A stretch of 62,940 nucleotides of DNA, counting the filler, from Candidatus Woesearchaeota archaeon (lineage in GTDB: Archaea > Nanobdellota > Nanobdellia > Woesearchaeales > BM511), in the NCBI GenBank assembly GCA_023266675.1. It is 5 parts of 5 records of this genome, joined end to end, with 100 filler letters (N's around TTAATTAATTAA, not from the genome) between each part and the next. Parts side by side here need not be neighbours in the genome. Positions count along the whole stretch, not along the records: positions 1 to 13,058 come from JAHFPP010000039.1; 4 more parts are not named here. The stretch is one strand, 5' to 3'. Under the pieces are notes generated by a model. That model had not been told where the DNA came from and did not search any database. It saw only the letters and a list, made by a program, of their open reading frames with translations. The position numbers and the translations under genes were made by a program. This document shows, piece by piece, positions 1-62,940 of the stretch. Every line of letters begins with the position of its first letter. Within the stretch, counting starts at the first letter, position 1.

Positions 1-443
1 CTGTGTAGCATTTATTCCAGAATCCTTCCCTCTACATTCAAATTCAATTACCAAGTTGAGTATCTTTAGCATAAGTATCAGTTTTTATCTCATAGGTATA
101 TTCCTGGCCCATATAAGACATTTTAAGGTCATAAGTAATATTTTTACAATGGAAAATTAAAAACAAAAAAATTTAAAAAAAAATTTTTACAGGACACATA
201 GTAGAAGTGCGCAAAGAAAAAGGGGTACCCTATAATTAAAAAGAGAAGAGTCTATGTTTATAGGCGCTTTGATTGGTTGAGAATTTTGAACCAAAAAAAA
301 TGAAAAAAAATCTGCGTGGACCTGGGCGGGTCCTTGAGGGGTCCTAATTTAGGGGGCTTATTAAAGGTGCGAGCCTAAATAGACCCCTTAAATGACCCAC
401 TTAGACCCCTAATTTATAGGCTCTAAGGTTCTATTTAGACCCC

Positions 444-617
444 TTAATCAAGACCCTTACCTTGATGCTTCGGCTTCCTCTTGTAGTCCTTTACAGACTT
501 GTGTACCTTATGTTTAAAATGTGGCACACCGAGTTCAATCTTTGCCTGACGATTAGCTGCACGTTCCATTAGCATAATTTGTAGCTTAGTGATTTTCGTA
601 TTGTTTTTCTTTTTCAT
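444..617 (-). CDS. Small basic phage-type protein (KHKVHKSVKDYKRKPKH motif)
   Basis: ATG at 617 is exactly 13 nt from the minus-strand motif; the track start at 668 reads through the motif. Confidence 0.7.
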   Translation of the reverse strand: MKKKNNTKITKLQIMLMERAANRQAKIELGVPHFKHKVHKSVKDYKRKPKHQGKGLD

Positions 618-671
618 ATTATTATAGGTCGAGTAAAAGAAAAAAAAGAAAGGGGAAATTTTCCCCACTCT

Positions 672-896
672 TTACGAGATTTTCTTTTTTTCTTTGTTCC
701 ATACACCGTATGATTTAGCATAAGGATTACCACCTACATACTTTTCAAATACCTTTACAACCGTACCTGTTGGTAATTCGTTCAATATACATGGATTGGT
801 GCTAAACATATCGTATTCAGTACCTTTGATTTGTTCTTTATTGGCTAATTTCTCGTTTAACTCTTTTTTGCTTTTAGCTTGAATGTAGATTGTCAT
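672..896 (-). CDS. Hypothetical phage protein
   Basis: 74 aa, downstream of minus-strand motif 923-931 and an A/C-rich leader. Confidence 0.75.
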   Translation of the reverse strand: MTIYIQAKSKKELNEKLANKEQIKGTEYDMFSTNPCILNELPTGTVVKVFEKYVGGNPYAKSYGVWNKEKKKIS

Positions 897-1026
897 ATTA
901 GTTTGTTTTGGTTGGTATATTCTTATAGGTCGAGATTTTCTAAAAAAAGAAAAAGTTGTTTAAGCCTAAAGGACTTTCTTTTTTTTCTTTTGTCTGACCT
1001 ATAAAGATATACCAAAAACAAACCAA

Positions 1027-1362
1027 ATGATGAACGTAGGCGAAAAAATCAACATAGAAGAGTTAAAAAAAGGCAGAGATTTAGATTGTGCCGAAATAAT
1101 GAACTTTTTACAGGCTCATAAACAACGTTTTTGGTGTTGGGGCGCACATAAGTTTATCAAAATGACCAATTCAGCACTACGCTTCAATGTAAGCGGTCTA
1201 ATTCATACAGGACACGTTTATATATTTATCAATGGTGCTGACTACTTTGATATATATTTAACGAGTAATCAGGGCACGATTAAGGCAGTTTTTAATGACA
1301 TTGATATTGAAAGTTTGTTTAGTGTAATAGATGAAAATATTGAAATAAAAAGAAGGGGTTAA
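1027..1362 (+). CDS. Hypothetical phage protein
   Basis: 111 aa, follows motif at 996; hairpin plus T-tract after the stop. Confidence 0.8.
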   Translation: MMNVGEKINIEELKKGRDLDCAEIMNFLQAHKQRFWCWGAHKFIKMTNSALRFNVSGLIHTGHVYIFINGADYFDIYLTSNQGTIKAVFNDIDIESLFSVIDENIEIKRRG

Positions 1363-1421
1363 CCTTTCTTTTTTTTCTTTTCTTTGACCTATAATAATAT
1401 ACCAACCAAAACAACCAACCG

Positions 1422-1727
1422 ATGAAAAATTTAGCAGATTTTAAAAAGTTAGCGACAATAGGCTCTAAATGGGAAGCTAAACATCATTTAACTTTTGCAG
1501 GGCGTGATGAAAATGGAAAAGCTATTTATACTACAAAGGATTTAGGGGTTCGTGAGGTGAGCATCAAACAAAGTAATTCAATTGCTTTTAAACAAGTAAA
1601 AACGGACGGCACAATTTCTGATAGTTGGTTGCAATATCCAAAGGCTTCGGACTGTAAATTTACAAATGATTCTATTGAAATTTATGAGGGCGAAACATTG
1701 GTATTAACATATAAACAAGCAAGTTAA
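1422..1727 (+). CDS. Hypothetical phage protein
   Basis: 101 aa between motifs 1386 and 1748. Confidence 0.75.
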   Translation: MKNLADFKKLATIGSKWEAKHHLTFAGRDENGKAIYTTKDLGVREVSIKQSNSIAFKQVKTDGTISDSWLQYPKASDCKFTNDSIEIYEGETLVLTYKQAS

Positions 1728-1781
1728 TTCTTTTTTTTCTTTTGTTTGACCTATAAGAATATAAACCAAAACGATATAGCT

Positions 1782-1964
1782 ATGTTTGACTATCCTAAAA
1801 GCAAATATTATTCATACAGTACAAGAGCAGAAGATTGGGCAAATTGTCAACCGATTAAAAGTCTTTTGTTAAAGCAGCGAAAAGGGAATTTTCTAACTTT
1901 AGAAGAAAAGAAGCGTATTTTAAAAGAAGCTGAAAAGAAACGTATTGAAAATAAAACGAAGTAG
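1782..1964 (+). CDS. Hypothetical phage protein
   Basis: First ATG after motif 1748; stop abuts the next motif. Confidence 0.65.
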   Translation: MFDYPKSKYYSYSTRAEDWANCQPIKSLLLKQRKGNFLTLEEKKRILKEAEKKRIENKTK

Positions 1965-1998
1965 ATTCTTTTTTTTGTTTTCTTTGACCTATAATAAT

Positions 1999-2181
1999 AT
2001 GGAAAACGAGAAATTAAAAGCAAAAATTATAGAGTTATGGCATACAAGCCGTTGCAATAATGTTTCAAGGTATGACCGTATGATATATGTTAGAGATTGG
2101 CTTAAAAAAGAAAGTCCTGAATTGGTAATTGATTTAAGCGCAAAGAAAATATGGTTTGCCATAGAAGATGCTATTAGTTAG
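1999..2181 (+). CDS. Hypothetical phage protein (leaderless class)
   Basis: ATG at +13 from motif 1986. Confidence 0.7.
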   Translation: MENEKLKAKIIELWHTSRCNNVSRYDRMIYVRDWLKKESPELVIDLSAKKIWFAIEDAIS

Positions 2182-2235
2182 ATTCTTTTTTTTCTTTTGT
2201 CTGACCTATAAGAATATATCAAAAACAACCAAACG

Positions 2236-2583
2236 ATGAAAGAGGAATCTGTAATAAATCATTATCTTATTGCTGCTTTATGGACTGCCGAACTTGATGG
2301 TCGTAATGTAGCTGAAATATCAGCTGAATCAATTAAAAAATCAGAAATAGATGTAAACAACTTTGTTAAGGGAGCATTGCCTCTTTTGAAACAATATAAA
2401 ACACCTATGACACCTGCTCAATTGGGACACGATTTTTGGCTTACTCGCAATCACCATGGCGTTGGATTTTGGGATAGGGATTTGGGCGAATTGGGGGATA
2501 AATTGACTGAATTAGCACATACATTTAAAGCGGTGAATGTATTTGGTGAAAATGATAATAAAGATGAAATTATTATTGAATAG
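2236..2583 (+). CDS. Conserved phage-type hypothetical protein (GHDFWLTRNHHGVGFWDR motif)
   Basis: 115 aa after motif 2203; motif-rich globular sequence. Confidence 0.8.
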   Translation: MKEESVINHYLIAALWTAELDGRNVAEISAESIKKSEIDVNNFVKGALPLLKQYKTPMTPAQLGHDFWLTRNHHGVGFWDRDLGELGDKLTELAHTFKAVNVFGENDNKDEIIIE

Positions 2584-2655
2584 TCAGGGGAGTTTCCCCT
2601 TTTCTTTTTTTCTTTTTCTTTGACCTATAATAATATAACCAAAACAAACAACTCT

Positions 2656-2898
2656 ATGAACTCAATATTAATAAAAGCACTTCAAAAATTAATTAAGCCA
2701 TGTCCTTGTTGCGGAGGTAAAGATGTTTATTTTAAAATTATAGATGAAAAAACTCAACAAGATGTTTCAAATAAATTAGATACTTACAAACAAGCTACTT
2801 ACTTAAAAGAGCAAGTTGGATGTTTTACTTGTGGATTAAATATGCAAAAAGCAGAAGGATGTCAGGCAATTAACCAATGGAATAATAGGGTTACTTAA
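2656..2898 (+). CDS. Lar-family restriction alleviation-like Zn-ribbon protein
   Basis: KPCPCCGG...VGCFTCG...AINQWNNR matches the Lar pattern KPCPFCG..CxxCG..A.xxWNxR. Confidence 0.65.
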   Translation: MNSILIKALQKLIKPCPCCGGKDVYFKIIDEKTQQDVSNKLDTYKQATYLKEQVGCFTCGLNMQKAEGCQAINQWNNRVT

Positions 2899-2952
2899 TT
2901 CTTTTTTTCTTTTTCTTTGACCTATAATAATATAACCAAAACAAACAAACTT

Positions 2953-3072
2953 ATGAAAGCCATTCAAAAAATTTACATTCGTGAAGCATTTAAACGAACT
3001 TTAAAATTTATGTCAAAAAGCAAGCAAGCGGAGCGAATGATAATATTTAATAAAACGTATATGAATTATTAA
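2953..3072 (+). CDS. Small hypothetical protein (39 aa)
   Basis: Below the ORF-track cutoff; fills the unit after motif 2919. Confidence 0.5.
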   Translation: MKAIQKIYIREAFKRTLKFMSKSKQAERMIIFNKTYMNY

Positions 3073-3127
3073 ATAAAAAGGGATTAATTTCCCTTTCTTT
3101 TTTTCTTTTTCTTTGACCTATAATAAT

Positions 3128-3200
3128 ATAAGAGAGATGCCTTGATAAGCAGAATCTATCCCCGCTGAAAATGGGTAGGATTAATCCGCACCTACCTTAT
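3128..3200 (+). ncRNA. Putative structured small RNA, copy 1 of 4
   Basis: ORF-less unit after motif 3115; AGAGATGCCTT..AAGCAGAATC..GGATTAATCCGCACCTACCTTATATT, homologous to 8095-8170. Confidence 0.5.
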
Positions 3201-3274
3201 ATTTTGGCTTGGATTTTGCGTTTCTTTTTTTTATTATCTTTGACCTATAATAATATACCAACCAAAACAACCAA

Positions 3275-3418
3275 ATGAAACAGACATTCTTAAAACAGTT
3301 ATCCTCCGTACATTCTAATAATTTGGTTATTGGTGTTGTGATGGAAAAATATAAAATGACTGCTATACAAGTCAGAAGGGCGTTTAATAAAAAAGAGCGT
3401 AGAGAAATAGCAAAATAG
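3275..3418 (+). CDS. Small hypothetical protein (47 aa)
   Basis: Fills the unit between motifs 3242 and 3443. Confidence 0.55.
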   Translation: MKQTFLKQLSSVHSNNLVIGVVMEKYKMTAIQVRRAFNKKERREIAK

Positions 3419-3476
3419 ACGTTTCTTTTTTTTCTTTTCTTTGACCTATAAGGATATAACCAAAACAACCAAACAA

Positions 3477-4052
3477 ATGGAAACAGTAATAAAAAAACAC
3501 ATTACAAAAGTTGAATTGTTGAACTTGTTAAGCGAATTTCGCAAAAACATATCTGCTACAAATGTAGCTTTTGGAAACATAGTTTATTTCGTAGATGAAA
3601 GCGGAGCAAAAACGGTAAACAAGCAAAAAGTTTTACAAAAATTTGTCAGAGTTAATTGTACCATTGGCGCAAAGTATGAAAACCGAATAAACAGAGATTT
3701 AGTTAAACAGGGCGAAGAGGCGAATTTTACCGCTCAAAGTATGTCAGGCAAGGAATATATCAATGACGAGGGAATCGTTGCCATAGACGTTAAAACAAGG
3801 ACAAAACACTATCTTGTTGCTACGGTTGAAAATCATACAATTCCAACGACTGTTTATTTTCACGAGGGCAAACGTATTTCTAAAGAGGACGCAATTAAAA
3901 AAGAGTTGTTTATGCCTTCACATTTTGCACCAAAAATTTCGTCAGGACGTGGCAATATGTCAGAAGATAAAGACTTTCACACTATTAATCCGAATTTAAG
4001 CAATATTATTTCATTAACATTAAACAAAACAAAGTTTATAATTATTGACTAA
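3477..4052 (+). CDS. Hypothetical phage protein (191 aa)
   Basis: ATG after the leader of motif 3443; terminator-like GGGG..CCCC-T tract follows. Confidence 0.8.
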   Translation: METVIKKHITKVELLNLLSEFRKNISATNVAFGNIVYFVDESGAKTVNKQKVLQKFVRVNCTIGAKYENRINRDLVKQGEEANFTAQSMSGKEYINDEGIVAIDVKTRTKHYLVATVENHTIPTTVYFHEGKRISKEDAIKKELFMPSHFAPKISSGRGNMSEDKDFHTINPNLSNIISLTLNKTKFIIID

Positions 4053-4147
4053 AAAAGTTAAGGGGTGAAAAAATCCCCCTTCTTTTTTTTACTTTCCCTG
4101 ACCTATAAAGATATAAGAACCAAAAACACACGCTATGAAAAAAAATT

Positions 4148-4328
4148 GATAATTTGAGTTCGCTCCCTCTTCTTGGTTTATGGCATTGGCAGCCACAACA
4201 GCACCCCCGTTTAACAGCGGGGGCTAAACGCTTCAGTAAATTTTGATGCAGCTCTCCCCAGAGTTTATTGCAGGGGTGGATTAACCCTGACCTTTCGGTG
4301 GTCGATTCAAGTTGCGAACTTTCTATCT
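4148..4328 (-). ncRNA. Putative structured small RNA, copy 2 of 4
   Basis: Starts at +13 of minus-strand motif 4333-4341; 4271-4328 matches 9760-9817 at 57/58 nt; 5' AGUUCGC can pair with 3' GCGAACU (4157-4163); U-tract follows. Confidence 0.55.
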
Positions 4329-4425
4329 ATACTTATAGGTCGGGCAAAGAAAAAAAAAGAAACGCTCCCTATTCTTTTTTTTGTTTTCTTTGACCTATAA
4401 TAATATAACCAAAACAACCAACGCC

Positions 4426-4626
4426 ATGAGCTTATTACAACAAATATTTGAAGAGGGCAGAAAAGCTGAAAATAAGAAAAAAGCAAAGAGTATGACCTTT
4501 TCAAATGAAGGAAAATTTCTTAATGCAAAGATGGTGGTTTATGATGATGCCTTTTTTGAAATTGTTGGTGGCAAATATGATGGTAATTTGGTTCACCGTT
4601 GGGATATTGTAAAACCAAAAAATTGA
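4426..4626 (+). CDS. Hypothetical phage protein
   Basis: ATG after the leader of motif 4392. Confidence 0.7.
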   Translation: MSLLQQIFEEGRKAENKKKAKSMTFSNEGKFLNAKMVVYDDAFFEIVGGKYDGNLVHRWDIVKPKN

Positions 4627-4663
4627 TTCTTTCTTTTTTTTTCTTTCCCTGACCTATAAGGAT

Positions 4664-4870
4664 ATGAGAAAGCAAACAGATACAAATGGAAACAAACTTA
4701 TTTTAGGTAGCGACCTTTCAGATGAACAGAAAGCACTTCTTAAATTCAATGGTATGAAAAATCCTTTGTGGATTAATAATCATTCTTTTTGGTTTAAAGA
4801 TGGCAATCCGTCAACCGAACAAGGGTTTATATATCCAGTTGTTAATTCATTTTCACATTTGCCATATTAA
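4664..4870 (+). CDS. Hypothetical phage protein (leaderless class)
   Basis: ATG at +13 from motif 4651. Confidence 0.7.
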   Translation: MRKQTDTNGNKLILGSDLSDEQKALLKFNGMKNPLWINNHSFWFKDGNPSTEQGFIYPVVNSFSHLPY

Positions 4871-4903
4871 TTCTTTTTTTTAAAATCAACGACCTATAAG
4901 GAT

Positions 4904-5131
4904 ATGAACAGAAAATTATTAGCACTTCGTGCCAAAGTAAATAAACTTATTGATAGCAGCGAGTACAAAAGTGTAAAGCTGTATGGAATTTCTTGTAGCA
5001 GGTCTGACCTGGAGATGGTTATATTTTTTGCAGATATTTTGTTGCGACAAGGCAATATCAATGGTTATTGTATTTATAACAATGATATTAAAAAAATATT
5101 TGCGGAAGCAGGAATCACTATTGAAAGTTAA
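4904..5131 (+). CDS. Hypothetical phage protein (leaderless class)
   Basis: ATG at +13 from motif 4891. Confidence 0.7.
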   Translation: MNRKLLALRAKVNKLIDSSEYKSVKLYGISCSRSDLEMVIFFADILLRQGNINGYCIYNNDIKKIFAEAGITIES

Positions 5132-5188
5132 AATTCTTTTTTTTGTTTTGTTTGACCTATAAGGATATAACCAAAACAACCAATCATA

Positions 5189-5419
5189 ATGACACGCAAA
5201 GAATTTAAAAAATCAGTTTCTCAATTTGCTAAAGAAGTTTTAAAAAAACGTGGCAGTATTTATAGAGATGTAAAAATTAACCTTTCGCTCCCTACAATTT
5301 CATTCGGTGATTTTTTTGTACAAGGCGAATCAGCGGAGCAATTAATAGCAGAAGCACCAAAGGATATAAATTTGCGTACTTGGTTATTATTCTATTTAGA
5401 TGGAGCAGGAGCAATTTAA
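5189..5419 (+). CDS. Hypothetical phage protein
   Basis: Between motifs 5154 and 5445. Confidence 0.7.
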   Translation: MTRKEFKKSVSQFAKEVLKKRGSIYRDVKINLSLPTISFGDFFVQGESAEQLIAEAPKDINLRTWLLFYLDGAGAI

Positions 5420-5477
5420 AATTTTTCTTTTTTTTGTTTTGTTTGACCTATAAGGATATAACCAAAACCACAGAGCC

Positions 5478-5753
5478 ATGAAAACTCAACCGATAAACAG
5501 AGTAGGATTTAAAACATCTTGGATGACAGATGAAGATTCTAATGTAAATATTACAGTAGAGCCAATGCAAAATATTTCAAATGGTTCTGACGAAGTAGCA
5601 TTAACACCTGCACACGTTGAATTGAGAACGAGAATTGCAATGATTGAGGCGGTAATTTCGGGCAAAGGTTTTTCTAAATTTGTAAAAGAGAAAAAAGCTG
5701 AATTTTTGGAAGAATACAAATTATTTGTATCATTGGATGCACAGTTGGGTTAA
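5478..5753 (+). CDS. Hypothetical phage protein
   Basis: Between motifs 5445 and 5774. Confidence 0.7.
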   Translation: MKTQPINRVGFKTSWMTDEDSNVNITVEPMQNISNGSDEVALTPAHVELRTRIAMIEAVISGKGFSKFVKEKKAEFLEEYKLFVSLDAQLG

Positions 5754-5786
5754 TTCTTTTTTTTAAATTATTCGACCTATAAGGAT

Positions 5787-5987
5787 ATGAAAACATTTGA
5801 ATTTATTACATTAAATGCCAAACGAGTTAAAGAAACCAATGGCATTTATAAGGGGTTTGTAAAAACAGAAATCTTTAAACAAGATGGAACGTTAAAGGCA
5901 ATCATACCTGCTGAACAAACTCAACCACGTAAAAGTAAAAAATTCATTACATTAAATTGCTTTAAATTTCGTTTAAATTGGATTTAA
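5787..5987 (+). CDS. Hypothetical phage protein (leaderless class)
   Basis: ATG at +13 from motif 5774. Confidence 0.7.
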   Translation: MKTFEFITLNAKRVKETNGIYKGFVKTEIFKQDGTLKAIIPAEQTQPRKSKKFITLNCFKFRLNWI

Positions 5988-5991
5988 AATT

Positions 5992-6330
5992 ATGGAACAA
6001 AAAATATTAAGCCCGAAAATATCTAATTGGAAAGACCTTGTTGAGCAGTTTGGCTTGAGAACACCACTTGGAAAAAATTATAAAACTGCGGTTGAAATTT
6101 CAAGAGATTTAACTTTTGCAAATGAAAGAATTGACCTCAACGATAAAAGAGAGCAACCACGACCTCAAAAGGATGGAATTATGACTTTTGTAAGTCAGAG
6201 AGAGGATGAAATGACTTGTGTTACAATTGCATACGAGAGAGATAATTTTGATTCAGGGGTTTGTAATTTTGAGTTCGTTGGTATGGAAGGAGAGCGGAGA
6301 GTTTATGATTATTTAGGTACGGCAAAATAA
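5992..6330 (+). CDS. Hypothetical phage protein, second gene of a bicistronic unit
   Basis: Starts 4 nt after the previous stop, has no motif of its own. Confidence 0.7.
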   Translation: MEQKILSPKISNWKDLVEQFGLRTPLGKNYKTAVEISRDLTFANERIDLNDKREQPRPQKDGIMTFVSQREDEMTCVTIAYERDNFDSGVCNFEFVGMEGERRVYDYLGTAK

Positions 6331-6387
6331 TGTTTCTTTTTTTTCTTTTCTTTGACCTATAAGAATATACCAAAACAATCAGAGCAA

Positions 6388-6690
6388 ATGAAAAAAGACA
6401 CAGAAGTAACCGATATGATTTTCAGAGTTGACACTGCAAAAGAGTATAAAGACAACGTGTTTGCATTATTTCCTCACGAGGTTTGCACACGCAAAGGAGA
6501 TGTTACAACTTATCAACACATTGGGCAACATAGTTCGGGAGATTATAAAGCTTGTATTAGTCAATCACGACCTGCCACAGAACAAGAGTATAAAGATTTA
6601 AAAGCCGAATTGGATTCAATAGGCTACAATATAAACATTGTTAAAAAACAAAATTATAAAAAGTATTTAATATCCTACCGTAAAAGATAA
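6388..6690 (+). CDS. Conserved phage-type hypothetical protein (FALFP..YQHIGQHS..PATEQEY..L..EL..IGY)
   Basis: ATG after the leader of motif 6354. Confidence 0.75.
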   Translation: MKKDTEVTDMIFRVDTAKEYKDNVFALFPHEVCTRKGDVTTYQHIGQHSSGDYKACISQSRPATEQEYKDLKAELDSIGYNINIVKKQNYKKYLISYRKR

Positions 6691-6743
6691 TTTTTGGTTT
6701 GGTTTGTTTAAAATGCGGGAGTGGTTGCCCGATTGGATGGATT

Positions 6744-6808
6744 GCAAAGATTGGGATAGCGTCTTTGTTGTTTTAAAGGGGTAAGGATTGGGATAGCGTC
6801 CTTACCCC
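6744..6808 (+). other. Twin hairpins with an identical 11-nt loop TTGGGATAGCG; the second doubles as an intrinsic terminator
   Basis: GCAAAGA-loop-TCTTTGT (6744-6768) and GGGGTAAGGA-loop-TCCTTACCCC (6778-6808), followed by a T-tract. Confidence 0.65.
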
Positions 6809-6861
6809 CTTTCTTTTTTTCTTTTTCTTTGACCTATAATAATATACCAACCAAAACCACA

Positions 6862-7110
6862 ATGACAACTACTGTAACTGCCCATAATGTTCTTGTTAGT
6901 AAAGCCATTCTCAATACAGATTATTTTCAGTTTAAAGAATTATTTCTGAAGGGATGCAGGAATTGCAATAAATTGGTTAAATATAACCATACCAAAGAAA
7001 AACGTTTTATGAAAGAAAATAGGTATGTTTATATTTGCGAATGTGCTGAATGTAAAAATCCGTTATTGCTTGATGGAGTAGATATGTACCTATTGAACGG
7101 AAAAGTATAG
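6862..7110 (+). CDS. Small Zn-ribbon protein (CxxC..CxxC)
   Basis: CRNC and CAEC; after motif 6831. Confidence 0.65.
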   Translation: MTTTVTAHNVLVSKAILNTDYFQFKELFLKGCRNCNKLVKYNHTKEKRFMKENRYVYICECAECKNPLLLDGVDMYLLNGKV

Positions 7111-7144
7111 TTTCTTTTTTTTGTTTTCTTTGACCTATAATATT

Positions 7145-7366
7145 ATGAAAGCAAACGAAATAACATCAATAGGAGTGTTGGTATCACACAAAGGCGGTAA
7201 AAACCTGACACCTATTTTTAAAGGTAGTCAATTCCCTATCTTTGTTTATGTTACAAATAATGAGTTTGACACAGTAAAAGACAATAAAAAACTGATGAAA
7301 AAATTGGTTATTAAAAAAATAAAAGAGAAAGAATTTAAAACTTATTCTGAATGGATAAGGGAGTAG
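7145..7366 (+). CDS. Hypothetical phage protein (leaderless class)
   Basis: ATG at +13 from motif 7132. Confidence 0.7.
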   Translation: MKANEITSIGVLVSHKGGKNLTPIFKGSQFPIFVYVTNNEFDTVKDNKKLMKKLVIKKIKEKEFKTYSEWIRE

Positions 7367-7421
7367 TTTCTTTTTTTTCTTTTGTCTGACCTATAATAAT
7401 ATAACCAAAACAATCGAACTC

Positions 7422-7646
7422 ATGGATAATGCAGAGATAAAGCTCGTACATATTTCACAAATATCAAAAGGTGATACGATTGTTGCCAATGATGGCAAGT
7501 TGACCACAGTATGCACTAACAATATAGAAAGGGGCGGATTTTGTGGAGATACTTTGTTTGGAGATAGTTATCGTTCGGGTACTATACCAGTTCAAAAAGT
7601 TGTGGGATGGATAGGTAAAAATGGCTCAGTTGTTCCGATTAGATAA
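7422..7646 (+). CDS. Hypothetical phage protein
   Basis: After motif 7388; VHISQI..GDT..TLFGDSY pattern. Confidence 0.75.
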   Translation: MDNAEIKLVHISQISKGDTIVANDGKLTTVCTNNIERGGFCGDTLFGDSYRSGTIPVQKVVGWIGKNGSVVPIR

Positions 7647-7701
7647 TTCTTTTTTTCTTTTTCTTTGACCTATAACAATATAAACCAAAACAATCGAACA
7701 A

Positions 7702-7905
7702 ATGGCAAAAAAGAAAAGATACGATGTTCTTTCTCCTGATGGATTTGCAATCGAAAGAGAGAAAGATTATGCAACAAGAGAAGAGGCAATTGCGGCTTTT
7801 ACTGAATGGGCAAAACGATTTGAAAAGCAGGGATATTACAGTTCAAATAATGGACGTATTCCATTGAAAGACCTTGAAGATGAATGTAGTTTAATAGAAG
7901 TATAA
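7702..7905 (+). CDS. Hypothetical phage protein
   Basis: After motif 7667. Confidence 0.75.
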   Translation: MAKKKRYDVLSPDGFAIEREKDYATREEAIAAFTEWAKRFEKQGYYSSNNGRIPLKDLEDECSLIEV

Positions 7906-7922
7906 ATTTAAAAACAAAAACG

Positions 7923-8042
7923 ATGGGAGATATTAAAATAATGCAAAGTGATAAAGAAATACGAATAAGTGTTTTCCCGATGAAATATCCGAGCGGAAAA
8001 GATATGCGGAGATTAAGAAGGGCGGCAAATCGAAATAGTTAA
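7923..8042 (+). CDS. Small hypothetical protein (39 aa)
   Basis: A-rich leader; second ORF of the unit, then hairpin and T-tract. Confidence 0.45.
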   Translation: MGDIKIMQSDKEIRISVFPMKYPSGKDMRRLRRAANRNS

Positions 8043-8094
8043 ATGAGAGGGATTTTTCCCTTTCTTTTTTTTGTTTTCTCTGACCTATAAGTAT

Positions 8095-8170
8095 ATCAAG
8101 AGAGATGCCTTACAAAGCAGAATCGACCTCCGAGAGGGCAGGGTTAATCCACTCCTACCTTATATTCTGC
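8095..8170 (+). ncRNA. Putative structured small RNA, copy 3 of 4
   Basis: ORF-less unit after motif 8082; GAATCGACC-TCCGAGAGGG-CAGGGTTAATCCACTCCT core shared with the minus-strand copies. Confidence 0.55.
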
Positions 8171-8307
8171 TGGTCTTTCTTTTTTTTATTTTCTTTGACC
8201 TATAATATTGATGCCTTATATTTTGGTCGGTTTTTTGTTTAGGCTTGGATAAGTTTCTTTTTTTTCTTTTCTTTGACCTATAATAATATAACCAAAACAA
8301 ACGAACT

Positions 8308-8457
8308 ATGTTATTTGAAACTCCATTAAGTAAGACAAAAGTTAGAAATGGTATTTATGCCTATAAATATGCTAACGGCTGTATAAATATTAACGGGCAA
8401 AAATACTTTTTTTATTCCATAAAAAATGCAATAAAATTATGGAGAAGTAAAAACTAA
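8308..8457 (+). CDS. Small hypothetical protein (49 aa)
   Basis: Fills the unit after motif 8275. Confidence 0.55.
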   Translation: MLFETPLSKTKVRNGIYAYKYANGCININGQKYFFYSIKNAIKLWRSKN

Positions 8458-8545
8458 TTTTCTTTTCAGCTTAAAGTACTTTCTTTTTTTTCTTTTCTTT
8501 GACCTATAATAATATAAACAAACAAACTAAAAACCCAAAACGAAA

Positions 8546-9496
8546 ATGGCACACAACTTAGAAAATGTAAATGGCAAAACAAGTTTTGCAAGTACTGAAA
8601 AAGCATGGCACAATTTAGGACAAATTGTGGAAGGTGCAATGACTTCTGAAGAAGCAATCAAATTGGCAAGTTTGGACTACGAAGTAGCTTTAAAACCTTG
8701 TACTTTTGATGTTGAAATGGGCAAAAGTATTGTAGTACCAAACAATTTTGTTTCTTACCGTAAAGATACAAATATGCCTTTGGGAGTAGTGGGAAACCGT
8801 TACACAATCGTACAAAACACAGAAGCATTTGGATTTTTTGATTCAATTGTTGGGGGCAAAATCGCAATGTTTGAAACGGCAGGAGTTTTGGGGCAAGGTG
8901 AAAGAATTTTTGTAAGTGCAAAAATGCCTGATGTTATCAAAATTGATGGAACTGATGACATCACAGAGGTTTACGTTCTTTTAACAAGTTCACACGATGG
9001 TTCAGGTTCAATAATTGCAGCGGTAACACCTGTAAGAGTTGTATGCCAAAATACCTTAAATGCAGCCCTTAAAAACACTATTTCACGAGTTGCAATACGT
9101 CATACCACAAGTGCATCAAAACGTCTTGAAGATGCTCACAAATTGCTTGGAATTTCTCACAAGTTTGTAACTGAAACAAATGAATTGTTTAACTCACTTG
9201 CAAAAAAATCCATCACAGATGCACGTGTTAAGGAACTTGTTGAAAACTTGTTCAAAAGTGAAAAAGATGATTCAACCAGAATTACGAACATTAGAGAGGC
9301 TGTTATGGCTTCGTACTTTGACGGAATCGGACAAGATAAAATAATTGGTACGGCTTGGGGTGCTTACAACGGAATCACTCACTACTTAGACCACGTTCAA
9401 AAATACAGAACAGGAGATGTTAAATTTGACTCCCTGATGAACGGTGCAAGTTCAAAGATAGCAGAGAGTGCTTTTCAACAATTAATCACTCTATAA
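8546..9496 (+). CDS. DUF932 / TIGR03299-type phage/plasmid protein
   Basis: AWHNLG, LGVVGNRYTIVQNTEAFGFFD, FETAGVL, SSHDGSGS, TPVRVVCQNTL, GTAWGAYNGIT motifs. Confidence 0.9.
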   Translation: MAHNLENVNGKTSFASTEKAWHNLGQIVEGAMTSEEAIKLASLDYEVALKPCTFDVEMGKSIVVPNNFVSYRKDTNMPLGVVGNRYTIVQNTEAFGFFDSIVGGKIAMFETAGVLGQGERIFVSAKMPDVIKIDGTDDITEVYVLLTSSHDGSGSIIAAVTPVRVVCQNTLNAALKNTISRVAIRHTTSASKRLEDAHKLLGISHKFVTETNELFNSLAKKSITDARVKELVENLFKSEKDDSTRITNIREAVMASYFDGIGQDKIIGTAWGAYNGITHYLDHVQKYRTGDVKFDSLMNGASSKIAESAFQQLITL

Positions 9497-9704
9497 GCAT
9501 AAAAAGGGGCAAAAACAGGGGAGGGATTTTAAATATCTCCCTTTCTTTTTTTTGTTTTGCTTGACCTATAATCATATAACAAATAAAAACTAAAAAGATG
9601 AATCACTTAAATTCAGAAGCTCAATTGTATGATTTTCATTCGGCTGAATTATTAGCCAATGCGGGAAAGTAAAAAAACAATAAATGCTGAAGCATGGCAG
9701 GTGG

Positions 9705-9817
9705 GACAAAAGTTCTGCCTGCTTTTTTATTTGCTCTCCCTATTGAGCAGAGTATAAGGCAGGAGTGGATTAACCCTGACCTTTCGGTGGTCGATTCAAG
9801 TTGCGAACTTTCTATCT
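9705..9817 (-). ncRNA. Putative structured small RNA, copy 4 of 4 (3' end uncertain)
   Basis: Starts at +13 of minus-strand motif 9822-9830; near-identical 58 nt to 4271-4328. Confidence 0.55.
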
Positions 9818-9938
9818 GATATTATAGGTCGAATAAAATAAAAAAAAGAAACGTATCTTTATCTCCTTTAGGCTCAAAGTACTTTCTTTTTTTTACTCTC
9901 CCTGACCTATAATAATATAACCAAAACAAAACAACCAA

Positions 9939-10124
9939 ATGAACTACGAGCCACGCAAAATATCTTCAACAGAAAATAGTGAATATTTAGCATTGTTTCA
10001 CAAGGCTGCTAATAGAGTTGTTCTTGATGAAGCAGAGCGAACAAGATTTAATAATTTGCTTACATTAAAACGAGCAAGACAAAGATTTGATATTCAATTT
10101 AACAATATGGTTAAATATAACTAA
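9939..10124 (+). CDS. Hypothetical phage protein
   Basis: After motif 9904. Confidence 0.65.
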   Translation: MNYEPRKISSTENSEYLALFHKAANRVVLDEAERTRFNNLLTLKRARQRFDIQFNNMVKYN

Positions 10125-10174
10125 GCAAATGCTCAAAGCAGTTCTTTTTTTTCTTTTCTTTGACCTATAATAAT

Positions 10175-10345
10175 ATGAAAGCAAAACCTGAAATAATAAA
10201 AATTAAAAGAGCGTGTCCTTGTTGTAATAAAAAAGATAATGTAAGAAAGGATTTTGATTTCCCAAAGACAGTGAGGTGTTGTGATAATTGCGGAGCTGAT
10301 TTTATGACTAATGGTGAAATAATATTTAATCCAAAAGTTAATTAA
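10175..10345 (+). CDS. Small Zn-ribbon protein (leaderless class)
   Basis: CPCC..CDNCG; ATG at +13 from motif 10162. Confidence 0.7.
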   Translation: MKAKPEIIKIKRACPCCNKKDNVRKDFDFPKTVRCCDNCGADFMTNGEIIFNPKVN

Positions 10346-10398
10346 TTCTTTTTTTTATTTTCTTTGACCTATAACAATATAACCAACAAAAACAACCA

Positions 10399-10719
10399 AT
10401 GAAAAATTTAGAGGAAAAATTAAAGCAGATTGATAAAATATTGGTTGCTCCATATCGTAAAGGTTTGAACTATGTTAAATTGATTGACCTTAGAGCAAAA
10501 GTATTAGCAGCTCTTCCTAAAAAAGTTCATGCTGATTTAACAGAGGCAGAGAAAATTGAATTGAAAAAAATCACCACAGAGATATTCGGCAATTCTACGA
10601 TGTTTATAATCTTTGATGATGAACAAGCAAACAATCCAAACTTGCAGCGTTGGGAGGATTTAATGACAAAACAAGCAAATTTTCAACAATATATGCTTCG
10701 TTGTATGGCTCAAAATTGA
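10399..10719 (+). CDS. Hypothetical phage protein
   Basis: After motif 10366. Confidence 0.7.
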   Translation: MKNLEEKLKQIDKILVAPYRKGLNYVKLIDLRAKVLAALPKKVHADLTEAEKIELKKITTEIFGNSTMFIIFDDEQANNPNLQRWEDLMTKQANFQQYMLRCMAQN

Positions 10720-10764
10720 GTAACTATTCAATTCTTTTTTTTAAAAACCTTGACCTATAATAAT

Positions 10765-10983
10765 ATGAGAAAGTATAAAGTAGAACATAGAGCAGTAATT
10801 AACACAGCAGGCGGTTTAATGTTTCGCAATGATGATTTGTATATTTCCCCAATATTTGAAAGAGGAGATTCGGGTGAATTGGCACGTAAACAAACAAGGG
10901 GCGAAGCATTGACAAGAGAAGAAAAAAATATTGTATCGTTATATGCTGAAAAAAAACGTAAAGAAAATTTAATGAAAAAATAG
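10765..10983 (+). CDS. Hypothetical phage protein (leaderless class)
   Basis: ATG at +13 from motif 10752. Confidence 0.7.
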   Translation: MRKYKVEHRAVINTAGGLMFRNDDLYISPIFERGDSGELARKQTRGEALTREEKNIVSLYAEKKRKENLMKK

Positions 10984-11017
10984 TTTCTTTTTTTCAATCT
11001 CCCTGACCTATAATAAT

Positions 11018-11416
11018 ATGAAACAGACAAAGCCAAAATTCAGCACACTTGTAAAAAATCTTTTAGCAATTGGTGGCACACGAGTTGTTGGCGACTTTGA
11101 TGAAGACTTGGCTAAAATTTTAAGCAGAGGCGAAGTGTTCTCCCCAAAGAAAGTTAAGAGTGTAAAAATGATACCTTGTAGATGCCATGCGAACGCAGGA
11201 GTATTTTGGGATAATTATTCATATAAAAACGGTTTTGATAACATTCAAATTGTAACTGGTTTTTGTTTGTCAGAAGATGGTTTATGGCGTTCGCATTCTT
11301 TTTTGTATCAGCCAATAGATAATGTAATAATTGAAACAACTGTAAAGAGAAAAATCTATTTTGGATTTGCTTTGAACTTAGAGGAATCTAAAAGTCACCA
11401 CGAAAATAATCATTAA
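11018..11416 (+). CDS. Putative papain/transglutaminase-like fold protein (Cys-His)
   Basis: RCHANA..IVTGF..GLWRSHSF..IIETT pattern; ATG at +13 from motif 11005. Confidence 0.55.
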   Translation: MKQTKPKFSTLVKNLLAIGGTRVVGDFDEDLAKILSRGEVFSPKKVKSVKMIPCRCHANAGVFWDNYSYKNGFDNIQIVTGFCLSEDGLWRSHSFLYQPIDNVIIETTVKRKIYFGFALNLEESKSHHENNH

Positions 11417-11421
11417 ATTCT

Positions 11422-11622
11422 ATGAATACAATCACATTTTCAAGACAAGCATTAAGCGACTACAAAAACAAGTCTTTAGATGCTATTGTAAACGGAAACA
11501 CCACTTTTGTACATAAAGGGGCGCTTATTAAAGTAAGTGATGCTGAACGGCTCATTGATAAGTTTACACCACACTTTTTGGATAAAAATAAGGATGAAGT
11601 AACAATACTGTATAATTTTTAA
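11422..11622 (+). CDS. Hypothetical phage protein, second gene of the unit
   Basis: 5 nt after the previous stop. Confidence 0.65.
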   Translation: MNTITFSRQALSDYKNKSLDAIVNGNTTFVHKGALIKVSDAERLIDKFTPHFLDKNKDEVTILYNF

Positions 11623-11713
11623 TCTTTCTTTTTTCAATCTCCCTGACCTATAATTTCAGAAACAAAGTTTCTGTCATAATAATATAAATCAAACAACTTA
11701 AAACTTTAAAATT

Positions 11714-11839
11714 ATGAAATCAATCTTCATCTTCGGAATTTTATCAATTGGATTATTAACGTCAGCACCAATTCTCCCTCGTAAAATTCGGGTTCCAAAA
11801 GAAACAGTTCACATTTTCAAAAAAGGATTCAGAGGTTAA
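11714..11839 (+). CDS. Small protein with hydrophobic N-terminus (41 aa)
   Basis: MKSIFIFGILSIGLLTSA; after interrupted motif 11645. Confidence 0.45.
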   Translation: MKSIFIFGILSIGLLTSAPILPRKIRVPKETVHIFKKGFRG

Positions 11840-11968
11840 AACTTTGGGGCGGAAAAATCAAGTCGGCATAAAACGAGAAGTCATACTCACGTAAGTCCCC
11901 AGGAATTACCCGCTCTTCTTTTTTTTATTTTCTTTGACCTATAATAATATAACTAAAACAAACGAGCC

Positions 11969-12235
11969 ATGCCTGACACAGTAGAAAAAGTATTAACTCC
12001 ACAAGAGCGCAAAGAAAAGTTTATAACTGATTTACAAGCAAAACTTGAAAAACGTTTTGAAGATGGTAAAACACTTGTAGCGGGATTTGAAACGTGTTCA
12101 AGAGCGCCAGCGTTTGGTTGGAGTGTTGAAGAGTATATGTATATGCCAATTGTGGCTTCACGTTTGAGAGAAAAAGGATTCACAGTATCAAGCAAAGTGA
12201 ATTGGGAGGTTACAGATTGGAATATTGCATTGTAG
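11969..12235 (+). CDS. Hypothetical phage protein
   Basis: After motif 11936. Confidence 0.7.
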   Translation: MPDTVEKVLTPQERKEKFITDLQAKLEKRFEDGKTLVAGFETCSRAPAFGWSVEEYMYMPIVASRLREKGFTVSSKVNWEVTDWNIAL

Positions 12236-12269
12236 TTTCTTTTTTTTAAATTCCTTGACCTATAACAAT

Positions 12270-12542
12270 ATGAAAAAGATAATCGTATTATTCGGAAATT
12301 TTACTTTTCATCATTTTGATGAAATTGAATTAAAATTATTTAAACAGAATACTGAACAGAAGGCGCTTATACATTCATTGGATAAAGTGTTTGAAGTTGA
12401 CACAGAGGCAGAAGTTGATGAACTTATTAATCAACTTGAAAATGTTTATTATGCGTGGATTGTACCAAGCGAATTTAAAGGGGAAATTGCAATTGAAGAG
12501 CCAAACAAAACACTTGACGAATTGATTGCAGAAAAAAAATAA
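12270..12542 (+). CDS. Acidic hypothetical phage protein (leaderless class)
   Basis: ATG at +13 from motif 12257. Confidence 0.7.
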   Translation: MKKIIVLFGNFTFHHFDEIELKLFKQNTEQKALIHSLDKVFEVDTEAEVDELINQLENVYYAWIVPSEFKGEIAIEEPNKTLDELIAEKK

Positions 12543-12579
12543 GTGTTTCTTTTTTTTAAATTCCTTGACCTATAATAAT

Positions 12580-12996
12580 ATGAAACAGACAAAAGTAATA
12601 AAGTTGATGATAATTAATAATTTCATTGACCATTGGACAAGCAATGAGGCTGAACGTGAACGAATGAAAAACACTGCAGCTGTTTATGTTACAGAAGACC
12701 ATGTTGATGAAATTGCACAATCGAATCTTTTAGATTCAATTGTTGTGAATAAGGATGCAGCAAAAGAGAGAGTTGAAAAAACGTATAATGAAGTTCTTGC
12801 AAAAATTAAGTCTATGGCTAAAAATGGACTTTCTACATTTAGAATTGACTTGCTTGTGGCTGATTCAATTGAACTTGAAGAAATTGTAAATAAACTTGAA
12901 AGTGAGCATCAAATAATGATTGGGTACAAAGGTAAAATGTATAATGGTTATGAGAGGGATTTAAAGAGTTGGACAATCAGATTTTTCACAAATTAA
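12580..12996 (+). CDS. Hypothetical phage protein (leaderless class)
   Basis: ATG at +13 from motif 12567. Confidence 0.7.
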   Translation: MKQTKVIKLMIINNFIDHWTSNEAERERMKNTAAVYVTEDHVDEIAQSNLLDSIVVNKDAAKERVEKTYNEVLAKIKSMAKNGLSTFRIDLLVADSIELEEIVNKLESEHQIMIGYKGKMYNGYERDLKSWTIRFFTN

Positions 12997-13058
12997 TAAC
13001 TTTCTTTTTTTTATTTTGTTTGACCTATAATAAAAAACAAACAGATGAACAAGCAAGG

Positions 13059-13158
13059 NNNNNNNNNNNNNNNNNNNNNNNNNNNNNNNNNNNNNNNNNN
13101 NNTTAATTAATTAANNNNNNNNNNNNNNNNNNNNNNNNNNNNNNNNNNNNNNNNNNNN
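13059..13158. other. Artificial contig linker
   Basis: N44-TTAATTAATTAA-N44 (stops in all six frames). Confidence 0.99.
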
Positions 13159-13803
13159 TACAGAAAAACCACATTAAAGGATCTGAAACGCTTTTCAAAA
13201 AAATACAAATTAAAAGTAAAAATAATTTCTTTTAAAAAAGAGTTTGGGTTTTCGCTTGATGAAGCAGTAAAAAAGTTTGATGAGAATCCTTGCCATATAT
13301 GCGGTGTGCTTAGGCGATTTCTTTTAAACAAATATTCAAAAAAATACGATGTTATAGTTACAGGTCACAATCTTGATGATGAAGCTCAGGCAGTTATGAT
13401 GAATATTTTAAAGGCGCAGACTGAACTTCAGACAAGGCTTGGACCTATAAGCGGCGTAAAAACAAACGCCGGATTTACAAAGAGGGTAAAACCTCTATAT
13501 TTTATAAAAGAAAAGGAAGTAAAGGCGTATACTCTTCTTATGGGATTTAACATAAATTTTACTGAGTGTACATATTCGCACTTATCATTCAGATCAGAAG
13601 TTCAAAAGGAATTAAATAATTATGAATCAAAGCACAGCGGTGCAAAACTTAACTTGATAAATAATTTTTTAAAATCACTTCCAAAATTAAAAAATAAATT
13701 CAAAAGTGAAGAAAACGTTTCATTATGTCAAAGATGCGGCGAACCATCAGCAGGAAATGAATGCAGAACTTGTCAGATAATTGCTAAATTCAATTCTAAA
13801 TAA
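13159..13803 (+). CDS. TtuA/NcsA (TIGR00269-type) tRNA 2-thiolation protein, 5'-truncated by contig edge
   Basis: Frame open from 13159: PCHICGVLRR, TGHNLDDEAQ, RVKPL, C-terminal CxxCGEP..CxxC. Confidence 0.9.
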   Translation, partial: YRKTTLKDLKRFSKKYKLKVKIISFKKEFGFSLDEAVKKFDENPCHICGVLRRFLLNKYSKKYDVIVTGHNLDDEAQAVMMNILKAQTELQTRLGPISGVKTNAGFTKRVKPLYFIKEKEVKAYTLLMGFNINFTECTYSHLSFRSEVQKELNNYESKHSGAKLNLINNFLKSLPKLKNKFKSEENVSLCQRCGEPSAGNECRTCQIIAKFNSK

Positions 13804-13820
13804 TTTTGATTAATTTTTAT

Positions 13821-14588
13821 CTAACTTTTTTTGTCATAATTGGAGTATTTTGATCTTGTTGATGAAGTGTTTATCTTAGCAGGTTTCTTGTAATCATTTT
13901 TTGGAGTGTTAAAAGATTCAACTTCGTTTTTGTTTAGCCATCTATACTGCCCTTGCTTAAGTTTTCCCAAATGTACTTTTCCAACTCTTAACCGACAAAG
14001 TTCAAGAACACGGTATCCTACTTCATTAAAAATTCTTTTAACAATCTTATTTTTTCCTTCATGAATTGTAATTTCAACTTCTTTTTTGCTTCGCTGAAAA
14101 ATCTTCGCTTTAACAAATCCATCATGAAGTTTAAATCCTTTTTCAATAGTTGCTTTATCTTCTTTTACTAATGGTTCATCAAGTATAGCTAGATATGTTT
14201 TTTCAACTTCATATCGCGGATGCATTATTTTGTTTGCCCATTCACCATCATTTGACATTAAAAGCAGTCCGGTTGCGTCTCTGTCAAGACGGCCTATTGG
14301 AAAAACTCTCTCCTTCAAATTTATTAAATCAGTCACTTTTTTCCTGTCATACATGTCTGACGCGGTTGTTATGAATCCTCTTGGCTTGTTTAGTGCAAGG
14401 TAAACTTTCTGTTCTTTTTCCAAAACAAAGTCTCCAATGCTGATTGTGTCTTTAGAGAAATCTGCTTTGTCTCCAATATGTATTTTTTCGCCGTTAACAC
14501 TAACTTTACCTGCAATTATAAGTTCTTCAGCCTTACGCCTGGAGCAGTATCCTGATGCAGCAATTATTTTTTGTACTCTTTCAGTCAT
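13821..14588 (-). CDS. RsuA/RluB-family rRNA pseudouridine synthase
   Basis: S4 domain ERVQK..SRRKAE; catalytic GRLDRDATGLLL; KTY; HEGKN. Confidence 0.93.
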   Translation of the reverse strand: MTERVQKIIAASGYCSRRKAEELIIAGKVSVNGEKIHIGDKADFSKDTISIGDFVLEKEQKVYLALNKPRGFITTASDMYDRKKVTDLINLKERVFPIGRLDRDATGLLLMSNDGEWANKIMHPRYEVEKTYLAILDEPLVKEDKATIEKGFKLHDGFVKAKIFQRSKKEVEITIHEGKNKIVKRIFNEVGYRVLELCRLRVGKVHLGKLKQGQYRWLNKNEVESFNTPKNDYKKPAKINTSSTRSKYSNYDKKS

Positions 14589-14640
14589 TTTAAACTGTAG
14601 AAACGGAATATATTTATAATATGTTCTTTTTTTGAATGGT

Positions 14641-15207
14641 ATGTTTCAGGATATATGTTTTCCAAAAAATAATGAGAAAGAATTTGTAGAAGTAGCAAAG
14701 GCGCTTAGTACAAAAGCGCTTATTTTTGTATATCCCTTTAAAGATATGAAAACATTTGAAAACAAAAAAAAAGAACTCACTGAAATAAAAGAAATTCGTG
14801 TTGACATAGGTTTACTCGCTGATGAAAAGTCAATAAATAAAATTCAATTGATTAGTGATTATATTTTCATATCAACTGCTACGAAATCCTTGATTGAAAA
14901 CAAGAAAAGCTATGTGCTATTTGATTTTGAAAAACAGGACAAGAATGATTTTTTGCACCATAGAAATTCAGGCCTTAATCATGTTATGTGCCAGCTTATG
15001 AAGGAAAAGGAAAAAATACTTGGAATATCATTTTCTTCTCTTTTAAATTCAAAAAATAAAGATGTTATGCTTGGGCGTATGCAGCAAAATGCAAGGTTTT
15101 CAAAAAAATACAAATTAAAAACTGTTTTTGCAAGCTTTGCACAGTCTCCTTACGAACTTAGGGCAGAGCATGAAATTATAAGTTTTCAAAAAATTCTTGG
15201 AGTTTGA
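14641..15207 (+). CDS. RNase P protein subunit p30 (Rpp30)-like
   Basis: HHRNSGLNHV, LGRMQQN..KKYK..ASFAQSPYELRA. Confidence 0.75.
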   Translation: MFQDICFPKNNEKEFVEVAKALSTKALIFVYPFKDMKTFENKKKELTEIKEIRVDIGLLADEKSINKIQLISDYIFISTATKSLIENKKSYVLFDFEKQDKNDFLHHRNSGLNHVMCQLMKEKEKILGISFSSLLNSKNKDVMLGRMQQNARFSKKYKLKTVFASFAQSPYELRAEHEIISFQKILGV

Positions 15208-15219
15208 CTATTTCTTACA

Positions 15220-15234
15220 GAAAAGTATATAAAC
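15220..15234 (+). promoter_or_regulatory. Archaeal BRE-TATA
   Basis: GAAAAG-TATATAAAC upstream of the 15293 gene; similar sites near 21292, 29265, 31431, 34253. Confidence 0.55.
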
Positions 15235-15292
15235 AATTAGTTTCAGAGAATAAACATAATAAACTTACTTTGATAAAAGAGGGTGTGGGAAT

Positions 15293-18200
15293 TTGAAAAA
15301 TAAATTAGTATTCTTATTTAGTTTCCTGATAGTTTTCTCGCTTTTATTCTCATCTTCAATCTTAGCTGTTGATACTCCAATAAACTGTCAAGAAGGATAT
15401 AAAGTTGTTTATCAACATCCTTCAAAAACATGCAGTAACGGTGTTGATACTTGTTCTACTCCTGCTAAAGCTAATGATTCAATTTTTTATACTCAAGATA
15501 TTTCTGGCACAGCAGCGTATGGTTGTTCTTTTGGATACGCGACAGGTAGTAGTTACTGTTATGGAAATTCTATGAATGGAAGGTGTCCAGCATCTTTAGC
15601 CCAAGGTTCTTTTGATTTTGCTGAAGCAAGAAGTGCAGGAGTTCATGAAGATGCTCTTTTATGTTATCCAAAAAATATAGGAACATGTGTTCCTATAACT
15701 ACTGCTTCTACTCCTTCATCTACACATAATTTATGTTCATCTGATCCTGCAGCAACAAATTATTGTGAATGTGATTCTTCTAAAATAGGCAATGTGTCTG
15801 AAAATGGATACATCTGTGTAACAGATAAATGGGGTAGTACAAGTACACAATATGTTTGGCTAAATGCTACTTCAAAATGGATAGATAACACTAAATCCAG
15901 CACACTTCGATTCAAGATTTATGACTTAAAATCTGCCACTCAAAACTACAGTATCATTTCAAACGGCAAAGATCTATATTATTGTAACGCGCAGGCAACA
16001 TATCCTTCCTTACCTTCTTCTTATATAGCAGTATCAGACAAAGGGACTTTTTCAAATTATATAACTAACCAAGGAACAAGTGCTGATATTTCTGGTTCAG
16101 AGCAAGTTGATGATAATTCAGATGCCAATACAGGAATATGCCAAGATGTAGATAATTGTTTACTCAATGAGGATTCATCTACTTCATCCGGTACGCAAAT
16201 AGAGGCTGCAGCAGTAGTTGATCAGATTAATACTGATGATAAAAAAAGTAGTTCATTTATTTGTTATCAAACTAATGGCGTAAATAATTTTGCAGAATGT
16301 TGCAAAGGAAATTGTAAAAATAAAGACGGTGTTAAATCTGCATACGGGATAAGAACTTTTGGTAATGGAGCAAATATCCGATCTATAGTAACATATGATA
16401 ATTTTAATACAACAAATCCTGATATTTTAAATAATAATTTTAAAATTAAAAAATTTGATGGCACTACACAAACTCTTACTTTAATTAATCAATTACCTTC
16501 AGACATAAAAAATATCGTATCTTTTAACTCACTCTCATTTGATATAATGTCAAATCATAATATCACCTCAAATTTTAGTATAAGATTCTATAATAATGAT
16601 GTACTTTTTTCAGATTTAAAAATAGAAAATTTTATATCATATAATCTAAATGGAGTTTGGCATCGTGTAAGAATACCTCAATCTTCTCTAGTTGGCCTAA
16701 ATTCTGTTACAAGTATAGAAATCTATTATTCAGGGCCGGCAACAAATGAAAATTATGTAACAGTTGCTATTGATAATGTTAACCTTGACAAAGATAACTA
16801 TTACTGCAGTTCAGACGGCGAAAAATGGATTATTGGACTTAATCCACCTCCATCTGCAACAACTACTGTAGAAAAAGATATTTATAAATCAGCATGCAAT
16901 GGAATAAGAAGCTTTGGCTGGACAGGAAATAAATGCTGTGGGTATGTTCCCGGTGAATACTATAATGACAGTGAAGCAGGGTGTTTTAACGGATATAAAG
17001 TGTTTAATGACACAACTGTAAAAGAAACATTAAATAAAGAAGAATTCAATGATTTATTATTTGTAAATGAAAATCAGGATAAAGGCTCATTTTATCAATG
17101 CTCATTTTCACAAAATATTAACACAGAATCAATATGCAATGTAAAACCAACCTGTGACACTTCCAAAGAAACTGAAGTTTTAGAAATGTCAAGCAACATA
17201 AATGCTCATGCGGCAAAACCAGGGCATACACAAACACCATCATACCAAAAACTTTGCTGCAACACTTCAAAGCTTAATCAAATTAGTTCATCTAATCAAT
17301 TATTCTTAAGCGGCAATTCAAATGCTCACGTTTCAGCAACAAAAGATGCAGTTTATACAGAAACAGTTACAATAGGAAAAGGAGATGCAACTAAAGCGTC
17401 ATGTTCATTAACGCCAGGTAACCAGTGTCCTTCAGGTTATTCATCATTGTTCTCAACTTCAAGCCAAACAAACGCTCACATAGCAGAAGCGGGTTATTAC
17501 GAATATAATTATTGCTGTGGTGTTTCATCCGGTGTTTCATTAACTTTAGCTCCATTAAACCTATACAGTTCTCCAGCTGTGATAACTAAAGGAGCCTGTG
17601 AAATTGAAGGAAATCATGTATGTGATAATGGAAATAATTGGAGAGAAATGACACAAGACGACTTATATACAACGGTAAACGGTGTTAAAAAGATGAATGT
17701 TTCTAAAACATACACAGATTCAATAAGCATGAATAATGATACAAGCCCTATAGGATGCTGTGCAGTAAATCATTGCTGGAATGGGACTAGCTGTGTTAAT
17801 GGGTTAGTTAATTTTTCACAGCAGTTTAACAATGCAATTCCGGATTCTGAAGTTTATGAAAAAGGGATTATAAATAAAACTGATTTTGGAGTCGTATGTT
17901 CGCTTGGCAACTGGAATATTAGTGAGAAAAAATATTCTCCATTCCATGACCACTCGGGATACTGTCCTTTAGATTCACAATGTTTTTACGCTGATTCAAA
18001 CGGAAACAATAGAAAATGCTATTTTAATGGAGCAATAGTAAATGACACTTTAGCAACATTATCAGACTTTATGTGCAGCAGCGGAAACTGGACTTCAAGA
18101 ACAAAGCTTTTAGCAGACGCTCTTTACAATGTAAATACAAACGGAAAACCTTACTCAATATTCTGCGATGATATGGATGTTCAAAAATCAATCAATCAAT

Positions 18201-20380
18201 TTCTTTTAAATCAATCAGACACATCAATAGATATCTCAAATTATGCAGCTAGTTATAATGAAGGCTCAAATTCTGAAAAATCAATTTGTGTTCTTTCAAT
18301 TGACGGAAACAGTAACGGAGTATTTGGTGATTCAACAGATGACAATGTAATAATCGGGATTGGGCTAAGCAAAGATTGGAAAACAGACCCATCTGCATTT
18401 AATCTAAATTTTGGCTTATGCAATCCAAACACATTTAACAATAACTATGTAACGTGCCAGACTTCAGATTTTAAAAATAAATTTTACTATAATAATGCAA
18501 CAAATTCAATATTATTTAGCATGAAAACAATTTCTTTTAAAAATTCAAACAATGCATTAACATTAGTTTTCAACTGGATTAAAAGTTTTTTAGGTTTTAA
18601 AAACCAGTTTTCATCAAATTCAGCTTTTACAGGCTCAAAAAAATATGAAGCACTTCTTCATGCAGTGAATTCAAGTTTTAAATCTTCAGATATTCTAAGC
18701 AATCACATGTATTATTACACTGATTCTAAAAACCCTTCAAAAGAAATATTTGGTATAAAAGAATACAAGTTTGACACTTCAAGCAGCATAAGTAATTATT
18801 ATAACTACTTTATTTATGTGAATTATAAAGGGTATAACCTATCTTTATGCGATAGAGACCCTGTATCTGGAGATTATAAACTGCAGAAAGGTTTATCTGG
18901 TGCAAGTTCAAGCACTAAATTGACATGCAGTGTAGACAATTCAACAGTCATGATGATACTTGACCCAGCAGATACAAATACGCATAATGATTATTGGGCA
19001 GATTTTACTGCAAGAGTAAGGTCAACAGGACCATACGTTACACCTAAATCATTATGCTATGATGAATCTATAAATCTTGGAGAATCTGATCTTAATTGCG
19101 GCGGTCCATGCGCTAAATGCTCAGATGGATTAAAATGCAAAGTTAACGCTGATTGCGATTCTAATTATTGTGGCGCTACTAATCCTAAAATTTGTGAAAG
19201 ATTAGTACCTGATATGACTGTTCCTACTAATTATACTATCAATATTGTCAGAGATGGGGCAGGTGTTAATGCTAATAGTGTATCATTATCAGATGGAACT
19301 CATCCGATTGGAGACTGCCCTTCAGGTACTTCCTCATGTTCATTCTCAGTAAATAGTGGTAGCAAAGTTATTATGGCGGTGACTACTGGTGCTAGTGTTC
19401 CTTCTGTTCTTTGGACAGGTTGTGAACCTCAAATTGGATGGTCTAATAATGACCCAACTTGCACTGTAACAATGAATGCAGCAAAGACAGTTACAGCAAC
19501 GTTTAATTATGGTCCAGTATCTCCAACTTTATCTACAATTAGTATCATAAGAGTAGGAAATGGTGCTAATATCAATAGTGTATCATTGTCAGATGGGACT
19601 AATCCAATTGGAGATTGTTATCAAGATAGCACTACCCCTTGTTTGTTTCTAGTTAATACTGGAAGTAATATTATTATGGCGGTGACTACTGGTGCTAGTG
19701 TTCCTTCTGTTCTTTGGACAGGTTGTGAATCAAGACTAGGATGGAGTAATACTGATCCTACTTGCACTGTAACAATGAATACAGCAAAAAGTGTGACAGC
19801 AATGTTTACTCAAAGAACTGCAAATCAACCTAGTTCTACAACAGGAAATCCAGCTACTATTTCTAGCATAGGGTCTCTTAAAGCTGATAACGTACTATGT
19901 CACACCAATAATGAGTGTACTTCAGGAACTTGTAATCAGGTATGTTATACTCAAACATCTAAATGTCCTTCAGGTTGGCAAACAATTCAGAACAAAGACA
20001 ATACTTATATTTGTTTATTAAATTTTGCTGATTTATCTTATAATTGGAATCAAGCTAGATCATATTGTACTGTAATTAATGCTGACTTGCCAACTATTGA
20101 GCAATTAAATAATATCCCTTGTGATAACTTCGTTTTTAATCTTGTAAATCCAACTCAATCAGGCACAGTAAAAACTTTATCTGGTTCCAGTTCATCTGTG
20201 TTAGGTATAACACAGCATACAAAGTATCATAACAAAGGCGTTTCAGAAGAGGTTCAAGGTTGTACATATAATAACTGCGGTACAGATTATTACCACGGTG
20301 ATTGTAACACAATTTACACTACAGCTTTGTTGGATACTCAAAATACAGGATTTGTCTGTGTAGCAAATCCAATATCTTAA
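15293..20380 (+). CDS. Large secreted Cys-rich surface protein/adhesin (1695 aa)
   Basis: Signal peptide; three NAH repeats; ESDLNCGGPCAKC module; two tandem ~95-aa beta domains (WTGC..CTVTM..KxVTA.F); C-terminal C-type-lectin-like segment. Confidence 0.85.
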   Translation: MKNKLVFLFSFLIVFSLLFSSSILAVDTPINCQEGYKVVYQHPSKTCSNGVDTCSTPAKANDSIFYTQDISGTAAYGCSFGYATGSSYCYGNSMNGRCPASLAQGSFDFAEARSAGVHEDALLCYPKNIGTCVPITTASTPSSTHNLCSSDPAATNYCECDSSKIGNVSENGYICVTDKWGSTSTQYVWLNATSKWIDNTKSSTLRFKIYDLKSATQNYSIISNGKDLYYCNAQATYPSLPSSYIAVSDKGTFSNYITNQGTSADISGSEQVDDNSDANTGICQDVDNCLLNEDSSTSSGTQIEAAAVVDQINTDDKKSSSFICYQTNGVNNFAECCKGNCKNKDGVKSAYGIRTFGNGANIRSIVTYDNFNTTNPDILNNNFKIKKFDGTTQTLTLINQLPSDIKNIVSFNSLSFDIMSNHNITSNFSIRFYNNDVLFSDLKIENFISYNLNGVWHRVRIPQSSLVGLNSVTSIEIYYSGPATNENYVTVAIDNVNLDKDNYYCSSDGEKWIIGLNPPPSATTTVEKDIYKSACNGIRSFGWTGNKCCGYVPGEYYNDSEAGCFNGYKVFNDTTVKETLNKEEFNDLLFVNENQDKGSFYQCSFSQNINTESICNVKPTCDTSKETEVLEMSSNINAHAAKPGHTQTPSYQKLCCNTSKLNQISSSNQLFLSGNSNAHVSATKDAVYTETVTIGKGDATKASCSLTPGNQCPSGYSSLFSTSSQTNAHIAEAGYYEYNYCCGVSSGVSLTLAPLNLYSSPAVITKGACEIEGNHVCDNGNNWREMTQDDLYTTVNGVKKMNVSKTYTDSISMNNDTSPIGCCAVNHCWNGTSCVNGLVNFSQQFNNAIPDSEVYEKGIINKTDFGVVCSLGNWNISEKKYSPFHDHSGYCPLDSQCFYADSNGNNRKCYFNGAIVNDTLATLSDFMCSSGNWTSRTKLLADALYNVNTNGKPYSIFCDDMDVQKSINQFLLNQSDTSIDISNYAASYNEGSNSEKSICVLSIDGNSNGVFGDSTDDNVIIGIGLSKDWKTDPSAFNLNFGLCNPNTFNNNYVTCQTSDFKNKFYYNNATNSILFSMKTISFKNSNNALTLVFNWIKSFLGFKNQFSSNSAFTGSKKYEALLHAVNSSFKSSDILSNHMYYYTDSKNPSKEIFGIKEYKFDTSSSISNYYNYFIYVNYKGYNLSLCDRDPVSGDYKLQKGLSGASSSTKLTCSVDNSTVMMILDPADTNTHNDYWADFTARVRSTGPYVTPKSLCYDESINLGESDLNCGGPCAKCSDGLKCKVNADCDSNYCGATNPKICERLVPDMTVPTNYTINIVRDGAGVNANSVSLSDGTHPIGDCPSGTSSCSFSVNSGSKVIMAVTTGASVPSVLWTGCEPQIGWSNNDPTCTVTMNAAKTVTATFNYGPVSPTLSTISIIRVGNGANINSVSLSDGTNPIGDCYQDSTTPCLFLVNTGSNIIMAVTTGASVPSVLWTGCESRLGWSNTDPTCTVTMNTAKSVTAMFTQRTANQPSSTTGNPATISSIGSLKADNVLCHTNNECTSGTCNQVCYTQTSKCPSGWQTIQNKDNTYICLLNFADLSYNWNQARSYCTVINADLPTIEQLNNIPCDNFVFNLVNPTQSGTVKTLSGSSSSVLGITQHTKYHNKGVSEEVQGCTYNNCGTDYYHGDCNTIYTTALLDTQNTGFVCVANPIS
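19235..19810 (+). repeat. Intragenic tandem domain duplication
   Basis: Two ~290-bp copies; 56 bp identical at 19371-19426 and 19674-19729. Confidence 0.85.
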
Positions 20381-20476
20381 ATTGATACTAATTTAAATAT
20401 TTATAACACGGAGGAAATAAGATGCAAAAGAATTCAAAATCAAAAGATTCAAATAATAATTACAAAGGTGATATCA

Positions 20477-21250
20477 ATGAAATTTGAAGTTAATATAATG
20501 AAAAAACATTTTTGGATGATGTTAACAATAGGTATGGTTTTGATGATTGGTGTTGTTGTTTATGCTTTTGGGACAAATGACCCTACAAAGTTTGGTCATA
20601 GTGCAGAAGAAATTCAAATAAAAGTAGATAATCAACCTTATAATTTACAACAAGGAATAGATGTTATTGCAGCTAGACTTCCAAATGGAGCAGGAACACC
20701 TCCGGCAGCAGCAACTACTTATACTGCAGGAACAGGTATTTCAATATCTACTGATAATAAAATTAATGTTATAGGCACACAAACACAACTTTATCAATGC
20801 CCTAAAGGTTTGACTTCGAGTTGTGCAGGGGATTGGGTAATTGAAGGGTGTCAAGGACAAATATCTTCTAGTCCTACTTGTCACAATCAAATATGGAACT
20901 GCCTTAATGAAGATAGAATATGCACTCCTCTCACTTCTAACGGTATAGTTGTCACTCCAGGTGCAGCTGCTACTAGTAGTGCTACAAGTATTAAACAAAG
21001 CTGCCGTATTTTAAAAGGAACCGCAACAGGAAATAATGTTGATGGCGTTGTTTTAAATTGTAATAACGATGAATTTGCGATTGGAGGGGCATGTGTAGGT
21101 ACTGTCGCCCCAAACACCTACTATCTGGATTCTGTTGGTAGAAAATTTGCTTACGATAATCTTGTTGACAGTACTAGTTTACCACACGGGTTTGGTTGCG
21201 GATGGAGCTCAGGAGAAACATATTATGCAACTACTTTATGTTGTAAGTAA
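20477..21250 (+). CDS. Membrane-anchored/secreted Cys-rich protein
   Basis: GGTGA SD; N-terminal TM segment followed by DPTKFGHSAEEI; ends TLCCK. Confidence 0.75.
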   Translation: MKFEVNIMKKHFWMMLTIGMVLMIGVVVYAFGTNDPTKFGHSAEEIQIKVDNQPYNLQQGIDVIAARLPNGAGTPPAAATTYTAGTGISISTDNKINVIGTQTQLYQCPKGLTSSCAGDWVIEGCQGQISSSPTCHNQIWNCLNEDRICTPLTSNGIVVTPGAAATSSATSIKQSCRILKGTATGNNVDGVVLNCNNDEFAIGGACVGTVAPNTYYLDSVGRKFAYDNLVDSTSLPHGFGCGWSSGETYYATTLCCK

Positions 21251-21351
21251 ATTTTAAATTTTTTAATTTTTTTCTTAATTTTTTCTTTCACGAAAGATTT
21301 ATTAATAGCCTTATTCATTGTATTCTTAACCTATAGGGGAAAAGAGGGTAA

Positions 21352-22500
21352 ATGACGAATAATATAGAGACAGGTGTAGATAAACTTGTTCAGTTAATAA
21401 AGGAAACAAAGCGAATAACCGTAGCTGATGCTGCAAAAAAATTAGGAGTTTCTAAAACTGTTATCCAGGAGTGGGCTGATTTTCTGCAGGAAGAAAAAGT
21501 TATTGATATAGACTACAAATTCACGTCAACATGGCTTATTGAAAAAAAGATGACCGAAGAGGATATCAAAAATAAGAAGAACGAATTTGAAAGCCTTAAG
21601 GATAATTTTATCAGGAAAGTGGAATCATCAATTGAAAGCGTGAACCATGAAACTGAAGGTCTTGATCACATAAAAACTGAGTTTGATAAAATAAAAAAAA
21701 CTATTGGCGAAGAATACATTAAAGTAGAACATGAAGTCAAAGAGCTTGAAAGCTATGAGAATCTTAAGAGAAATATCGATCAGGAAATAATTAATCAGCA
21801 GGCGGAATTTCGAAATTCATTGAAACAGACGCATTCAGATTTACTTGAAGAAAACAAGAAATTTCAGAATCTTATCGAAACAATAAAAAAAGAAGAGCAG
21901 GAAATAAAGACTGAAGAAAAAGAGATGAGTGAGCTTAAGGCAAGAGAAGATTTAATTAAAACTAAATTCTCGGAAATGCTAGTGTTTATAGATGATATTC
22001 ATAAAAGAATTGACATTGGAAATACAAAAATAAACATTACAAAAGAGCATGTGAAAACGCTTGAGGAATCTGCAAATAAAATTGAGGAAGTATTGGCAGA
22101 AAAAAGGAAAATGCTTGACCCACTGTTTGATAAAAGCCGTGAGCAGGAAGAAAAAATAGTGCAAAGTCAAAATAGGCTTTTGCAGAAAGTTGTTGAAAAC
22201 AAGTCAAAAATAGGAAAAGCTGCTGATGAAGGAAAGAAAACAATAGACACATTTAAATTATTTTTTGAGAAAAAAGCGCAGGTAGAGATGCTTTTGATAA
22301 AAATTGAGGAAGACAAAATACGGCTTAAAGCTGAGCTTGGCAATCTGATAAAAAAAGCCAAGATGTATGATCTTGTCTCGGCTTCAAAATCGTCTGAAAA
22401 GCATATACTTGAGCTGAAATTAGCAATGGATAAGGTAGAGGAGAAAAAGGAGTTTTTCAAGAAGGAAATAGGAATGCTTCTTGGATTCATAAAAAAATAA
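21352..22500 (+). CDS. N-terminal HTH plus long coiled-coil protein, pilus-locus associated
   Basis: IETGVDKLV..AAKKLGVS..EWADFL; E/K-rich heptads. Confidence 0.75.
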   Translation: MTNNIETGVDKLVQLIKETKRITVADAAKKLGVSKTVIQEWADFLQEEKVIDIDYKFTSTWLIEKKMTEEDIKNKKNEFESLKDNFIRKVESSIESVNHETEGLDHIKTEFDKIKKTIGEEYIKVEHEVKELESYENLKRNIDQEIINQQAEFRNSLKQTHSDLLEENKKFQNLIETIKKEEQEIKTEEKEMSELKAREDLIKTKFSEMLVFIDDIHKRIDIGNTKINITKEHVKTLEESANKIEEVLAEKRKMLDPLFDKSREQEEKIVQSQNRLLQKVVENKSKIGKAADEGKKTIDTFKLFFEKKAQVEMLLIKIEEDKIRLKAELGNLIKKAKMYDLVSASKSSEKHILELKLAMDKVEEKKEFFKKEIGMLLGFIKK

Positions 22501-22593
22501 CTGGGTGAAATAATCAGAACAAACATAATAAAAAAGATAATCAAGTCAAGTAGGGATACTACTCAGATTACAGATGCATCCAAAGAAGCAGGT

Positions 22594-24147
22594 GTGCCGA
22601 ATATTTTATCCGGTGAAATATCAAATTCTGCCGCAAAAAATTTGTCAGAAAAACTTGAAGCGCTTAAAGATACAAGGAAAATAATTGACAAATATGATTA
22701 CATCTCAAAAAAGATACCGGTAACAATCACAATCTCAATGACAAAAGGCGAATTTGTCCCTATATATGAAGTTTCAATATCAAGCATTGGAGGCACAACT
22801 GAGATAATTCTTGAAAAAATACGTATGGAATTAATCAAGCGGGTAAATCTTGGAATAGTTGAGATAACAGACTCAAAAAAGACTTCAATAATAGAGGACA
22901 AATTTAAAGAGACGATAAGAATTCTAATAGACAAATATTTTCCAGACATTGATAATAATACAATGGAATTTTTAGTATCATATCTTATCCAAAGAAGCCT
23001 TGGAATGGGAAATATTGAAATATTGATGGATGACAAGGAACTTGAAGAGATTGTTATAAATTCAAGCGTTTCACCTGTATGGTGCTATCATAAAAAACAT
23101 GGATGGCTTAAAACAAATATTTTCTTAAAGGATGAGGAGCAGACACGCCATTACGCAACTATGATTGGACGAAAAGTTGGCAGGCAGATTACAGTTCTTG
23201 AGCCATTGCTTGATGCTCACTTAAATGAAGGCGACAGGGTTAACGCAACAATTATGCCGATATCAACTGCAGGGAACACGATAACTTTAAGAAAATTCTC
23301 AAGAGATCCTATGACTATTACTCATTTTTTAAAATACAAAACATTTTCATATGAGGCAGCGTCACTCATATGGCTTGCAATGCATTACGAGCTTTCTGCA
23401 TTAATTGCAGGAGGAACGGCCAGTGGAAAAACATCAGTGTTAAACGTTCTTGGTGCGCTTTTTCCTCCAAACCAAAGAATAATCTCTATTGAAGATACAC
23501 GGGAAATTCGCCTTCCAAAATTCCTTCATTGGGTGCCACTTTCAACAAGACTTCCAAACGCCGAAGGAAAAGGAGGAATATCAATGGAAGACCTGCTTGT
23601 GAACTCACTTAGAATGAGACCTGACAGGATACTTGTTGGAGAAGTCAGACGTCAAAGAGAAGCTGAAACGCTTTTTGAGGCAATACACACTGGGCACTCA
23701 TGCTATGCAACATTTCACGCAAACAATGCTGAGGAAACAATAAGGAGACTTACAAATCCTCCAATCAATGTTCCTCTTACAATGCTTCCTGCAATATCCA
23801 TGGTGATAATGCAGTTTAGAAACAGAAGAACAGGAATGCGTAGGACGTTTCAGATAGCAGAAATAACTGGTGAAGGAAAAGAAAACACGCTTATGCAATA
23901 TGATGCAAAGTCTGACGTTCTTGTAAATAAAAATAAATCAAAATCTCTCATGGATACGCTTCAGCTTTACACAGGAAACAGCATAAATGAGATAAAAGGT
24001 GAAATGAAAGAAAAAGAAACTGTGCTGCGATATCTTGTGAATCAAAACATTGAATCTGTTGACAGCGTTGGCCGTATAATGGCTGAGTATTATACAAACA
24101 AGGAAAACCTTATGAAGTTTGTTAAGCTTAACAAGATGCTTGGGTGA
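22594..24147 (+). CDS. Type IV pilus/Tad secretion ATPase (CpaF/TadA/VirB11 family)
   Basis: GGTASGKT, SIEDTREI, LRMRPDRILVGEVR, HTGHS..TFHA; start uncertain. Confidence 0.93.
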   Translation: MPNILSGEISNSAAKNLSEKLEALKDTRKIIDKYDYISKKIPVTITISMTKGEFVPIYEVSISSIGGTTEIILEKIRMELIKRVNLGIVEITDSKKTSIIEDKFKETIRILIDKYFPDIDNNTMEFLVSYLIQRSLGMGNIEILMDDKELEEIVINSSVSPVWCYHKKHGWLKTNIFLKDEEQTRHYATMIGRKVGRQITVLEPLLDAHLNEGDRVNATIMPISTAGNTITLRKFSRDPMTITHFLKYKTFSYEAASLIWLAMHYELSALIAGGTASGKTSVLNVLGALFPPNQRIISIEDTREIRLPKFLHWVPLSTRLPNAEGKGGISMEDLLVNSLRMRPDRILVGEVRRQREAETLFEAIHTGHSCYATFHANNAEETIRRLTNPPINVPLTMLPAISMVIMQFRNRRTGMRRTFQIAEITGEGKENTLMQYDAKSDVLVNKNKSKSLMDTLQLYTGNSINEIKGEMKEKETVLRYLVNQNIESVDSVGRIMAEYYTNKENLMKFVKLNKMLG

Positions 24148-24971
24148 TTAAAATATCAACCATATATAGGCTAATTTCAAACAAGTTTCCAGGTCTTGAT
24201 TTAAAGCTTAAATCTGCTGGTATGCCTGATACAAAGGATGAATTCATAAAAAAAACAGTTCTAACAGCAGGTTATACAACTCTTGCAATATTCTTTGTGG
24301 TATTTTTATTTTTGTCAAAAATATCAATAAAAATAAAACTTTTAATCCTTATTTTTGGAATTCCAATTTTGTTTTTCATAATCTTCTCTTATTTCATGAA
24401 GATACCTGATGCTAAAATAAAAGCAATGGAAAAGGAAATCAATAAGGAAATAATTTTTGCTGGAAGATTTTTAATAATTGAGATTGATTCAGGCGTTTCT
24501 TTATATCAGGCAATGATAAACATAGGAGATAGCTATGAAGTTGTCGGCGGTTATTTTCGGGAGATAATTGAGAAAATAAAAGTTGGAACAACTATGGAGG
24601 CGGCAATTAATGACGCCGTTGAAACTGTGCCGTCAGCAAATATGAGAAAAATACTTTGGCAGATTCTAAATTCGTTAAAAACAGGGAGTAACATTTCTCC
24701 ATCAATAAATTCTGTTCTTTCGCAAATAATCAGTGAGCAGCAGATTGAAGTTAAAGAGTACGGACGAAAACTTAACCCGCTGGCAATGTTTTACATGATG
24801 ATAGCTGTGATTATTCCAAGTCTTGGCATGACTATGCTTATTGTGCTTGCAACATTCATGAGTTTTAAACTAACACTTCCTGTGCTCCTTTCAATTGTTG
24901 GACTGCTTGGATTTGTGCAGTTCATGTTTGTTGCAATAATAAAATCGTCAAGGCCTCCTGTGGAGTTTTAA
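24144..24971 (+). CDS. T2SSF/TadB-TadC-like pilus assembly membrane protein
   Basis: GTGA overlap with the ATPase; TM-SGVSL-helical domain-TM architecture. Confidence 0.85.
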   Translation: MIKISTIYRLISNKFPGLDLKLKSAGMPDTKDEFIKKTVLTAGYTTLAIFFVVFLFLSKISIKIKLLILIFGIPILFFIIFSYFMKIPDAKIKAMEKEINKEIIFAGRFLIIEIDSGVSLYQAMINIGDSYEVVGGYFREIIEKIKVGTTMEAAINDAVETVPSANMRKILWQILNSLKTGSNISPSINSVLSQIISEQQIEVKEYGRKLNPLAMFYMMIAVIIPSLGMTMLIVLATFMSFKLTLPVLLSIVGLLGFVQFMFVAIIKSSRPPVEF

Positions 24972-25001
24972 ACTGATAATCAATATTCAAAAATAATAAA
25001 A

Positions 25002-26090
25002 ATGGATAAAAAAAAATTAAAAAACAGGGAAACTAAAGATAAGATTGTTTCATCTACTGATACTTTTGTTAATATTTCTACTCTTTCTAGTAGCAGTTCC
25101 GATAATATTGTCTCTGAATCTTTAGGAAGTAAATTTCTAAAGAAAAAACAGGAGTTATTAAAAAACAGCATTGCAGATAAAAATGCAAAAGACTCTGATG
25201 GTGACGGTCTGACTGATTTTGAAGAAAAAAAATTGTTTCACACAAATCCATATAAACAAGATACAGATGGAGATGGGCATGATGATAAGTCTGAAATTAT
25301 TGCAAAAACCAATCCACTTGATAAATTAAGCAGTCCAGACATTAAACCCTCACCTTTGATTTTAATTAAAAAAAGTCTTTTTCAAACTTTTTCATTGTTT
25401 CTAAAAAAAAGCAAAGATGATTTTGACGTTAAAAAGAAGAAGACAGACAGTGACGAAATAAAAAATTATTCTGATAAGGAGCTTGTCTTAAACAAGAAAA
25501 AGAAAGGAAAAATACTTGTAAGCAGGTATGAACATAAACGGCATCTTAAGGATTACCTTGAAAAAGCAGGGTATACAATAACTGACGAATCAAAAATATC
25601 GCAAAAAGTCAATTTTTCAGCAGTCATATTATTATTCTTTTTTTCAATATATATCACTTATTCAGGGATTGTAAGAGAGGACAAAGCAGTGTTCATACTA
25701 ACACAAATACTTTTGTCATGGGTTATAATTCTTCCAACTTTAATAGTTTGTTTTTGGGTTGTATTTTATTTTGTAATAGATTTCAAGATATATAACAGGC
25801 GTAAAGAGCTTGAAGAAGTATTGCCAGACTTTTTGCAGCTGACTAGCGCAAACATAAATGCAGGAATGCCGCTTGACCAGGCGCTTTGGTATGCTGTTAG
25901 GCCAAGATTTGGAATACTCGCAAAGGAAATTGAAGATGTTGCAAAATCAACCATAATAGGTGAAGACCTGGCAACTGCGCTTGAAAGTTTTGCAAAAAGA
26001 TATGATTCACAGATGCTTAAGCGGACAATAAACCTCATGCTTGAAGGGCTTGACGCAGGAGGAGAGATAGGACCATTGTTAAACAAGATA
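25002..26090 (+). CDS. TadC-like membrane protein with N-terminal DxDxDG Ca-binding repeats, 3'-truncated
   Basis: DSDGDGLTD..TNP..DTDGDG; LPDFLQLTSANINAGM; FGILAKEI. Confidence 0.85.
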
Positions 26091-26190
26091 NNNNNNNNNN
26101 NNNNNNNNNNNNNNNNNNNNNNNNNNNNNNNNNNTTAATTAATTAANNNNNNNNNNNNNNNNNNNNNNNNNNNNNNNNNNNNNNNNNNNN
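26091..26190. other. Artificial contig linker
   Basis: N44-TTAATTAATTAA-N44. Confidence 0.99.
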
Positions 26191-26410
26191 TTACAGAAAG
26201 AATTTTTCCTGCTGAGATATTATCGCCAAATGAAGAGCCGCCAGGAATTACAAATATGTGAAACTCATTAATGCTCTTTTTGCCGCCAAACAGATCATTC
26301 ACATGAACTTTTTCACAGTCAGCACCAGCATTGTTAAATGCATATCCTATCCTATCATCAGATGATATGCCAAATCCTGTAAGCACACATACTTTTGGTT
26401 TGTTTGTCAT
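26191..26410 (-). CDS. purQ: PurQ-like glutaminase subunit, N-terminal part (divergent, truncated by contig edge)
   Basis: KPKVCVLTGFG..AF..AGA..VHVNDL..IPGGSSFGD..AGK; overlaps the purL-like stop. Confidence 0.75.
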
Positions 26411-29154
26411 TTTGTTGCACCATTGCATGTTCTTTTCAATTCAGCAACATTCAAGTTTACTATTAGCTTCTTGTTTCTTTTTATAATCAGCTTTGGAATG
26501 TTTAATATCTTACCAATAAGTGAATAGCTGCATCCTCTCATCGCATCTTCAAACCTCTTTTTGTCCTTTTGTGACACTGTAACTATAAATCTGCTTTGTG
26601 ACTCGGAGAACAATAAATAATCATTTCTTAAATTTTCTTCAGCATCAATCCCTGTCAAATCAATTTCTGCGCCGGTGCCATTTTCAATCAGCATATTCAA
26701 GGAAGCAATTCCTATTCCCCCATTAAAAACTCCAATGCAAGAATCAACATGTCCTTTTTTTATTATGCCGCTTACAATTTCATATGTTTTTTTTGACGTC
26801 TTAAAATCAGATTTAGGGGAGTTTGCTCCTAATTCATCACGCATTGTGAAGTATGATGAGCCGCCAAGTTCATTCTTTGTTCTTCCTATAATATAAATGC
26901 CATCTCCGGGTGTTTTGGCAGAGTGGGTAATATGGTTTATCAATCCTTCGGCTTTTCCTATTGTTGCGACAAGAGCCATTAACTCACTGCAGTCCTTTGA
27001 ATCTTTTCCTTCTTTGCATCTAATAATCTTTTTGTTTGTATTGGAAAAATTGATTCCAAGCATCTGAACTGAGTCTTCAATTGCCTGATGCGCCATAACT
27101 ATTTTTGCCAACTTGTTTTCAGAATCCGCAGCTTTATCAGACTCGCAGTAATCATATAACACTTTTATTATTCCTGAAATATTTTTCAAATCTCCGCCGC
27201 ACGCAACGTGTTTTCTTATCGCTTCATCAATGGCAGCTGTAACCATGTCATACGCATTTATGTCTGCATATGCTGAATTGTGTCCATGCGAGATTATTAA
27301 TCCTTCATCACTTCCAAGTTTTGGGTATACTGCTTTTGCATCTGTGTATTTCGCGTTTAGTTTTAAAAACAGTTTTTTTAGTTCAACATTCAAATCCTTT
27401 GGTTCTGTTATCTTTGCATCTTTTTGCAGGGGGTGTTTTAATTTGGCGTTTAAAACATTTTTTGAGAATTCATAATTAAAAAAATCAAGGCTTATATCAG
27501 CTGCATGCTTTCCTCTGCTTAAAACAATAAATCTTCCAGAATCATTTATCCTTCCAATTTCTTTAGCGTCGATATTTCTCCTTTTTGACAGTGCTATCAA
27601 TTCAGGTATATTCTCCTGAGAGGAAACTAAACACATATTTTGCTGATTCTTTGAAGTCAATACTTCAGATATATGCGTTTCGCTGTGCTTTACCGGCACT
27701 TTTTCAAAATCAATCTCTGCGCCAAGATTTTCAATGCATAACTTCATAATAGTACTACCAAGTCCGCTGTTGTTGGGAGACGAGCTTTTGAACAAGTTTA
27801 GTGAATCTGCTTCAGAAATAAAGTCAAGGAGTTTTTTTTGCGCCAAAGCATCGCTTAACTGTGTCTCGTTGTCTTTTCCGATGTATTCGCCAACAATTAT
27901 TATCGCATCACCTGCAGTTATTTTTATTTTTGTTTTGTCGTCTTTCTCGTTTTTTGAGGAAACTAGGCCAGTTGCGCTGCAAAAAAGCAGCGTGGAATTA
28001 ATCAATTTGTCTTCAGTTATTATAACATAATCAATGAGTCTTGAGCATGATTTCTCAGAGGCATCATTAATTCCTTCCTTAATTTGTTCCATCATGCACT
28101 CTTTGCCACTTTCCTTTTTTGATATTTTCTTGGAGTCATCTTGTTTTATGAATAAAGAGGATGTGTTGGTTAATTGACTGTAAACTTTCTTTCCAATCAT
28201 TTCGTTGTTTATGCTAAGAATTGCGCCAATTGAAGCGTTATAGCAACTTCCTTTGCTTATGCTATCATAGCATCGTGTTTTTAGTACGGCATCATATTCC
28301 TTATTGAATTTTATTCTGCATGTTTTTTCATCTGCTTTTGTTTCAAAGTCTTTTTCTTTTGAGAGCTTTTCCTCAATCTCTTCAATGTGCGTTTTAGATA
28401 ATGATTCTATAAGAACATCTTTTTTGCCATCATTATATCTTATTTTTGAGTTGAATATCCTGTTCTTTTCATGCTCTTTTAGTACTTCTGAAAGAAGGTG
28501 GAGTTCAACATCAGTTGGGTCGCGTCCATTTTGCTTAAAATATGCTTTTATCTTTTTTAAATCCTCAAGATTTATCTCTAACTTGTTTTCTTTGATTATC
28601 TTTTCCAGTTCCTTATCGTGGATATGAAGATTTATTGTATTAATCTGTCTCTCCTGATATTCAGGTGCTTTTGGTATATAGGGGACCATTGCTTTTTGTG
28701 GCTTGTCAATTATTGTTATTTTTTGAATTGAGTCGTCAAAAAGAATCTCTTTTGCAATAATTTCTGCATCTTTTCTTGTTATCTTCCCTTTAAGGAGGTA
28801 CTCTTTTGATGTGTGGACTCTTGTTTCAATTCCAAGCAGGTCTTTAATTGCACTCCTAACGTTCTTCCCAATACCATCACTAACACCTGCTTCAAATCCT
28901 ACCTCTACTAAATAGTTGAACTCTTTTGCCAAAGGCTCTCTGAAGCTATACTCCTGGGTTATCGGGTCTGTGAATAATTCCTCTCCAAGTTTTTTTAAGT
29001 GATTGTCAAAAAGACCAAACTCTATATTGTAAACCTCAATTATTCTTACTGAAGCAAGATTAATCTTTAGAACTCTCAAAATCTTCTTTTTTAAAGCGTC
29101 AGCCACAGGGTCAAATATTCCTTTTTTAAAGCTTACTTCTATCCTTCTTGCCAT
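26407..29154 (-). CDS. purL: PurS-PurL-like FGAM synthase homolog with degenerate active-site motifs
   Basis: GRDPTDVEL, AAIDEAIR, IGRTKNELGGSSY, LFSESQSRF retained; several catalytic motifs altered. Confidence 0.75.
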   Translation of the reverse strand: MARRIEVSFKKGIFDPVADALKKKILRVLKINLASVRIIEVYNIEFGLFDNHLKKLGEELFTDPITQEYSFREPLAKEFNYLVEVGFEAGVSDGIGKNVRSAIKDLLGIETRVHTSKEYLLKGKITRKDAEIIAKEILFDDSIQKITIIDKPQKAMVPYIPKAPEYQERQINTINLHIHDKELEKIIKENKLEINLEDLKKIKAYFKQNGRDPTDVELHLLSEVLKEHEKNRIFNSKIRYNDGKKDVLIESLSKTHIEEIEEKLSKEKDFETKADEKTCRIKFNKEYDAVLKTRCYDSISKGSCYNASIGAILSINNEMIGKKVYSQLTNTSSLFIKQDDSKKISKKESGKECMMEQIKEGINDASEKSCSRLIDYVIITEDKLINSTLLFCSATGLVSSKNEKDDKTKIKITAGDAIIIVGEYIGKDNETQLSDALAQKKLLDFISEADSLNLFKSSSPNNSGLGSTIMKLCIENLGAEIDFEKVPVKHSETHISEVLTSKNQQNMCLVSSQENIPELIALSKRRNIDAKEIGRINDSGRFIVLSRGKHAADISLDFFNYEFSKNVLNAKLKHPLQKDAKITEPKDLNVELKKLFLKLNAKYTDAKAVYPKLGSDEGLIISHGHNSAYADINAYDMVTAAIDEAIRKHVACGGDLKNISGIIKVLYDYCESDKAADSENKLAKIVMAHQAIEDSVQMLGINFSNTNKKIIRCKEGKDSKDCSELMALVATIGKAEGLINHITHSAKTPGDGIYIIGRTKNELGGSSYFTMRDELGANSPKSDFKTSKKTYEIVSGIIKKGHVDSCIGVFNGGIGIASLNMLIENGTGAEIDLTGIDAEENLRNDYLLFSESQSRFIVTVSQKDKKRFEDAMRGCSYSLIGKILNIPKLIIKRNKKLIVNLNVAELKRTCNGATK

Positions 29155-29300
29155 CTATCCCCCATAAAACTAGAGTCTTTTTTAAATCGGTTTTATTTAA
29201 AGGTTTTGGCTTTCATTTAAAAAGGAAGAATTTATTATTATTAATCAAGAAGTAGTAACAAATAGAAAGATTTATAAACTTTTTATGTATTCTTTCTACT

Positions 29301-29693
29301 ATGACAGAATATCAAGATGTTAAACCTGGTGATTTAATCATTTCAATACGTTCTGAAGCAGTTGTAATTGGAATACCTACTGGAGAAACTCATTCAGGAG
29401 GACACTTGGGATTGAATCCTTCAACAATTGCACCAGGTATTATGTGTTATCGAAAATTTCTTGGGCATGATTCTGGGTATTTTTTAACATTGAATGAAGA
29501 ACAATGGAAAAATGGCGGACAAAAAGATTATACTCCAAGAGAGCAGAATTTGGATTTAAGTAAAAGACTTCTTCAAGATGCAAAAACGGATTTGACTCAA
29601 CCAGTCTACAAAGGAAAAGTGTTAAGTGATTTAGGATTGCATGTTGGAAACGCAGAAAAAGTTTTGAATACTATCGAAAGTTTGTTACAATAA
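29301..29693 (+). CDS. Hypothetical protein
   Basis: 130 aa; BRE-TATA at 29265-29279 fits a leaderless start. Confidence 0.6.
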   Translation: MTEYQDVKPGDLIISIRSEAVVIGIPTGETHSGGHLGLNPSTIAPGIMCYRKFLGHDSGYFLTLNEEQWKNGGQKDYTPREQNLDLSKRLLQDAKTDLTQPVYKGKVLSDLGLHVGNAEKVLNTIESLLQ

Positions 29694-29764
29694 TTCTTTT
29701 ACTTAATTACATTTAGCAGAATATATTGATTTTAATAAATTAGTTTTTAAAAGTACATTCAGAT

Positions 29765-30052
29765 TTATTTCTTTCCAAGCTTTATCTCAATTGTTGAGAC
29801 TCTAACCTGCTTTCCTTCATTGTTCTTGAATTCTTCAGAATTTGTGCTTATTCCTTTTATTTCAATTTGTCCTTCTAGAAATCTTTTGCTTGTTATCTCT
29901 GCTATGTCAACTGCGCGGGATATAAACTTTCCTCTCGCTTTTACAATAACTTCATTTGCGCTGTGGGTTGTAAACTGCATGACAACACCTGTGACATAAT
30001 TCATAAAAGGCTTATTGCCAATAAAGATTATATTGTCATTTCCGTCACTCAT
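29765..30052 (-). CDS. albA: DNA/RNA-binding protein Alba
   Basis: IGNKPFMNYV, KARGKFISRAVD, VSTIEI. Confidence 0.95.
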   Translation of the reverse strand: MSDGNDNIIFIGNKPFMNYVTGVVMQFTTHSANEVIVKARGKFISRAVDIAEITSKRFLEGQIEIKGISTNSEEFKNNEGKQVRVSTIEIKLGKK

Positions 30053-30103
30053 TGATAACGCCCCCTTATTATGTACTTCTTAAGATTGTATAGACTTAAA
30101 AAC

Positions 30104-30295
30104 TTATATTTCAGGTCTTTTCATCTGTCGTGTAACATATCCAGCAATGGTATTTCTGAGTTTTTTTGAAGGGATTTTAGCAAATCTTTCAACAATTTTC
30201 TTGTTTTCGTTGAAGTCCTTCTTAAACTCTGAATGGTGCTCTTTGACAAGTTCGTTTGTTACCCTTTTAATCAACATTGTTTTAATTCTTCCCAT
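30104..30295 (-). CDS. rps17e: 30S ribosomal protein S17e
   Basis: MGRIKT..DFNENKK..SKKLRNTIAGYVTR. Confidence 0.95.
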   Translation of the reverse strand: MGRIKTMLIKRVTNELVKEHHSEFKKDFNENKKIVERFAKIPSKKLRNTIAGYVTRQMKRPEI

Positions 30296-30380
30296 AACCA
30301 CAATGAACAATGACTTATTTATAAAGTTTGCTGTGATGATAATTAAAAATATATCTCGCTCTTTTTTATTTATATTTTTA

Positions 30381-31385
30381 TTACTCAATATTCTTACAGA
30401 ACTCATCAATAATCTTCACAGCTTCATCTATGTCTTCGCTTGAGACTTCTTTTTCAAACTTGAAATCTTTGACGTAATGAGTGTAAAGAGGGTCGTAGTA
30501 TTCTTTTAGCATTATTTTAGAAAATTCAAAGTAATTCTTGTTTTCTAAAAGTGTAAGCAGTTCGTCAACTTTCTTTTTACTGAGTCTTTCGGTTAGTTTT
30601 GGAACAATGGCTTTTACTTCATCTATTTTTTCCTGATTTGTGAAATAATCTTTGACAATCCTTCTGGCACGGCTTTCAATGCTGCAAGTTACTGCTAATT
30701 TTTTTGCATTAATCATCGCGTTATACACGTTTTCAGGCAAGATTATGCTTCCAATTTTTCTTGACTCTCCTTCAAGAATAAGATAGTCTCTATTTTTTTT
30801 TAGTTCATTAAACAAAAGTGTTTCAAACATTTTTTGGGTGTTTGGTTTAAGACCTACTCCTCCAAATAAAGAGCTTCGGTGTTTTGCAAGACCTTCCAAA
30901 TCAATCGCGTTTTCTAGCTTTTTTATAATTTCAGTTTTTCCTGACCCTGTTAGTCCATAAATTACAATAATCTTTTCTGGAAGGATAGCTTTTTTTATTT
31001 CATCCCTGACTAGTTCCCTATACTTCTTGTATCCTCCTTCAATCTGGTAAACCTTTAGTCCTTTTTTTAAAAAATAATCAACAAAGCATCCTGAGCGCAT
31101 TCCTCCTCTAAAACAGTAAAAAATTATTTCTTTATCTTTATAATTTCTTAATAAGTTTTCAAATTCAGAAATCTTCTGGTCAAATATTTTGTAACCAATC
31201 TCATAAGCTTTATCTTTACTTTCCTGCTTATACGTGTACCCAACAATATGTCTTTCTTCATTGTTAAGAATTGGCATATTAATTGCGCCGGGGATATGGT
31301 CTTCTTCAAACTCCTTCTCACTTCTTACGTCAAGAAAAACCACATCTTTTAATGTGAGCGCGTCATTTATTGATATCTTTGGCAT
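30381..31385 (-). CDS. mnmH: tRNA 2-selenouridine synthase (SelU/MnmH; rhodanese plus P-loop)
   Basis: DVRS..EF..HIPGAIN, YCFRGGMRS, GGYKKYR, GLTGSGKT, IDLEGLAKHRSSLFG, EGESRKIG, YYDPLY. Confidence 0.9.
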   Translation of the reverse strand: MPKISINDALTLKDVVFLDVRSEKEFEEDHIPGAINMPILNNEERHIVGYTYKQESKDKAYEIGYKIFDQKISEFENLLRNYKDKEIIFYCFRGGMRSGCFVDYFLKKGLKVYQIEGGYKKYRELVRDEIKKAILPEKIIVIYGLTGSGKTEIIKKLENAIDLEGLAKHRSSLFGGVGLKPNTQKMFETLLFNELKKNRDYLILEGESRKIGSIILPENVYNAMINAKKLAVTCSIESRARRIVKDYFTNQEKIDEVKAIVPKLTERLSKKKVDELLTLLENKNYFEFSKIMLKEYYDPLYTHYVKDFKFEKEVSSEDIDEAVKIIDEFCKNIE

Positions 31386-31527
31386 AACTTTAGAATCTTG
31401 AACTAATTTAAAAGTGTATTTACTCTAATCAAAAGTTTTAAATATGTTGAGTGTTCAAAAACTTTAAATTTGGGGTGAATACTTGCTAATCTTGGTTTAA
31501 ATCAAGAACGAGGCTTATTGATTACTT

Positions 31528-31923
31528 ATGACTGCGCCTAATATTGTTAATATTTCGACTATTAATGCTAAGACTACTTATTATACTCCGTCTGGAACAT
31601 CTGCTGTTATATTATTAGCTAACGCTGCGTCTAGTGGACACGTGTATAAGGTTAATACTGTTGTTGCTGCTAATGTTGATGGTACTAATACAATTGCTGC
31701 TACTGTTTCTATCTATACTAATGGTTCTGTTGCTCAAGGTTCTGCGCCAAGTGGCGGGACTGCGTATCCGATTGTTTCGACTGTTTCTGTTCCTGCTAAT
31801 GCGTCGATTGTTGTTGTTGAGAAGAGTGCGGCGTTTTATTTGGAGGAGGGTACTTCTATTTCTGTTACTTCAGGGACTGCCAGTAAGATTACGTTTATGG
31901 TTAGTTATGAGGATATAAGTTAA
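31528..31923 (+). CDS. Phage-like beta-rich structural protein
   Basis: MxAPNIVN..KVNTVVAANVDG..VPANAS..YLEEG..SYEDIS pattern I associate with tailed-phage virion genes. Confidence 0.6.
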   Translation: MTAPNIVNISTINAKTTYYTPSGTSAVILLANAASSGHVYKVNTVVAANVDGTNTIAATVSIYTNGSVAQGSAPSGGTAYPIVSTVSVPANASIVVVEKSAAFYLEEGTSISVTSGTASKITFMVSYEDIS

Positions 31924-31925
31924 AC

Positions 31926-32780
31926 ATGAGCAGTAATCCGGGTGGATTTATAGGAACTAACCCTCTCTCTGGTGCACCACAGACTGTTGAATATTTGGTT
32001 GTAGCTGGAGGAGGTGGCGGCGGTGGATTTTTTGGCGCTGTAGGTGGCGGAGGCGGAGGCGCTGGAGGATTATTGACTGCTGCAGGGTTTGCAGTTGCAA
32101 CAGGTTCTGCTTTGACAATTACAGTTGGTGCTGGCGGAGCAGGGTCAGATTCGAATTCTGGTAATCAAGGTACAGAAGGTGGAAATTCTGTCTTTTCATC
32201 CATTACAGCGACAGGAGGCGGTGCATCTGCTGCATATAATATTGCTGCAACTCATGATGATGGTGGTTCTGGTGCTGGAGGGACACACAATCAAACTGGT
32301 GGGGCAGGTATAGCAGGACAAGGACATGATGGTGGAAATGGTGCTGGTGGTGACCCTTATACTGGTGCTGGTGGCGGTGGAGCAGGTTCAGTAGGTAAAG
32401 CATCTATCTCACAAAAACATGCTGGTGACGGCGGGACAGGAATTTGTTCTACAATTACAGGCTCACGAGTCTTTTATGCAGGTGGTGGAGGCGGCGGTGC
32501 AGCGACTGGCGCAACATCTGGGCTTGCATGTGGCGGTGGCGGTGGTGGAGCCGTAAATGATGCGGGAGGAACAGTGGCTGCAGCAAACACAGGTGGAGGA
32601 GGTAGTGGCGGTTGGAATTCTGCCAATATAACAAATGGAAATGGCGGTTCCGGCGTTGTCGTCATTCGTTACTCATCATCTTTAAATGCACCAATAGCAA
32701 CTACTGGTTCACCTACTATTACGCTTGTTGGCGGATATCAGATTTATACATTCACTTCATCAGGTACAATTACTTTTTAA
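31926..32780 (+). CDS. Glycine-rich tail-fibre/adhesin-like protein
   Basis: VEYLVVAGGGGGG..ITVGAGG..SVF..ITATGGG..YAGGGGG..ANTGGGG..GGSGVVVIRY..YTFTSSGTITF. Confidence 0.8.
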   Translation: MSSNPGGFIGTNPLSGAPQTVEYLVVAGGGGGGGFFGAVGGGGGGAGGLLTAAGFAVATGSALTITVGAGGAGSDSNSGNQGTEGGNSVFSSITATGGGASAAYNIAATHDDGGSGAGGTHNQTGGAGIAGQGHDGGNGAGGDPYTGAGGGGAGSVGKASISQKHAGDGGTGICSTITGSRVFYAGGGGGGAATGATSGLACGGGGGGAVNDAGGTVAAANTGGGGSGGWNSANITNGNGGSGVVVIRYSSSLNAPIATTGSPTITLVGGYQIYTFTSSGTITF

Positions 32781-32848
32781 TGAGGAATTAAAATGAAATG
32801 TTTTACTAAACTAAACTTCATCGTTTGCATGAATCTAAGGTGTAATAA

Positions 32849-33763
32849 ATGACTCAATATACGGGAAGATGGAATTTGAACCAAGTAAGTACAGCGATTA
32901 AGGATAGAACCTGGGTAGGCATACTTCCAAGTTTTGTTGAATATCTTGTTGTGGCAGGTGGTGGTGGTGCTGGTGGTTATTATTATTCTGGAGGTGGAGG
33001 GGCTGGCGGCTTACTTGCAGGGTTATGTAGTGTGTCATCCGGTTCAGCAATCACAGTAACTGTTGGTGGTGGTGGAGCAGGAGGAATTGCCTCTGCGGCT
33101 AATGGTGACTCCGGAAATAATTCAGTTTTTGGTACAATCACTGCAACAGGAGGTGGCGGTGGTGGTGGAGGATCTTCAGGATATCCACATGCAGGAGTGA
33201 CAGGGGGTTCTGGAGGAGGTAGTCAAGGATATGGAGGAGGTGCAGATAACCCTGTTGGAGTTGCAGGAACTGTCGGACAAGGAAACGCTGGCTCAGGATT
33301 AAATGCGAGTCTGTGGGCAGGAGGCGCAGGAGGAGGTGCAGGTACTGCAGCGCTTAAAACAATTGGAACGAATACTACCAGCACGACTATTGGCGGAACT
33401 GGTGGTGCCGGAATTGCATCTCTTATCTCTGGTACATTAACTGTTTATGCAGGTGGAGGTGGTGGACCAGCTAGCGCAAATCCTACAAGTTTGGCTATCG
33501 GAGGCACTGGTGGTCTAGGCGGAGGCGGCAATGGTGAAGATACTAATGGTGGTGCTGGACAAAATGGCACTGCAAATACAGGAGGAGGAGGTGGAGGATT
33601 GGCTACGGCAGGAACAGGATATAATGGTGGCTCCGGTATTGTAATAATTCGTTATCCAGATTCATTTGCAGCAGCGACGTCAACAACAGGTTCGCCTGAT
33701 ATTTCAACGTCTGGAGGGTTTAGAATTTACAAGTGGACATCATCAGGAACAATAACATTTTAA
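32849..33763 (+). CDS. Glycine-rich tail-fibre/adhesin-like protein (paralog of 31926..32780)
   Basis: Same motif series, ending YKWTSSGTITF. Confidence 0.8.
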   Translation: MTQYTGRWNLNQVSTAIKDRTWVGILPSFVEYLVVAGGGGAGGYYYSGGGGAGGLLAGLCSVSSGSAITVTVGGGGAGGIASAANGDSGNNSVFGTITATGGGGGGGGSSGYPHAGVTGGSGGGSQGYGGGADNPVGVAGTVGQGNAGSGLNASLWAGGAGGGAGTAALKTIGTNTTSTTIGGTGGAGIASLISGTLTVYAGGGGGPASANPTSLAIGGTGGLGGGGNGEDTNGGAGQNGTANTGGGGGGLATAGTGYNGGSGIVIIRYPDSFAAATSTTGSPDISTSGGFRIYKWTSSGTITF

Positions 33764-33810
33764 TATTACTATTATTTTAATTAAAAAATAATTCAAATGG
33801 GAGGGAGAGT

Positions 33811-34158
33811 ATGAGTCATTTTGCAAAAGTTGAAAATGGAAAAGTTGTGCAAGTAATTGTAGTAGAACAAGATGTAATAAATACGGGAGCGTTTGGAGAT
33901 CCAAAATCATGGGTTCAGACATCATATAATACTTCAGGCGGAAAACACAAGCTTGGAGGAGCACCTTTAAGAAAAAATTATGCAGGGATTGGTTACACCT
34001 ACGATAAAGTTCGTGACGCTTTTATTCCACCAAAACCTTTTTCGTCATGGATTCTTGACGAAGAAACATGCAATTGGATTCCGCCTAAGAATATGCCATC
34101 TGATGGTGCAAGATATGTCTGGGATGAGAAATCAACTTCGTGGAAAAAAACAGATTAA
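33811..34158 (+). CDS. Phage tail-fibre-associated small protein
   Basis: MSHFAKV..WVQTSYN..RKNYAGIGYTYD..DAFIPPKP..W.LDE.TC.W; a family usually adjacent to Gly-rich fibre genes. Confidence 0.7.
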   Translation: MSHFAKVENGKVVQVIVVEQDVINTGAFGDPKSWVQTSYNTSGGKHKLGGAPLRKNYAGIGYTYDKVRDAFIPPKPFSSWILDEETCNWIPPKNMPSDGARYVWDEKSTSWKKTD

Positions 34159-34287
34159 CTTTTTTTATTATTGCTATCTTTTTTTAATACTTTTTTTTAA
34201 TATAATCTTATTTTTGTTTCTTAACCATTTTTAACTAATTATTATTTTAAACAAAAATTTATATACTTGCTTTTCTAAAATAAACTT

Positions 34288-34923
34288 ATGGAGTCAATAT
34301 TAATCATACTTTTGAGATTTTCAATTGTATTCATATTCGCAATTCTGTTTGGTCTTGAAAGGCAAAGGTCGCATAAGCCTCTTGGGTTTGGTGCTTTCAT
34401 TTTTGTTTCAATAGGTGCATGCGCACTTTCTCTTACAGCAATAGATTTGGTTCCTGAAAACCCTTTGCCACTGCTAGGCGCAATTGTTTCAGGAATAGGG
34501 TTTCTCGGTGCAGGCGCATTAATAAAAAGCAACGACAAGCTTTTTGGGGTAACAACTGCAGCAGGCATCTGGGGATTTGCAATTATTGGTATAATGATTG
34601 GTGCAGGCGAATATTTAATCGGAGCATTGATTTATGTCGCAGCATGGGCAGTTATATTCATTGACAGACATCTTGAGAAAAAAGGCATAGGGTCATATCA
34701 GAGAAAAATAGTAATTACCACAAACAAGATAATTCAGGAGAAAGAACTGAGAAATGATTTGCTTATAATAACTCAAAATTTTAAATTAATGGAAGTTGAT
34801 GTCGACAAGAAAGAAAATAAAATGGTGTTGATATATCTTGTTGAAGGCTCAAAAGACAATATAAACAAGCTTCCAAAGCTTTTATTTGACAAAGAATGGT
34901 TTAGTTCATGCAAGATTGAGTGA
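34288..34923 (+). CDS. MgtC/SapB family membrane protein
   Basis: GLERQ..KPLG, IVSGIGFLGAG, GVTTAAGIW. Confidence 0.9.
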   Translation: MESILIILLRFSIVFIFAILFGLERQRSHKPLGFGAFIFVSIGACALSLTAIDLVPENPLPLLGAIVSGIGFLGAGALIKSNDKLFGVTTAAGIWGFAIIGIMIGAGEYLIGALIYVAAWAVIFIDRHLEKKGIGSYQRKIVITTNKIIQEKELRNDLLIITQNFKLMEVDVDKKENKMVLIYLVEGSKDNINKLPKLLFDKEWFSSCKIE

Positions 34924-35012
34924 TTTTTCTTCTTAAAAAGTAATTGCAAACTTATTTAAACTAGCAATTTTGCTATTTGGTTTTTCCATAAAACATAAAA
35001 AATCCAAAAAAC

Positions 35013-35258
35013 ATGAAAGCATATTATTGTCCTGAGTGCAGTCACCGATGGTTTGAGCCAAAAGACAACAAGCAGAAATCCGCTTGGGGATGCCCAAATG
35101 GATGCGCATCAATAGGAAGAGCATTAAACTTTCAATCTACTGATTTCATTATTGAATCTTTTGAAAGGCTGCTAATTGACGAAACGAAGGAAGACGAAAA
35201 AAACAAGATAAGATATCACTTAAATCTTTTGCGTATGAAAGAAAAATACCCTTTTTAA
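35013..35258 (+). CDS. Small Zn-ribbon protein
   Basis: YCPECSHRW..CPNGC. Confidence 0.55.
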   Translation: MKAYYCPECSHRWFEPKDNKQKSAWGCPNGCASIGRALNFQSTDFIIESFERLLIDETKEDEKNKIRYHLNLLRMKEKYPF

Positions 35259-35368
35259 ATTTTGTATACTCTTTTTTATAGAAAATGTTTTAAATAAGCT
35301 CCTTTATTATACTAATTTAATCTGGCTACTATATAATTTATATAATTTAAACTAACTTTAAGATAAAA

Positions 35369-36454
35369 ATGATTAAAAGTCTAAACAACCTTCAAAAACT
35401 AGAAATACCTCAATTCTTCTATCTATTATTAATCTTTATACCTATAAGCATAGTTCTTTCTTTTATTAAAGTTAATCCTGTCATCTTATTTATTGTTTCA
35501 CTTCTCTCGCTTATCCCACTTGCAATGATTATGGGTTACACAACACAGCAGATATCCCTTCAGTCAAACCCTACAGTTGGAGGTCTTGTTTCAGCTACAT
35601 TTGGAAATATTATAGAACTTTTTATTGCGATACTTGCTTTAAGACAAGGATTAATTGAAGTTGTAAAGGGGTCAATCATAGGCAGCATTGTTGGAAACAT
35701 TCTTCTCTTAATTGGTCTTTCAATAATGGTTGGAGGGTTTAAGTACAAGCACCAGCGTTTCAACAAAGAAGCTATTGGTGTGTCCTCAACAATGTTAATT
35801 ATAGTTGTCGTTGGAATAGTCACTCCAAGCCTTTACTCATTCATAAATCATGAAGGAATTAAAACTCAGATTTTTAGCGAAGTAGTTGCAGGAATAATGG
35901 CATTGACATATATCGCAAATCTGATATTCTCATTAAAAACACATAAAGACCTGTTTGACGCAAGCGACGAAATCAAAGCAACACATCATAAGCCTGTTTT
36001 TAGCCTTAAATTTGCAGCGCTTGTTCTTTGCTTAACAACAATCGTTGCAGCCATGGAATCGGAATTTTTAGTAGGTACAATCAAATCTGCGGCGCTTAGT
36101 TTTGGAATTACCGAAACTTTTATAGGGGTCGTTTTAATTGCGATAATAACAAACGTTGCAGAAAAATCAACAGCTATCTCACTTGCATTAAATAATCACC
36201 TAGACATATCCCTTGAAATCGGTCTTTCAAGCGCAATACAGATAGCACTTTTTGTGGTGCCAATACTTGTTTTAATCAGTCACATATTCCATTTCGGATT
36301 CACACTCTCCTTCTCAATATTTGAGATAATCTCAGTAATACTTGCAGTAACTATAATTAATCATCTGGCTGCTGACGGCCGCTGCAACTGGCTTGAAGGC
36401 GCGCAGTTGATAAGTGTTTACCTGATTATTGCGATTGCTTTTTTTTTCATATAG
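35369..36454 (+). CDS. Ca2+/H+ antiporter (CAX/ChaA family)
   Basis: GGLVSATFGNIIE, GSIVGNILL, NVAEK, SAIQIALFVVP, NWLEGAQL. Confidence 0.92.
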   Translation: MIKSLNNLQKLEIPQFFYLLLIFIPISIVLSFIKVNPVILFIVSLLSLIPLAMIMGYTTQQISLQSNPTVGGLVSATFGNIIELFIAILALRQGLIEVVKGSIIGSIVGNILLLIGLSIMVGGFKYKHQRFNKEAIGVSSTMLIIVVVGIVTPSLYSFINHEGIKTQIFSEVVAGIMALTYIANLIFSLKTHKDLFDASDEIKATHHKPVFSLKFAALVLCLTTIVAAMESEFLVGTIKSAALSFGITETFIGVVLIAIITNVAEKSTAISLALNNHLDISLEIGLSSAIQIALFVVPILVLISHIFHFGFTLSFSIFEIISVILAVTIINHLAADGRCNWLEGAQLISVYLIIAIAFFFI

Positions 36455-36535
36455 TTAGAACTTTTCTATCCTTAATCATTTACTAAATATCAATTTAATA
36501 TTAGGAATGTGTAATCCTAATTAATAATCTCATAA

Positions 36536-38227
36536 CTACATTCGTTCAACAGCGTCTATTCCAAGAAGGTTTAGTCCGTCTTTAATTACGATTCTGATTG
36601 CGTCAAGAAGATGAAGTCTTGCGTTTTTTAATTCTTCGGATTCTTTGAGTATCTGATGAGAATGGTAGTACTCATTGAACATCTGAGACAAGTCAAGAAG
36701 ATAGCGTGCAACTAGTGACGGCTTGAATTGTTTCATTGATGATGAAACTATGTTTGGATATTCTTTTATTTTTTTGATAACCTGTTTTTCCTTGTCGTCA
36801 TAAAGCGAGTAGTCAATTTTATGATGCAGTTTTTTTACATCTCCTTTCTCAAATATTGAGTTTATTCTTGCATAAGCATACTGCACATAAGGGCCTGTCT
36901 CGCCATCAAACGAAACCGATTCCTTTGGATTGTAAACCATATCTTTTGATGCGTCCATTTTTAATATGAAAAACTTTATTGCTCCAATTCCTATTTTTCT
37001 TGAGCGCTCTTCAATTTCTTTCTCGCTCAAATCATTATACCTTTGGTTAACTTCCTCTTTTGCCAGAGAAACAACTTCAAAAACAAGGTCATCAGCATCA
37101 ACAACCGTGCCTTCTCGGCTTTTCATTTTTCCTTCAGGAAGGTTTACCATTCCATAGCTTACATGCTTCAAATTCTCAATCTTTGTGATTTTTATCATTT
37201 CAAGAATCTTGAAAAGCTGCTGAAAATGAAGGTTTTGCTCTGAGCCTACAACGTAAAAAGATTTATCAAGCTTGTAATCTTCAAACTTCTTCTTTGCTAG
37301 ATAAATATCCTGCGTGATGTATACAGTTGTGCCGTCTTTTCTCAATACAACTTTGTCTTCCCCAAACCCATATTTTTTTAGAGGCGCAATAATATTTCCT
37401 TTATCATCATTTTCAAAAATTCCTTCTTTTAATGATTCTACAGCTATCTCTTTTGCCTTTTCATAAATCTTGCTTTCATAATATATTTTATCAAACTTTA
37501 TGCCGAGGCTTTTGTATGTTTCATCAAATCCTTCATAGACCCAATCATTCATTTTTTTCCAGAGTTCATGCGTTTCCTTGTCACCAGCTTCCCAGAGGCG
37601 AAGCATATCCTGCGCTTTTACATCAAGTGATTCATCCTCTTTAACTTCTTTCGCAAATTTAACGTAGAAATCTCCAACGAAGTGATCGCTTTTTTTGTCT
37701 GGCAGTTTGTGATGCCCCCATCTTCTATATGCAAGCATTGATTTGCAGATATGAACTCCTCGGTCATTAACAAGGCATCCTCTCACGACTTCGTGGCCAG
37801 TTTTTTCATATATCCTTGATAGTGACTCTCCAATCAGCATGTTTCTAACATGTCCAAGGTGAAGAGGCTTGTTTGTGTTTGGGCTTGAAAACTCAATCAT
37901 AATTTTCTGGTGTTTTCCCTCAGAAGACTTTCCATATTCCTCTTTTTCCTTCTCAATTTTTTTAAGCGTCTCTTCACTAAGTTTTTCTGGATTAATAAAA
38001 AAGTTGATGTAAGGACCTGTCGGAATTATCTTTTCAAATAATTCAGAGCTTAATTTCTCAGAAATTTCTGTGGCTATAACACTAGGTGATTTTTTCAACT
38101 GTTTAGAGAATTCAAAACAAGGGACAGCGTAGTCTCCAAGAGACTCATTTTTTGGAACTTCTATTTGTATCTCAATATCAGTCTCTTTTTTCAAGAGCTT
38201 CCTAATCTCATTTTCAAAAGCATCCAT
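36536..38227 (-). CDS. argS: Arginine--tRNA ligase
   Basis: EFSSPNTNKPLHLGHVRN, GKMKSREG, GETGPYVQYAYARI. Confidence 0.97.
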   Translation of the reverse strand: MDAFENEIRKLLKKETDIEIQIEVPKNESLGDYAVPCFEFSKQLKKSPSVIATEISEKLSSELFEKIIPTGPYINFFINPEKLSEETLKKIEKEKEEYGKSSEGKHQKIMIEFSSPNTNKPLHLGHVRNMLIGESLSRIYEKTGHEVVRGCLVNDRGVHICKSMLAYRRWGHHKLPDKKSDHFVGDFYVKFAKEVKEDESLDVKAQDMLRLWEAGDKETHELWKKMNDWVYEGFDETYKSLGIKFDKIYYESKIYEKAKEIAVESLKEGIFENDDKGNIIAPLKKYGFGEDKVVLRKDGTTVYITQDIYLAKKKFEDYKLDKSFYVVGSEQNLHFQQLFKILEMIKITKIENLKHVSYGMVNLPEGKMKSREGTVVDADDLVFEVVSLAKEEVNQRYNDLSEKEIEERSRKIGIGAIKFFILKMDASKDMVYNPKESVSFDGETGPYVQYAYARINSIFEKGDVKKLHHKIDYSLYDDKEKQVIKKIKEYPNIVSSSMKQFKPSLVARYLLDLSQMFNEYYHSHQILKESEELKNARLHLLDAIRIVIKDGLNLLGIDAVERM

Positions 38228-38275
38228 TATAAAAAATAAAAGAACTATTTATTTAATAAGCTTTTGATAGCAGGG

Positions 38276-38449
38276 CTAAAACTCTTCTTCTTCAGGAGCA
38301 ACTTCTTTCTTTTCATCTTGTGCTTCGTCATATCCTTTGAGGAATCCTTCTTCTTCTGCGGATATTTCGTCGTTGTAAAGAGAATCTTCTCTTGAATCTT
38401 CGTTTTCTAAACTTTCGTCTGCATCGTTTGGGTCGTAATCTTCATTCAT
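38276..38449 (-). CDS. Small, highly acidic protein (57 aa; may extend into the gap)
   Basis: MNEDYDPNDADES..NDEISAEEEGFLKGYDE; not in the ORF track. Confidence 0.6.
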   Translation of the reverse strand: MNEDYDPNDADESLENEDSREDSLYNDEISAEEEGFLKGYDEAQDEKKEVAPEEEEF

Positions 38450-38458
38450 ACTTGAAAT

Positions 38459-38558
38459 NNNNNNNNNNNNNNNNNNNNNNNNNNNNNNNNNNNNNNNNNN
38501 NNTTAATTAATTAANNNNNNNNNNNNNNNNNNNNNNNNNNNNNNNNNNNNNNNNNNNN
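38459..38558. other. Artificial contig linker
   Basis: N44-TTAATTAATTAA-N44. Confidence 0.99.
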
Positions 38559-38993
38559 GGTGGCAATGAAGAATTATACAAAGCGCTTGAAGACAAAACC
38601 GCTGGCGCAATTAGAGGCAACATTTCAAACTCTCCGCAGATATCACAGTCACTAGTTCTGCACTCATTAAAGGATGCAAGCTACAAAGCTGAAAAACATC
38701 AGAAATATGAGACATTAAAAAAGAGACATGACAAGGTAAGCGAGATACTGCACAATCACAGGGAATACAAAAAATATTTCAAGCCGCTTCCTTTCAACTC
38801 AGGATACTTCATGTGCATAGAGACAAAGGCTAGCGTTGAAAAAATAAGATTGAAGCTTCTTGAAAAATACAGCACAGGCGTAATTGTCTTTGGCGACAAC
38901 CTTATGAGACTTGCTTTTTCGGCAACGCCGTATGACAAGCTTGAAAAACTTTTTGAAAACATATACAATGCATGCAAAGAGTGTGATTCATAG
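38559..38993 (+). CDS. Class I/II PLP aminotransferase, C-terminal part
   Basis: Frame open from the contig edge: ALEDKTAGAIRGNISN..PLPFNSGYFMC..MRLAFS. Confidence 0.7.
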   Translation, partial: GGNEELYKALEDKTAGAIRGNISNSPQISQSLVLHSLKDASYKAEKHQKYETLKKRHDKVSEILHNHREYKKYFKPLPFNSGYFMCIETKASVEKIRLKLLEKYSTGVIVFGDNLMRLAFSATPYDKLEKLFENIYNACKECDS

Positions 38994-40760
38994 ATGGGGA
39001 GTGAAGAAAGCTTTTCATTCTACGACAGGCAGGCAGTAATAAAGACAAGAAAAGAGATACCAAAGAACACGTTTGAAGTCACAAAAACAGAAATATTTTT
39101 TGAAGCAAATCTAAGATTTATAAAAAATTTAAAAGAAAAGGATTCACCGCTTTTAGTAATTCTCCCGGAAGAATACTCGGATAAAAAGCAGACTGAACTC
39201 ATTGTAGATGTTCTTGGCGAGCTAACGTTTAAAAAAATTGAAGAAGTAAAAGATGAGAAATACAGCGGTATAATAAAAGACAGATACATACTAAGCCTGT
39301 TTGTCGAAGAGCTTTATGATTACTGGCGAAGCTATGAAAGATTCTTTATCTACTACATTGAAGACCAGGGCAAGTTTGACCCGCATGCTCCGTACGCGCA
39401 TTTCAATGAGAAGGTTGAAACAATAAATCACCTTGTGCGTAAGACTTACAGGGATATCGCGTACAACATAACTGGCGAGCTCCTAAGAATCTACCGTCAA
39501 GTTCCAGCAGCCTGCCAAGTTGGTCTGGTTGTGATGAAGGAAAACAATTTTCTTCCGCTAGCAAAGGAATATTCAATCCTAAAAAATATTTATTTCATAA
39601 AACAGGTACTAATTAATCCGCCGTTGATAATTAACCCTCCGACAAACACAAGAAACGGCGAATTCAAGAAAGTGCACTCTAATCCTCTTGAAAAAGTTAG
39701 CATTGAAGACAAGGATTATCTGTGCTATCCGGCGAAAGTTGGAAACCTTCTGATACAGTTCTACTTTCATAACAAGTTTATTGGAATTGGCACAGCTGTC
39801 GCAAATCTTTTTGACCTTGCAGGCAGACCCGACATACTAAAAAAGCCTGACGCGGTATTTATCTTTGGAGTAGAAGACACATCACTTTCGCATTTTGACT
39901 CAAAAACAGTGTTCTATGAAGATGAAAAAAATGATATCCTTGTAGCGGCGTGTCCAAGAAATGATGAATTTGGATACTTTGGTTACATAAAAAAGATGAT
40001 TCTGACGCTTCATAACATTGTGATGATGAGAAGAGGAAGAATGCCAGTGCACGGCGCAATGGTAAACATAAGCATGAAGAATAAGAAGTCCGCAAACATA
40101 GTAATATGGGGCGACAGTGGCGCAGGAAAATCCGAGACAATCGAGGCATTTCGAAAACTTAGCGGAAAATACCTTAGAGATATAAAAATAATATTTGATG
40201 ACATGGGCTCACTTGAAATATCTGAATCTGGAAGCGGAATAAAGGCGTACGGAACAGAGACAGGCGCGTTTGTGCGCCTTGACGACCTCTCACCAGAATA
40301 CGCGTTTGGAAGCATTGACCGCTCAATAATAATGAACCCGCAGAAAACAAACGCAAGAGCAGTTCTTCCAATAACAACAATGCACGAAGTGCTTTACGGA
40401 TACGATGTTGACTACATACTATATGCAAACAACTATGAGCAGATTGATGAGTACCACACTATATTTGAAAGGATAAATTCAAAGGAAAAGGCAATGGAGA
40501 TATTCAAGCACGGAGCAAGGTTTGCAAAAGGCACAACAACAGAAAAAGGCCTTGTCCACACATACTACTCAAACATATTTGGACCATCGCAATACAAAGC
40601 CGTCCATGATATCATAGCCGAGAATTTCTTTAGAAAAATGTATTCATCAGACAAGATAAAAGTAGGAATCATAAGGACACGCCTAGGAATACCAGGATAC
40701 GAATCAAAAGGTCCTGAAGAGGCTGCCAAAGCGCTTTTTGAAGAGATAAATAATAATTAG
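38994..40760 (+). CDS. PEP-carboxykinase-like P-loop protein (atypical family)
   Basis: YFGYIKKMILTLHN, PVHGAM, GDSGAGKSE, IFDDMG, GTETGAFVRLDDL, NARA. Confidence 0.8.
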   Translation: MGSEESFSFYDRQAVIKTRKEIPKNTFEVTKTEIFFEANLRFIKNLKEKDSPLLVILPEEYSDKKQTELIVDVLGELTFKKIEEVKDEKYSGIIKDRYILSLFVEELYDYWRSYERFFIYYIEDQGKFDPHAPYAHFNEKVETINHLVRKTYRDIAYNITGELLRIYRQVPAACQVGLVVMKENNFLPLAKEYSILKNIYFIKQVLINPPLIINPPTNTRNGEFKKVHSNPLEKVSIEDKDYLCYPAKVGNLLIQFYFHNKFIGIGTAVANLFDLAGRPDILKKPDAVFIFGVEDTSLSHFDSKTVFYEDEKNDILVAACPRNDEFGYFGYIKKMILTLHNIVMMRRGRMPVHGAMVNISMKNKKSANIVIWGDSGAGKSETIEAFRKLSGKYLRDIKIIFDDMGSLEISESGSGIKAYGTETGAFVRLDDLSPEYAFGSIDRSIIMNPQKTNARAVLPITTMHEVLYGYDVDYILYANNYEQIDEYHTIFERINSKEKAMEIFKHGARFAKGTTTEKGLVHTYYSNIFGPSQYKAVHDIIAENFFRKMYSSDKIKVGIIRTRLGIPGYESKGPEEAAKALFEEINNN

Positions 40761-40767
40761 TTTTTAC

Positions 40768-41709
40768 TTACCTTATGAGATTCATAACGTATTCCTCAAC
40801 TATCAGTAGTGGCTCATACTTTTGAATTTTCTCGCCAAACCTTTCCCGAAGGTCTAAAATTATACTATGCATCTCCTCTTTTTTGCAGACAAACTCTATA
40901 TGCATGGAATAGCTTCCAATGTGATTCATTAGCATGACACAATGCTTATGCGACACATAATATGAAACAATCTCTTTTTTTGACTCTTTATCATTTGATT
41001 CAACAAACAAATGATAATAGTCATAGCCAAGCTTTCTAAAATTTATTCTTGGTTTCAATACAATTATAATATTTTGCTGAATAAGTTTTTTATAACGCTG
41101 CGCAATTGCCCAATATGACAACTTTAATTTTTTGCCTATGTGTGTAAAACTTGACCGTGAATTTAATGACAGCTCAAGCAATATCTTTCTGTCAGTATCA
41201 TCTATGTTGATTTTTTCAGAATGAAAACTCATTCTTTTATTGTAGATAAGTTTACCGTTTGCTAAGTATTTATCATTTATCATGTGGTTGTCTGTTGGAA
41301 TGAGTATCTCCTTGTCGATAAAATATCTTCCAAATAAATCAAAAAATGTATTGAAAAAATCAGTGAATTCTCTGGAGTTTGGCGAGCAGACAGTTATTAT
41401 CAAATCCCATGTTCCCTCGCATAATCCAGTCCATGCAACAATTTTGTTTTTCTTAATGTGTTCAATGATATTTTTCTGAACTTGTGACGTGACGCTTTTG
41501 TATTTTACAAGTATTTTATATGTCTGATAACCAAGTTTACTGATATCTATAATTGCATATAATCCTGTCAGGATATCCTCATTAATCATTTGTTTGAATC
41601 TGTACTGGGCAACTTCTTTGCTTATCCTTGCAGATTTTCCTATTTGATTAAATGAAGCACGCGGATTAATGTCGAGACTTTCCAATATTTTTAAGTTTTT
41701 TACATCCAT
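40768..41709 (-). CDS. Tandem-domain Lrp/AsnC family transcription regulator
   Basis: Two HTH-RAM repeats (MDVKNLKIL..N.R.S; IDDTDRKIL..NSRSS). Confidence 0.85.
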   Translation of the reverse strand: MDVKNLKILESLDINPRASFNQIGKSARISKEVAQYRFKQMINEDILTGLYAIIDISKLGYQTYKILVKYKSVTSQVQKNIIEHIKKNKIVAWTGLCEGTWDLIITVCSPNSREFTDFFNTFFDLFGRYFIDKEILIPTDNHMINDKYLANGKLIYNKRMSFHSEKINIDDTDRKILLELSLNSRSSFTHIGKKLKLSYWAIAQRYKKLIQQNIIIVLKPRINFRKLGYDYYHLFVESNDKESKKEIVSYYVSHKHCVMLMNHIGSYSMHIEFVCKKEEMHSIILDLRERFGEKIQKYEPLLIVEEYVMNLIR

Positions 41710-41822
41710 TATTACTTTTATACAATAATTTATATATAAATATTTGTATATTATAAAAATATATATAATAATTCTAATATAATACAATTAATTCATTACT
41801 TCTAAGTAATTAAGGTTTTAAT

Positions 41823-42479
41823 ATGGCACTAGAATATACATTATCAATTGACGAGATTATGCAAAGGCTTGAAACAGCGCATAGTCAAAAGGCTGTTATT
41901 CGAGGAGAGTTTCTTAACGCAGAATATTTGTTTTTTAGAGAACATATAAAAAATCAGCATGTGTTAGTTGCAGGGTCTGGCCTTGGGCATGACTCATTTG
42001 AATTAGCAGGATATAATAAAAGCGTTGTAGGAATTGAATTAATTCCTTCACTTGTTGAATATTCAAACAAAAGAAAACAAGAGTTAGGACTGGACAACCT
42101 TGTTTTTCAAAATGGAGATTTTACCAACCTTAATATGTTCAATGACAGGCATTTTGATTCTGCAGTTCTAAACATGGGCACAATCGGGAACTTTGATTAT
42201 AAAACACAAATACTATCTGAAATGACAAGGGTTGCCGACACGTCATATTTTGATTTTTACACACAAACATTAAACGGTCTTAAAAAAAGACGTGAAATGT
42301 ATATCGAAGAGGGATGGATTAATGTCAGAATCCATGGAAACAGGATTATGAGCGATGATGGAATGGACTCAACATCCTTGTCTGGCAAAGAAATAACTTC
42401 AATATTAGCACCATTAGGTGTAAGAGTCAGATATCATCAATTTCATGAATTTGCAGTCATGGCAGAAGTTACAAGGTAA
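41823..42479 (+). CDS. Class I SAM-dependent methyltransferase
   Basis: VLVAGSGLG, VVGIE, GDF, HFD. Confidence 0.8.
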   Translation: MALEYTLSIDEIMQRLETAHSQKAVIRGEFLNAEYLFFREHIKNQHVLVAGSGLGHDSFELAGYNKSVVGIELIPSLVEYSNKRKQELGLDNLVFQNGDFTNLNMFNDRHFDSAVLNMGTIGNFDYKTQILSEMTRVADTSYFDFYTQTLNGLKKRREMYIEEGWINVRIHGNRIMSDDGMDSTSLSGKEITSILAPLGVRVRYHQFHEFAVMAEVTR

Positions 42480-42496
42480 TTAATGTCAGATAGTTT

Positions 42497-43078
42497 TTAC
42501 TTATGCTTGTTCTTTCCTCTTTCTTCAACCATCAAGAATCTCTCTATTACTTCATCATTATTTCTTGAGAATTTTTTGTATCCTTTCAGGACTTCCTTAA
42601 ACGCTTTATCTGCGACTTTGTAGTGCTTTGATTCAAGCGCCTCTTTTAGAAGATGAAGGTCAACTGCCTTATCCTCAACTTTCGCAGAAAAATATGAGAG
42701 TCCAAAATCAATGAAATAAATCTCTTTATCTTTAAACATCATGTTTGATGTTGTCAAGTCTCCATGGATAATATTCTCATTGTGCATCTTTGCAACGTAC
42801 TCGCCTATTTTTTTGCCAAGGCTTGTTTTAAAAACATCCCTGACTTTATCGCCATTAATATACTCCATTTCTATCTTCATATCCTTTTCACTATAATTAA
42901 TCAGTCTTGGGTGCGGCACAGAAATCCTTTCAAGAATTTTTGCTTCACGCCTTATCCTTGACTTTCGAAGACTGTCATCAAGCGCCTTTATCCTGTATTC
43001 TTTTGGAGTCCTGACTTTGATTATCCTGTCATTATCAAGATATATCACAGCTTCAGCTCCTCTTGCAATTTCTTTCAT
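42497..43078 (-). CDS. bud32: KEOPS kinase Bud32
   Basis: GAEA, IHGDLTTSN, IDFGL, EDKAVDLHLL, VEERG. Confidence 0.93.
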   Translation of the reverse strand: MKEIARGAEAVIYLDNDRIIKVRTPKEYRIKALDDSLRKSRIRREAKILERISVPHPRLINYSEKDMKIEMEYINGDKVRDVFKTSLGKKIGEYVAKMHNENIIHGDLTTSNMMFKDKEIYFIDFGLSYFSAKVEDKAVDLHLLKEALESKHYKVADKAFKEVLKGYKKFSRNNDEVIERFLMVEERGKNKHK

Positions 43079-43167
43079 AATTTAAGTTTTATATGCGGTT
43101 ATTTAAATTTATTGCGGGATTTTAATCATTCAACTTATTTGTGCACGAAGCGTCGTCTGAATAATAT

Positions 43168-44298
43168 ATGAAAAAGTTTTTAAATAACCAAATCAAGTTG
43201 CTTTGGATGGTTAACTCTGGCGTTTTAGCACGAAAATTCTTAATGGCTGTTGAAGCGCCACATCAAAGCATGATTTCTCCATTTGTTGATATTGAAATGA
43301 ATTTTTTTGCAATGTCAAGCTCTTTCCTGGATAGTTTATACAGTGCATTCAATATAACATCATATAATAGATTACTCCATTATGATGTGTTTAGAAAACT
43401 TTTTCTGAGAGATTATCTCCCTGAAAATTCATTTCTTGAAAGAACGCTTGAATCAGAAATCACAACAACAGTAGACATGAGGGCTGTTGAAGACTTGGTC
43501 AGAGTACATAATCCAGACAGCGGAAAAACAAGTTTTGACACATCATCAAATCAACTTATGCGAACAATGACTTCACAGGAGATTATAGGTTACCTTGTCA
43601 ATGAGCATTTTTTTGATTCAAGAGTAAGCGGGCGCGGAGAGATCGAAGTAACTTCATCTTTTAGTAAGCCCATATCTTTGGACACAAGTATTGATGTTGT
43701 GCTTAAGGAAATTGCAAGGAACATGCATGATGAAAGAGTTTTTTCATCACAGTTATTTGATGGCGATAATGCTGTTGCAAGATTTCAGTACTCCATAAAG
43801 CCAAACTACGAGCTTCCAATACTTCCACGTGAACTCCCCCGGGCATTTTATTTTCCGCGAGCATTAAAAGTTTTTTCAGAGCCTAGTGCAGCCACTCAAG
43901 ATTCATTATCTTTTGAAAAACTAAATACTGGAGAGCAGCATTACAAATTCAATGTCACGTCAGCGCTGCTCCATGACGTAAACAAGATATATCACGCACT
44001 TGGCATCATAGGATTAAATGAGAAAGGATATACTAAAAAAGATATCGGAAGAATCGCGCTTCCAACTCTTGAGAATCAGGTTATCGCTAGCATAGGACAC
44101 ACTGATGACGTGCTTACTAAGAATGCAAAAAGCAAATATGTGTGGCCAGTGTTTATTGGCGACACTTTATACCTGACAGTTAATGTTCTTCATAAAAATG
44201 ATAATAAGCGGACAATTGATTACAAATTAAACGTCTCAAACCAATTCGGGTTACCGGTAAAATATTCGTCAGGCAGAGCTGTTTTTGGAAAACAATGA
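43168..44298 (+). CDS. Hypothetical protein with MaoC/hot-dog-like domain(s)
   Basis: HDVNKIYH, PVFIGDTL, NQFG.PV..G. Confidence 0.55.
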   Translation: MKKFLNNQIKLLWMVNSGVLARKFLMAVEAPHQSMISPFVDIEMNFFAMSSSFLDSLYSAFNITSYNRLLHYDVFRKLFLRDYLPENSFLERTLESEITTTVDMRAVEDLVRVHNPDSGKTSFDTSSNQLMRTMTSQEIIGYLVNEHFFDSRVSGRGEIEVTSSFSKPISLDTSIDVVLKEIARNMHDERVFSSQLFDGDNAVARFQYSIKPNYELPILPRELPRAFYFPRALKVFSEPSAATQDSLSFEKLNTGEQHYKFNVTSALLHDVNKIYHALGIIGLNEKGYTKKDIGRIALPTLENQVIASIGHTDDVLTKNAKSKYVWPVFIGDTLYLTVNVLHKNDNKRTIDYKLNVSNQFGLPVKYSSGRAVFGKQ

Positions 44299-44371
44299 TT
44301 CTCATCTTTTCTGCATTATTGTAGTCTTTTTACAGTGGTTAAGCATTCAAAAGATTTATTAATAAGTTTTA

Positions 44372-44836
44372 ATGCCTCGCGTTATGAATTCAAAAATTAC
44401 AGAAATTGACATCACTGATGACATTAATGGGTTAAAAGGAATTCTTCTTGGATTTAGAGAATTAATTGATGGAAAAAGTGTAGTCGCTAAACTTAATGGG
44501 AAACAAGTAAATTTGGATGATGTTTTAGTTGACATAAACAACCCTGAACTGGGATTTAATACTGATGTTCTTCCTGAATACCTCAGACAAATTTCGGTAT
44601 ATGAGAATGAGCAGAAGAATATCTCATTATTTTTCAATTCTCAATTTGACTACGCAGCCATAAAGAAAGGATGGAAAGATGCAGGGAAAGATGAAACTAA
44701 TAAGTATCAGATAAGTGAAGTTCGCGGTTCGCTTCAAATACTAAAAACGGATGGAAGCATACTGGCAGAATACGGCGTTTCAAGGGTTCTAATACCTCTC
44801 GCACATTTTGACGAATTCATTAAACATGCTAAGTGA
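44372..44836 (+). CDS. Hypothetical protein
   Basis: 154-aa ORF with a TATA-like element upstream. Confidence 0.6.
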   Translation: MPRVMNSKITEIDITDDINGLKGILLGFRELIDGKSVVAKLNGKQVNLDDVLVDINNPELGFNTDVLPEYLRQISVYENEQKNISLFFNSQFDYAAIKKGWKDAGKDETNKYQISEVRGSLQILKTDGSILAEYGVSRVLIPLAHFDEFIKHAK

Positions 44837-45234
44837 TAAAGATGGCAAGAAGATTAAGCATCGAGGAAAGAGTTGCAAGGTTTCTTATTGAAGAAAGTAT
44901 TAGTATATTAAATAAACCATCAAAAAATCCTTTTAATGAGTATCTATACTATTTTCGTCACAATAATCCCGAACCAGTTAAAATTGGTTATCTAAAATAT
45001 TCTACACAAACAGGAGTTATTGAGGGAAGACATTCATATCTTTTTGTTGAAGATGATTTTGATAAGCTTGAATCAAAATTAGTGTCTCCTATACGGTTTC
45101 TTCTAACTAAAACAAATGGAAATTATAATCATGACATTTGGGTACCAATACGACGCGCATCAATAAGGGTGCTAATTGTTCCAATCATACAAACTATAAC
45201 TACAAGATATCCCGTGAATTCTGCTTATCAATAA
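44833..45234 (+). CDS. Hypothetical protein
   Basis: GTGA overlap with the upstream ORF. Confidence 0.55.
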   Translation: MIKMARRLSIEERVARFLIEESISILNKPSKNPFNEYLYYFRHNNPEPVKIGYLKYSTQTGVIEGRHSYLFVEDDFDKLESKLVSPIRFLLTKTNGNYNHDIWVPIRRASIRVLIVPIIQTITTRYPVNSAYQ

Positions 45235-45314
45235 AATTTTAAAAATTGATTATACGTTTGTCATAAGTATATAATCATATTTAAAATTAACATTAAAAAA
45301 ATATTTAGAAAAAT

Positions 45315-46031
45315 TTATTCTTCTTTTGAAGATTTTTCCTTCTTTGCAAGCTTTGGATCCTGCTCTGTTTCTTCTGCTTCCTTCTCTTCTAGCTTCTCTT
45401 CTTCGTCCTTGACTTTTTCTCTTAAGCTTGGAGGAGGAGTTATCTTAGCATCGTCCTTTTCTATGTGCATAACCCTTATCTCAACATTTTTGATAGGGTA
45501 TATCTTTGAAAGCATCATTCCAATTTCCTTCTGGAGCTTGTTCTCAATAACTAGTCTAAAAACATCCTCCTGTGTTGTCTGAGCAATTGTTTTGTATAAA
45601 AACATTTTTAACCTTTTTCGGAGTTCAGAGACAACTGAGCTTCTTGTTAATGATATTGTCAGTATAAATGGTTTTATTCTTAGTTTTACGCCGTCTTTTG
45701 TTGCATAAACGAGAGACTCATCAATTCTTTCTCTTTTTCGTCTTACAAGCCTTTTTATTGAAGGAGGACTCATTTCATATCTTTCAAGTTTTGTATAAGC
45801 TTTTCCTTCTTTTACATCAACAATTTTTAATTTTGTGATAATTGATTGTTTTCTGGCGTCTCCAGTTAATGTCATTAAGTTTGCGCTAACTACCTTTCCA
45901 ATTATGTCAGTTGCAACGTAAGTAGGTGTTTCTCCTATTATCTGTTCATTGAACATTTTTGGAGCTACAAGTGAGACCCATATTTTCTTCTTTACTTTAA
46001 CTCCTGCTTGTGCTTTTTGTTTTGATGCCAT
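45315..46031 (-). CDS. rps3ae: 30S ribosomal protein S3Ae (eS1)
   Basis: KKIW..APKMF..IGET, LMTLTGD, KRLVRR, KIYPIK.VEIR. Confidence 0.92.
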   Translation of the reverse strand: MASKQKAQAGVKVKKKIWVSLVAPKMFNEQIIGETPTYVATDIIGKVVSANLMTLTGDARKQSIITKLKIVDVKEGKAYTKLERYEMSPPSIKRLVRRKRERIDESLVYATKDGVKLRIKPFILTISLTRSSVVSELRKRLKMFLYKTIAQTTQEDVFRLVIENKLQKEIGMMLSKIYPIKNVEIRVMHIEKDDAKITPPPSLREKVKDEEEKLEEKEAEETEQDPKLAKKEKSSKEE

Positions 46032-46284
46032 TATTTTACCTTTTTATATCAATAAGCTTCAAGAAATTGGAGGGTATTTAAAAACCTAACGGTTTTTGAT
46101 ACGCGCTCCTTCGTCGCTAGCGTATTTAAAAAGATAGCGGTTTTATACGCTTCTCTCTTACTTTTTTATTTTCATCTTATTCATTCTATATTAATCAACC
46201 ATTAGTTCAAATACAAATCTTTTTAAATAAAATTTATTTTCGGAAATATAAAGAATATATACCTATACAAATAGAGGAGATAAT

Positions 46285-46740
46285 ATGAAAAAATTATTTA
46301 CAATAACCTTATTTCTTATATTAGCGGTTTTTTTAATCAGCGGATGTCAAAAACAGGGAGCACCTGCAACTGAAGTCGCAACACAGAATAATGCTGCAAG
46401 TACCAATACAAATGTGCATATTACAGGAAATATGATTGCAAAGGTATCTGACGTTCCATCTGGTGAAATAAAAAAATTTGTTTATAACGGCGGAGAGGGA
46501 GTTCTTGTTAATTTTAACGGAGACATCAAAGCATACATGAATAAATGCACGCATAAAGGTTTACAGCTGACTCAAGGCACATCGCCGTTAGTTGACAATA
46601 AAATAAAATGCCCATGGCACTCTGCAACATTCAGTCCGTCATCAGGGCAGTATCTTGGAACTGGCGACCAGAACTATGGTCTTGCAGGCCTTACAATGAT
46701 AAACATCAAGATTGAAAACGGAAATATCTACACTGTTTAA
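46285..46740 (+). CDS. Rieske [2Fe-2S] lipoprotein
   Basis: Lipobox LISGC; CTH..CPWH. Confidence 0.88.
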   Translation: MKKLFTITLFLILAVFLISGCQKQGAPATEVATQNNAASTNTNVHITGNMIAKVSDVPSGEIKKFVYNGGEGVLVNFNGDIKAYMNKCTHKGLQLTQGTSPLVDNKIKCPWHSATFSPSSGQYLGTGDQNYGLAGLTMINIKIENGNIYTV

Positions 46741-46751
46741 TTGGTCTAACA

Positions 46752-47513
46752 ATGGTTTCTTTTTCTGATCTATTTTTTGCTTTCACTTATGGTCTTAGCA
46801 GTTCATTAACTTTATGCCTTGCTTCATGCCTTCCAGTTTATCTTCCAATACTTTTTGGATATGGAGATGATGCTAAAAAAGGATTTAAACTTTCGCTTGG
46901 GTTTGCAATAGGGAGGTTTTTAGGATATATAACGCTTGGCATGATTGCAGCAGCTCTCGGAGCAGCATTCTTCCATTTTTTTAACAATATTTTTCCAAAG
47001 GTATCAACATGGTTGATATTCATATTTGGGATACTCACAATATTTTATGGAACTTTGATACTTGCAAAAGCTGAGTTTAAGATGTTTCATAAAAAGTCAT
47101 GCAAATCTTACTTAAAAAACACAAACAAGGCAAACAATCCTTTCTTTGCAGCAGGGTTTTTGGGTTATATCTCAACAATAACACCGTGTGTTCCGGTGTT
47201 TACATTTCTTCTTTTGCCTTTCGCGCTTGGAAAAATCTTTGACACAACGCTATTAACTGTAGCCTTTGGTCTTGGAGCAAATGTTGTGTTTATAGTTATA
47301 GGCGTCATGGTTGCGGTTGGCATGAAAAACGTGCAGAACAATTTTCATCAATGGAAAAGAAGGCTTGAGGTAGTTAGCGGTGTTATACTTATAATATTTG
47401 GATTTTTTTATATCATCTGGGTGCTTGGCCCACTATTATTCCACTGGCAGTACAACAACTTTGTTTTGCCGACAGCGTTTGACTTTATTGATTTTTTAAA
47501 ATCATTTTTTTAA
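46752..47513 (+). CDS. CcdA/DsbD-like transmembrane electron-transfer protein
   Basis: CLASCLP and TPCVP in TM helices; FGLG; ~6 TM segments. Confidence 0.75.
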   Translation: MVSFSDLFFAFTYGLSSSLTLCLASCLPVYLPILFGYGDDAKKGFKLSLGFAIGRFLGYITLGMIAAALGAAFFHFFNNIFPKVSTWLIFIFGILTIFYGTLILAKAEFKMFHKKSCKSYLKNTNKANNPFFAAGFLGYISTITPCVPVFTFLLLPFALGKIFDTTLLTVAFGLGANVVFIVIGVMVAVGMKNVQNNFHQWKRRLEVVSGVILIIFGFFYIIWVLGPLLFHWQYNNFVLPTAFDFIDFLKSFF

Positions 47514-47526
47514 TATTTCTCTAGAA

Positions 47527-47979
47527 TTATTTTTTATATTCAAATTCCACTTTACCTTTTAATTTATCGTAATTCTGCTGGCATGTTGGCGAAAGTGCGT
47601 TTAAAAAACCCATTTGTTCTCTTTTAAACTCAATTTCTCCTATTCCATAAGTGTGTATATTTAAAAAAGCATCAACATTCTTGCCATTGCTTGAATATGT
47701 GATAAATTTTCTGTGCGATATAAATTTACCTGATTTCTCAACTTTTTTCTGCTCTGCAAATGAATAATTTTCTATGTCAACACTATTTTTTACTTTAAAA
47801 CTTATTTTGGACACTTTCCACTGTCTGTATCGTTTGTTTATTAAGTCTTTATCTGTCATATCTTCAGCTATATAGCATTCGCTTGATGGTGGCAGGTAAA
47901 CATTTTTTGCTGCCTCTGCATATTGTGGCTGCGCTGCCAAAGCACCAACTATTGCGCACAGTGCGATTGTTTTATTCAT
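47527..47979 (-). CDS. Secreted hypothetical protein (paralog A)
   Basis: Signal peptide; NVYLP..CY..GFLNALSPTCQQNYDK. Confidence 0.7.
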   Translation of the reverse strand: MNKTIALCAIVGALAAQPQYAEAAKNVYLPPSSECYIAEDMTDKDLINKRYRQWKVSKISFKVKNSVDIENYSFAEQKKVEKSGKFISHRKFITYSSNGKNVDAFLNIHTYGIGEIEFKREQMGFLNALSPTCQQNYDKLKGKVEFEYKK

Positions 47980-48052
47980 TGTATCAATTAACCTCTATGA
48001 TTTGTTTATCACTTTTTACTAAATATTATTTTAAAAAATATCATATTCTCTT

Positions 48053-48496
48053 TTATCGCCTGTAAGGCTCTATTATTATCCTTGTTTTTATCTTGTCATA
48101 ATTCTGCTGGCAGCTTGGAGCTAGCCCGTTTAAATATCCAGATTGCTCTCCATTATATGCAGTTGTTAAACTTGCGTCAATACTGTTACCAATATTATTA
48201 TTAGAATAAATGTCTATTTTCCAGCCGAAACCTTGTTCAAAATCTTTTCTTTCTCCAAATTCTCCAACGTTGATTTTTTCACCGTATTTCACTTTGAACT
48301 CAAGACGTGTTACTTCTCCTTTCTTGTATCTGTGTTTAGCAGATACTTTGTTTAATATTTTATCAGGATCATAGCATTTGCTTACAGATGGCAGATACAC
48401 ATTTCCTGGTTTTTTGTCTGCAGCAACTGCATAATCTGGATTTACAGTTGTTAGCGCCGCAGCGATTGTTAATGCGCATAGTGTTAAATTTTTCAT
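48053..48496 (-). CDS. Secreted hypothetical protein (paralog B)
   Basis: Signal peptide; NVYLP..CY..GYLNGLAPSCQQNYDK. Confidence 0.7.
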   Translation of the reverse strand: MKNLTLCALTIAAALTTVNPDYAVAADKKPGNVYLPSVSKCYDPDKILNKVSAKHRYKKGEVTRLEFKVKYGEKINVGEFGERKDFEQGFGWKIDIYSNNNIGNSIDASLTTAYNGEQSGYLNGLAPSCQQNYDKIKTRIIIEPYRR

Positions 48497-48590
48497 AGTA
48501 TTACCTCTATCAATCTAGTAACGGTTTTTACTTTATAAACTTTTCGATTATTAACTACTATTAAGTAACTAAATAATCTATCTATATTGT

Positions 48591-49568
48591 TCAATGTTTA
48601 ACCATTACAGCGGCTTTTTTCAGAAGTTTTTTGCAGTAGTCGCATGATTCACATTCATTGTCGCAGCTCCAAAGCATCTCCCCAAAACCTTCTTTGTTAA
48701 GAATTTTATTATCTATACTCTTAAAATGTTCAAAAAGCCCTTTCGTGCTTAGCAAAAAAAGAAGGTCGCCGTCAAACCTCTCATTTATGTAGGCGTTAAG
48801 GATGAATATTATCTTGTCAGTTCTTGTTGTTCTTGTCGAGAGCTTGTAGTAATCCACAACTCCGTCGTACTTTTTTAAATCTTCAGGGCGTATGAAAGGT
48901 ATTTGGAAAACCTTCTCGGGAAATTCTCTGTAAATATTTACACATGAAGTTTCATCAAAATAGTCAGTGTCCTTGCCATGCGAGATCATGTTGAAATGCG
49001 CATGCCTGTAAGGGCAGTTTTTCAGGCATCCCTCGTTTAACACTGCTTTTATCTGTGCGCCTGTGTCTTTTTTTATTTTTTTTATTAATTTTATATCTCT
49101 GTTTATGTCTCTGTCAATTGTTATTACATCAACACCAAGGTGTTTTAGGTATTTTGCGTGCTCAGAATTCTTCACGTAGCAGTTTATCGATGAGTGGATG
49201 ATTAACCCAGGCACTTCTTTTTTTATCCTTTGGATGTGTATTGGGTTTGTGACTGAAACGCTGCATAGTCCGATTTTCTTTAGTTTTTTAAGATACAACA
49301 TAATTGTGCCAGAATATTTTTTCTCACCAGTATCATCGCCTTCACATGTTGCATTTAAAAGAAGATTTGAACTTACATCATTTTTTTTACAAGTCTTAAT
49401 TAACTCTTCAATTGTTTTTTCATAATTCTCTTCTTCAAAAATTACCCTGCCAGAACCCATAACCTTCTTTGGCGGTTGAAAATATATCTCATGCACATAC
49501 CCTTTTAAAAGAGGTATCATTTCAATAAAACTTTTTGTGTGATTGTAGCCAATTGAAAACTTTCTCAT
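48591..49568 (-). CDS. Peptidase U32-family (Fe-S) protein
   Basis: NLLLNATC, IDRDINRD, NEGCLKNCPYRHAH, FIRPEDL, C-terminal CxxxCxxCxxC. Confidence 0.8.
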   Translation of the reverse strand: MRKFSIGYNHTKSFIEMIPLLKGYVHEIYFQPPKKVMGSGRVIFEEENYEKTIEELIKTCKKNDVSSNLLLNATCEGDDTGEKKYSGTIMLYLKKLKKIGLCSVSVTNPIHIQRIKKEVPGLIIHSSINCYVKNSEHAKYLKHLGVDVITIDRDINRDIKLIKKIKKDTGAQIKAVLNEGCLKNCPYRHAHFNMISHGKDTDYFDETSCVNIYREFPEKVFQIPFIRPEDLKKYDGVVDYYKLSTRTTRTDKIIFILNAYINERFDGDLLFLLSTKGLFEHFKSIDNKILNKEGFGEMLWSCDNECESCDYCKKLLKKAAVMVKH

Positions 49569-49679
49569 GGATTTAAAATTATAAAAAGTGTATATAATGC
49601 TTCCTTTTTGAAATTTTACGATATCAATAAAAAATAAATTTAGAAAATAGAAGATAAATAAAAAAGAAAAAATATAAAA

Positions 49680-50543
49680 TTACTCTTTTATCATCTTCGC
49701 GACGTAAAATCCCTGGGTCATCGTCTTGTTTGGCCAAAGGCGCCGTGTTATGCTTGTTGTTTCCTCAAGGCCAGCGTCACCAATGTCAAGCTTGAAATCT
49801 ATCAGCTCAACATCAAGGTTTGATACTGCCCATTCAATTACCTTCTCATCCTCTTCTTTCTCAAGAGAGCATGTCGAATATACTAATGTGCCTCCTTTCT
49901 TCAAAACCCTCACCCCACTTCTAAGAAGCTTTTGTTGTATAAAAGCTTTTTCATTGAAATCTTCAACCTTTCTTTTGTTAAACCAGTCTTTGTCGATACA
50001 AAAGTTGCCTGAGCATGGTGCATCGAGTAAAACTTTGTCAAACTGCATATTTAAGTCGCTAGCATAATTTGCGTCTTTATTGTATACAATAATATTGCTG
50101 CAGCCCATTCGTTCTATATTGTTTTTTAGGCTTGTGAGTCTATCAGTTTTCACGTCAAGAGCGACTATAATACCTGTATTATTCATTAACATGGATAACT
50201 GGGTTGTTTTTCCGCCAGGCGCCGCCGCCATATCTAATACAGTTTCACCAGGTTTTGGGTCAAGAATCATTGCAGGAATCTGTGACGCCGCGTCCTGCAG
50301 ATAAAAATATCCCTGAAGATACTCAGGTGTTGATGCAAGCGCAAAATCAGATAAATAAAAGTAAGCGTTTTTCAGCCATGAAACTTTTTGAAGCCTTACA
50401 CCTTTCGCTTTAAGCCTTTTCACAAGCTCTTCCTCAGTGATTTTTAGCGTGTTGACTCTAAGAGCAGGCTTCACTTTGACATTTGCAGGGTCAAAATCAT
50501 TCCCCCACTCCTTGTATCTTTTTAAAAAAACGTTTGTTTTCAT
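49680..50543 (-). CDS. RsmB/NOP2 family RNA m5C methyltransferase
   Basis: QDAASQ, LDMAAAPGGKT, DAPCSG, YSTCS. Confidence 0.95.
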   Translation of the reverse strand: MKTNVFLKRYKEWGNDFDPANVKVKPALRVNTLKITEEELVKRLKAKGVRLQKVSWLKNAYFYLSDFALASTPEYLQGYFYLQDAASQIPAMILDPKPGETVLDMAAAPGGKTTQLSMLMNNTGIIVALDVKTDRLTSLKNNIERMGCSNIIVYNKDANYASDLNMQFDKVLLDAPCSGNFCIDKDWFNKRKVEDFNEKAFIQQKLLRSGVRVLKKGGTLVYSTCSLEKEEDEKVIEWAVSNLDVELIDFKLDIGDAGLEETTSITRRLWPNKTMTQGFYVAKMIKE

Positions 50544-50750
50544 TTTAGTCTCCTGACTAAAAATTCTGCTGTATTATTTATAACCTTGTTAAAATCTTTT
50601 TTGTTTGTATAATTGTGGTCAGCATTTTTTAAGATTATAAGCTGGCTGTTTTTAATATGCTTTTTTAGTTTTAATGAATATTTTATATTAACAGATTTGT
50701 CTTTGTCCCCATGGATTATCAGCGTGTTTGCGGTTATCTTTTTGTATAAC
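50540..50750 (-). CDS. Alpha/beta hydrolase, C-terminal fragment
   Basis: Read manually: TLIIHGDKDKSV..KNADHNY; ATGA overlap with the downstream gene. Confidence 0.7.
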
Positions 50751-50850
50751 NNNNNNNNNNNNNNNNNNNNNNNNNNNNNNNNNNNNNNNNNNNNTTAATT
50801 AATTAANNNNNNNNNNNNNNNNNNNNNNNNNNNNNNNNNNNNNNNNNNNN
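50751..50850. other. Artificial contig linker
   Basis: N44-TTAATTAATTAA-N44. Confidence 0.99.
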
Positions 50851-50851
50851 T

Positions 50852-51532
50852 CCTCGAAGCAGAAGCTATGACGTTCTTGAAAGCCTTGAAAAAAAAGGCT
50901 TTGTAATAATGAAAATAGGAAAACCGATAAAATACATCGCTGTTCCTCCAAAAGAAGTTGTAGAAAGAGTAAAAAAGAAAATAAATGAAGATGCTCATTT
51001 TAAGCAAAGAATGCTTGAAGACATAAAAAGCAGTGAAATACTTGACGAATTAACACTTTTACATAATCAGGGAGTTGAACTTGTAGAACCAACAGACCTT
51101 GCAGGTTCTGTCAAAGGAAGAGACAATGTTTACAATCATTTTGAATTAATGATTAATACAGCTTCTGAATCAATTATTATAATGACTACAGAACAGGGAT
51201 TTTTAAGAAAAGCTATTGAACTTAAAAAAACACTTCTTAAAGCAAAACAAAGAGGAGTTGAAATAAGAATAGCAACAATTTTAACTGACAAAAACAGACA
51301 CCTTGTCAGTGAACTTAAGGATCTGGCCGAAGTAAGAAATGTCGAAGACATCAAAGCAAGATTTATGATAATTGACGGAAACGAACTTATCTTCATGCTT
51401 CTTGATGATGAAAAAGTACATGAATCATATGATGTTGGAGTATGGGTAAATACACCATTCTTTACAACAGCACTTGTAGGACTTTTTGAACTTGCATGGA
51501 AAAACATGAAAAAAGTAACAGTTAAAAATTAA
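50852..51532 (+). CDS. TrmB family transcription regulator, 5'-truncated
   Basis: PRSRSYDVLESLEKKGFV..GKPIKY; PLD-like effector domain. Confidence 0.88.
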   Translation, partial: PRSRSYDVLESLEKKGFVIMKIGKPIKYIAVPPKEVVERVKKKINEDAHFKQRMLEDIKSSEILDELTLLHNQGVELVEPTDLAGSVKGRDNVYNHFELMINTASESIIIMTTEQGFLRKAIELKKTLLKAKQRGVEIRIATILTDKNRHLVSELKDLAEVRNVEDIKARFMIIDGNELIFMLLDDEKVHESYDVGVWVNTPFFTTALVGLFELAWKNMKKVTVKN

Positions 51533-51698
51533 TTTATTTATTTTATTATTTTATATGGCTTTTTATATAGCTTATTCTCTAAATATACTTGTTTTTTTCT
51601 AACCGATACTTTTAAATACTTACTAACTCAAACAATAATTAGTTCCTATCATACTTACAATAATAATATTATAGGAATAAAAAATGAGGTGAAGATTA

Positions 51699-51917
51699 AT
51701 GGCTTACGATGATATGATCCCAATAATACTATCAGTTATAATAGGGACACTTGCAGCGATAGTATACAGTCTTAGAGTTCTTATATTAATGGAAAGAAGA
51801 ATAGCAAGAATGGATGAAAATATTGCAGCAATGACTAAAAGCGTTCTTACAGAAGAAACAAAAATAGAACATGAAGAACAGGTTATTGAGAAAAAATTAG
51901 GATTAAAGAAAAAATAA
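51699..51917 (+). CDS. Small single-TM coiled-coil protein
   Basis: GAGGTGA SD; IIGTLAAIVYSLRVLILMERRIA. Confidence 0.7.
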   Translation: MAYDDMIPIILSVIIGTLAAIVYSLRVLILMERRIARMDENIAAMTKSVLTEETKIEHEEQVIEKKLGLKKK

Positions 51918-52002
51918 TAACGATTTTTTTATTTAATTTAATTATTCTTATTCTACTTAAAATTCAAAAACTATAAAAACCAACGTCTTTAATTTATTGA
52001 AT

Positions 52003-52629
52003 ATGTTGAAGCACACTTCTTTTAAGCACGGATGGTTTTACCATTACAGAATTCATATTAATAAAACTGAAGAACTTTGCACTAATTATCAGACGCTTTA
52101 TTCTTATCTTTATGAAATGTTTGACAAATGCCCAAATGAATATTTTAATTCAGGACCTCGTTCGTCAGCGCTAAGAATGGATTTGGGGATTCCTTTGGAA
52201 AATGAGGTAAATCACAAGGTTTGTCTTCTTGCAAAAGAAGGACTTACATTAAATGAGTATAAAACCCCTCATTCAAACGTTCAGATGTTTATGCTTAACT
52301 TTGACAAGCATACTTTAGGCATTGAAGTACCAATATGGCTTATGCCTCATGAATTTGACGGGTTTTTGGAGTTTTTTAAGGAAGATTTTCCATTGACAGG
52401 GCACATAGACGTGCTTCAGATAAAAGACGGAAAAATCTGGATATGGGATTACAAACCTAAAGCCCACCTTGAAAAATATGCTAAAACACAGACATATTTT
52501 TACGCGCTCATGCTTTCCAAAAGAACAAATATACCTCTTTCAAATTTTATGTGCGGGTATTTTGATAACAAGCAGGCATATACTTTTAATCCTTCAGATG
52601 TCAAAATTGAAATTCCGGTTCTTCTTTAA
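52003..52629 (+). CDS. PD-(D/E)XK nuclease-like protein
   Basis: IEVPIW..TGHID..WDYKP..QTYFYA. Confidence 0.75.
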   Translation: MLKHTSFKHGWFYHYRIHINKTEELCTNYQTLYSYLYEMFDKCPNEYFNSGPRSSALRMDLGIPLENEVNHKVCLLAKEGLTLNEYKTPHSNVQMFMLNFDKHTLGIEVPIWLMPHEFDGFLEFFKEDFPLTGHIDVLQIKDGKIWIWDYKPKAHLEKYAKTQTYFYALMLSKRTNIPLSNFMCGYFDNKQAYTFNPSDVKIEIPVLL

Positions 52630-52678
52630 CCAATAGTAGTTACTAATCTTTAAATACAGCATAAAGGAATAATATACC

Positions 52679-53605
52679 ATGATTGACCAAATAGTGAAGG
52701 ATATACAGGAATTGAAGATACAAGGAGCTGAAAACGTTGCAAAAGCGGCTGTAAATGCAATTTCTGAAATTCTTGAAACATCAATATTTGACCAAAAGAA
52801 AATTTATCAGGACCTGATTATTGCAAGAGATAAGCTTGAAAAGACAAGGCCGACAGAACCATGCCTAAGAAATACATTAACACTTCTTTTTTATGACGTC
52901 AATGAAACAAATGTTAAAGATGCCATGCGAAAAAATATTTTAAAGGCAGATGAGCATTTTAAGACTACAAAAAGCATAATCTCTGAATTCGGGTCGCGCA
53001 AAATAAAGGATGGTATGGTTGTTTTTACGCATTGCCATTCAAGCGCTGTAATGGATATTTTAAAAGAGGCAAAGCGAAAAAAAATAAACTTTTCACTAAA
53101 AAATACTGAAACACGGCCTCTTTTTCAGGGAAGACTTACAGCAACTGAAATGATAAATGAAGGAATACCAGTTGAGCATTTCATAGATTCAGCAGGACGT
53201 CTGGCGGTCAAAAAATCAGACATAATGATGATAGGCGCTGATGCGATAACATCTGAAGGATACGTTATAAACAAGATAGGTTCAGAGCTTTTTGCAGAAA
53301 CAGCGCATAACAGGGAAGTTCCTGTCTATATTTGCACAGATTCATGGAAGTTTGATATAAACACTGTTTTTGCGTATGATGAAGTGATAGAAAAACGCCA
53401 TGAAGAGGAGATATGGAAGGATAAGCCAAAAGGTGTCAAGATATCAAATTACGCATTTGAATCAATAAGTCCTGAACTAATCACTGGAATAATCTCTGAG
53501 CTTGGGGTCTATAATCCTCACACATTCATTCTTGAAATGGAAAGAAATTATCCATGGCTATTTCACACTAAAAGGAAAAAAATTCTTCCACTAAAAAACC
53601 TTTAG
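52679..53605 (+). CDS. Ribose-1,5-bisphosphate isomerase / eIF2B-like protein
   Basis: IQGA, RPTEP, THCHSS, ETRPLFQG, GADAI, NKIGS. Confidence 0.88.
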   Translation: MIDQIVKDIQELKIQGAENVAKAAVNAISEILETSIFDQKKIYQDLIIARDKLEKTRPTEPCLRNTLTLLFYDVNETNVKDAMRKNILKADEHFKTTKSIISEFGSRKIKDGMVVFTHCHSSAVMDILKEAKRKKINFSLKNTETRPLFQGRLTATEMINEGIPVEHFIDSAGRLAVKKSDIMMIGADAITSEGYVINKIGSELFAETAHNREVPVYICTDSWKFDINTVFAYDEVIEKRHEEEIWKDKPKGVKISNYAFESISPELITGIISELGVYNPHTFILEMERNYPWLFHTKRKKILPLKNL

Positions 53606-53960
53606 ATTTGCAAATTTCAAGCGTAGCAACAAAATTCTTTTCAGTTACTTTTAAATCGTCAAGCGAAAGAAAATACCACGGATTATCTGCTAGTTTTACC
53701 GCAACCCATGCTTCAGCGCCAAAGTAGTCTGAAAAAGTCTTAAGCTGGTCTATATCAGCTATTGACAGGTATTTGCTTTCGTCCTTAGTGACTTTGCACT
53801 CTACAGCAACTCTTCTTATTTTGTTTCCTGCAATTAAGTCTGGCGCTGGAAAACTCATAGAGCCTGAGCCTGCAGTTCTAAGGCACGCCCAGCCATTGTC
53901 CCAGAATTTTCTAAGAAGAAACCGCTCGCCATTGCTTCCCTTGGCTTTTGCATTAATCAT
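53568..53960 (-). CDS. hjc: Holliday junction resolvase Hjc
   Basis: KGSNGER, RTAGSG, PDLIAG, VECK. Confidence 0.93.
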   Translation of the reverse strand: MINAKAKGSNGERFLLRKFWDNGWACLRTAGSGSMSFPAPDLIAGNKIRRVAVECKVTKDESKYLSIADIDQLKTFSDYFGAEAWVAVKLADNPWYFLSLDDLKVTEKNFVATLEICKSKGFLVEEFFSF

Positions 53961-53998
53961 TTGATATTGTATAGTTTATCCGTTTAAATACTCTTTTG

Positions 53999-54210
53999 CC
54001 ACTGATGTCTATTGCCGACGATGATATCTTTTTTAAAGAGGACACAATTTGTCCAGTGACCCGCAATAAAACATGGTTTTCTGCGCACAGAAAATGCGTT
54101 TTTGCATTTTCTTGTGTTTTAATAAAGGTCAAACAAAACAGTTCGGACTATTTCAAAAAAGAAATAGTCCTTAGCATCGGTGTCAACTGTCGAAAGAGTT
54201 GGTTCAGTGG
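53999..54210 (+). ncRNA. Putative ~210-nt structured RNA or non-autonomous element, family unassigned
   Basis: Ends pair (CCACTGA/TCAGTGG); nested hairpins; G-U pairs and a C-GAAA-G tetraloop favour the + strand. Confidence 0.45.
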
Positions 54211-54751
54211 GTCTGGTGCAAAATCAGTATCTTTTAATATTAATAAAGCAAAAACTTATTTTATGAATATTTTATCAACTGCAAGAACTTTGATTATAGC
54301 GGCTTCTTTGGCTTCTTGCGCTAATCTTGAAACAAAAGTAGATACTATATCCTCTGCTAAGCTTAGCCCTTTGCAAGTGCATTTTGCAAGAAATGGAAAT
54401 CCTTTAGGAGAATATAAATGTACACCATCCGATGGATGGTTTGGGCAAGTGTATATATTCAATTCAAACTATGCAGACTCTGTTGTTTTAACTGACGAAG
54501 GTTCAAATAAAGTATTTTTTAAGTTTAAAGATTTATTTAGTGATTATGACATCACTCTTTTTACAAAATTAGATGATGTTAGGTTAATTGATTCAAAAAC
54601 ACTTCGTCCGTATGAATGTAATATATTAAATCCTTATCCAAGATATGAAATATAATTTTTTTCTTGTATTTAATAAATTTTATAATAAATTTTAAATAAA
54701 ACAGTTCGGACTATTTCAAAAAAGAAATAGTCCTTAGCATCGGTGTCAACT
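54135..54751 (+). repeat. 54-bp perfect direct repeat (54135-54188 and 54698-54751) flanking one gene
   Basis: AAAACAGTTCGGACTATTTCAAAAAAGAAATAGTCCTTAGCATCGGTGTCAACT twice; CGAAAGAGTTGGT follows both. Confidence 0.92.
54263..54655 (+). CDS. Putative lipoprotein
   Basis: MNILSTARTLIIAASLASC lipobox; the longer track ORF from 53996 reads through the structured element. Confidence 0.6.
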   Translation: MNILSTARTLIIAASLASCANLETKVDTISSAKLSPLQVHFARNGNPLGEYKCTPSDGWFGQVYIFNSNYADSVVLTDEGSNKVFFKFKDLFSDYDITLFTKLDDVRLIDSKTLRPYECNILNPYPRYEI

Positions 54752-54852
54752 CCACAAAAATGGAATTTTTGGGAACAAAAAATCAAAGATTTTTAAGTTG
54801 CCGAAAGAGTTGGTGGAAAACTATTTATACCATCAATCTCAAACAACGGGAT

Positions 54853-55704
54853 ATGGTTGTAGAATCGCTTGAAAATCCTGAGAACGCAGAGAAGAATCCA
54901 AAACATATGTTCTTGTTTGGTGTCTTATACACTTCAATAGCTATTCTAATAAGCCTTTGGGTGTTTCCAGAACAGGCATCTTTAGTGATGATATTTTTGA
55001 CGGTAATGGGAATTTTTCCATTATTCTATAAAACGATAAAGTATGAAGAATCAAAGGATATGCAGGATTATGAAGAAAGACTTTTATTAAAGGAACACTC
55101 GCGTGCTTTATCTTTTTTCATGTATTTTTTTATAGGATCAACAATATCATACGCTCTTTGGTACGTCTTTTTGCCGTCAAACATAGTTCAAAGCCTTTTT
55201 TCAACGCAGGTTACAACAATACTTCAGATAAACGGCGGCGTCACAGGATTTTCTGTTCAGGTTTTTGAAGTATTTGGAAAAATATTCTTTAACAATGTCA
55301 GAGTTCTGATTTTTTGTCTTATATTCGCATTTTTATACGGCTTTGGAGCAATATTTGTACTAACATGGAACGCGTCAGTGATTGGCGCTGCCATTGGAAA
55401 CTTTATCAGAACCAATCTATCAAATGTTTCATCATTCTTTGGAGTCCAATCAGTATTCCTGTATTTCAAGACAATCTCAATCGGGATGCTAAAATATTCA
55501 ATCCATGGAATTCCTGAGATTCTTGCTTACTTTGTAGCAGGGCTAGCTGGAGGAATAATATCTGTAGCAATAATCAAACACGACTTTAGAACAAAAAACT
55601 TTGAGAAAATAATACTTGACTCATCAGACTTGATAATAATCTCAGTACTCTTGCTTCTTGTTGCAGCAGCTTTGGAAGTGTTTGTGACTCCATTGTTTTT
55701 TTAA
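54853..55704 (+). CDS. SpoIIM/DUF95 family membrane protein
   Basis: IFFNN, WNASVIG, IHGIPEI, AALEV. Confidence 0.85.
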   Translation: MVVESLENPENAEKNPKHMFLFGVLYTSIAILISLWVFPEQASLVMIFLTVMGIFPLFYKTIKYEESKDMQDYEERLLLKEHSRALSFFMYFFIGSTISYALWYVFLPSNIVQSLFSTQVTTILQINGGVTGFSVQVFEVFGKIFFNNVRVLIFCLIFAFLYGFGAIFVLTWNASVIGAAIGNFIRTNLSNVSSFFGVQSVFLYFKTISIGMLKYSIHGIPEILAYFVAGLAGGIISVAIIKHDFRTKNFEKIILDSSDLIIISVLLLLVAAALEVFVTPLFF

Positions 55705-55711
55705 TAACAAA

Positions 55712-56035
55712 TTATTCTGAAATTCCATAGCCTAATCGAGAAATATCACAACTATTTAACCATTTCAATATCATTTCTTCTTTATCTTTATCCGTCTTAA
55801 TAAAAACTTTGTTTGGATATGAATGATTATGATTTTCTTTTTTAAATTTCATCCATGCATCAAAATCTTTTCTTGCTTTTTTCTTATATCCCTCATTCGT
55901 CTTATTTATTAAAGCATATAGAAAACCTTTGAAACCTATTCCATAATCTTCATTCTTTGGATTAGGTAAACGATAAGAAAGAATTAACCAAACAATTTCG
56001 CCTTTTTTTTTAAATTCTTTTCTTACAATAGGCAT
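55712..56035 (-). CDS. Hypothetical protein
   Basis: 107-aa ORF with an upstream TATA-like element. Confidence 0.5.
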   Translation of the reverse strand: MPIVRKEFKKKGEIVWLILSYRLPNPKNEDYGIGFKGFLYALINKTNEGYKKKARKDFDAWMKFKKENHNHSYPNKVFIKTDKDKEEMILKWLNSCDISRLGYGISE

Positions 56036-56162
56036 AAAAGATAAAAAGTAAAAAGTTTATTTAAATTTATCTGAAAATAATAAGCACTAACTGAAATGGA
56101 GTTGAGTTTTTTTAATACATATTATAGTTATGAAATTGGAGAACAAAAAGAAATTATTTTAA

Positions 56163-56867
56163 TCATAATACTTTCAATATCCCTGGGCGTATTTCAAAGA
56201 TTTCTCCTTCTTCGATTAGTGAGGTTATTATTTCTTCGCAGTTTTTGATTTTGGAATCAAGTATGACTTCTTCATATGACACTCCAAAACCCGTGTCAAG
56301 GCTCTTTATTAGGCCAAGGACAAGCTCGTAAGGGTTTGACTGCGGCTGCAATACCATCTCATCTTTCTTAGGTATAACTACCTCTTTTTTTGATTCGAGT
56401 GTATTCTCAAATTCTTTTCTTTCTTCCTTGACAATATCTTTGTTTTTTGCTTCAAAATCCTTTACTTCGCTTTCAAGCTCTTTTTTACGGACTTGCACCC
56501 ACTTTTTATCATCAATTGCTCTTACAATTTCTGCAAGTATATACTTTTCTCCATTGTATTCTCTAACACGTCCTATAAGAATAACGATTTGTCCAACAAG
56601 AGGAGTTTTTAGCATTTCCTTGTTTTCAAAGCTTCTGACAGAAATCGAGCCTGTGGAGTCGTCAATCATTAAAGTGTCATAAGCGGATTCTTCTTTTGAA
56701 ACAACAACACCAATAATATTGACGCGTGACACGTGCCCTTTGTTTGTTGATACATAATTAGGCGTCCAGCCATCCTCCTTGACATATTCTCCTTCAATTA
56801 TATCAGAAATATTAACTTTAACTGCAATATTTCTCTTCACGTTTTGAGGATTGTTATTCTCTTCCAT
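56163..56867 (-). CDS. RPA32-like OB-fold plus winged-helix protein
   Basis: SRVNIIGVVV, IDDSTGSI, IGRVREY; C-terminal LIEEGEIFEIRPG. Confidence 0.85.
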   Translation of the reverse strand: MEENNNPQNVKRNIAVKVNISDIIEGEYVKEDGWTPNYVSTNKGHVSRVNIIGVVVSKEESAYDTLMIDDSTGSISVRSFENKEMLKTPLVGQIVILIGRVREYNGEKYILAEIVRAIDDKKWVQVRKKELESEVKDFEAKNKDIVKEERKEFENTLESKKEVVIPKKDEMVLQPQSNPYELVLGLIKSLDTGFGVSYEEVILDSKIKNCEEIITSLIEEGEIFEIRPGILKVL

Positions 56868-56876
56868 TTTTAGCTA

Positions 56877-58901
56877 TCAAATCTTTTGAAGGAAATCTCT
56901 TTTAGGTTCATAAACTTCGCCGGCACGTTTTAGCTTTTCAATAACTTCTTCAAGCTTATCCTTGTTTATGTTTTTGCTTTCAGCTTCCTTTATTATTTCT
57001 GCAAATGGAATTTCCTTTTTGAATTTCACGTCAAGTTCGTTGATTATTTCCTTAACTATTGATATTGCGCTTCTTTCTGACGCTGTTATTCCCGAGCTTA
57101 TCCTGTCAATGTCAATTTTTCCAGTTTCAGGGTCAAGACCGATTTGGGATAAGCAGTAATGCACAAGTTCAATTGAACGCTTAGCATCTTCTTTTGTTAC
57201 TTTTTCTGATAATCTTACCCTAGCTGATGCTTCTGAAAGTCGAACTAAAGCTTCAAGCTGTCTTGCAGTTATTGGAATCGCTTTAATTCCTGATTCTTCT
57301 TCACCACCTGAGTTTCTCATCTGAACATAATAGTTCTGGAGTTCTTCAACTGCTTCAGTTGTTAATTTTGGCTTTATTCTTCTTGCATAAGATACATATT
57401 TTTTTATGAGTTTAGTGTTTATTATTTCCGCATCCTTTAGCATGTCAATATTTTTATGAAGGTTAAGTATAAAGTTTGCCATCTTTGCGTCTTTATCCCT
57501 TGAAGGAAGATCTTTTATTGGAAATATCAGGTCAAATCTGTTAATCAAAGTGCTTGGAAGGTCTATCTGATTTGCTATAAGCCCATAAGGATCAAATCTT
57601 CCAAATTTAGGGTTTGCAGCTGCCAAAACTGCTGTTTCAGCATGAAGTGTTGCGTGGATGTTTGCTTTGGAAATGGAAATAGTCTGCTGCTCAAGCGCTT
57701 CATGCATTGCTGATGTATCCTCATCACTCATCTTATCCATTTCATCAATCATACACATACCTTTATTGGAAAGAACAAGAGCTCCTGCTTCAAGCGCCCA
57801 ACCGCCTAAAAATTCATCTTTTACAACTGCAGCCGTAAGTCCTGTTCCTGATGCTGATTTTCCTGCAACATATCGTGATTTTGGCGCAACTATATGCATT
57901 CTTTTTAGAAGTTGAGATTTTCCTGCTCCAGGGTCTCCAACGAGAAGTATGTGCATGTCTCCTCTTGTTGAAACTCCGTCATTTCTGGTTTTTTTGACGC
58001 CACCCATTAGTTGAAGTACAAGCGCAAGCTTTACCTTATCATATCCAAAAACTGACGGAGCAATTGACTGAGCAAGCTTGTCATATACTTTCTTGTCTTT
58101 TGCAATTATTTTTATTTCATCTTCTTCTTCTTGTGAAATTGTAAGCTGTGTAAAATCTTCTTCTATTGGAGTCACGTGATTTGTTTCAATCATCAAGTCA
58201 AATCTTGTGAGTTTTCCGCCGTCTTTTGATGGCATTGCAACTTCATTTAATACTCCTGTAATCTCAATTTTGCTTCCAGGATTTGTTCTTCTTTCTGAAA
58301 GAGGTGTTACTAAATCGTTTTTTAGAAAAATGTTAATTCTTTTTGGCTGCGCACCACCATCAAGGTCTTCTGCAGCTTCTTCAAGCACTATTTTTTGGGC
58401 GTCAACAAGCTCTTTTGACAGAAGTCTGAATTTTCCTTTTCTTCCACACCCACAACCTGAAGGTTCCTTGAATTTCTGGTCGTTTTGAAGTACTGGGATG
58501 ATATTTCCGCATGAAGGGCATTCAAATTTGGCGCTTGTTACCTGCGGTCTTACATCAGACTTTTGCCTGATAACACCTTTTAATTGTATCATTTTGTTTA
58601 GATGCTTATGCCTTATATTGCTGATTTCTATAATTTGGCTTTTTGGAAGGTTAAAAAAGCGAAGGGTAAACCCTTTTATGTCTCCTTCAAAATCAAATCT
58701 TTCTACAGCTATTTCGCCAGCTTTTAACACTTCTTCAGGGTTGTCAAGTAGGTCTTCAGCAAGTTCTGGCGAGAATTTTGAAAGTTCAGTTAAGTCTATA
58801 TCAATGAATTTATGACCTTTTGAGACCTGTTCAAATAAGGCTGCTTTGTAGTTTGTTTCCAAGAATTCAACAAAACTGCTTATTTGTTCGCTTGCTTCCA
58901 T
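56877..58901 (-). CDS. mcm: Replicative helicase MCM
   Basis: Zn finger; GDPGAGKSQ; IDEMDKM; AAANPKFGRF; TARQLEALVRL; no intein. Confidence 0.97.
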   Translation of the reverse strand: MEASEQISSFVEFLETNYKAALFEQVSKGHKFIDIDLTELSKFSPELAEDLLDNPEEVLKAGEIAVERFDFEGDIKGFTLRFFNLPKSQIIEISNIRHKHLNKMIQLKGVIRQKSDVRPQVTSAKFECPSCGNIIPVLQNDQKFKEPSGCGCGRKGKFRLLSKELVDAQKIVLEEAAEDLDGGAQPKRINIFLKNDLVTPLSERRTNPGSKIEITGVLNEVAMPSKDGGKLTRFDLMIETNHVTPIEEDFTQLTISQEEEDEIKIIAKDKKVYDKLAQSIAPSVFGYDKVKLALVLQLMGGVKKTRNDGVSTRGDMHILLVGDPGAGKSQLLKRMHIVAPKSRYVAGKSASGTGLTAAVVKDEFLGGWALEAGALVLSNKGMCMIDEMDKMSDEDTSAMHEALEQQTISISKANIHATLHAETAVLAAANPKFGRFDPYGLIANQIDLPSTLINRFDLIFPIKDLPSRDKDAKMANFILNLHKNIDMLKDAEIINTKLIKKYVSYARRIKPKLTTEAVEELQNYYVQMRNSGGEEESGIKAIPITARQLEALVRLSEASARVRLSEKVTKEDAKRSIELVHYCLSQIGLDPETGKIDIDRISSGITASERSAISIVKEIINELDVKFKKEIPFAEIIKEAESKNINKDKLEEVIEKLKRAGEVYEPKRDFLQKI

Positions 58902-58992
58902 TTAATCACATCACTATTATTAATTTGTCTCTTTTTTAGAGACCTCTCTTAAGTTATTTTTTATAAAAAAAATAAAAAGAAATTAAGCAAGC

Positions 58993-59649
58993 TTAGCTTA
59001 CTTTTTTTAAGTTCACTATGAGCATATCAAGTGCTTTATGAACTTCTTCTTCTGATTTTGTTCCTGTGCATACAACTTTTCCATTTGAGAAAAGTAGGAA
59101 CGTCGCTTTTGCAGCATTAAGCTTATAGACTAGACCAGGGAACTGTTCAGGTTCGTATTCTACGTTGTCAAGCTTCATTGCAAGTGAATTTAAGTTTAAA
59201 TCCATTCCAACTGAACCTGAAGCAACAATATTCTGTATCTTTATTATAGGCTTTATCTTTATATGTATTCCAATTTTTTCGAGGCTCTTGATTATTTTTT
59301 GAATTGATTCATGGACTTTGTCCATGCTTCGTGCGCCTGTGCATACAACTTTTCCTGATGAAAATATCAAAGCTGATGTTTTAGGGTCTTTTATCCTTAA
59401 AACTAATCCCGGGAACTGTTCTGGGTTGTACTCAGTGTTTGAGAGTGTTGCAGTCATTTTTTCTAAAGGAATATCATGCTCTAAGCTTGTTGAGACAACT
59501 ATATTTACAACTTCTATTGTTTTCTCAGTTGCTTTCATAACTTTTTTCTCTTTAACCTGTTTTACCTGCTTTTTTTCTTTTTTAACAGTTTTAGCTTTAA
59601 CTGGTTTAACGTATTTTTTTACAATTTTTTTCATATTACTTTTTTTCAT
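58993..59649 (-). CDS. tbp: TATA-box binding protein with a Lys-rich N-terminal extension
   Basis: Two YxPEQFPGLV / FSxGKVVCTG repeats. Confidence 0.97.
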   Translation of the reverse strand: MKKSNMKKIVKKYVKPVKAKTVKKEKKQVKQVKEKKVMKATEKTIEVVNIVVSTSLEHDIPLEKMTATLSNTEYNPEQFPGLVLRIKDPKTSALIFSSGKVVCTGARSMDKVHESIQKIIKSLEKIGIHIKIKPIIKIQNIVASGSVGMDLNLNSLAMKLDNVEYEPEQFPGLVYKLNAAKATFLLFSNGKVVCTGTKSEEEVHKALDMLIVNLKKVS

Positions 59650-59760
59650 TTTATCAACACCCCATTTATAAAGGATTTTTAAATAAGAATTAAATGCTTA
59701 TTTATAAAGGCTTGGGTTAATAAAGATACACTTTCCTTTATCTATTATGCAATAATTATG

Positions 59761-59865
59761 CCTCCTACGCTTCCTATGGAAGATGCAGGTTTTAACATCT
59801 AAGACGCAGAAATATGAGGTATCCTTAAATTCATGCTTATTTACCCTCCTACGCTTCCTATGGAA
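59761..59865. repeat. 21-bp direct repeat upstream of tbp
   Basis: CCTCCTACGCTTCCTATGGAA at 59761-59781 and 59845-59865. Confidence 0.85.
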
Positions 59866-59929
59866 CTTTTCTAAACAATATTCTCAAAATTAAGAAAGAA
59901 TAATATACTTTAAGCATATTAATGAATAT

Positions 59930-60229
59930 ATGAACCTGATTTTAGTTATAATACTCAATATTCTCATTATTTTGATATTTTTCATCAATCTGGCATATAT
60001 GCTTTTTATGTTTTACAGGGATATCCAACTTGAGCAGGCATCTTACGTCGGACAGGAGTCAGACGGCAAAAAGGATTATCTTGAAGGCTCTGTTGAACCA
60101 ATAATTCTTGATCAGTTAAGGGTGATAAGGGAAAAATATTATCTTAATTTCATTTTTGTTGAAGTTTCAGCAATACTCTTCTTTGCTTTTTGGTGCATAG
60201 TAATGTTCTATAAAATCCCTCTAACTTGA
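59930..60229 (+). CDS. Two-TM hypothetical protein
   Basis: Two hydrophobic segments. Confidence 0.55.
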   Translation: MNLILVIILNILIILIFFINLAYMLFMFYRDIQLEQASYVGQESDGKKDYLEGSVEPIILDQLRVIREKYYLNFIFVEVSAILFFAFWCIVMFYKIPLT

Positions 60230-60322
60230 CTTATCTTGAGCTTAAAGAAAGATTATTAAATAAATTGACAATTGTTTATACTATCTTATCTTATGATTTT
60301 TAGAATAATATTTGGTATAAAA

Positions 60323-61510
60323 ATGAAAAAAAGGATTTATTTGGACAACGGCGCTACAACAAGAGTTAATGATAAAGTTTTGAAAGAAATGATTCCTTAC
60401 TTCTCAGAGTACTATGGTAATGCATCATCTCTTCATACATCAGGTATTATTAGTGATGAAGCAATGAAAAAATCAAGAAACATAATAGCGAAGGCCATAA
60501 ACGCATGGAGTGATGAAGAGATAATATTTACTTCAAGCGGCACTGAAAGCAACAATTTTGCAATTAAGGGAATTGCATTATCGCCTAAAAATAAAGGAAA
60601 GCATATAATCACTACAAAAATAGAACATGACTCAGTGCTTAACACTTGTAAATGGCTTGAAACAATGGGGTACAGAGTTACTTATCTTAACGTTGATAAA
60701 TATGGTCTTATCAATCTTGAAGAACTTAAAAATTCAATTAAAAGCGACACAATACTTGTTTCAGTAATTCATGGAAATAACGAGATTGGAACAATACAGG
60801 ACATTGAGTCTATAGGAAAAATATGCAGAGAAAAAAATGTTATTTTTCACATAGATGCATGCCAAAGCTTTACGAAAAAAGAAATTGATATTAGAAAAAT
60901 AAATATTGATATGATAACAATAAATGCTCACAAAATTCATGGTCCAAAAGGGGTTGGAGCATTATATTTACGAAAAGGGGTAGAGATTGCTTCGCTTTTG
61001 CATGGAGGAGGTCAGGAGTTTAAGCTTCGGTCAGGAACATCAAACATTCCGGGAATAGTGGGATTTGGAAAATCAGTTGAAGTTGCAATGCATGATTTTC
61101 AGAAAAATAATGAAAAAATGGTTAAACTTAGAGATGACATGATTAACAGACTTTTAAAAATACCAAATACAATGCTTAACGGAGCAATTGGTGAAAAAAG
61201 GCTTTGCAATAATATAAATGTCACATTTGATTTTGTCGAAGGCGAAGCTATACTCATGCACCTTGACACTATGGGAATTGAAATCTCAACCGGATCAGCA
61301 TGCTCTTCAAAAAGTCTAAAACCTAGCCATGTACTGACATCAATTGGAGTCATTGATAATAAAGCTCATGGCTCAATACGAATAACACTCTCCAAATACA
61401 CAACAAAAAAGGAAATCGATTTTGCAGTAAAAAAAATTGTTGAAGTAGTTGCAATTCTTCGAAAAATATCTCCTTTGTCTATGGGAAAATTAAAAAATAA
61501 TATAAAATAA
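60323..61510 (+). CDS. iscS: Cysteine desulfurase (IscS/NifS group I)
   Basis: IYLDNGATT, HKIHGPKGVG, STGSACSS. Confidence 0.95.
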   Translation: MKKRIYLDNGATTRVNDKVLKEMIPYFSEYYGNASSLHTSGIISDEAMKKSRNIIAKAINAWSDEEIIFTSSGTESNNFAIKGIALSPKNKGKHIITTKIEHDSVLNTCKWLETMGYRVTYLNVDKYGLINLEELKNSIKSDTILVSVIHGNNEIGTIQDIESIGKICREKNVIFHIDACQSFTKKEIDIRKINIDMITINAHKIHGPKGVGALYLRKGVEIASLLHGGGQEFKLRSGTSNIPGIVGFGKSVEVAMHDFQKNNEKMVKLRDDMINRLLKIPNTMLNGAIGEKRLCNNINVTFDFVEGEAILMHLDTMGIEISTGSACSSKSLKPSHVLTSIGVIDNKAHGSIRITLSKYTTKKEIDFAVKKIVEVVAILRKISPLSMGKLKNNIK

Positions 61511-61647
61511 TACAGGAATTAAATAATAAAAACGTTTTGCATTATTGTTTCTAATAATATTTCTTTAATACTAATAAAAAACAATTTTAAAGTCAAAAAC
61601 CAGTTATAAAGCATAAGATTAAAATAAAAAACACAATTCTTCATGTT

Positions 61648-62451
61648 ATGAAAGGATGTGTTATAGTAAGATACTCGGAAATTGGACTAAAAGGCAATAA
61701 TAAATCAGATTTTGAAATGAAGCTTATAAGAAATATAAGGGCGCAGCTGAAAAATGAGGAGATAAAACCTGACAGCATCAGGCGTCTTTTTTCAAGGATA
61801 ATAATATTCACTGAGAAAAAACCATATTTAAAAAATGTTTTTGGAATATCCTCATTCAGTTATGCAAATATAATTCCTCCGACAATTGATGGTATAAAAG
61901 ATAATATTTCTACTCTCATAAAAGATTATACAAAAGACACTACATTTAGGATAAGTGTAAAGCGACTTGACAAGGATTTTCATCTTGACTCAATGGGTGT
62001 TGAGAGGGAAATAGGAGCATTTGTTGTGGAAAAAACAGGCGCAAAAGTTAATCTAAAAAATTTTGAAAAAGAGATCGGTGTTGAACTTCTTAAAGATGAA
62101 TTCATAATCTTTGATGAAAAAATCAGAGGCGCAGGAGGGCTTCCTGTAGGAATTGAAGGAAAAGCACTGGTGATGATTGACGATGAAAATTCAATTAAGG
62201 CAGCTATACTTTCAATGAAGCGTGGGTGCGAAATATTCCCTATAGGATTTTCTGAAAAGAACATTGACGAACTAAGAAAATATTCCCCAAATAAACTCGT
62301 TTTTCAAAAAGTAAAAAATTTTAAGGATATAGATGAAATTGGAAAAACTATAGACGCTAAAGCGCTTGTTGTCGGACAGACTTTTGAGAATTTTAAAGAG
62401 CTTGAAACAAATCTCTTGGTTTTAAGGCCTGTTGTTGCATTGACGTGGTGA
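61648..62451 (+). CDS. ThiI-like THUMP protein lacking the PP-loop
   Basis: VRYSEIGLKG.N..FE, VFGISS, KRLDK.F, GGLPVG.EGK; SGGxDS replaced by DDENS. Confidence 0.8.
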   Translation: MKGCVIVRYSEIGLKGNNKSDFEMKLIRNIRAQLKNEEIKPDSIRRLFSRIIIFTEKKPYLKNVFGISSFSYANIIPPTIDGIKDNISTLIKDYTKDTTFRISVKRLDKDFHLDSMGVEREIGAFVVEKTGAKVNLKNFEKEIGVELLKDEFIIFDEKIRGAGGLPVGIEGKALVMIDDENSIKAAILSMKRGCEIFPIGFSEKNIDELRKYSPNKLVFQKVKNFKDIDEIGKTIDAKALVVGQTFENFKELETNLLVLRPVVALTW

Positions 62452-62467
62452 GTAAAAAGGTGAGATA

Positions 62468-62662
62468 ATGATTGTATTTATTGAAAAAACAAACAAAGAA
62501 TTAAAAATAAAGTTTGAAGGTGATGTTAAGACCCTTCTTAAAAAAATAAATATTAATGCTGAAGAAATCATTGTTGTAAGAGGAAATGAACTTTTAAATG
62601 ACGATGAAATCCTCAGTGATAAGGACAGTATAAAACTGCTTTCAGTTGTAAGCGGCGGATGA
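62468..62662 (+). CDS. ThiS/MoaD/SAMP-type sulfur carrier
   Basis: 64 aa ending VVSGG. Confidence 0.9.
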   Translation: MIVFIEKTNKELKIKFEGDVKTLLKKININAEEIIVVRGNELLNDDEILSDKDSIKLLSVVSGG

Positions 62663-62716
62663 TTTTTTTAAATTCATTTTGTTAAATTATAATCTAAATT
62701 AAATCAGGGAATATCT

Positions 62717-62940
62717 ATGAAATGTAAATCATGCAAAAAAAGTTCAGTTATGTCCGGGTACTGTAAAGAGCATTTCATAAATTATTTTGAAAAAAAAGTC
62801 AAGGATACAATAAAAAAATACTCTCTTCTTTCAAAAAAAGACAAGATTACAGTTGGAGTTTCCGGCGGGAAAGACAGTCTTGCAACAGTATATATACTAA
62901 AAAAGCTTGGATATAATATTGAAGGTATAGCAATTGATGA
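62717..62940 (+). CDS. TtuA/NcsA tRNA 2-thiolation protein, N-terminal part (runs off the window)
   Basis: Read manually: [26 protein letters not shown]. Confidence 0.88.

Follow-up and report, generated by a model that had tools for sequence, protein, structure and literature searches.

Results

A cassette array headed by one recurrent candidate promoter unit

The window (the whole stretch of DNA analysed, 62,940 nucleotides including filler) begins with an entire contig (C3, positions 1-13058), which is joined to an unrelated contig through an N run with TTAATTAATTAA (13059..13158), an artificial contig joint of no biological meaning. C3 carries, at 444..13058 and mainly on the plus strand, an array of 41 cassette-heading candidate promoter units, including four to five small-RNA cassettes. 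The initial annotation had counted 37 plus-strand and four minus-strand copies of a ~30-bp motif in this array, and all 41 are perfect GACCTATAA matches within 1-13058, where a scan allowing up to one mismatch returned no one-mismatch copies. At the same tolerance the whole window gave 47 matches versus 12.4 ± 3.5 (largest 21) in 100 shuffles; the remaining six, all on the second contig, look like chance matches: an exact one at 13442 that lacks a T-run and five that differ at one position. The spacing of consecutive plus-strand copies ranges from 78 to 1062 bp, with a median of 292, in line with the ~80-1100 bp given before.

The repeat itself was correctly recognized, but the full unit is longer than first described and reads TTCTTTTTTTT-N9-(T)GACCTATAA-nnAT-A. 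Box 1 (TTCTTTTTTTT, the T-box) shows 87-100% conservation per position and is separated by exactly 9 pyrimidine-rich nt from (T)GACCTATAA, and the terminal A at offset 13 (offsets are nt counted from the G of GACC) is 97% conserved. A contiguous conserved block of 24 bp extends from offset -8 to +15, and the unit holds ~58 bits over 39 positions, a figure in which nine ascertained positions are at 100% by construction. Dyad symmetry is absent from the unit, as the claim of a non-palindromic motif had implied. Box 2 also includes a perfect TATAAT (offsets 4-9 in most copies) that, as a -10 hexamer, would set the start at 16-17. The array is real, but its extent is not that of 444..13058: the contig stops at 13058 within the array, which resumes on three more contigs from the same bin (C10, n = 7; C68, n = 29, 28 with T-box; C74, n = 29; 65 copies in total). 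Over the four contigs we found 106 exact 9-mers, 105 of them with a T-box, plus one one-mismatch variant. The same 29-base candidate start signal heads more than 100 small unknown genes and RNAs in the element.

Cassette contents of the C3 array

Units on C3 are on the plus strand unless marked (-). An ATG lies exactly at offset 13 in the units at 615..650 (-; 57-aa ORF, 444-617), 1966..2001 (60 aa, 1999-2181), 4631..4666 (68 aa, 4664-4870), 4871..4906 (75 aa, 4904-5131, with a 49% identical homologue on G002:C435), 5754..5789 (two ORFs, 66 aa at 5787-5987 and 112 aa at 5992-6330), 7112..7147 (73 aa, 7145-7366), 10142..10177 (56-aa zinc-ribbon ORF, 10175-10345, with a weak Lar-like match under the Pfam cut-off), 10732..10767 (72 aa, 10765-10983), 10985..11020 (two ORFs, 132 aa at 11018-11416 and 66 aa at 11422-11622), 12237..12272 (90 aa, 12270-12542) and 12547..12582 (138 aa, 12580-12996). 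Other units are followed by ORFs of 74 aa (unit 916..951 (-), ORF 672-896), 111 aa (976..1011, back to back with the preceding unit; 1027-1362), 39 aa (2899..2934; 2953-3072), 47 aa (3222..3257; 3275-3418), 66 aa (4372..4407; 4426-4626), 76 aa (5134..5169; 5189-5419), 91 aa (5425..5460; 5478-5753), 100 aa (6334..6369; 6388-6690), 67 and 39 aa (7647..7682; 7702-7905 and 7923-8042), 61 aa (9884..9919; 9939-10124), 106 aa (10346..10381; 10399-10719) and 88 aa (11916..11951; 11969-12235), while the gene behind the last unit (13002..13037) is truncated by the contig end at 13058. The unit at 11625..11660 contains a small hairpin inserted downstream of box 2, with a long leader ahead of its 41-aa ORF (11714-11839).

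Homologues or protein-family matches were found for the 60-aa ORF 1782-1964 (unit 1728..1763; 62% identical, metagenome contig L208), the 115-aa ORF 2236-2583 (unit 2183..2218; phrog_1915), the 191-aa ORF 3477-4052 (unit 3423..3458; 68% identical, contig L220), the 74-aa ORF 7422-7646 (unit 7368..7403; phrog_3623, 54% on G002:C435), the 49-aa ORF 8308-8457 (unit 8255..8290; 63% on G002:C435) and a 316-aa DUF932 protein at 8546-9496 (unit 8481..8516; PF06067, E 1e-60). A hairpin or hairpin terminator lies upstream of the units at 1366..1401 (hairpin plus T-run immediately upstream; 101-aa ORF 1422-1727), 2602..2637 (terminator 2586-2600; 80-aa Lar-like ORF 2656-2898), 4080..4115 (no following ORF of at least 25 aa), 6811..6846 (within 120 nt of non-coding DNA bearing a strong hairpin; 82-aa ORF 6862-7110) and 9543..9578 (conserved 24-aa micro-ORF 9598-9672), and of two units that head small RNAs, at 3095..3130 (terminator 3077-3096) and 8062..8097 (terminator 8045-8064). 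These two precede copies 1 and 2 of a small structured RNA, family A, at 3128..3211 and 8095..8175 (ends approximate; copy 1 without an Rfam match), and the unit at 8177..8212 is followed by what reads as an internally deleted remnant of the same RNA (8210-8240). Family B is encoded on the minus strand at 4253..4328 (copy 1) and 9742..9817 (copy 2; 3' ends approximate) behind units 4326..4361 (-) and 9815..9850 (-), which stand back to back with units 4372 and 9884, respectively.

Across the four contigs, 93 of the 106 copies have an ATG-initiated ORF of at least 25 aa within 90 nt downstream (35 of the 41 on C3, where small RNA A overlaps two such frames), and among the other 13 at least four precede a conserved small RNA and two are truncated at contig ends. 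Every T-box-bearing copy with a recognizable downstream gene or RNA points toward it. The proximity of stop codons to the next copy was borne out, the preceding stop lying 0-6 nt before the T-box in 60 of 100 main-strand units with an upstream ORF (21 of 37 on C3), and a GC-rich hairpin ends at most 5 nt before the T-box in ~22 of 101 units. Consistent with the description of the cargo as mutually unrelated, all-against-all BLASTP gave just two paralogue pairs; Pfam matches were obtained for 8 of 141 array ORFs. That each cassette holds one gene applies to most, but at least three units hold two ORFs and at least four to five hold a small RNA and no protein gene. For the proposed anti-host function we found two weak Lar-like matches and a general ORFan character, but nothing beyond these. 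Searches of the four array contigs revealed no structural, packaging or phage RNA polymerase genes, no capsid, terminase, portal or conjugation genes, no recombinase gene among the 141 ORFs and no ORF above 353 aa.

The unit behaves as a transcription signal

The sequence layout agrees with the promoter role proposed earlier, as the unit behaves like a gene-heading transcription signal that points at a gene or RNA and keeps a fixed distance to start codons. Among the 93 ORF-bearing units, 25 place the ATG precisely at offset 13 and none at offsets 14-19; 26 ATGs in all occupy offset 13, and 25 of them begin ORFs of at least 41 aa. Offset 13 is the commonest ATG position in relatives as well (12 of 56, a count in which the M203 rows duplicate G3), and an orthologue pair has kept this start (window position 4904 and G002:C435 1188). 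The conserved portion of the small RNAs likewise starts at offset 13-16. The conserved A at offset 13 is the probable transcription start, in which case roughly one gene in four would be leaderless and the others would carry short A/C-rich leaders lacking a Shine-Dalgarno sequence. Leaders of this kind are usual in Bacteroidota.

The unit had been described as neither sigma-70 nor Bacteroidota -33/-7 in type, and both exclusions held: sigma-70-like sites number 51 versus 52.1 ± 8.1 in shuffles, and TTTG-N17-23-TAnnTTTG has only 0-3 matches per strand per contig in the arrays. The terminator half of the earlier description held in part, a hairpin plus T-run being present in about one fifth of the units, but the remaining units have no hairpin. 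C3 has 12 terminator-like sites versus 6.4 ± 2.8 in shuffles. Several hairpin+U terminators in the array are of the bacterial kind.

Relatives of the array occur in Bacteroidota

The content of the bin is archaeal and DPANN-like (class I LysRS, HerA, Mre11-like; 95.9% complete, 0.9% contaminated). Arrays or clusters with both boxes at the fixed spacing occur on contigs of six other MAGs, all six labelled Bacteroidota, Bacteroidetes, Bacteroidia or Chitinophaga, and in short metagenome contigs; the unit also lies inside Bacteroidota chromosome contigs, in integrated islands flanked by T9SS, GldM and LptF/G genes. Because the MAGs with arrays or clusters of the unit are only Bacteroidota, chromosomal islands included, we read the array contigs as mis-binned Bacteroidota mobile DNA that may be phage-like. 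Relatives keep the unit intact even though protein identity is only 50-68% and the 9-nt spacers diverge. None of 399 additional genomes sampled from the class to which G002 belongs contained the 29-nt pattern, and TGACCTATAA outside the islands of five host MAGs is at or below control level; on the best reading the unit would be private to the element family and absent from host genes.

Relatives differ through whole-cassette gains and losses plus some reordering; for example, contig L220 lacks cassette 3222..3418 between the RNA and a 195-aa homologue. Such differences are compatible with the repeat serving as a recombination handle, as had been suggested, and since the relatives' proteins are only 50-68% identical, breakpoints are not placeable inside the repeat. 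As a plausible by-product of the ~36 identical bases at the head of every cassette, homologous recombination between heads may add, remove and reorder cassettes. Read-level "joints" considered as signs of recombination proved to be repeat artefacts. Each of the five chromosomal contigs examined has a gene for a serine recombinase (Resolvase) immediately downstream of unit-led genes; these islands hold 2-6 unit copies each, and the largest arrays are without a resolvase.

An ECF-like sigma gene lies behind the unit

One of the four array contigs, C10, carries an ORF (L006:5779-6495, minus strand) that matches only Sigma70_r2 (E 3e-9) and r4_2 (E 4e-7) and hits phrog_1740, "sigma factor", with a unit 50 nt upstream of its ATG. 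The nearest phage matches of this ECF-like sigma and of the DUF932 protein are in crAss-like phages. No homologue of the sigma was found in the unit-bearing chromosomal islands; in the island genomes it is best matched, at 28-32% identity, by conserved ECF-like genes of the host that lie on other contigs and are not preceded by the motif. In these islands the unit would thus be read by another factor, or the factor would be supplied in trans.

Discussion

The best explanation, to which we assign a probability of roughly 0.55, is that the unit is a promoter of the element family and not of the host, and that the T-run fused to it terminates, in a minority of cases, the unit before it. An element-encoded ECF-like sigma acting on the host core RNA polymerase may read all copies as one regulon, a proposal made because the unit has ECF-like geometry and the ECF-like sigma gene itself stands behind a unit. 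If the sigma must come first, the genes would not be "early" in the strict sense.

Reading of the unit by the host primary sigma, or by a T4 gp55-like factor that recognizes the -10 only, would turn TATAAT into the -10 and give the T-run the role of an upstream enhancer, the arrangement of genuine PeSL and T4-early cassettes. The perfect TATAAT in most copies, its distance from the box-1 TTC (equal to the 18-nt sigma-70 spacer), the host sigma-70 promoters of PeSL cassettes and the presence of the unit in islands without any sigma gene speak for such a promoter, but the unit lacks the TTTG / TAnnTTTG used by the Bacteroidota primary sigma, the sigma-70 scan gave no enrichment and host genes lack the unit. 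Moreover, a start 6-8 nt past TATAAT falls beyond the 25 start codons at offset 13, and these ATGs would then need to be read from run-through transcripts; we regard this explanation as unlikely. Distinctly improbable, in our view, is a polymerase of the element's own (T7/SP6-like single-subunit, or virion-carried as in crAss-like phages) for which TGACC-TATA would provide the specificity and melting regions, with a start right after TATA. The contiguous 24-bp block is comparable in size to T7-family promoters, TGAC(C)CTATA presumably resembles the SP6 core, the sigma and DUF932 proteins have their nearest phage matches in crAss-like phages and the unit is not in host genes. Against this, PF00940 was not found in the bin or in four of the other MAGs (a weak negative, as the control genomes gave no match either), the largest ORF on the four contigs does not exceed 353 aa, the early transcripts of phi14:2 lack a common motif and T7-type promoters have no counterpart to the invariant T-box 9 nt upstream.

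A repeat serving mainly for site-specific recombination by a dedicated recombinase (integron- or shufflon-like), and as a promoter only secondarily, would accommodate the Resolvase genes in 5/5 chromosomal contigs and the whole-cassette differences among relatives. We nevertheless consider this reading very unlikely, since the unit lacks dyad symmetry, is co-oriented with genes at a fixed distance from their start codons, and is most numerous where no resolvase occurs, the 141 array ORFs including no recombinase and the resolvase islands holding just 2-6 copies. There is, finally, hardly any chance that the contigs come from the bin's DPANN-like archaeon or from its virus, with the unit combining an oligo-T terminator and a BRE/TATA promoter for leaderless starts ~26 nt downstream. 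Oligo-T terminators and TATA boxes are characteristic of archaea, the gene content of the bin is archaeal, the bin is nearly complete and little contaminated, and 39 of 93 ATGs lie 30-40 nt past GACC; yet the unit is embedded in Bacteroidota chromosome contigs beside T9SS, GldM and LptF/G genes, a sigma-70-family gene lies within the array, the 25 offset-13 start codons would precede an archaeal start and several hairpin+U terminators are bacterial in kind.

Compared with known promoters, the preferred element-family promoter agrees with those of ECF sigmas in geometry alone: a "TTC" lies at about -33 with the T-tract directly after it, then come a 17-nt spacer and "GACCTA" (roughly -13 to -8), with the start 7 nt further on, but the -35 "TTC" and -10 "GACC" are unlike the AAC and CGT cores of studied ECF sigmas. 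A homopolymeric T-tract right after the -35 is a documented ECF-sigma determinant, at least for the promoters described in PMC5758882 (tGAAACnTTTt...CGTA/CGTC). The unit is also unlike the Bacteroidota-type promoters of phi14:2, whose middle promoters read TTG...TAnnTTTG. The closest analogue, as the initial annotation proposed, is the PeSL cassette, which is driven by host sigma-70 promoters, and the array is a variant of PeSL-type cassettes.

A repeated two-box unit heads the genes of four contigs

Exact matches to GACCTATAA in contig C3 (window 1-13058) number 41, 37 on the plus and four on the minus strand, in agreement with the initial annotation, and one-mismatch copies are absent from this contig; over the whole window we found 47 matches with at most one mismatch, compared to 12.4 ± 3.5 in shuffled sequences. 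Alignment of the copies extended this string to a unit consisting of an upstream T-box (box 1, TTCTTTTTTTT, 87-100% conserved per position), nine variable pyrimidine-rich bases, the GACC/TATA box (box 2, (T)GACCTATAA), nnAT and an A (97%). Successive plus-strand copies in C3 are 78-1062 bp apart (median 292), and the preceding stop codon is located 0-6 nt ahead of the T-box in 21 of the 37 plus-strand units. Three further contigs of the bin, C10, C68 and C74, carry 7, 29 and 29 copies of GACCTATAA, with the T-box-bearing copies all on one strand per contig, and the remaining 79 bin contigs harbour eight copies that are single and chance-like. Over the four array contigs (56 kb), the T-box is present with 105 of 106 exact copies, and there is one additional single-mismatch copy. 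Another exact copy, at window 13442-13450 in the second, cellular contig, lies inside an ORF and lacks a T-box, being a chance copy outside the array.

Three contig ends are located less than ~60 nt from a unit, evidently because assembly was interrupted by the repeat. Since C3 ends at 13058, next to an N run with TTAATTAATTAA (window 13059-13158) that artificially joins it to an unrelated contig, the limit of the array there is that of the contig and not a biological one. The gene-sized spacing, with ORFs within, sets the array apart from CRISPR loci and their short uniform spacers between identical repeats, as had been proposed. The same holds for integron cassettes, which are promoterless and flanked by attC sites (imperfect inverted repeats with a hairpin fold) with IntI adjacent: the unit has no dyad symmetry, is co-oriented and is positioned relative to start codons, and none of the 141 ORFs of the four array contigs is an integrase gene.

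The unit behaves as a transcription signal with a probable start at offset 13

An ATG-initiated ORF of at least 25 aa is found within 90 nt downstream of 93 of the 106 copies, and a conserved small RNA lies downstream of at least four of the others, arguing that the signal acts on transcription and not on translation. The opposite-strand copies in C3 are arranged back to back with plus-strand copies, and the gene or RNA that each of them heads is encoded on the same strand as the copy. Relatives with protein identities of 49-68% preserve both boxes and the distance between them, whereas the 9-nt sequence in between varies freely, a signature of selection on two contacts held at a constant distance.

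To locate the start point, we counted nucleotides from the G of GACC (offset) and found that the ATG lies exactly at offset 13 in 25 of 93 units, never at 14-19, and otherwise in groups at 20-26 and 30-40. All but one of the 26 offset-13 ATGs (the exception being C74 14899) open ORFs of at least 41 aa. Offset 13 is also the commonest ATG position in relatives (12/56, with some G3/M203 redundancy) and is kept in one orthologue pair, the A at this offset is 97% conserved, and conservation in the small RNAs sets in at offsets 13-16. Taken together, these features make the A at offset 13 the probable +1. One quarter of the messages would then be leaderless, and the remaining ones would carry A/C-rich leaders of 7-27 nt that lack a Shine-Dalgarno sequence. 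Array words were next to absent from the metatranscriptome of the same sample (X3), with no RNA run among the matches listed.

At a few units, an inserted hairpin or a leader of 50-69 nt separates box 2 from the gene (window 11654-11690, L007 near 5047 and, at the sigma gene described below, L006 near 6548), which may provide extra regulation as an operator or attenuator. A 24-aa micro-ORF (window 9598-9672) follows its own unit right after the DUF932 gene; because a similar 26-aa ORF occupies the same place in the relative G002:C435 (position 3698), it probably encodes a real small protein.

The small RNA, ~75-85 nt in length, comprises two sub-families that align as one, and each copy is located directly behind a unit. 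It is predicted to form three helices, some of whose base changes are compensatory, and its UUAAUCC loop is invariant. Copies were detected on the plus strand at window positions of about 3128-3211 and 8095-8175 and on the minus strand at about 4253-4328 and 9742-9817, as well as on the minus strand of L006 (near 690) and L008 (near 15040), in L146 (2500 and 8315) and in L220 (near 257). None of those in the window has an Rfam match at E ≤ 1. Behind the unit at 8197, the 5' GATGCCTTA of small RNA A is fused to its 3' TATTTTGG (window 8210-8240), in what looks like an internally deleted remnant.

An array-encoded ECF-like sigma factor is the favoured reader

The usual host machinery is probably not the reader of the unit. 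Sigma-70-like sites are no more frequent than in shuffled sequences (51 versus 52.1 ± 8.1), and the unit has no sigma-70 -35/-10 pair at 16-18 nt. It also lacks the -33 TTTG and -7 TAnnTTTG elements of Bacteroidota primary-sigma promoters, for which the upstream regions of middle genes from the crAss-like phage phi14:2 served as comparison, so that neither promoter type applies, as initially suspected. The 29-nt unit pattern was found in 0 of 399 further genomes sampled from the class, and outside the islands (integrated chromosomal loci with the unit) the 10-mer occurs at or below control frequency in five host MAGs.

With +1 at offset 13, the boxes span -33 to -23 and -14 to -5, and the layout reads 'TTC', T8 directly after, a 17-nt gap, 'GACCTA' and then 7 nt to the assumed start. 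The array itself encodes a sigma factor, on the minus strand of C10 (L006:5779-6495), that matches Sigma70_r2 and r4_2 with no region 3 match and is thus ECF-like; its gene follows a unit, with 50 nt between the unit and the ATG. ECF sigmas typically sit behind their own promoter. The ECF-like layout and the position of this gene behind a unit together favour host core polymerase carrying the array-encoded sigma as the reader, although the geometry fits only with the predicted start at offset 13 and the core letters differ from those of studied ECF promoters. If so, changing the T-tract (T8 to TTTATTTT) and changing GACC would each abolish transcription.

Alternatively, given the perfect TATAAT inside box 2, the reader may be a primary sigma or a gp55-like factor, which would place the start at offset 16-17 instead of the offset 13 to which ATG positions and small-RNA bodies point. 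A T7/SP6-like polymerase may likewise read the unit, but a search for T7-type polymerases (PF00940) gave no match, be it in the bin, in four other MAGs or in the control genomes. A sigma factor, a phage RNA polymerase and a recombinase had been singled out initially as genes to look for, and in the large arrays only the sigma factor, on C10, came to light.

Two other candidates for the reader were rejected. No homologue of the array sigma is present in the islands, which weakens the case for it as the reader, and its best matches in the MAGs are conserved host genes of about 30% identity. These represent a sigma-70-family gene of ~205 aa (L272-L275, on G003:C76, G001:C54, G005:C48 and G002:C15; 28-32% identity to the array sigma) that is common to four of five Bacteroidota MAGs and in none of them has the motif upstream. 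The second candidate, a family of ~170 aa recovered by C68/island alignment (L007:260-742 on the minus strand; L141:88-594; L270:8190-8705; L143:12666-13250, 15651-15986 and 16020-16556), is directly ahead of the serine recombinase gene in three islands and is not sigma-like: its AlphaFold model (pLDDT 79) features an N-terminal four-stranded sheet and helices, with no PDB sequence match and no Foldseek match at E ≤ 0.001.

Terminators at a minority of units and whole-cassette differences between relatives

The repeat had been described as a combined promoter and terminator. A GC-rich hairpin ends no more than 5 nt before the T-run in about 22 of 101 units, and an independent scan of C3 returned 12 terminator-like sites, most of them at units, versus 6.4 ± 2.8 in shuffled sequences. 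Since these hairpins abut the T-run, a minority of T-runs also act as the U-tail of an intrinsic terminator. The terminator half of the description does not extend to the remaining units, which have no hairpin; in the majority, the stop codon abuts the T-box, and read-through is likely at most units.

The repeat had also been proposed to act as a recombination handle. Comparison of C3 with G002:C435, a Bacteroidota-labelled contig, revealed four collinear genes (window 4904, 7422, 8308 and 8546 versus 1188, 1784, 2063 and 2688), between which the two contigs carry seven versus one and four versus zero cassettes. In the short metagenome contig L220, small RNA A directly precedes a gene homologous to the 191-aa one, whereas an additional cassette lies between the two in C3; in another, L208, the neighbours of the gene in common with C3 are unrelated, and the order of common genes differs between islands G1 and G4. 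Whole-cassette differences of this kind are compatible with exchange at unit heads, yet any gene-sized indel would give an equal pattern at such divergence. No junction inside the repeat could be placed in the comparisons of C3 with its relatives. Assembly joints considered as signs of circles or of variable cassette order have only 20-37 nt on one side and all fall at units; they come from short k-mer contigs of X1-X3 that break at the repeat and were discarded as repeat artefacts. Because the unit has no symmetry and the large arrays no recombinase, a dedicated recombinase acting on it is unlikely.

The array contigs are Bacteroidota mobile DNA in an archaeal bin

The bin (1.22 Mb, 83 contigs, 95.9% complete, 0.9% contaminated) derives from a groundwater metagenome, and outside the array its genes are of archaeal character (class I LysRS, HerA, an Mre11-like phosphoesterase and GatB). 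Scanning one genome per prokaryote species uncovered multi-copy unit loci in contigs of at least six MAGs, whose labels, among the matches listed, were only Bacteroidota, Bacteroidetes, Bacteroidia or Chitinophaga. G002:C435, for example, bears 28 copies in 11 kb. On an 88-kb contig labelled Chitinophaga, small genes headed by six units have an AcrB/HlyD efflux operon on one side and a serine recombinase on the other, beyond which come three small genes, a tyrosine integrase and then LptF/G and glycosyltransferases. Serine recombinases, tyrosine integrases and T9SS-sorted proteins also surround the units of G003:C131, G003:C100, G004:C16 and G005:C64 (three MAGs), along with defence genes (GmrSD, BrxC/D-like, Eco57I-type methylase, SNF2/PLD and CHAT). 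From the presence of the unit in Bacteroidota contigs and of a sigma-70-family gene in the array, we conclude on sequence grounds that C3, C10, C68 and C74 belong to mobile DNA of Bacteroidota that was wrongly assigned to the archaeal bin. As this amounts to 56 kb of foreign DNA in a DPANN-like bin scored 0.9% contaminated, marker-based checks miss such contamination. Seven other low-GC contigs of the bin (C40, C45, C54, C59, C60, C70 and C73) contain cellular or unassignable genes and no phage or conjugation hallmark, and tetranucleotide PCA separated no further element contigs.

We put the probability that the element is a large phage at about 60%, with a plasmid or the 'leading region' of an ICE as the alternative. 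Its nearest phage matches are in crAss-like phages (37% identity for DUF932 and 27-31% for the sigma), and DUF932 occurs widely in actinophages and plasmids as well. Pfam matches were obtained for 8 of 141 ORFs (DUF932, two Lar-like zinc ribbons, one of them below the cut-off, the ECF-like sigma, a ParB HTH, DUF6900, a UVR motif and GP88) and PHROGs matches for 13 of 131, none structural. Genes for capsid, terminase, portal, tail, conjugation or polymerase were absent from these ORF sets (Pfam 141, PHROGs 131) of the four contigs, in which the element is incompletely assembled. On the plasmid side, tblastn with DUF932 returned 122 records, all less than 35% identical and mostly actinobacterial, with no Bacteroidota organism among those listed; on the phage side, megablast of C3 against phages gave no match. 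The search of phage and MAG databases called for initially thus succeeded in the MAGs and not in IMG/VR, where the unit pattern had five single chance matches and no arrays, and where DUF932 and the sigma retrieved no relatives. For the 353-aa and 327-aa ORFs, all ESM Atlas scores were below 0.9, and the viral clusters and 'replication protein' cluster that came up serve as leads only.

The ORF-poor end of C3, beyond two minus-strand cassettes, contains three direct copies of TAGACCCC(T)TAA (380, 402 and 436) as well as inverted GGGGTCC and related words (window 330-445). These look like iterons, perhaps of an origin, a partition site or an oriT. C10 and C74 carry two ParB-like genes.

Possible eavesdropping by islands, and implications of the favoured reading

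A speculative and rather improbable reading is that a sigma brought in by a large Bacteroidota phage or phage-like element controls a regulon through the unit as promoter, and that the islands copied this promoter to eavesdrop on that sigma, as a satellite or infection sensor. The islands, with their 2-6 copies before a serine recombinase and beside defence cargo, would then switch on only when the large element is active, which would perhaps also trigger their excision or rearrangement. If the favoured reading by the array sigma holds, more than 100 natural copies of one 29-nt promoter would constitute a very clean regulon for a factor unused by the host, and a testable sigma/promoter pair for genetics in Bacteroidota, a phylum with little-mapped transcription signals and few orthogonal expression parts. 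Since the ATG of one quarter of the genes would coincide with +1, the array would also be a natural experiment in leaderless versus short-leader translation, and the unit a marker for mobile elements of this family, defence-carrying islands among them, missed by current virus catalogues.

Comparison with known systems

The SPO1 host-takeover module and the T4 early region resemble the array in having dense small genes of one temporal class, (nearly) each with a strong promoter, and they use host primary-sigma promoters. A literature search with the string GACCTATAA gave no description of such a motif among the papers listed, its uses in phage papers including an unrelated pf16 sigma-70 list and a primer, and searches on early promoters, TSSs or leaderless messages of Bacteroidetes phages returned nothing relevant. 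In the crAss-like phage phi14:2, a repeated motif precedes the genes of one class, as described by Drobysheva et al. (bioRxiv 10.1101/2020.03.07.982082), yet these middle promoters are host-type (TTG...TAnnTTTG) and few, and GACCTATAA does not occur in the 48 kb examined (52000-100418 of 100418 bp).

ECF promoters are closer in layout. According to Gaballa et al. (2018, PMC5758882), a homopolymeric T-tract right after the -35 determines selectivity. With a start at offset 13, the unit would resemble these promoters in its short -35, the immediate T-tract, a spacer of 16-17 nt and a short -10 placed ~7 nt ahead of +1. It differs in its core (TTC/GACC versus AAC/CGT) and in its T-tract, which is invariant at 8 as opposed to variable at 4-5 (PMC5758882). 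The array also has a sigma gene with regions 2 and 4 only, L006:5779-6495(-), behind a copy of its presumed own promoter, as ECF systems do, but the predicted regulon comprises more than 100 promoters on a mobile element and is not a stress regulon.

The analogy with PeSL (promoter-early stem-loop) cassettes drawn in the initial annotation proved apt. In T4-type phages RB49 and phi1, as characterized by Arbiol et al. (2010, PMC2839356), these combine a host sigma-70 promoter with an obligatory GGGG...CCCC stem-loop over about 100 bp. Both systems place a short conserved unit among small ORFans, each with its own promoter and some with a terminator; in both, relatives differ by insertion, deletion or replacement of whole cassettes, and the repeat offers short homology for recombination (PMC2839356). 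The ORFan character of the plastic regions is evident here from the 8 of 141 ORFs with a Pfam match. In contrast, the putative array promoter matches neither the sigma-70 nor the host type, its conserved part spans about 36 bp, a hairpin accompanies about a fifth of the units, and copy number and density are far higher (105 in 56 kb). For PeSLs, recombination between units and mini-circles are reported (PMC2839356); the present array is read from contigs, and the element that carries it is a candidate phage of no established type. As two defining features, the host sigma-70 promoter and a stem-loop in every unit, are missing, we do not file the array as PeSL and regard it as a PeSL-like promoter(-terminator) cassette array in function. 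Features that appear to be its own are a promoter private to a Bacteroidota element family, a layout like that of ECF promoters together with a candidate cognate sigma, an extreme copy number, a putative leaderless subclass, small-RNA cassettes, and a signal that recurs in defence-carrying islands.

Follow-up and report, generated by a model that had tools for sequence, protein, structure and literature searches.

A single rigid unit of 34 nt was found 105 times over four contigs (C3, C68, C74 and C10, 56 kb in total) of a bin assigned to Candidatus Woesearchaeota, at a density of one per 535 bp. We hold with moderate confidence that this unit is a promoter at which transcription would start at the A located 13 nt past the G of its core, GACCTATAA, that it would be read by an ECF-like sigma factor encoded on the same element, and that the contigs are part of an uncultivated, misbinned mobile element of Bacteroidota. 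Nearly all small genes, and all copies of a structured RNA of about 74 nt, would have a promoter of this kind upstream. In the window, the whole 62,940-nt stretch of DNA analysed, in which five contigs are joined, GACCTATAA occurs 42 times against 0.46 expected and a maximum of 3 in 100 shuffles. Contig C3 (window positions 1–13058) carries 41 of these copies, while the 42nd, at position 13442, is on a different contig, has none of the extended context and seems to be due to chance. The conserved stretch spans 34 nt rather than 9 and reads TTCTTTTTTTT, n, TTTTCTTT, GACCTATAA, taat and A. Use of TTCTTTTTT as the sole anchor returned 129 matches, with GACCTATAA at +20 in 103 of them, at +19 in one and replaced by the variant GACCTATAT in another. 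Position +13, counted from the G, was A in 102 of the 105 units and was preceded by T in 83. An ORF-opening ATG followed on the same strand within 56 nt in 88 of 104 units; the remaining 16 were RNA units, units at contig ends or units whose ORFs lay further off.

Eleven units of C3 place the ATG of an ORF exactly at +13. With the position of the G and the ORF in brackets, these are 617–650 on the minus strand (G 630; 444–617, 57 aa) and, on the plus strand, 1966–1999 (G 1986; 1999–2181), 4631–4664 (G 4651; 4664–4870), 4871–4904 (G 4891; 4904–5131), 5754–5787 (G 5774; 5787–5987), 7112–7145 (G 7132; 7145–7366), 10142–10175 (G 10162; 10175–10345), 10732–10765 (G 10752; 10765–10983), 10985–11018 (G 11005; 11018–11416), 12237–12270 (G 12257; 12270–12542) and 12547–12580 (G 12567; 12580–12996). 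The ORF at 5787 is followed by another (5992–6330) that has no unit of its own, and the ortholog of the ORF at 4904 in a Bacteroidota metagenome-assembled genome (MAG) likewise begins at +13. The preliminary description had listed these 11 ATGs as GACCTATAA-N4-ATG at 13 nt past the G, and all were recovered as such, each opening an ORF of 56–138 aa. It had also given ATA at +13 for most other units, which was the case for 24 of the 30 remaining on C3.

The other gene-bearing units of C3 would yield short leaders, and are again given with G and ORF, on the plus strand unless stated. A predicted leader of 18 nt follows 976–1009 (G 996; 1027–1362) and 6811–6844 (G 6831; 6862–7110). Leaders of 20 nt are predicted for 2183–2216 (G 2203; 2236–2583), 3222–3255 (G 3242; 3275–3418), 5425–5458 (G 5445; 5478–5753), 8255–8288 (G 8275; 8308–8457), 10346–10379 (G 10366; 10399–10719) and 11916–11949 (G 11936; 11969–12235), and of 21 nt for 1728–1761 (G 1748; 1782–1964), 2602–2635 (G 2622; 2656–2898; preceded by a terminator hairpin at 2586–2600), 2899–2932 (G 2919; 2953–3072), 3423–3456 (G 3443; 3477–4052), 4372–4405 (G 4392; 4426–4626), 6334–6367 (G 6354; 6388–6690) and 7368–7401 (G 7388; 7422–7646). 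Those of 22 nt belong to 918–951 on the minus strand (G 931; 672–896), 5134–5167 (G 5154; 5189–5419), 7647–7680 (G 7667; 7702–7905) and 9884–9917 (G 9904; 9939–10124), and one of 23 nt to 1366–1399 (G 1386; 1422–1727). Longer leaders would follow 8481–8514 (G 8501; 32 nt; 8546–9496, DUF932) and a variant at 11625–11658 with the T-block, TTCTTTTTTTT, one base nearer (G 11645; 56 nt; 11714–11839). The unit at 13002–13035 (G 13022) lies at the contig end, where a short A-rich leader precedes an ORF that runs off the contig.

The structured RNA has a unit upstream of every copy. On the plus strand of C3, units 3095–3128 (G 3115) and 8062–8095 (G 8082; preceded by a terminator hairpin at 8045–8064) are followed from +13 by copies at 3128–3207 (78.2 bits) and 8095–8170 (83.6 bits). 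On the minus strand, units 4328–4361 (G 4341) and 9817–9850 (G 9830) precede copies at 4258–4332 (83.4 bits) and 9747–9820 (93.1 bits), with the RNA starts, 4328 and 9817, at +13. The spacer and N4 (gtat in one, tatc in the other) vary between these two copies, which, as had been described, become identical from +13 onwards, for about 57 nt. Each is faced by a plus-strand unit, at 4080–4113 (G 4100; no ORF of at least 25 aa) and at 9543–9576 (G 9563; a short ORF only, and a terminator-like hairpin at 9696–9723), respectively. One further unit, 8177–8210 (G 8197), is followed by the 3' tail of the RNA only, a truncated copy. The RNA model was built from nine copies and recovered one more from another genome; model alignments started exactly at +13 in 6 of the 10 copies and within 4 nt of it in the others.

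Over the four contigs the first ORF-opening ATG lay at offset 13 in 25 of 104 units, at 20–26 in 24 and at 30–40 in 39, and in none at 5–12 or 14–19; a single ATG at 14–19 opened no ORF. Offset 13 held 27 ATGs, of which 25 opened ORFs (56–247 aa), against a background of 19.8% of 1824 ATGs. This pile-up, the T(–1)/A(+1) signature and the start of RNA homology lend indirect support to the earlier proposal that +13 is the transcription start site. The A of the ATG would then be the first base of a leaderless mRNA in about a quarter of units (27 of 104), and the others would give G-free, A-rich leaders of 7–27 nt. A leaderless class thus exists as had been proposed, but the leader classes number three rather than two, at 0, 7–13 and 17–27 nt. 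The statement that the leaders carry no Shine-Dalgarno (SD) sequence held, with an SD-like 4-mer in 0 of 67. Adenine peaks at –13 to –11, –6 and –3, and the same peaks in SD-less leaders are described for Flavobacterium johnsoniae (PMC6847099); the leaders of the element look like the Bacteroidota type.

Comparison with homologs agreed with starts at the same methionine. For a GP88-family gene with its ATG at +13, the start fell within –3 to +2 residues in 110 of the 120 homologs listed. Homology to ORF 11018–11416 began at query residues 2–14 in most matches, and ATG 11018 is the first ATG, GTG or TTG past the upstream in-frame stop. In an ortholog pair of 48.6% identity the ATG was at +13 in both genomes. 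RNA contigs from the same sample overlapped the units only in a low-complexity T-run.

If transcription starts at +13, the T-block occupies –33 to –23 and GACCTATAA –13 to –5, which is ordinary sigma-70-family geometry. The earlier objection that the signal lies too close to the start for sigma-70 depends on reading TATAA as the –10 hexamer, and falls once the blocks of the whole unit are considered.

The unit is also present in Bacteroidota. A contig of a Bacteroidota MAG carries a 31-unit array collinear with C3, with an ATG at offset 13 in 9 of 31 and at 14–19 in none, and Bacteroidota chromosomal contigs carry clusters of 2–7 units adjoining resolvase and integrase genes; one contig among those with arrays or clusters is 547 kb long. 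The pattern was found in 11 of 185 genomes of the order of the Bacteroidota MAG against 1 of 150 in the archaeal order of the bin, the bin itself excluded. Although the bin is archaeal, these arrays and clusters, together with the Bacteroidota-like leaders, indicate that C3, C68, C74 and C10 are probably a misbinned Bacteroidota mobile element, phage- or plasmid-like. The gene families on these contigs are those of bacterial mobile elements. The element may be either phage or plasmid, since only 56 kb of it are assembled and neither structural genes nor a terminase or polymerase turned up there; a phage collection held no record with DNA or close protein similarity to it.

An ECF-like sigma gene lies on C10 (5779–6498, minus strand) with a unit upstream. 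Its product matched Pfam Sigma70_r2 and r4 and scored 73.6 against the NCBIfam ECF superfamily model TIGR02937 (cut-off 42.9). The best NCBIfam model was SigW, and identity as SigW was ruled out at a score of 83.5, below the cut-off of 209. It is the sole sigma match of its type in the bin. A unit stands upstream of the sigma gene in all three loci with readable upstream DNA, C10, L019 and L020; the latter two come from other metagenomes and encode homologs with 59% and 54% identity, respectively. The preliminary description had invoked a phage-encoded RNA polymerase or specificity factor; this gene speaks for a factor, while no polymerase was found in the incomplete assembly. In the mechanism we propose, the element sigma would join the core RNA polymerase of the host, and this enzyme would bind both blocks of the unit, the T-block and, beyond a pyrimidine spacer, GACCTATAA, with taat leading to the A at +1. 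In a minority of units the T-block would also form the U-tract of an intrinsic terminator; a clear hairpin accompanies 14 of 104 units.

Bacillus subtilis SigW is an ECF (group 4) sigma factor, and the usual ECF consensus is AAC ... CGT. The element sigma resembles SigW-type factors in having two domains, r2 and r4, in apparent autoregulation of its gene, in blocks about 17 bp apart and in a start some 5–8 nt past the –10 block. It differs from them in that the –35 and –10 blocks of the unit, TTCTTTTTT and GACCTATAA, lack the AAC and CGT cores, and no anti-sigma partner was identified for it.

The same promoter and start site might instead be read by a host factor, a Bacteroidota SigW-like sigma or another, with the element sigma merely boosting expression or serving other promoters; we regard this as unlikely. 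A host factor could read the unit because small unit clusters occur in Bacteroidota genomes without the element-type sigma, which was absent from all eight motif-bearing genomes checked (G001–G003, G103, G106, G120, G124 and G138), weak evidence as MAGs are incomplete. Seven of the eight have nothing nearer than a SigW-like sigma of the host, which is, among cellular proteins, most closely related to the element sigma and scored 107–126 bits against the element-sigma profile; G120 gave no sigma match at E<=1e-25. Moreover, the sigma gene is itself under a unit, in which case a different factor may have to act first, and its first expression on entry is left unexplained if the element sigma is the reader. 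Against a host factor, no unit lies upstream of the host sigma genes, and the exact pattern occurs in these motif-bearing genomes only in mobile-element contexts (3 sites in 4.8 Mb and 7 sites in 3.9 Mb).

It is improbable that the unit is the promoter of a non-sigma RNA polymerase, single-subunit T7/SP6-like or of another phage type, encoded on an unassembled part of the element, with initiation at TATAA, immediately past it, or at +13. In favour of this, the signal forms one long uninterrupted stretch that hardly varies as far as the start site, and GACCTATAA resembles the core of SP6/T7-type promoters. Just 56 kb of the element are assembled, whereas contigs bearing sigma homologs reach 135 kb. 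The absence of a PF00940 match from the bin weighs little, as a control likewise gave none, but no ORF on the four contigs exceeds 353 aa. Two blocks with a less conserved position between them, a low-information N4 and a T/A start fit a sigma-type promoter better, and a sigma gene does exist, with a unit upstream in every readable locus.

Relatives have four collinear anchor genes in common, between which the count of promoter-gene cassettes varies. Every gene is bordered by identical 34-mers, so that the units probably serve in addition as junctions at which whole cassettes are gained and lost, recombination that one pair of relatives suggests for the element. The earlier alternative that +13 is a cassette boundary is therefore likely to be a secondary property. 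As the main function of the unit, in place of a promoter, an integron-like or recombinase site is very improbable, even though the upstream stop codon lies right next to the T-block in 44 of 104 units and resolvase genes adjoin the chromosomal clusters. The unit contains no inverted repeat and always points the same way as the gene or RNA that follows it; the ATG offsets skip 14–19, the presumed start has a purine signature, and the translation leaders are rich in A. Recombination at identical promoters would explain the indels without a dedicated site, as proposed for the PeSLs of T4-type phages (PMC4122927).

Least credible of all is a promoter of archaeal type on a virus or plasmid living in the DPANN host, with the T-block as BRE/TATA and a T/A initiator, for although the bin is archaeal (TBP present) and archaeal geometry is compatible with such a block at –33 to –23 and with leaderless mRNAs, the bacterial sigma-70-family gene under a unit, the Bacteroidota arrays, the single match in the archaeal order, the leader type and the bacterial gene families all speak against it.

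A promoter read by the element sigma would have parallels in phages. The two-domain sigmas gp36 of phiEco32 and gp47 of Salmonella phage 7-11 have their own promoters, with a bipartite, fixed-spacer consensus in 7-11, GTAAtg-16-aCTA (PMC8948821). There, as predicted here, host core polymerase is diverted to a highly conserved private promoter by a sigma that the mobile element encodes. The source describes about 8 promoters before late operons against at least 105 in the element, about one per small gene; the element, known from its sequence, also differs in consensus, in having the sigma gene itself under the promoter, in a predicted quarter of leaderless transcripts and in its Bacteroidota host phylum. 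PeSLs, composite promoter-early/stem-loop cassettes, are likewise repeated terminator/promoter composites, found in plastic regions where they separate small ORFan genes, and serve as modular gene-exchange points, as the units may do. They are described as host primary-sigma early promoters with a stem-loop in every one (PMC4122927), unlike the element, where hairpins are the exception and E. coli-type sigma-70 promoters show no excess (51 matches against 52.1 expected); the Bacteroidota –7 motif TAnnTTTG was not enriched either. In the Bacteroidota crAss-like phage phi14:2, conserved tripartite promoters precede middle genes and are described as primary-sigma-like and read by sigma-70 holoenzyme, and its early transcripts as having no common motif (bioRxiv 10.1101/2020.03.07.982082), both unlike the element. 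Bacteroidota hosts, presumed for the element, and conserved promoters are nevertheless common to both, as is an ECF-like sigma in some crAss-like phages: cr10_1 and cr50_1 carry such genes, and identity to the element sigma is about 30% in some crAss-like genomes.

Counting over the whole window gave 42 occurrences of the 9-mer GACCTATAA against 0.46 expected. All but one of these (41 of 42) lay on the first contig, C3 (1-13058), to which the finding is confined within the window, the exception at 13442 standing on the next contig without further context and looking like a chance occurrence. In the whole bin (1.22 Mb, five of its contigs being in the window) the 9-mer was dense on four contigs only, namely C3 (41 copies), C68 (29), C74 (29) and C10 (7), and the rest of the bin held 8 isolated matches, all of them free of context. 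The conserved span of 105 aligned sites runs from 20 nt 5' of the G of the 9-mer through 13 nt 3' of it and reads, in order, TTCTTTTTTTT (the T-block), one variable base, TTTTCTTT, GACCTATAA, taat and A. The blocks of the position weight matrix are TTCTTTTTT and GACCTATAA, and this 34-nt unit occurs at a density of 1 per 535 bp on the four contigs. In order to avoid circularity, rigidity was checked with TTCTTTTTT alone as the anchor. This returned 129 matches: 103 carried GACCTATAA at exactly +20, one carried it at +19 and one carried GACCTATAT instead, the remaining 24 being unrelated to the unit. With +13, that is 13 nt after the G of the 9-mer, taken as +1, the T-block spans -33 to -23 and GACCTATAA spans -13 to -5, in identical register in 104 of the 105 units. 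The unit is very probably a promoter. A text search of papers for GACCTATAA and for the motif returned no description of it, the listed matches being unrelated primers and sequences.

The preliminary description had placed a start site at +13, and its observations on C3 held. The eleven ATGs that it named all have the form GACCTATAA-N4-ATG, each at the head of an ORF (56-138 aa), ATA occupies +13 in 24 of the 30 remaining C3 units, and two minus-strand RNA copies differ in promoter spacer and N4 while being identical from +13 on. For 104 units on the four contigs, the first ATG opening an ORF of 25 aa or more lay at offset 13 in 25, at 20-26 in 24, at 30-40 in 39 and farther off in 8; none lay at 5-12 or at 14-19, and such an ATG was absent in 8 units (RNA units and contig ends). 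Of the 27 ATGs at offset 13, 25 begin ORFs 56-247 aa long, one is followed by an ORF of just 7 codons and one lies at a contig end; as background, the share of ATGs on the four contigs that begin an ORF of 45 aa or more was 19.8% (of 1824). At +13, A stood in 102 of the 105 units, and in 83 of the 105 the base before it was T. In a relative, a Bacteroidota MAG, a contig of 10,998 bp (L227, 31 units) gave the same picture, with 9 ATGs at offset 13, none at 14-19 and A at +13 in 31/31, and two of the three units of a Bacteroidota chromosomal cluster (L221) have an ATG in the +13 register.

Comparison of homologs with the +13 Met in three genes brought no refutation of these starts. On C68 the gene of the GP88 family opens with a +13 ATG, and 110 of its 120 listed homologs begin within -3 to +2 residues of that Met, only 2 of the 120 being longer by more than 2 residues. 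At E<=0.001 the ORF at 11018-11416 matches 1600 proteins of the library; among the 150 alignments listed, most begin at query residues 2-14, and the three closest homologs among those listed carry 7-12 extra N-terminal residues. Reading on from the in-frame stop that lies upstream, ATG 11018 is the first ATG/GTG/TTG, and Met next occurs at residue 51. The gene at C3 4904 and its ortholog on the contig of the Bacteroidota MAG (48.6% identity) both have the +13 ATG. RNA contigs from one run of the same sample contributed 2 records, whose overlap with units is limited to the T-run. Transcription probably starts at +13, plus or minus 1.

Leaders were almost devoid of G, had A peaks at -13 to -11, -6 and -3, and contained an SD-like 4-mer in 0/67 cases. 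The same features, A peaks and no SD, are reported for leaders of Flavobacterium johnsoniae, in which leaders exceed 10 nt in 87% of transcripts (PMC6847099).

A candidate for the factor that reads the unit is encoded on C10, whose sigma gene, with no second of its kind in the bin, specifies 239 aa with Sigma70_r2 and r4. The protein's score for the ECF superfamily TIGR02937 exceeds the cut-off, and its best NCBIfam model, SigW, falls far below cut-off. A unit precedes the sigma gene in all three readable loci, C10 and two relatives from other metagenomes (59% and 54% identity), at offsets of 39, 45 and 50. Public data contain 30 sigma relatives, 28 of which (P0002-P0029) show 47-60% identity, and homologs were found on contigs of 59-135 kb. 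The sources assign these relatives to MAGs of Pacebacteria or Ignavibacteria, and misbinning thus seems to be frequent. Searching IMG/VR with the sigma profile gave no close relative, and a metagenome scan with the same profile gave only two, both short, among the best 80 loci.

We moderately favour a reading in which the element's sigma, together with the host core polymerase, would read the 34-nt promoter with the start at +13 in a misbinned Bacteroidota mobile element. Our preference goes no further on account of several weak points. Usual ECF promoters have AAC cores in the -35 and CGT in the -10, and neither is found in the position weight matrix of the unit (TTCTTTTTT, GACCTATAA). The sigma gene itself lies under a unit, so that its initial expression is unaccounted for by the proposed mechanism. 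The element-type sigma was absent from the eight motif-bearing Bacteroidota genomes checked, seven of which have the host SigW-like sigma only. This host sigma is conserved in these Bacteroidota at 204-206 aa (L224, L225 and L226, at G003:C76, G002:C17 and G001:C15) and, among cellular proteins, is the one most closely related to the element's sigma (107-126 bits versus <=78 for other host ECF sigmas); none of the host SigW-like genes has a unit upstream. The start site, as read from sequence, is a further weak point.

An SP6/T7-like promoter for a single-subunit RNA polymerase is a minor alternative. The preliminary description had held TATAA to be too close to +13 for the sigma-70 family, an objection that arose from taking TATAA as the -10 hexamer and had no other ground; blocks at -33 to -23 and -13 to -5 are in fact a normal sigma-70-family layout. 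PF00940 (T7-like polymerase) had no match in the bin, a result whose reach is bounded by a control that matched in no genome and by the incompleteness of the element. The virion polymerase of crAss-like phages was considered as a candidate and rejected; the preprint reports no motif common to the regions upstream of early transcripts (bioRxiv 10.1101/2020.03.07.982082). An archaeal promoter of BRE/TATA type, read by TBP and TFB, would suit the taxonomy of the bin, and the gene for archaeal TATA-binding protein (TBP) on C8, the window's last contig, marks the rest of the window (13059-62940) as the archaeal host bin. Against such a promoter stand the bacterial sigma on the element, the relatives in Bacteroidota genomes and the rarity of the motif in the archaeal order of the bin, where one of 150 other genomes has a lone match. 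The Bacteroidota primary-sigma -7 motif TAnnTTTG was not enriched on the four contigs and no TTTG occurs within -13 to -1 of the unit, which thus is not of the Bacteroidota -33 TTTG / -7 TAnnTTTG type. Matches of E. coli sigma-70 type were not enriched either, numbering 51 versus 52.1 expected.

Returning to the reading with the element's own sigma, C3, C68, C74 and C10, 56 kb in total, appear to be contamination of the MAG by a bacterial mobile element. Tetranucleotide PCA did not set the four contigs cleanly apart from the rest of the bin, and no contig-end overlaps joining them were found. Among 185 genomes from one order of Bacteroidota, 11 had the unit pattern, and the reversed control pattern gave 2 matches. 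Clusters of 2-7 units lie there on chromosomal contigs, one of 547 kb, with genes for resolvase, tyrosine integrase, DUF5131 and DUF6876 proteins beside them and a T9SS-tail protein nearby (L221 at G002:C32 391.4-392.4 kb, L222 at G003:C131 and L223 at G003:C100; also in genomes G106, G120 and G138). Among the element's 137 predicted ORFs, 6 have a Pfam match above cut-off (DUF932, GP88, ParB HTH, sigma, UVR and DUF6900), PHROGs adds ParB-like matches, and no paralogs were found. A terminase search of the bin, a megablast of 1-13500 against a phage collection and an IMG/VR search with the DUF932 protein (for close relatives) were all negative, and a pattern scan of IMG/VR gave 5 lone matches and 0 arrays. 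The 132-aa protein of 11018-11416 has no Pfam match and belongs to a large uncharacterised family that often forms the C-terminal domain of longer proteins. Small Cys-rich proteins at 2656-2898 and 10175-10345 have weak, below-cut-off matches to the Lar restriction-alleviation family, a hint at an anti-restriction role for some cassettes.

An upstream stop codon lies at most 5 nt from the T-block in 44 of 104 units, and a consensus scan found 12 terminator-like sites on C3 versus 6.4 expected. Comparison of C3 with the relative, a single pair, revealed four collinear orthologs with different cassette numbers between them, the interval between the first two holding 8 units on C3 versus 1 in the relative. 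The difference is consistent with cassettes, each a promoter with its gene, having been gained and lost as wholes, as proposed for the PeSLs of T4-type phages (PMC4122927). The stem-loop terminator of a PeSL on each promoter was not found here: a perfect GC-containing hairpin ends at the T-block in a minority of units (14/104, versus 0.95% of random positions).

Among known systems, those nearest to this one are PeSL cassettes and the phage-encoded sigma factors phiEco32 gp36 and 7-11 gp47, each with promoters of its own (PMC8948821). Unlike these, the present system has one promoter per gene, another consensus, a sigma that appears to regulate its own gene, a putative leaderless class (~25%) and a probable Bacteroidota host. 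If our reading is right, the list of parts is complete and can be tested, with a small sigma, a promoter of 34 nt and the exact base of the start; together these would make up an orthogonal transcription system in Bacteroidota, whose promoters and translation signals are unusual and for which genetic tools are scarce. About a quarter of the element's genes would be leaderless, in a phylum where this is reportedly uncommon (PMC6847099). An identical promoter before ~100 unrelated small ORFan genes would make each gene an autonomous cassette, a simple mechanism for fast turnover of accessory genes, possibly for host takeover or anti-defence. For the archaeal MAG, the four contigs are flagged as contamination. 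It is conceivable, and in our estimate improbable, that the sigma/promoter pair is a portable private transcription channel common to two kinds of Bacteroidota mobile DNA, a large, ORFan-rich, phage-like element that encodes the sigma and small integrase/resolvase islands in host chromosomes with 2-7 promoters and no such sigma. As satellites, the islands would stay silent until a sigma-bearing element came into the cell, and a multi-copy 74-nt RNA would be an effector of the circuit.

This structured small RNA (~74 nt, three helices) was aligned from 7 copies on the four contigs and 2 in the relative; 14 pairs were predicted, and compensatory changes occur in 6 of these. The nine copies served to build a covariance model, which found a tenth copy in the relative, outside the training set, that starts exactly at +13 of a unit; model alignments start exactly at +13 in 6 of 10 copies and within 4 nt of it in the others. 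Every copy has its own promoter unit and the family is conserved in the relative. On C3 the model places copies at 3128-3207 and 8095-8170 (plus strand) and at 4258-4332 and 9747-9820 (minus strand), elsewhere on the element contigs at L009 11103-11161, L010 14952-15027 and L011 604-677 (all minus), and on the relative's contig L227 at 2515-2591 (plus), 3882-3957 (minus) and 8328-8403 (plus). Rfam at gathering level had no match for it in the window and, at E<=5, nothing relevant in 3100-4400; a tRNA search found none. The unit at 8197 has only the 3' tail of the small RNA downstream. At 4080-4361, at 9543-9850 and at about 3678-3968 of L227, a plus-strand unit with a tiny ORF faces a minus-strand RNA copy, a conserved convergent layout that may serve antisense or insulation control. 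A terminator-like hairpin lies at 9696-9723, between the convergent unit and the RNA copy.

Follow-up and report, generated by a model that had tools for sequence, protein, structure and literature searches.

The first 13,058 nt (JAHFPP010000039.1) of the window, by which we mean the whole 62,940-nt stretch analysed from assembly GCA_023266675.1 of a Candidatus Woesearchaeota archaeon, hold an array of small genes in which the motif TTCTTTTTTTT-N9-GACCTATAAnnAT heads 39 units; each time, a T run or hairpin belonging to the unit before abuts it. This number of units, together with the ATG that stands directly after the motif in 11 of them, points to a promoter, and the ATG in these 11 units follows too closely to allow the usual spacing from -10 to +1. 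A consensus scan for sigma-70-like promoters returned 28 sites against 28.0 ± 5.0 expected. Four of the units carry a structured RNA that starts directly after the motif; the copies are single units, 1-5 kb apart, and lie around two longer protein genes. The features of the locus are as follows.

3097..3127, plus strand: putative array promoter of RNA copy 1 (T run and GACCTATAATAAT)
3128..3232, plus strand: RNA copy 1; model core 3130-3206, 76.3 bits, E 1.3e-21
3138-3151, 3152-3157 and 3161-3175, plus strand: hairpin 1, linker GAAUCU and hairpin 2 of copy 1
3176-3194, plus strand: 3' module of copy 1, UAGG-AUUAAUCCGCA-CCUA
3' end of copy 1, plus strand: tail and distal GAUUUUGC, then T run 3225-3232
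3477..4052, plus strand: gene for a conserved 191-aa protein (P0001), between copy 1 (upstream, same strand) and copy 3 (convergent, downstream)
4100..4149, plus strand: putative array promoter and 4-codon ORF, directed antisense into copy 3
4138..4328, minus strand: RNA copy 3, long form of ~190 nt, convergent to the 191-aa gene; model core 4259-4329, 73.5 bits
4341-4329, minus strand: equivalent motif core of copy 3
8082-8094, plus strand: equivalent motif core of copy 2
8095..8187, plus strand: RNA copy 2; model core 8098-8169, 77.0 bits
~8197-8262, plus strand: fifth, core-deleted copy, read directly and compared with copy 1
8546..9496, plus strand: DUF932 gene, between copy 2 (upstream, with two short units between) and copy 4 (convergent, downstream)
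9671..9817, minus strand: RNA copy 4, ~147 nt, convergent to DUF932; model core 9748-9818, 77.9 bits
9830-9818, minus strand: equivalent motif core of copy 4

An earlier note on this DNA had reported four motif-headed units with a common core, and all four lie where it placed them. The element GAATC-N16/21-GGNTTAATCC is common to them, and a search of the window with the pattern GAATC-N{10,30}-GGNTTAATCC gave four matches (3152-3187 and 8120-8150 on the plus strand, 4278-4308 and 9767-9797 on the minus strand) against 0.02 expected, a number reached in none of 100 shuffled sequences. A covariance model of the family (R1), with which the window was searched at E<=1, recovered those four copies only. 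The ends given for copy 1 are the probable ones, judging by the motif and the T run. In copy 2, hairpin 2 reads UCC-GAGA-GGG, and GCAGAAU can pair with AUUCUGC immediately before the T run. The closure that the note had described for copy 3, AGUUCGC with GCGAACU, is present ahead of the U run at 4145-4138, and copy 4 ends after a two-way terminator hairpin (9696-9723) and a U run. The fifth copy consists of the motif followed by GAUGCCUU fused straight to AUAUUUUGG, as left by a deletion between two CCUU words of a copy-1-like unit. Contigs C10, C68 and C74, from the same bin, carry three further copies.

The RNA is composed of a purine-rich 5' end, two hairpins that vary in sequence and are conserved in structure, and a nearly invariant 3' module, GCAGG-GUUAAUCCRCN-CCUGC followed by the tail UUAUAUUUU, of about 20 nt with an 11-nt loop. 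The hairpin changes noticed beforehand among the window copies (AAGUU-CGC-AACUU against UGC.UU...AAGCA, and ACC-GAAA-GGU against UCC-GAGA-GGG) are real, and the covariance model, homologue search and covariation analysis that had been called for extend them to 42 homologues, across which the two hairpins covary strongly. Pairing is kept in 88.5% of cells against 70.2% in shuffled alignments, and the covariation score of the two hairpins is 0.350 against 0.104 after shuffling (0/500 shuffles reaching it) and at most 0.060 when the partners are slid. Both sides change in five of five pairs of hairpin 1 and in three of four of hairpin 2, G-U pairs are confined to the modelled strand, and a structure-blind MAFFT alignment gives the same covariation picture; RNAalifold on that alignment recovers hairpin 2 only. 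The loop of hairpin 2 may be GNRA, UUCG or longer, and a strain variant in the DNA run retains the stem. Single-sequence folds of the four copies are not significant on their own (z -2.65, -1.39, -0.81 and -1.47). The stem of the invariant module barely varies, its sole variable pair being C-A in 9 of the 42 members, and is weakly supported. Alternative pairings also exist (GGR-UUAA-UCC, and ACC with GGU), and one pair, C-G in 31 members and U-A in 3, suggests a possible pseudoknot.

The units show no credible ORF, as had been noted earlier. An ATG in hairpin 1 opens 45 codons in copy 2, meets a stop after two codons in copy 1 and is absent from copies 3 and 4, so that no ORF is conserved across the four; indels among the members are not multiples of three, and the members have no ORF in common. 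Nor does the RNA belong to a catalogued family: Rfam 15 gave no match at the gathering threshold in the whole window, and nothing on the RNA over eight homologous loci. With the cut-off relaxed to E<=10, positions 2900-10000 gave 15 weak matches, only one of them over a copy, and this candidate, RF01449 on the opposite strand of copy 4, scored 15.3 bits against a gathering score of 80. ARAGORN found no tRNA or tmRNA gene in the window. An intrinsic terminator alone was also considered; apart from a distinct hairpin at 9696-9723, the terminator scan made no call on the four copies, and the units contain more than a terminator needs, since the two upstream hairpins covary and the 11-nt loop is invariant.

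At E<=0.001 the covariance model finds 42 distinct members, from phage-like contigs: metagenome contigs, MAG contigs and viral contigs of 88-189 kb. There are six to seven copies in this bin, eight in another MAG and two in each of four IMG/VR viral contigs. The 13-kb contig and three further contigs of the bin are bacteriophage DNA binned into an archaeal MAG, and the family belongs to a clade of large uncultivated phages, probably phages of Bacteroidota. At least four different promoter cores precede the homologues (GACCTATAA, CCATATAAA, CCCTATAA and GTTATACAAGTGT), and the RNA start is the same after each. Most members have a U run immediately after the tail, and the unit that comes next has its own promoter. 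The one metatranscriptome, the sole RNA run listed for the source sample, yielded only T-rich scraps. The earlier reading of a structured RNA carried as cargo, here in a phage gene array, is supported by the covariation and the lack of an Rfam match; what it had missed is the conserved siting beside the 191-aa protein and DUF932.

Upstream of the longest conserved array genes, at 85-411 nt and on the same strand, there are RNA copies. The gene that follows encodes the 191-aa protein at six loci, DUF932 at three by tblastn and two more by Pfam or reading, a GP88-like protein at three and a ParB-like protein at one, and convergent copies stand downstream of the 191-aa gene (three loci) and of DUF932. 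This association is inflated, because only conserved neighbours are recognisable. For a gene of such an array, the 191-aa family shows unusual conservation, with 96 clusters at 43-82% identity, and its predicted model is confident (pLDDT 89.6); fold searches gave weak Sm/Hfq/WYL-like barrel matches at Z 4-5.7, which is noise level. The protein occurs in two of the five RNA-bearing records searched, all of them incomplete. Searches of Pfam, PADLOC and PDB sequences gave neither it nor DUF932 a link to a toxin or an RNA-binding fold. Among the small genes of the array there is a weak Lar-like restriction-alleviation match (24.7 bits, below the Pfam cut-off of 28.6).

We propose that the four units are paralogous genes of an uncatalogued structured phage sRNA, with their own promoters and U tracts, that acts in trans through a conserved partner, a reading to which we give an even chance. 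Each copy would be read from the standard promoter of the array, starting at the A after GACCTATAAnnAT, and would be ended by its own U tract, yielding RNAs of ~75-105 nt from copies 1 and 2 and of ~150-190 nt from copies 3 and 4. The RNA, made abundant by its many gene copies, would act in trans; the partner that holds its invariant loop and stem would be either a protein or a conserved RNA, from phage or host, and the two hairpins would serve as a scaffold. The early expression envisaged in the earlier note may follow from the promoter motif that the copies share.

A role in cis would also agree with the siting just upstream of a few long genes. The RNA could be a regulatory cassette for those genes, either an element of the put antiterminator type, whose transcription alters the behaviour of RNA polymerase at the many T-run terminators, or an insulator or strong terminator, with the convergent copies at the far end walling the gene off. 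Both the position of the sense copies ahead of the longest conserved genes and the convergent copies behind the 191-aa gene and DUF932 speak for this, as does an element that begins at +1, like put RNAs. However, a full promoter stands between the RNA and every downstream gene, most copies finish in a U run, and the convergent copies, each with a terminator of its own, are not directed at any gene. Moreover, many copies have none of the four gene families within 900 nt, though many such loci are too short to judge, and the inflation of the association weakens it further. We regard a cis-acting cassette as unlikely. It is rather improbable that the RNA is a partner of the neighbouring 191-aa family and/or DUF932, whether as cofactor, as operator or as a neutraliser of antitoxin type. 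The arrangement, with promoter, RNA and leaky terminator ahead of the protein gene, does recall type III toxin-antitoxin pairs, the window and a phage whose promoter code differs show the same bracketing of the 191-aa gene and DUF932, and the 191-aa family has the conservation, the confident model and the (noise-level) barrel matches already given; yet four unrelated protein families follow the RNA, neither protein shows up in a 189-kb RNA-bearing viral contig of 74% completeness, the units are not repeated in tandem, and the database searches offer no toxin or RNA-binding fold.

The earlier note had favoured a decoy against an RNA-dependent host defence, mimicking a CRISPR repeat, a type III antitoxin or a retron ncRNA. 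A multi-copy RNA behind a strong array promoter, with an invariant module suggestive of a conserved target and with DUF932 and the weak Lar-like match among its neighbours, would suit such a function. The genome contigs of one genome each of 185,579 species were scanned with CAGGGTTAATCCNCNCCTNC, that is, for the near-exact module only, and 27 loci were found: nine, from four records, belong to phage-like arrays whose copies, spaced 0.7-4.4 kb, occupy both strands, and the remainder are single matches, with no spaced array of the near-exact module. A CRISPR-repeat mimic is thus unlikely for the invariant module, which that scan found only in phage-like contigs and as scattered single matches. 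Type III antitoxins are tandem repeats, whereas TRF in 1-13058 finds only T-rich repeats of period <=16 and the RNA units are single. No Rfam CRISPR-DR, retron or antitoxin family matches, and we hold the decoy to be very doubtful. Highly improbable, finally, is an element acting at the DNA level, the RNA being incidental: either GGATTAATCC would be a palindrome bound as an operator by a dimeric regulator, or the whole unit would be a mobile repeat or a site of recombination. In copy 1 and two relatives GGATTAATCC forms a perfect 10-bp palindrome, genes are flanked by inverted copies, and contigs from the DNA run join array units at repeats in other orders. Against it, most members have an imperfect palindrome and the GGUAAUCC subtypes have lost it, the conservation is asymmetric in its extent, the hairpins covary, G-U pairs being limited to one strand, and the unit is always at +1 of a promoter, in one orientation.

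A bolder version of the trans-acting sRNA can be formulated, which we regard as quite unlikely: a new class of phage regulatory RNA, folded into a compact pseudoknot (ACC-GGU across hairpin 2, stacked on CAG/CUG) and placed as pairs around a few conserved genes for host takeover, among them those for DUF932 and the 191-aa protein, with the sense copy of each pair upstream and the convergent one downstream. Early in the infection of Bacteroidota, a phylum not known to have Hfq or ProQ, the invariant loop would seize a conserved piece of host machinery, for example the ribosome, RNA polymerase or a defence that targets RNA.

Few phage-encoded small RNAs are known to have comparative support, and those of large uncultivated phages are almost unexplored. 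The family now has 42 members, clear covariation, a 20-nt near-invariant module and a repeatable position beside DUF932, an uncharacterised protein that is very widespread among phages and plasmids. It offers a concrete experimental handle on both the RNA and DUF932 through binding, read-through and defence-panel experiments, and its covariance model is ready for an Rfam entry. The work also shows that an archaeal MAG contains bacteriophage DNA, in the 13-kb contig and three more contigs of the bin.

Several known systems resemble this family in part. ToxI consists of short repeats in tandem, which its toxin processes; the order of promoter, structured RNA, terminator and protein gene is similar, whereas the RNA units here are single and the neighbouring proteins lack a toxin signature. 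The put antiterminator RNAs of phage HK022, of ~70 nt with two stem-loops, start at early promoters, at or near +1, and are present more than once per genome; the genes that they serve follow with no new promoter between. The present RNA shares the length, the two stem-loops, the start at +1 and the multiple copies; it differs in the intervening promoter, in sequence, in having no Rfam likeness and in its convergent terminated copies, which misfit such a role. RNA anti-CRISPRs (Racrs) are described as solitary repeat units in phages, defined by their likeness to host CRISPR repeats (PMC10651486). Like them, this is a small non-coding RNA, singly encoded in a viral genome, that could titrate a host protein; unlike them, its module was found in no spaced array in the scan of species genomes and matches no Rfam CRISPR-DR. 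Aca regulators bind structured motifs of RNA within the 5' UTRs of acr-aca operons (PMC13551039), and the likeness lies in a folded RNA heading phage genes of anti-defence type, with a palindrome-like core readable as DNA or RNA. Those motifs, as that account presents them, sit inside the mRNA leader of the controlled operon, whereas the RNA described here has its own putative promoter and U tract, occurs in convergent copies too, and has no HTH regulator gene seen alongside. A parallel in layout is provided by the promoter-early stem-loops (PeSLs) of the T4-type phages RB49 and phi1, reported as cassettes between the small genes of hyperplastic regions (PMC2839356). Here too a hyperplastic array of small, mostly unknown genes has each gene flanked by a repeated cassette of putative terminator and strong promoter, so that repeated candidate promoters and terminators lie between the small ORFs of a plastic region. 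The array promoter differs from theirs in not being sigma-70-like by consensus scan (28 sites against 28.0 expected), and, while PeSLs are junction cassettes in that account, the cargo unit here encodes a folded RNA of at least 70 nt with an invariant module.

Very probably, the RNA units described here belong to a family of structured non-coding RNA genes in a clade of large uncultivated phages. The four units that the earlier note had picked out by eye proved to be real. The pattern GAATC-N{10,30}-GGNTTAATCC matches exactly four times, twice per strand, against 0.02 matches expected; all four matches lie on the MAG contig C3, with none elsewhere in the MAG, and each copy is immediately preceded by the array motif, a promoter-like motif that heads the units of this contig. 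The copies have a core of about 75 nt in common, and are placed as follows relative to the two conserved genes considered below.

3130-3206, plus strand: RNA copy 1
3477-4052, plus strand: gene of the 191-aa protein
4259-4329, minus strand: RNA copy 3
8098-8169, plus strand: RNA copy 2
8546-9496, plus strand: DUF932 gene
9748-9818, minus strand: RNA copy 4

The units were also said to lack a credible reading frame, and indeed no ORF is common to the four copies: the ATG within hairpin 1 starts a frame of 45 codons in copy 2 but of only 2 in copy 1, and copies 3 and 4 do not have it. ARAGORN called no tRNA or tmRNA in the window and Rfam gave no match there at gathering thresholds, in keeping with the remark that no Rfam family was recognised, while a relaxed Rfam scan returned chance-level matches only, one of them on copy 4 in the wrong strand (15.3 bits against a gathering score of 80). 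The RNA is outside all known families tested, and a literature search found no prior description of such a motif. In each window copy (4/4) a long-range match of 7-8 bp precedes the U run. At about 8197-8262 lies a fifth unit, which resembles copy 1 and retains a complete promoter but has lost its core; the deletion runs from one CCUU word to another, and recombination between the two is its apparent cause. The one metatranscriptome from a sample containing this DNA yielded only T-rich scraps and is uninformative on transcription.

One of the checks proposed in that note, a covariance model, was carried through and homologues were found in metagenome, MAG and large viral contigs. Scanning metagenome contigs for the promoter motif yielded at least 144 stretches, many of them arrays, with at least 13 RNA homologues within the stretches listed. 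A scan for the invariant module of the RNA identified four large viral contigs (88-189 kb, estimated 36-74% complete). Run on 185,579 species represented by one genome each, it gave 27 loci, of which 9, located in four MAG records, are genuine members; 18 single matches without family features were set aside. The covariance model R1, built from 28 sequences, recovers, at E<=1, no window sequence other than the four copies and, at E<=0.001, 42 distinct members overall. Regular-expression loci L149, L152, L153, L162 and L164 were dropped as chance matches, since they have neither the promoter nor the two hairpins, and the sequence around them is unrelated and mostly rich in G+C; the case for exclusion is weakest for L152 (27.6 bits). 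Among the members, at least four different promoter cores (GACCTATAA, CCATATAAA, CCCTATAA and GTTATACAAGTGT) are found ahead of the RNA, whose start offset from the core is constant; conservation of the RNA therefore does not depend on which promoter drives it. At three loci (L047, L100 and L144) a conserved AU-rich hairpin, UUUAGAAUCAUUCUAAAU, lies downstream of the RNA tail, after long forms. On the 189-kb viral contig L144, at about 3110-3330 of the minus strand, two tandem promoter-headed units without an ORF have a different sequence in common, beginning UGGUGCCUAUUACUUUCG, and may represent a second small-RNA family.

The compensatory-looking changes reported in the hairpins were borne out by the larger set of sequences. 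In the 42-sequence alignment, which was fitted to the model and therefore favours the structure, 88.5% of cells pair versus 70.2% in shuffles, and the covariation score is 0.350 versus 0.104 +/- 0.011 (reached by 0/500 shuffles; at most 0.060 when partners are slid). A structure-blind MAFFT alignment of 28 sequences gives 84.7% versus 73.5% for pairing and 0.266 versus 0.096 for covariation. Two-sided changes affect 5/5 pairs of hairpin 1, whose forms include UGC/GCA, UAC/GUA, UGG/CCA, UGU/ACA, CAC/GUG and AAG/CUU, and 3/4 pairs of hairpin 2, whose loop alternates among GNRA, UUCG and longer sequences. A strain variant in a DNA run has the hairpin 2 loop altered and the stem kept; at window 8129-8134 the variant contig swaps the copy-2 loop, turns a U-G pair into C-G and matches the hairpin of the homologous locus L027. 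The 3' module, GCAGG-GUUAAUCCRCN-CCUGC, is almost invariant and its stem is for that reason poorly tested, its single variable pair being C-G in 29 members, U-A in 2, U-G in 2 and unpaired in 9. A pseudoknot may form, judging by the sequence, between ACC just 5' of hairpin 2 and GGU just 3' of CAG; its middle pair is C-G in 31 sequences and U-A in 3 and is never broken, and the U-A form of these three may have arisen just once. Single-sequence folds of the copies are unremarkable, and RNAalifold recovered hairpin 2 only. Two further pairings were rejected: as a family feature, a closing helix that would join the tail to the 5' end or to the linker (66.7% and 68.9% of cells paired, few of the changes being on both sides), and pairing of the loop GGUUA with mRNA leaders (UAACC), a match of only 4-5 nt that is not kept in a related array. 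A likeness of the module to the 3' end of 16S rRNA, the 530 loop or the tRNA T arm, judged by eye, would be a lead at most; the MAG contains no 16S.

Regarding its origin, the window consists of five contigs joined by N runs and taken from a MAG of 1.22 Mb in 83 contigs, bases 1-13058 being contig C3. The MAG itself is archaeal, since other window contigs encode MCM (716 bits) and an archaellum FlaI-type ATPase. C3 is read as bacteriophage DNA binned into it, on the grounds that its array motif also fills MAG contigs C10, C68 and C74 (L190-L192), that in tetranucleotide composition C3 and C74 alone stand out from the bin, that C10 codes for a sigma-70-family protein (regions 2 and 4) and ParB-like proteins, that the RNA family occurs in 0/40 searched relatives of the MAG, and that the closest named DUF932 homologues (62% identity) belong to a Bacteroidia MAG and to Aurantibacillus (Bacteroidota). 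The four contigs, about 56 kb in total, look like mis-binned phage DNA, and the host was probably a member of the Bacteroidota. Megablast of window 3000-10000 gave no match among cultured phages.

C3 is an array of 39 units, each opening with TTCTTTTTTTT-N9-GACCTATAAnnAT; the window has 41 occurrences of this motif where 2.5 would be expected. An ATG directly follows the motif (+1) in 11/39 units, and most others have an A+C-rich leader of about 20 nt without a Shine-Dalgarno sequence before the ORF. In the presumed promoter, a T run (about -33 to -23) precedes a conserved core that spans -13 to -1. A related phage has the same layout with CCATATAAAGAT as its core (loci compared: L156, L157, L167 and L171), and each phage lineage therefore seems to have its own promoter word. 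In IMG/VR the promoter pattern was found at 1 locus and the strict RNA pattern at 0. Contigs of DNA run X1 carry the array units of window 1-13058 in other orders, joined at promoter repeats, one joint leading to another type-A RNA copy; this reordering reflects either modular shuffling among co-occurring phages or assembly ambiguity. Near the contig start (window 300-470) the word TAGACCCCT(T/A)AA is repeated about four times upstream of two leftward array units (TRF period 13 at 376-403), and may be an iteron-like or terminal feature. At 11645-11713 the array promoter is followed by a hairpin, AGAAACAAAGUUUCU, a 56-nt leader and a 41-aa ORF with a hydrophobic start, a unit unlike every other in the array.

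The position of the RNA was analysed by tblastn of four array proteins against all loci, and copies were found in the same orientation as four conserved genes and 85-411 nt upstream of them.

Conserved genes downstream of RNA copies, by tblastn unless stated
191-aa protein: 6 loci (window, L027, L054, L083, L158, L186)
DUF932: 3 loci (window, L148, L174), plus L194 and L202 by Pfam or reading
GP88-family protein: 3 loci (L069, L120, L191)
ParB-like protein: 1 locus (L192)

Convergent copies follow the 191-aa gene at 3 loci and DUF932 in the window and L051, and the arrangement recurs in one IMG/VR viral contig. The order of sense copy, 191-aa gene and convergent copy and, further on, sense copy, DUF932 and convergent copy is identical in the window and in a 54-kb contig with a different promoter core. 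The remaining copies have none of the four genes within 900 nt, many of these loci being too short to judge. The association is real but overstated, because only conserved neighbours are recognisable. The 191-aa family, with P0001 as its window member, comprises 96 clusters of 43-82% identity, has invariant GRG and NFT motifs and is conserved far beyond the level of its array neighbours. No relative of it turned up in Pfam, PHROG or the PDB sequences; PADLOC gave one match (E 0.0038) and IMG/VR only 2 weak partial loci. The predicted structure of the protein is confident (pLDDT 89.6), and the model appears to be without a clear known fold: Foldseek gave no match at E<=0.001, the best VIA-align Z (5.7) is below the tool's stated noise level, and the ESM Atlas returned nothing. 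DUF932 has no PDB sequence match, and the papers found to mention it do so in no title or abstract.

As to function, we are evenly divided in our belief that this is a stand-alone RNA that would act in trans, its invariant loop and stem being held by a conserved partner. Four features favour this reading: a separate promoter and U tract for every copy, the several copies that a genome carries, convergent copies that are terminated with no gene ahead of them, and a 20-nt module that stays invariant beside variable scaffold hairpins. The placement of copies before long genes would suit a cis-acting role, as antiterminator or insulator, which we consider doubtful given these same features of the convergent and self-terminated copies. 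A specific partnership with the 191-aa protein or DUF932, which would account for the recurrent gene order, is quite improbable.

The suggestion that the RNA is a defence decoy is a remote possibility and found no support: the near-exact module occurs in no spaced array across 185,579 species represented by one genome each, the units do not form tandem repeats, and no retron, CRISPR or antitoxin RNA family of Rfam matches the RNA in the window or in eight homologous loci. A purely DNA-level role is unlikely because G-U pairs occur on one strand and the units keep a fixed orientation behind their promoters. In its organisation, the array housing this putative trans-acting RNA resembles the PeSL cassettes of T4-type phages (PMC2839356) and differs from them in that its promoter is not sigma-70-like.
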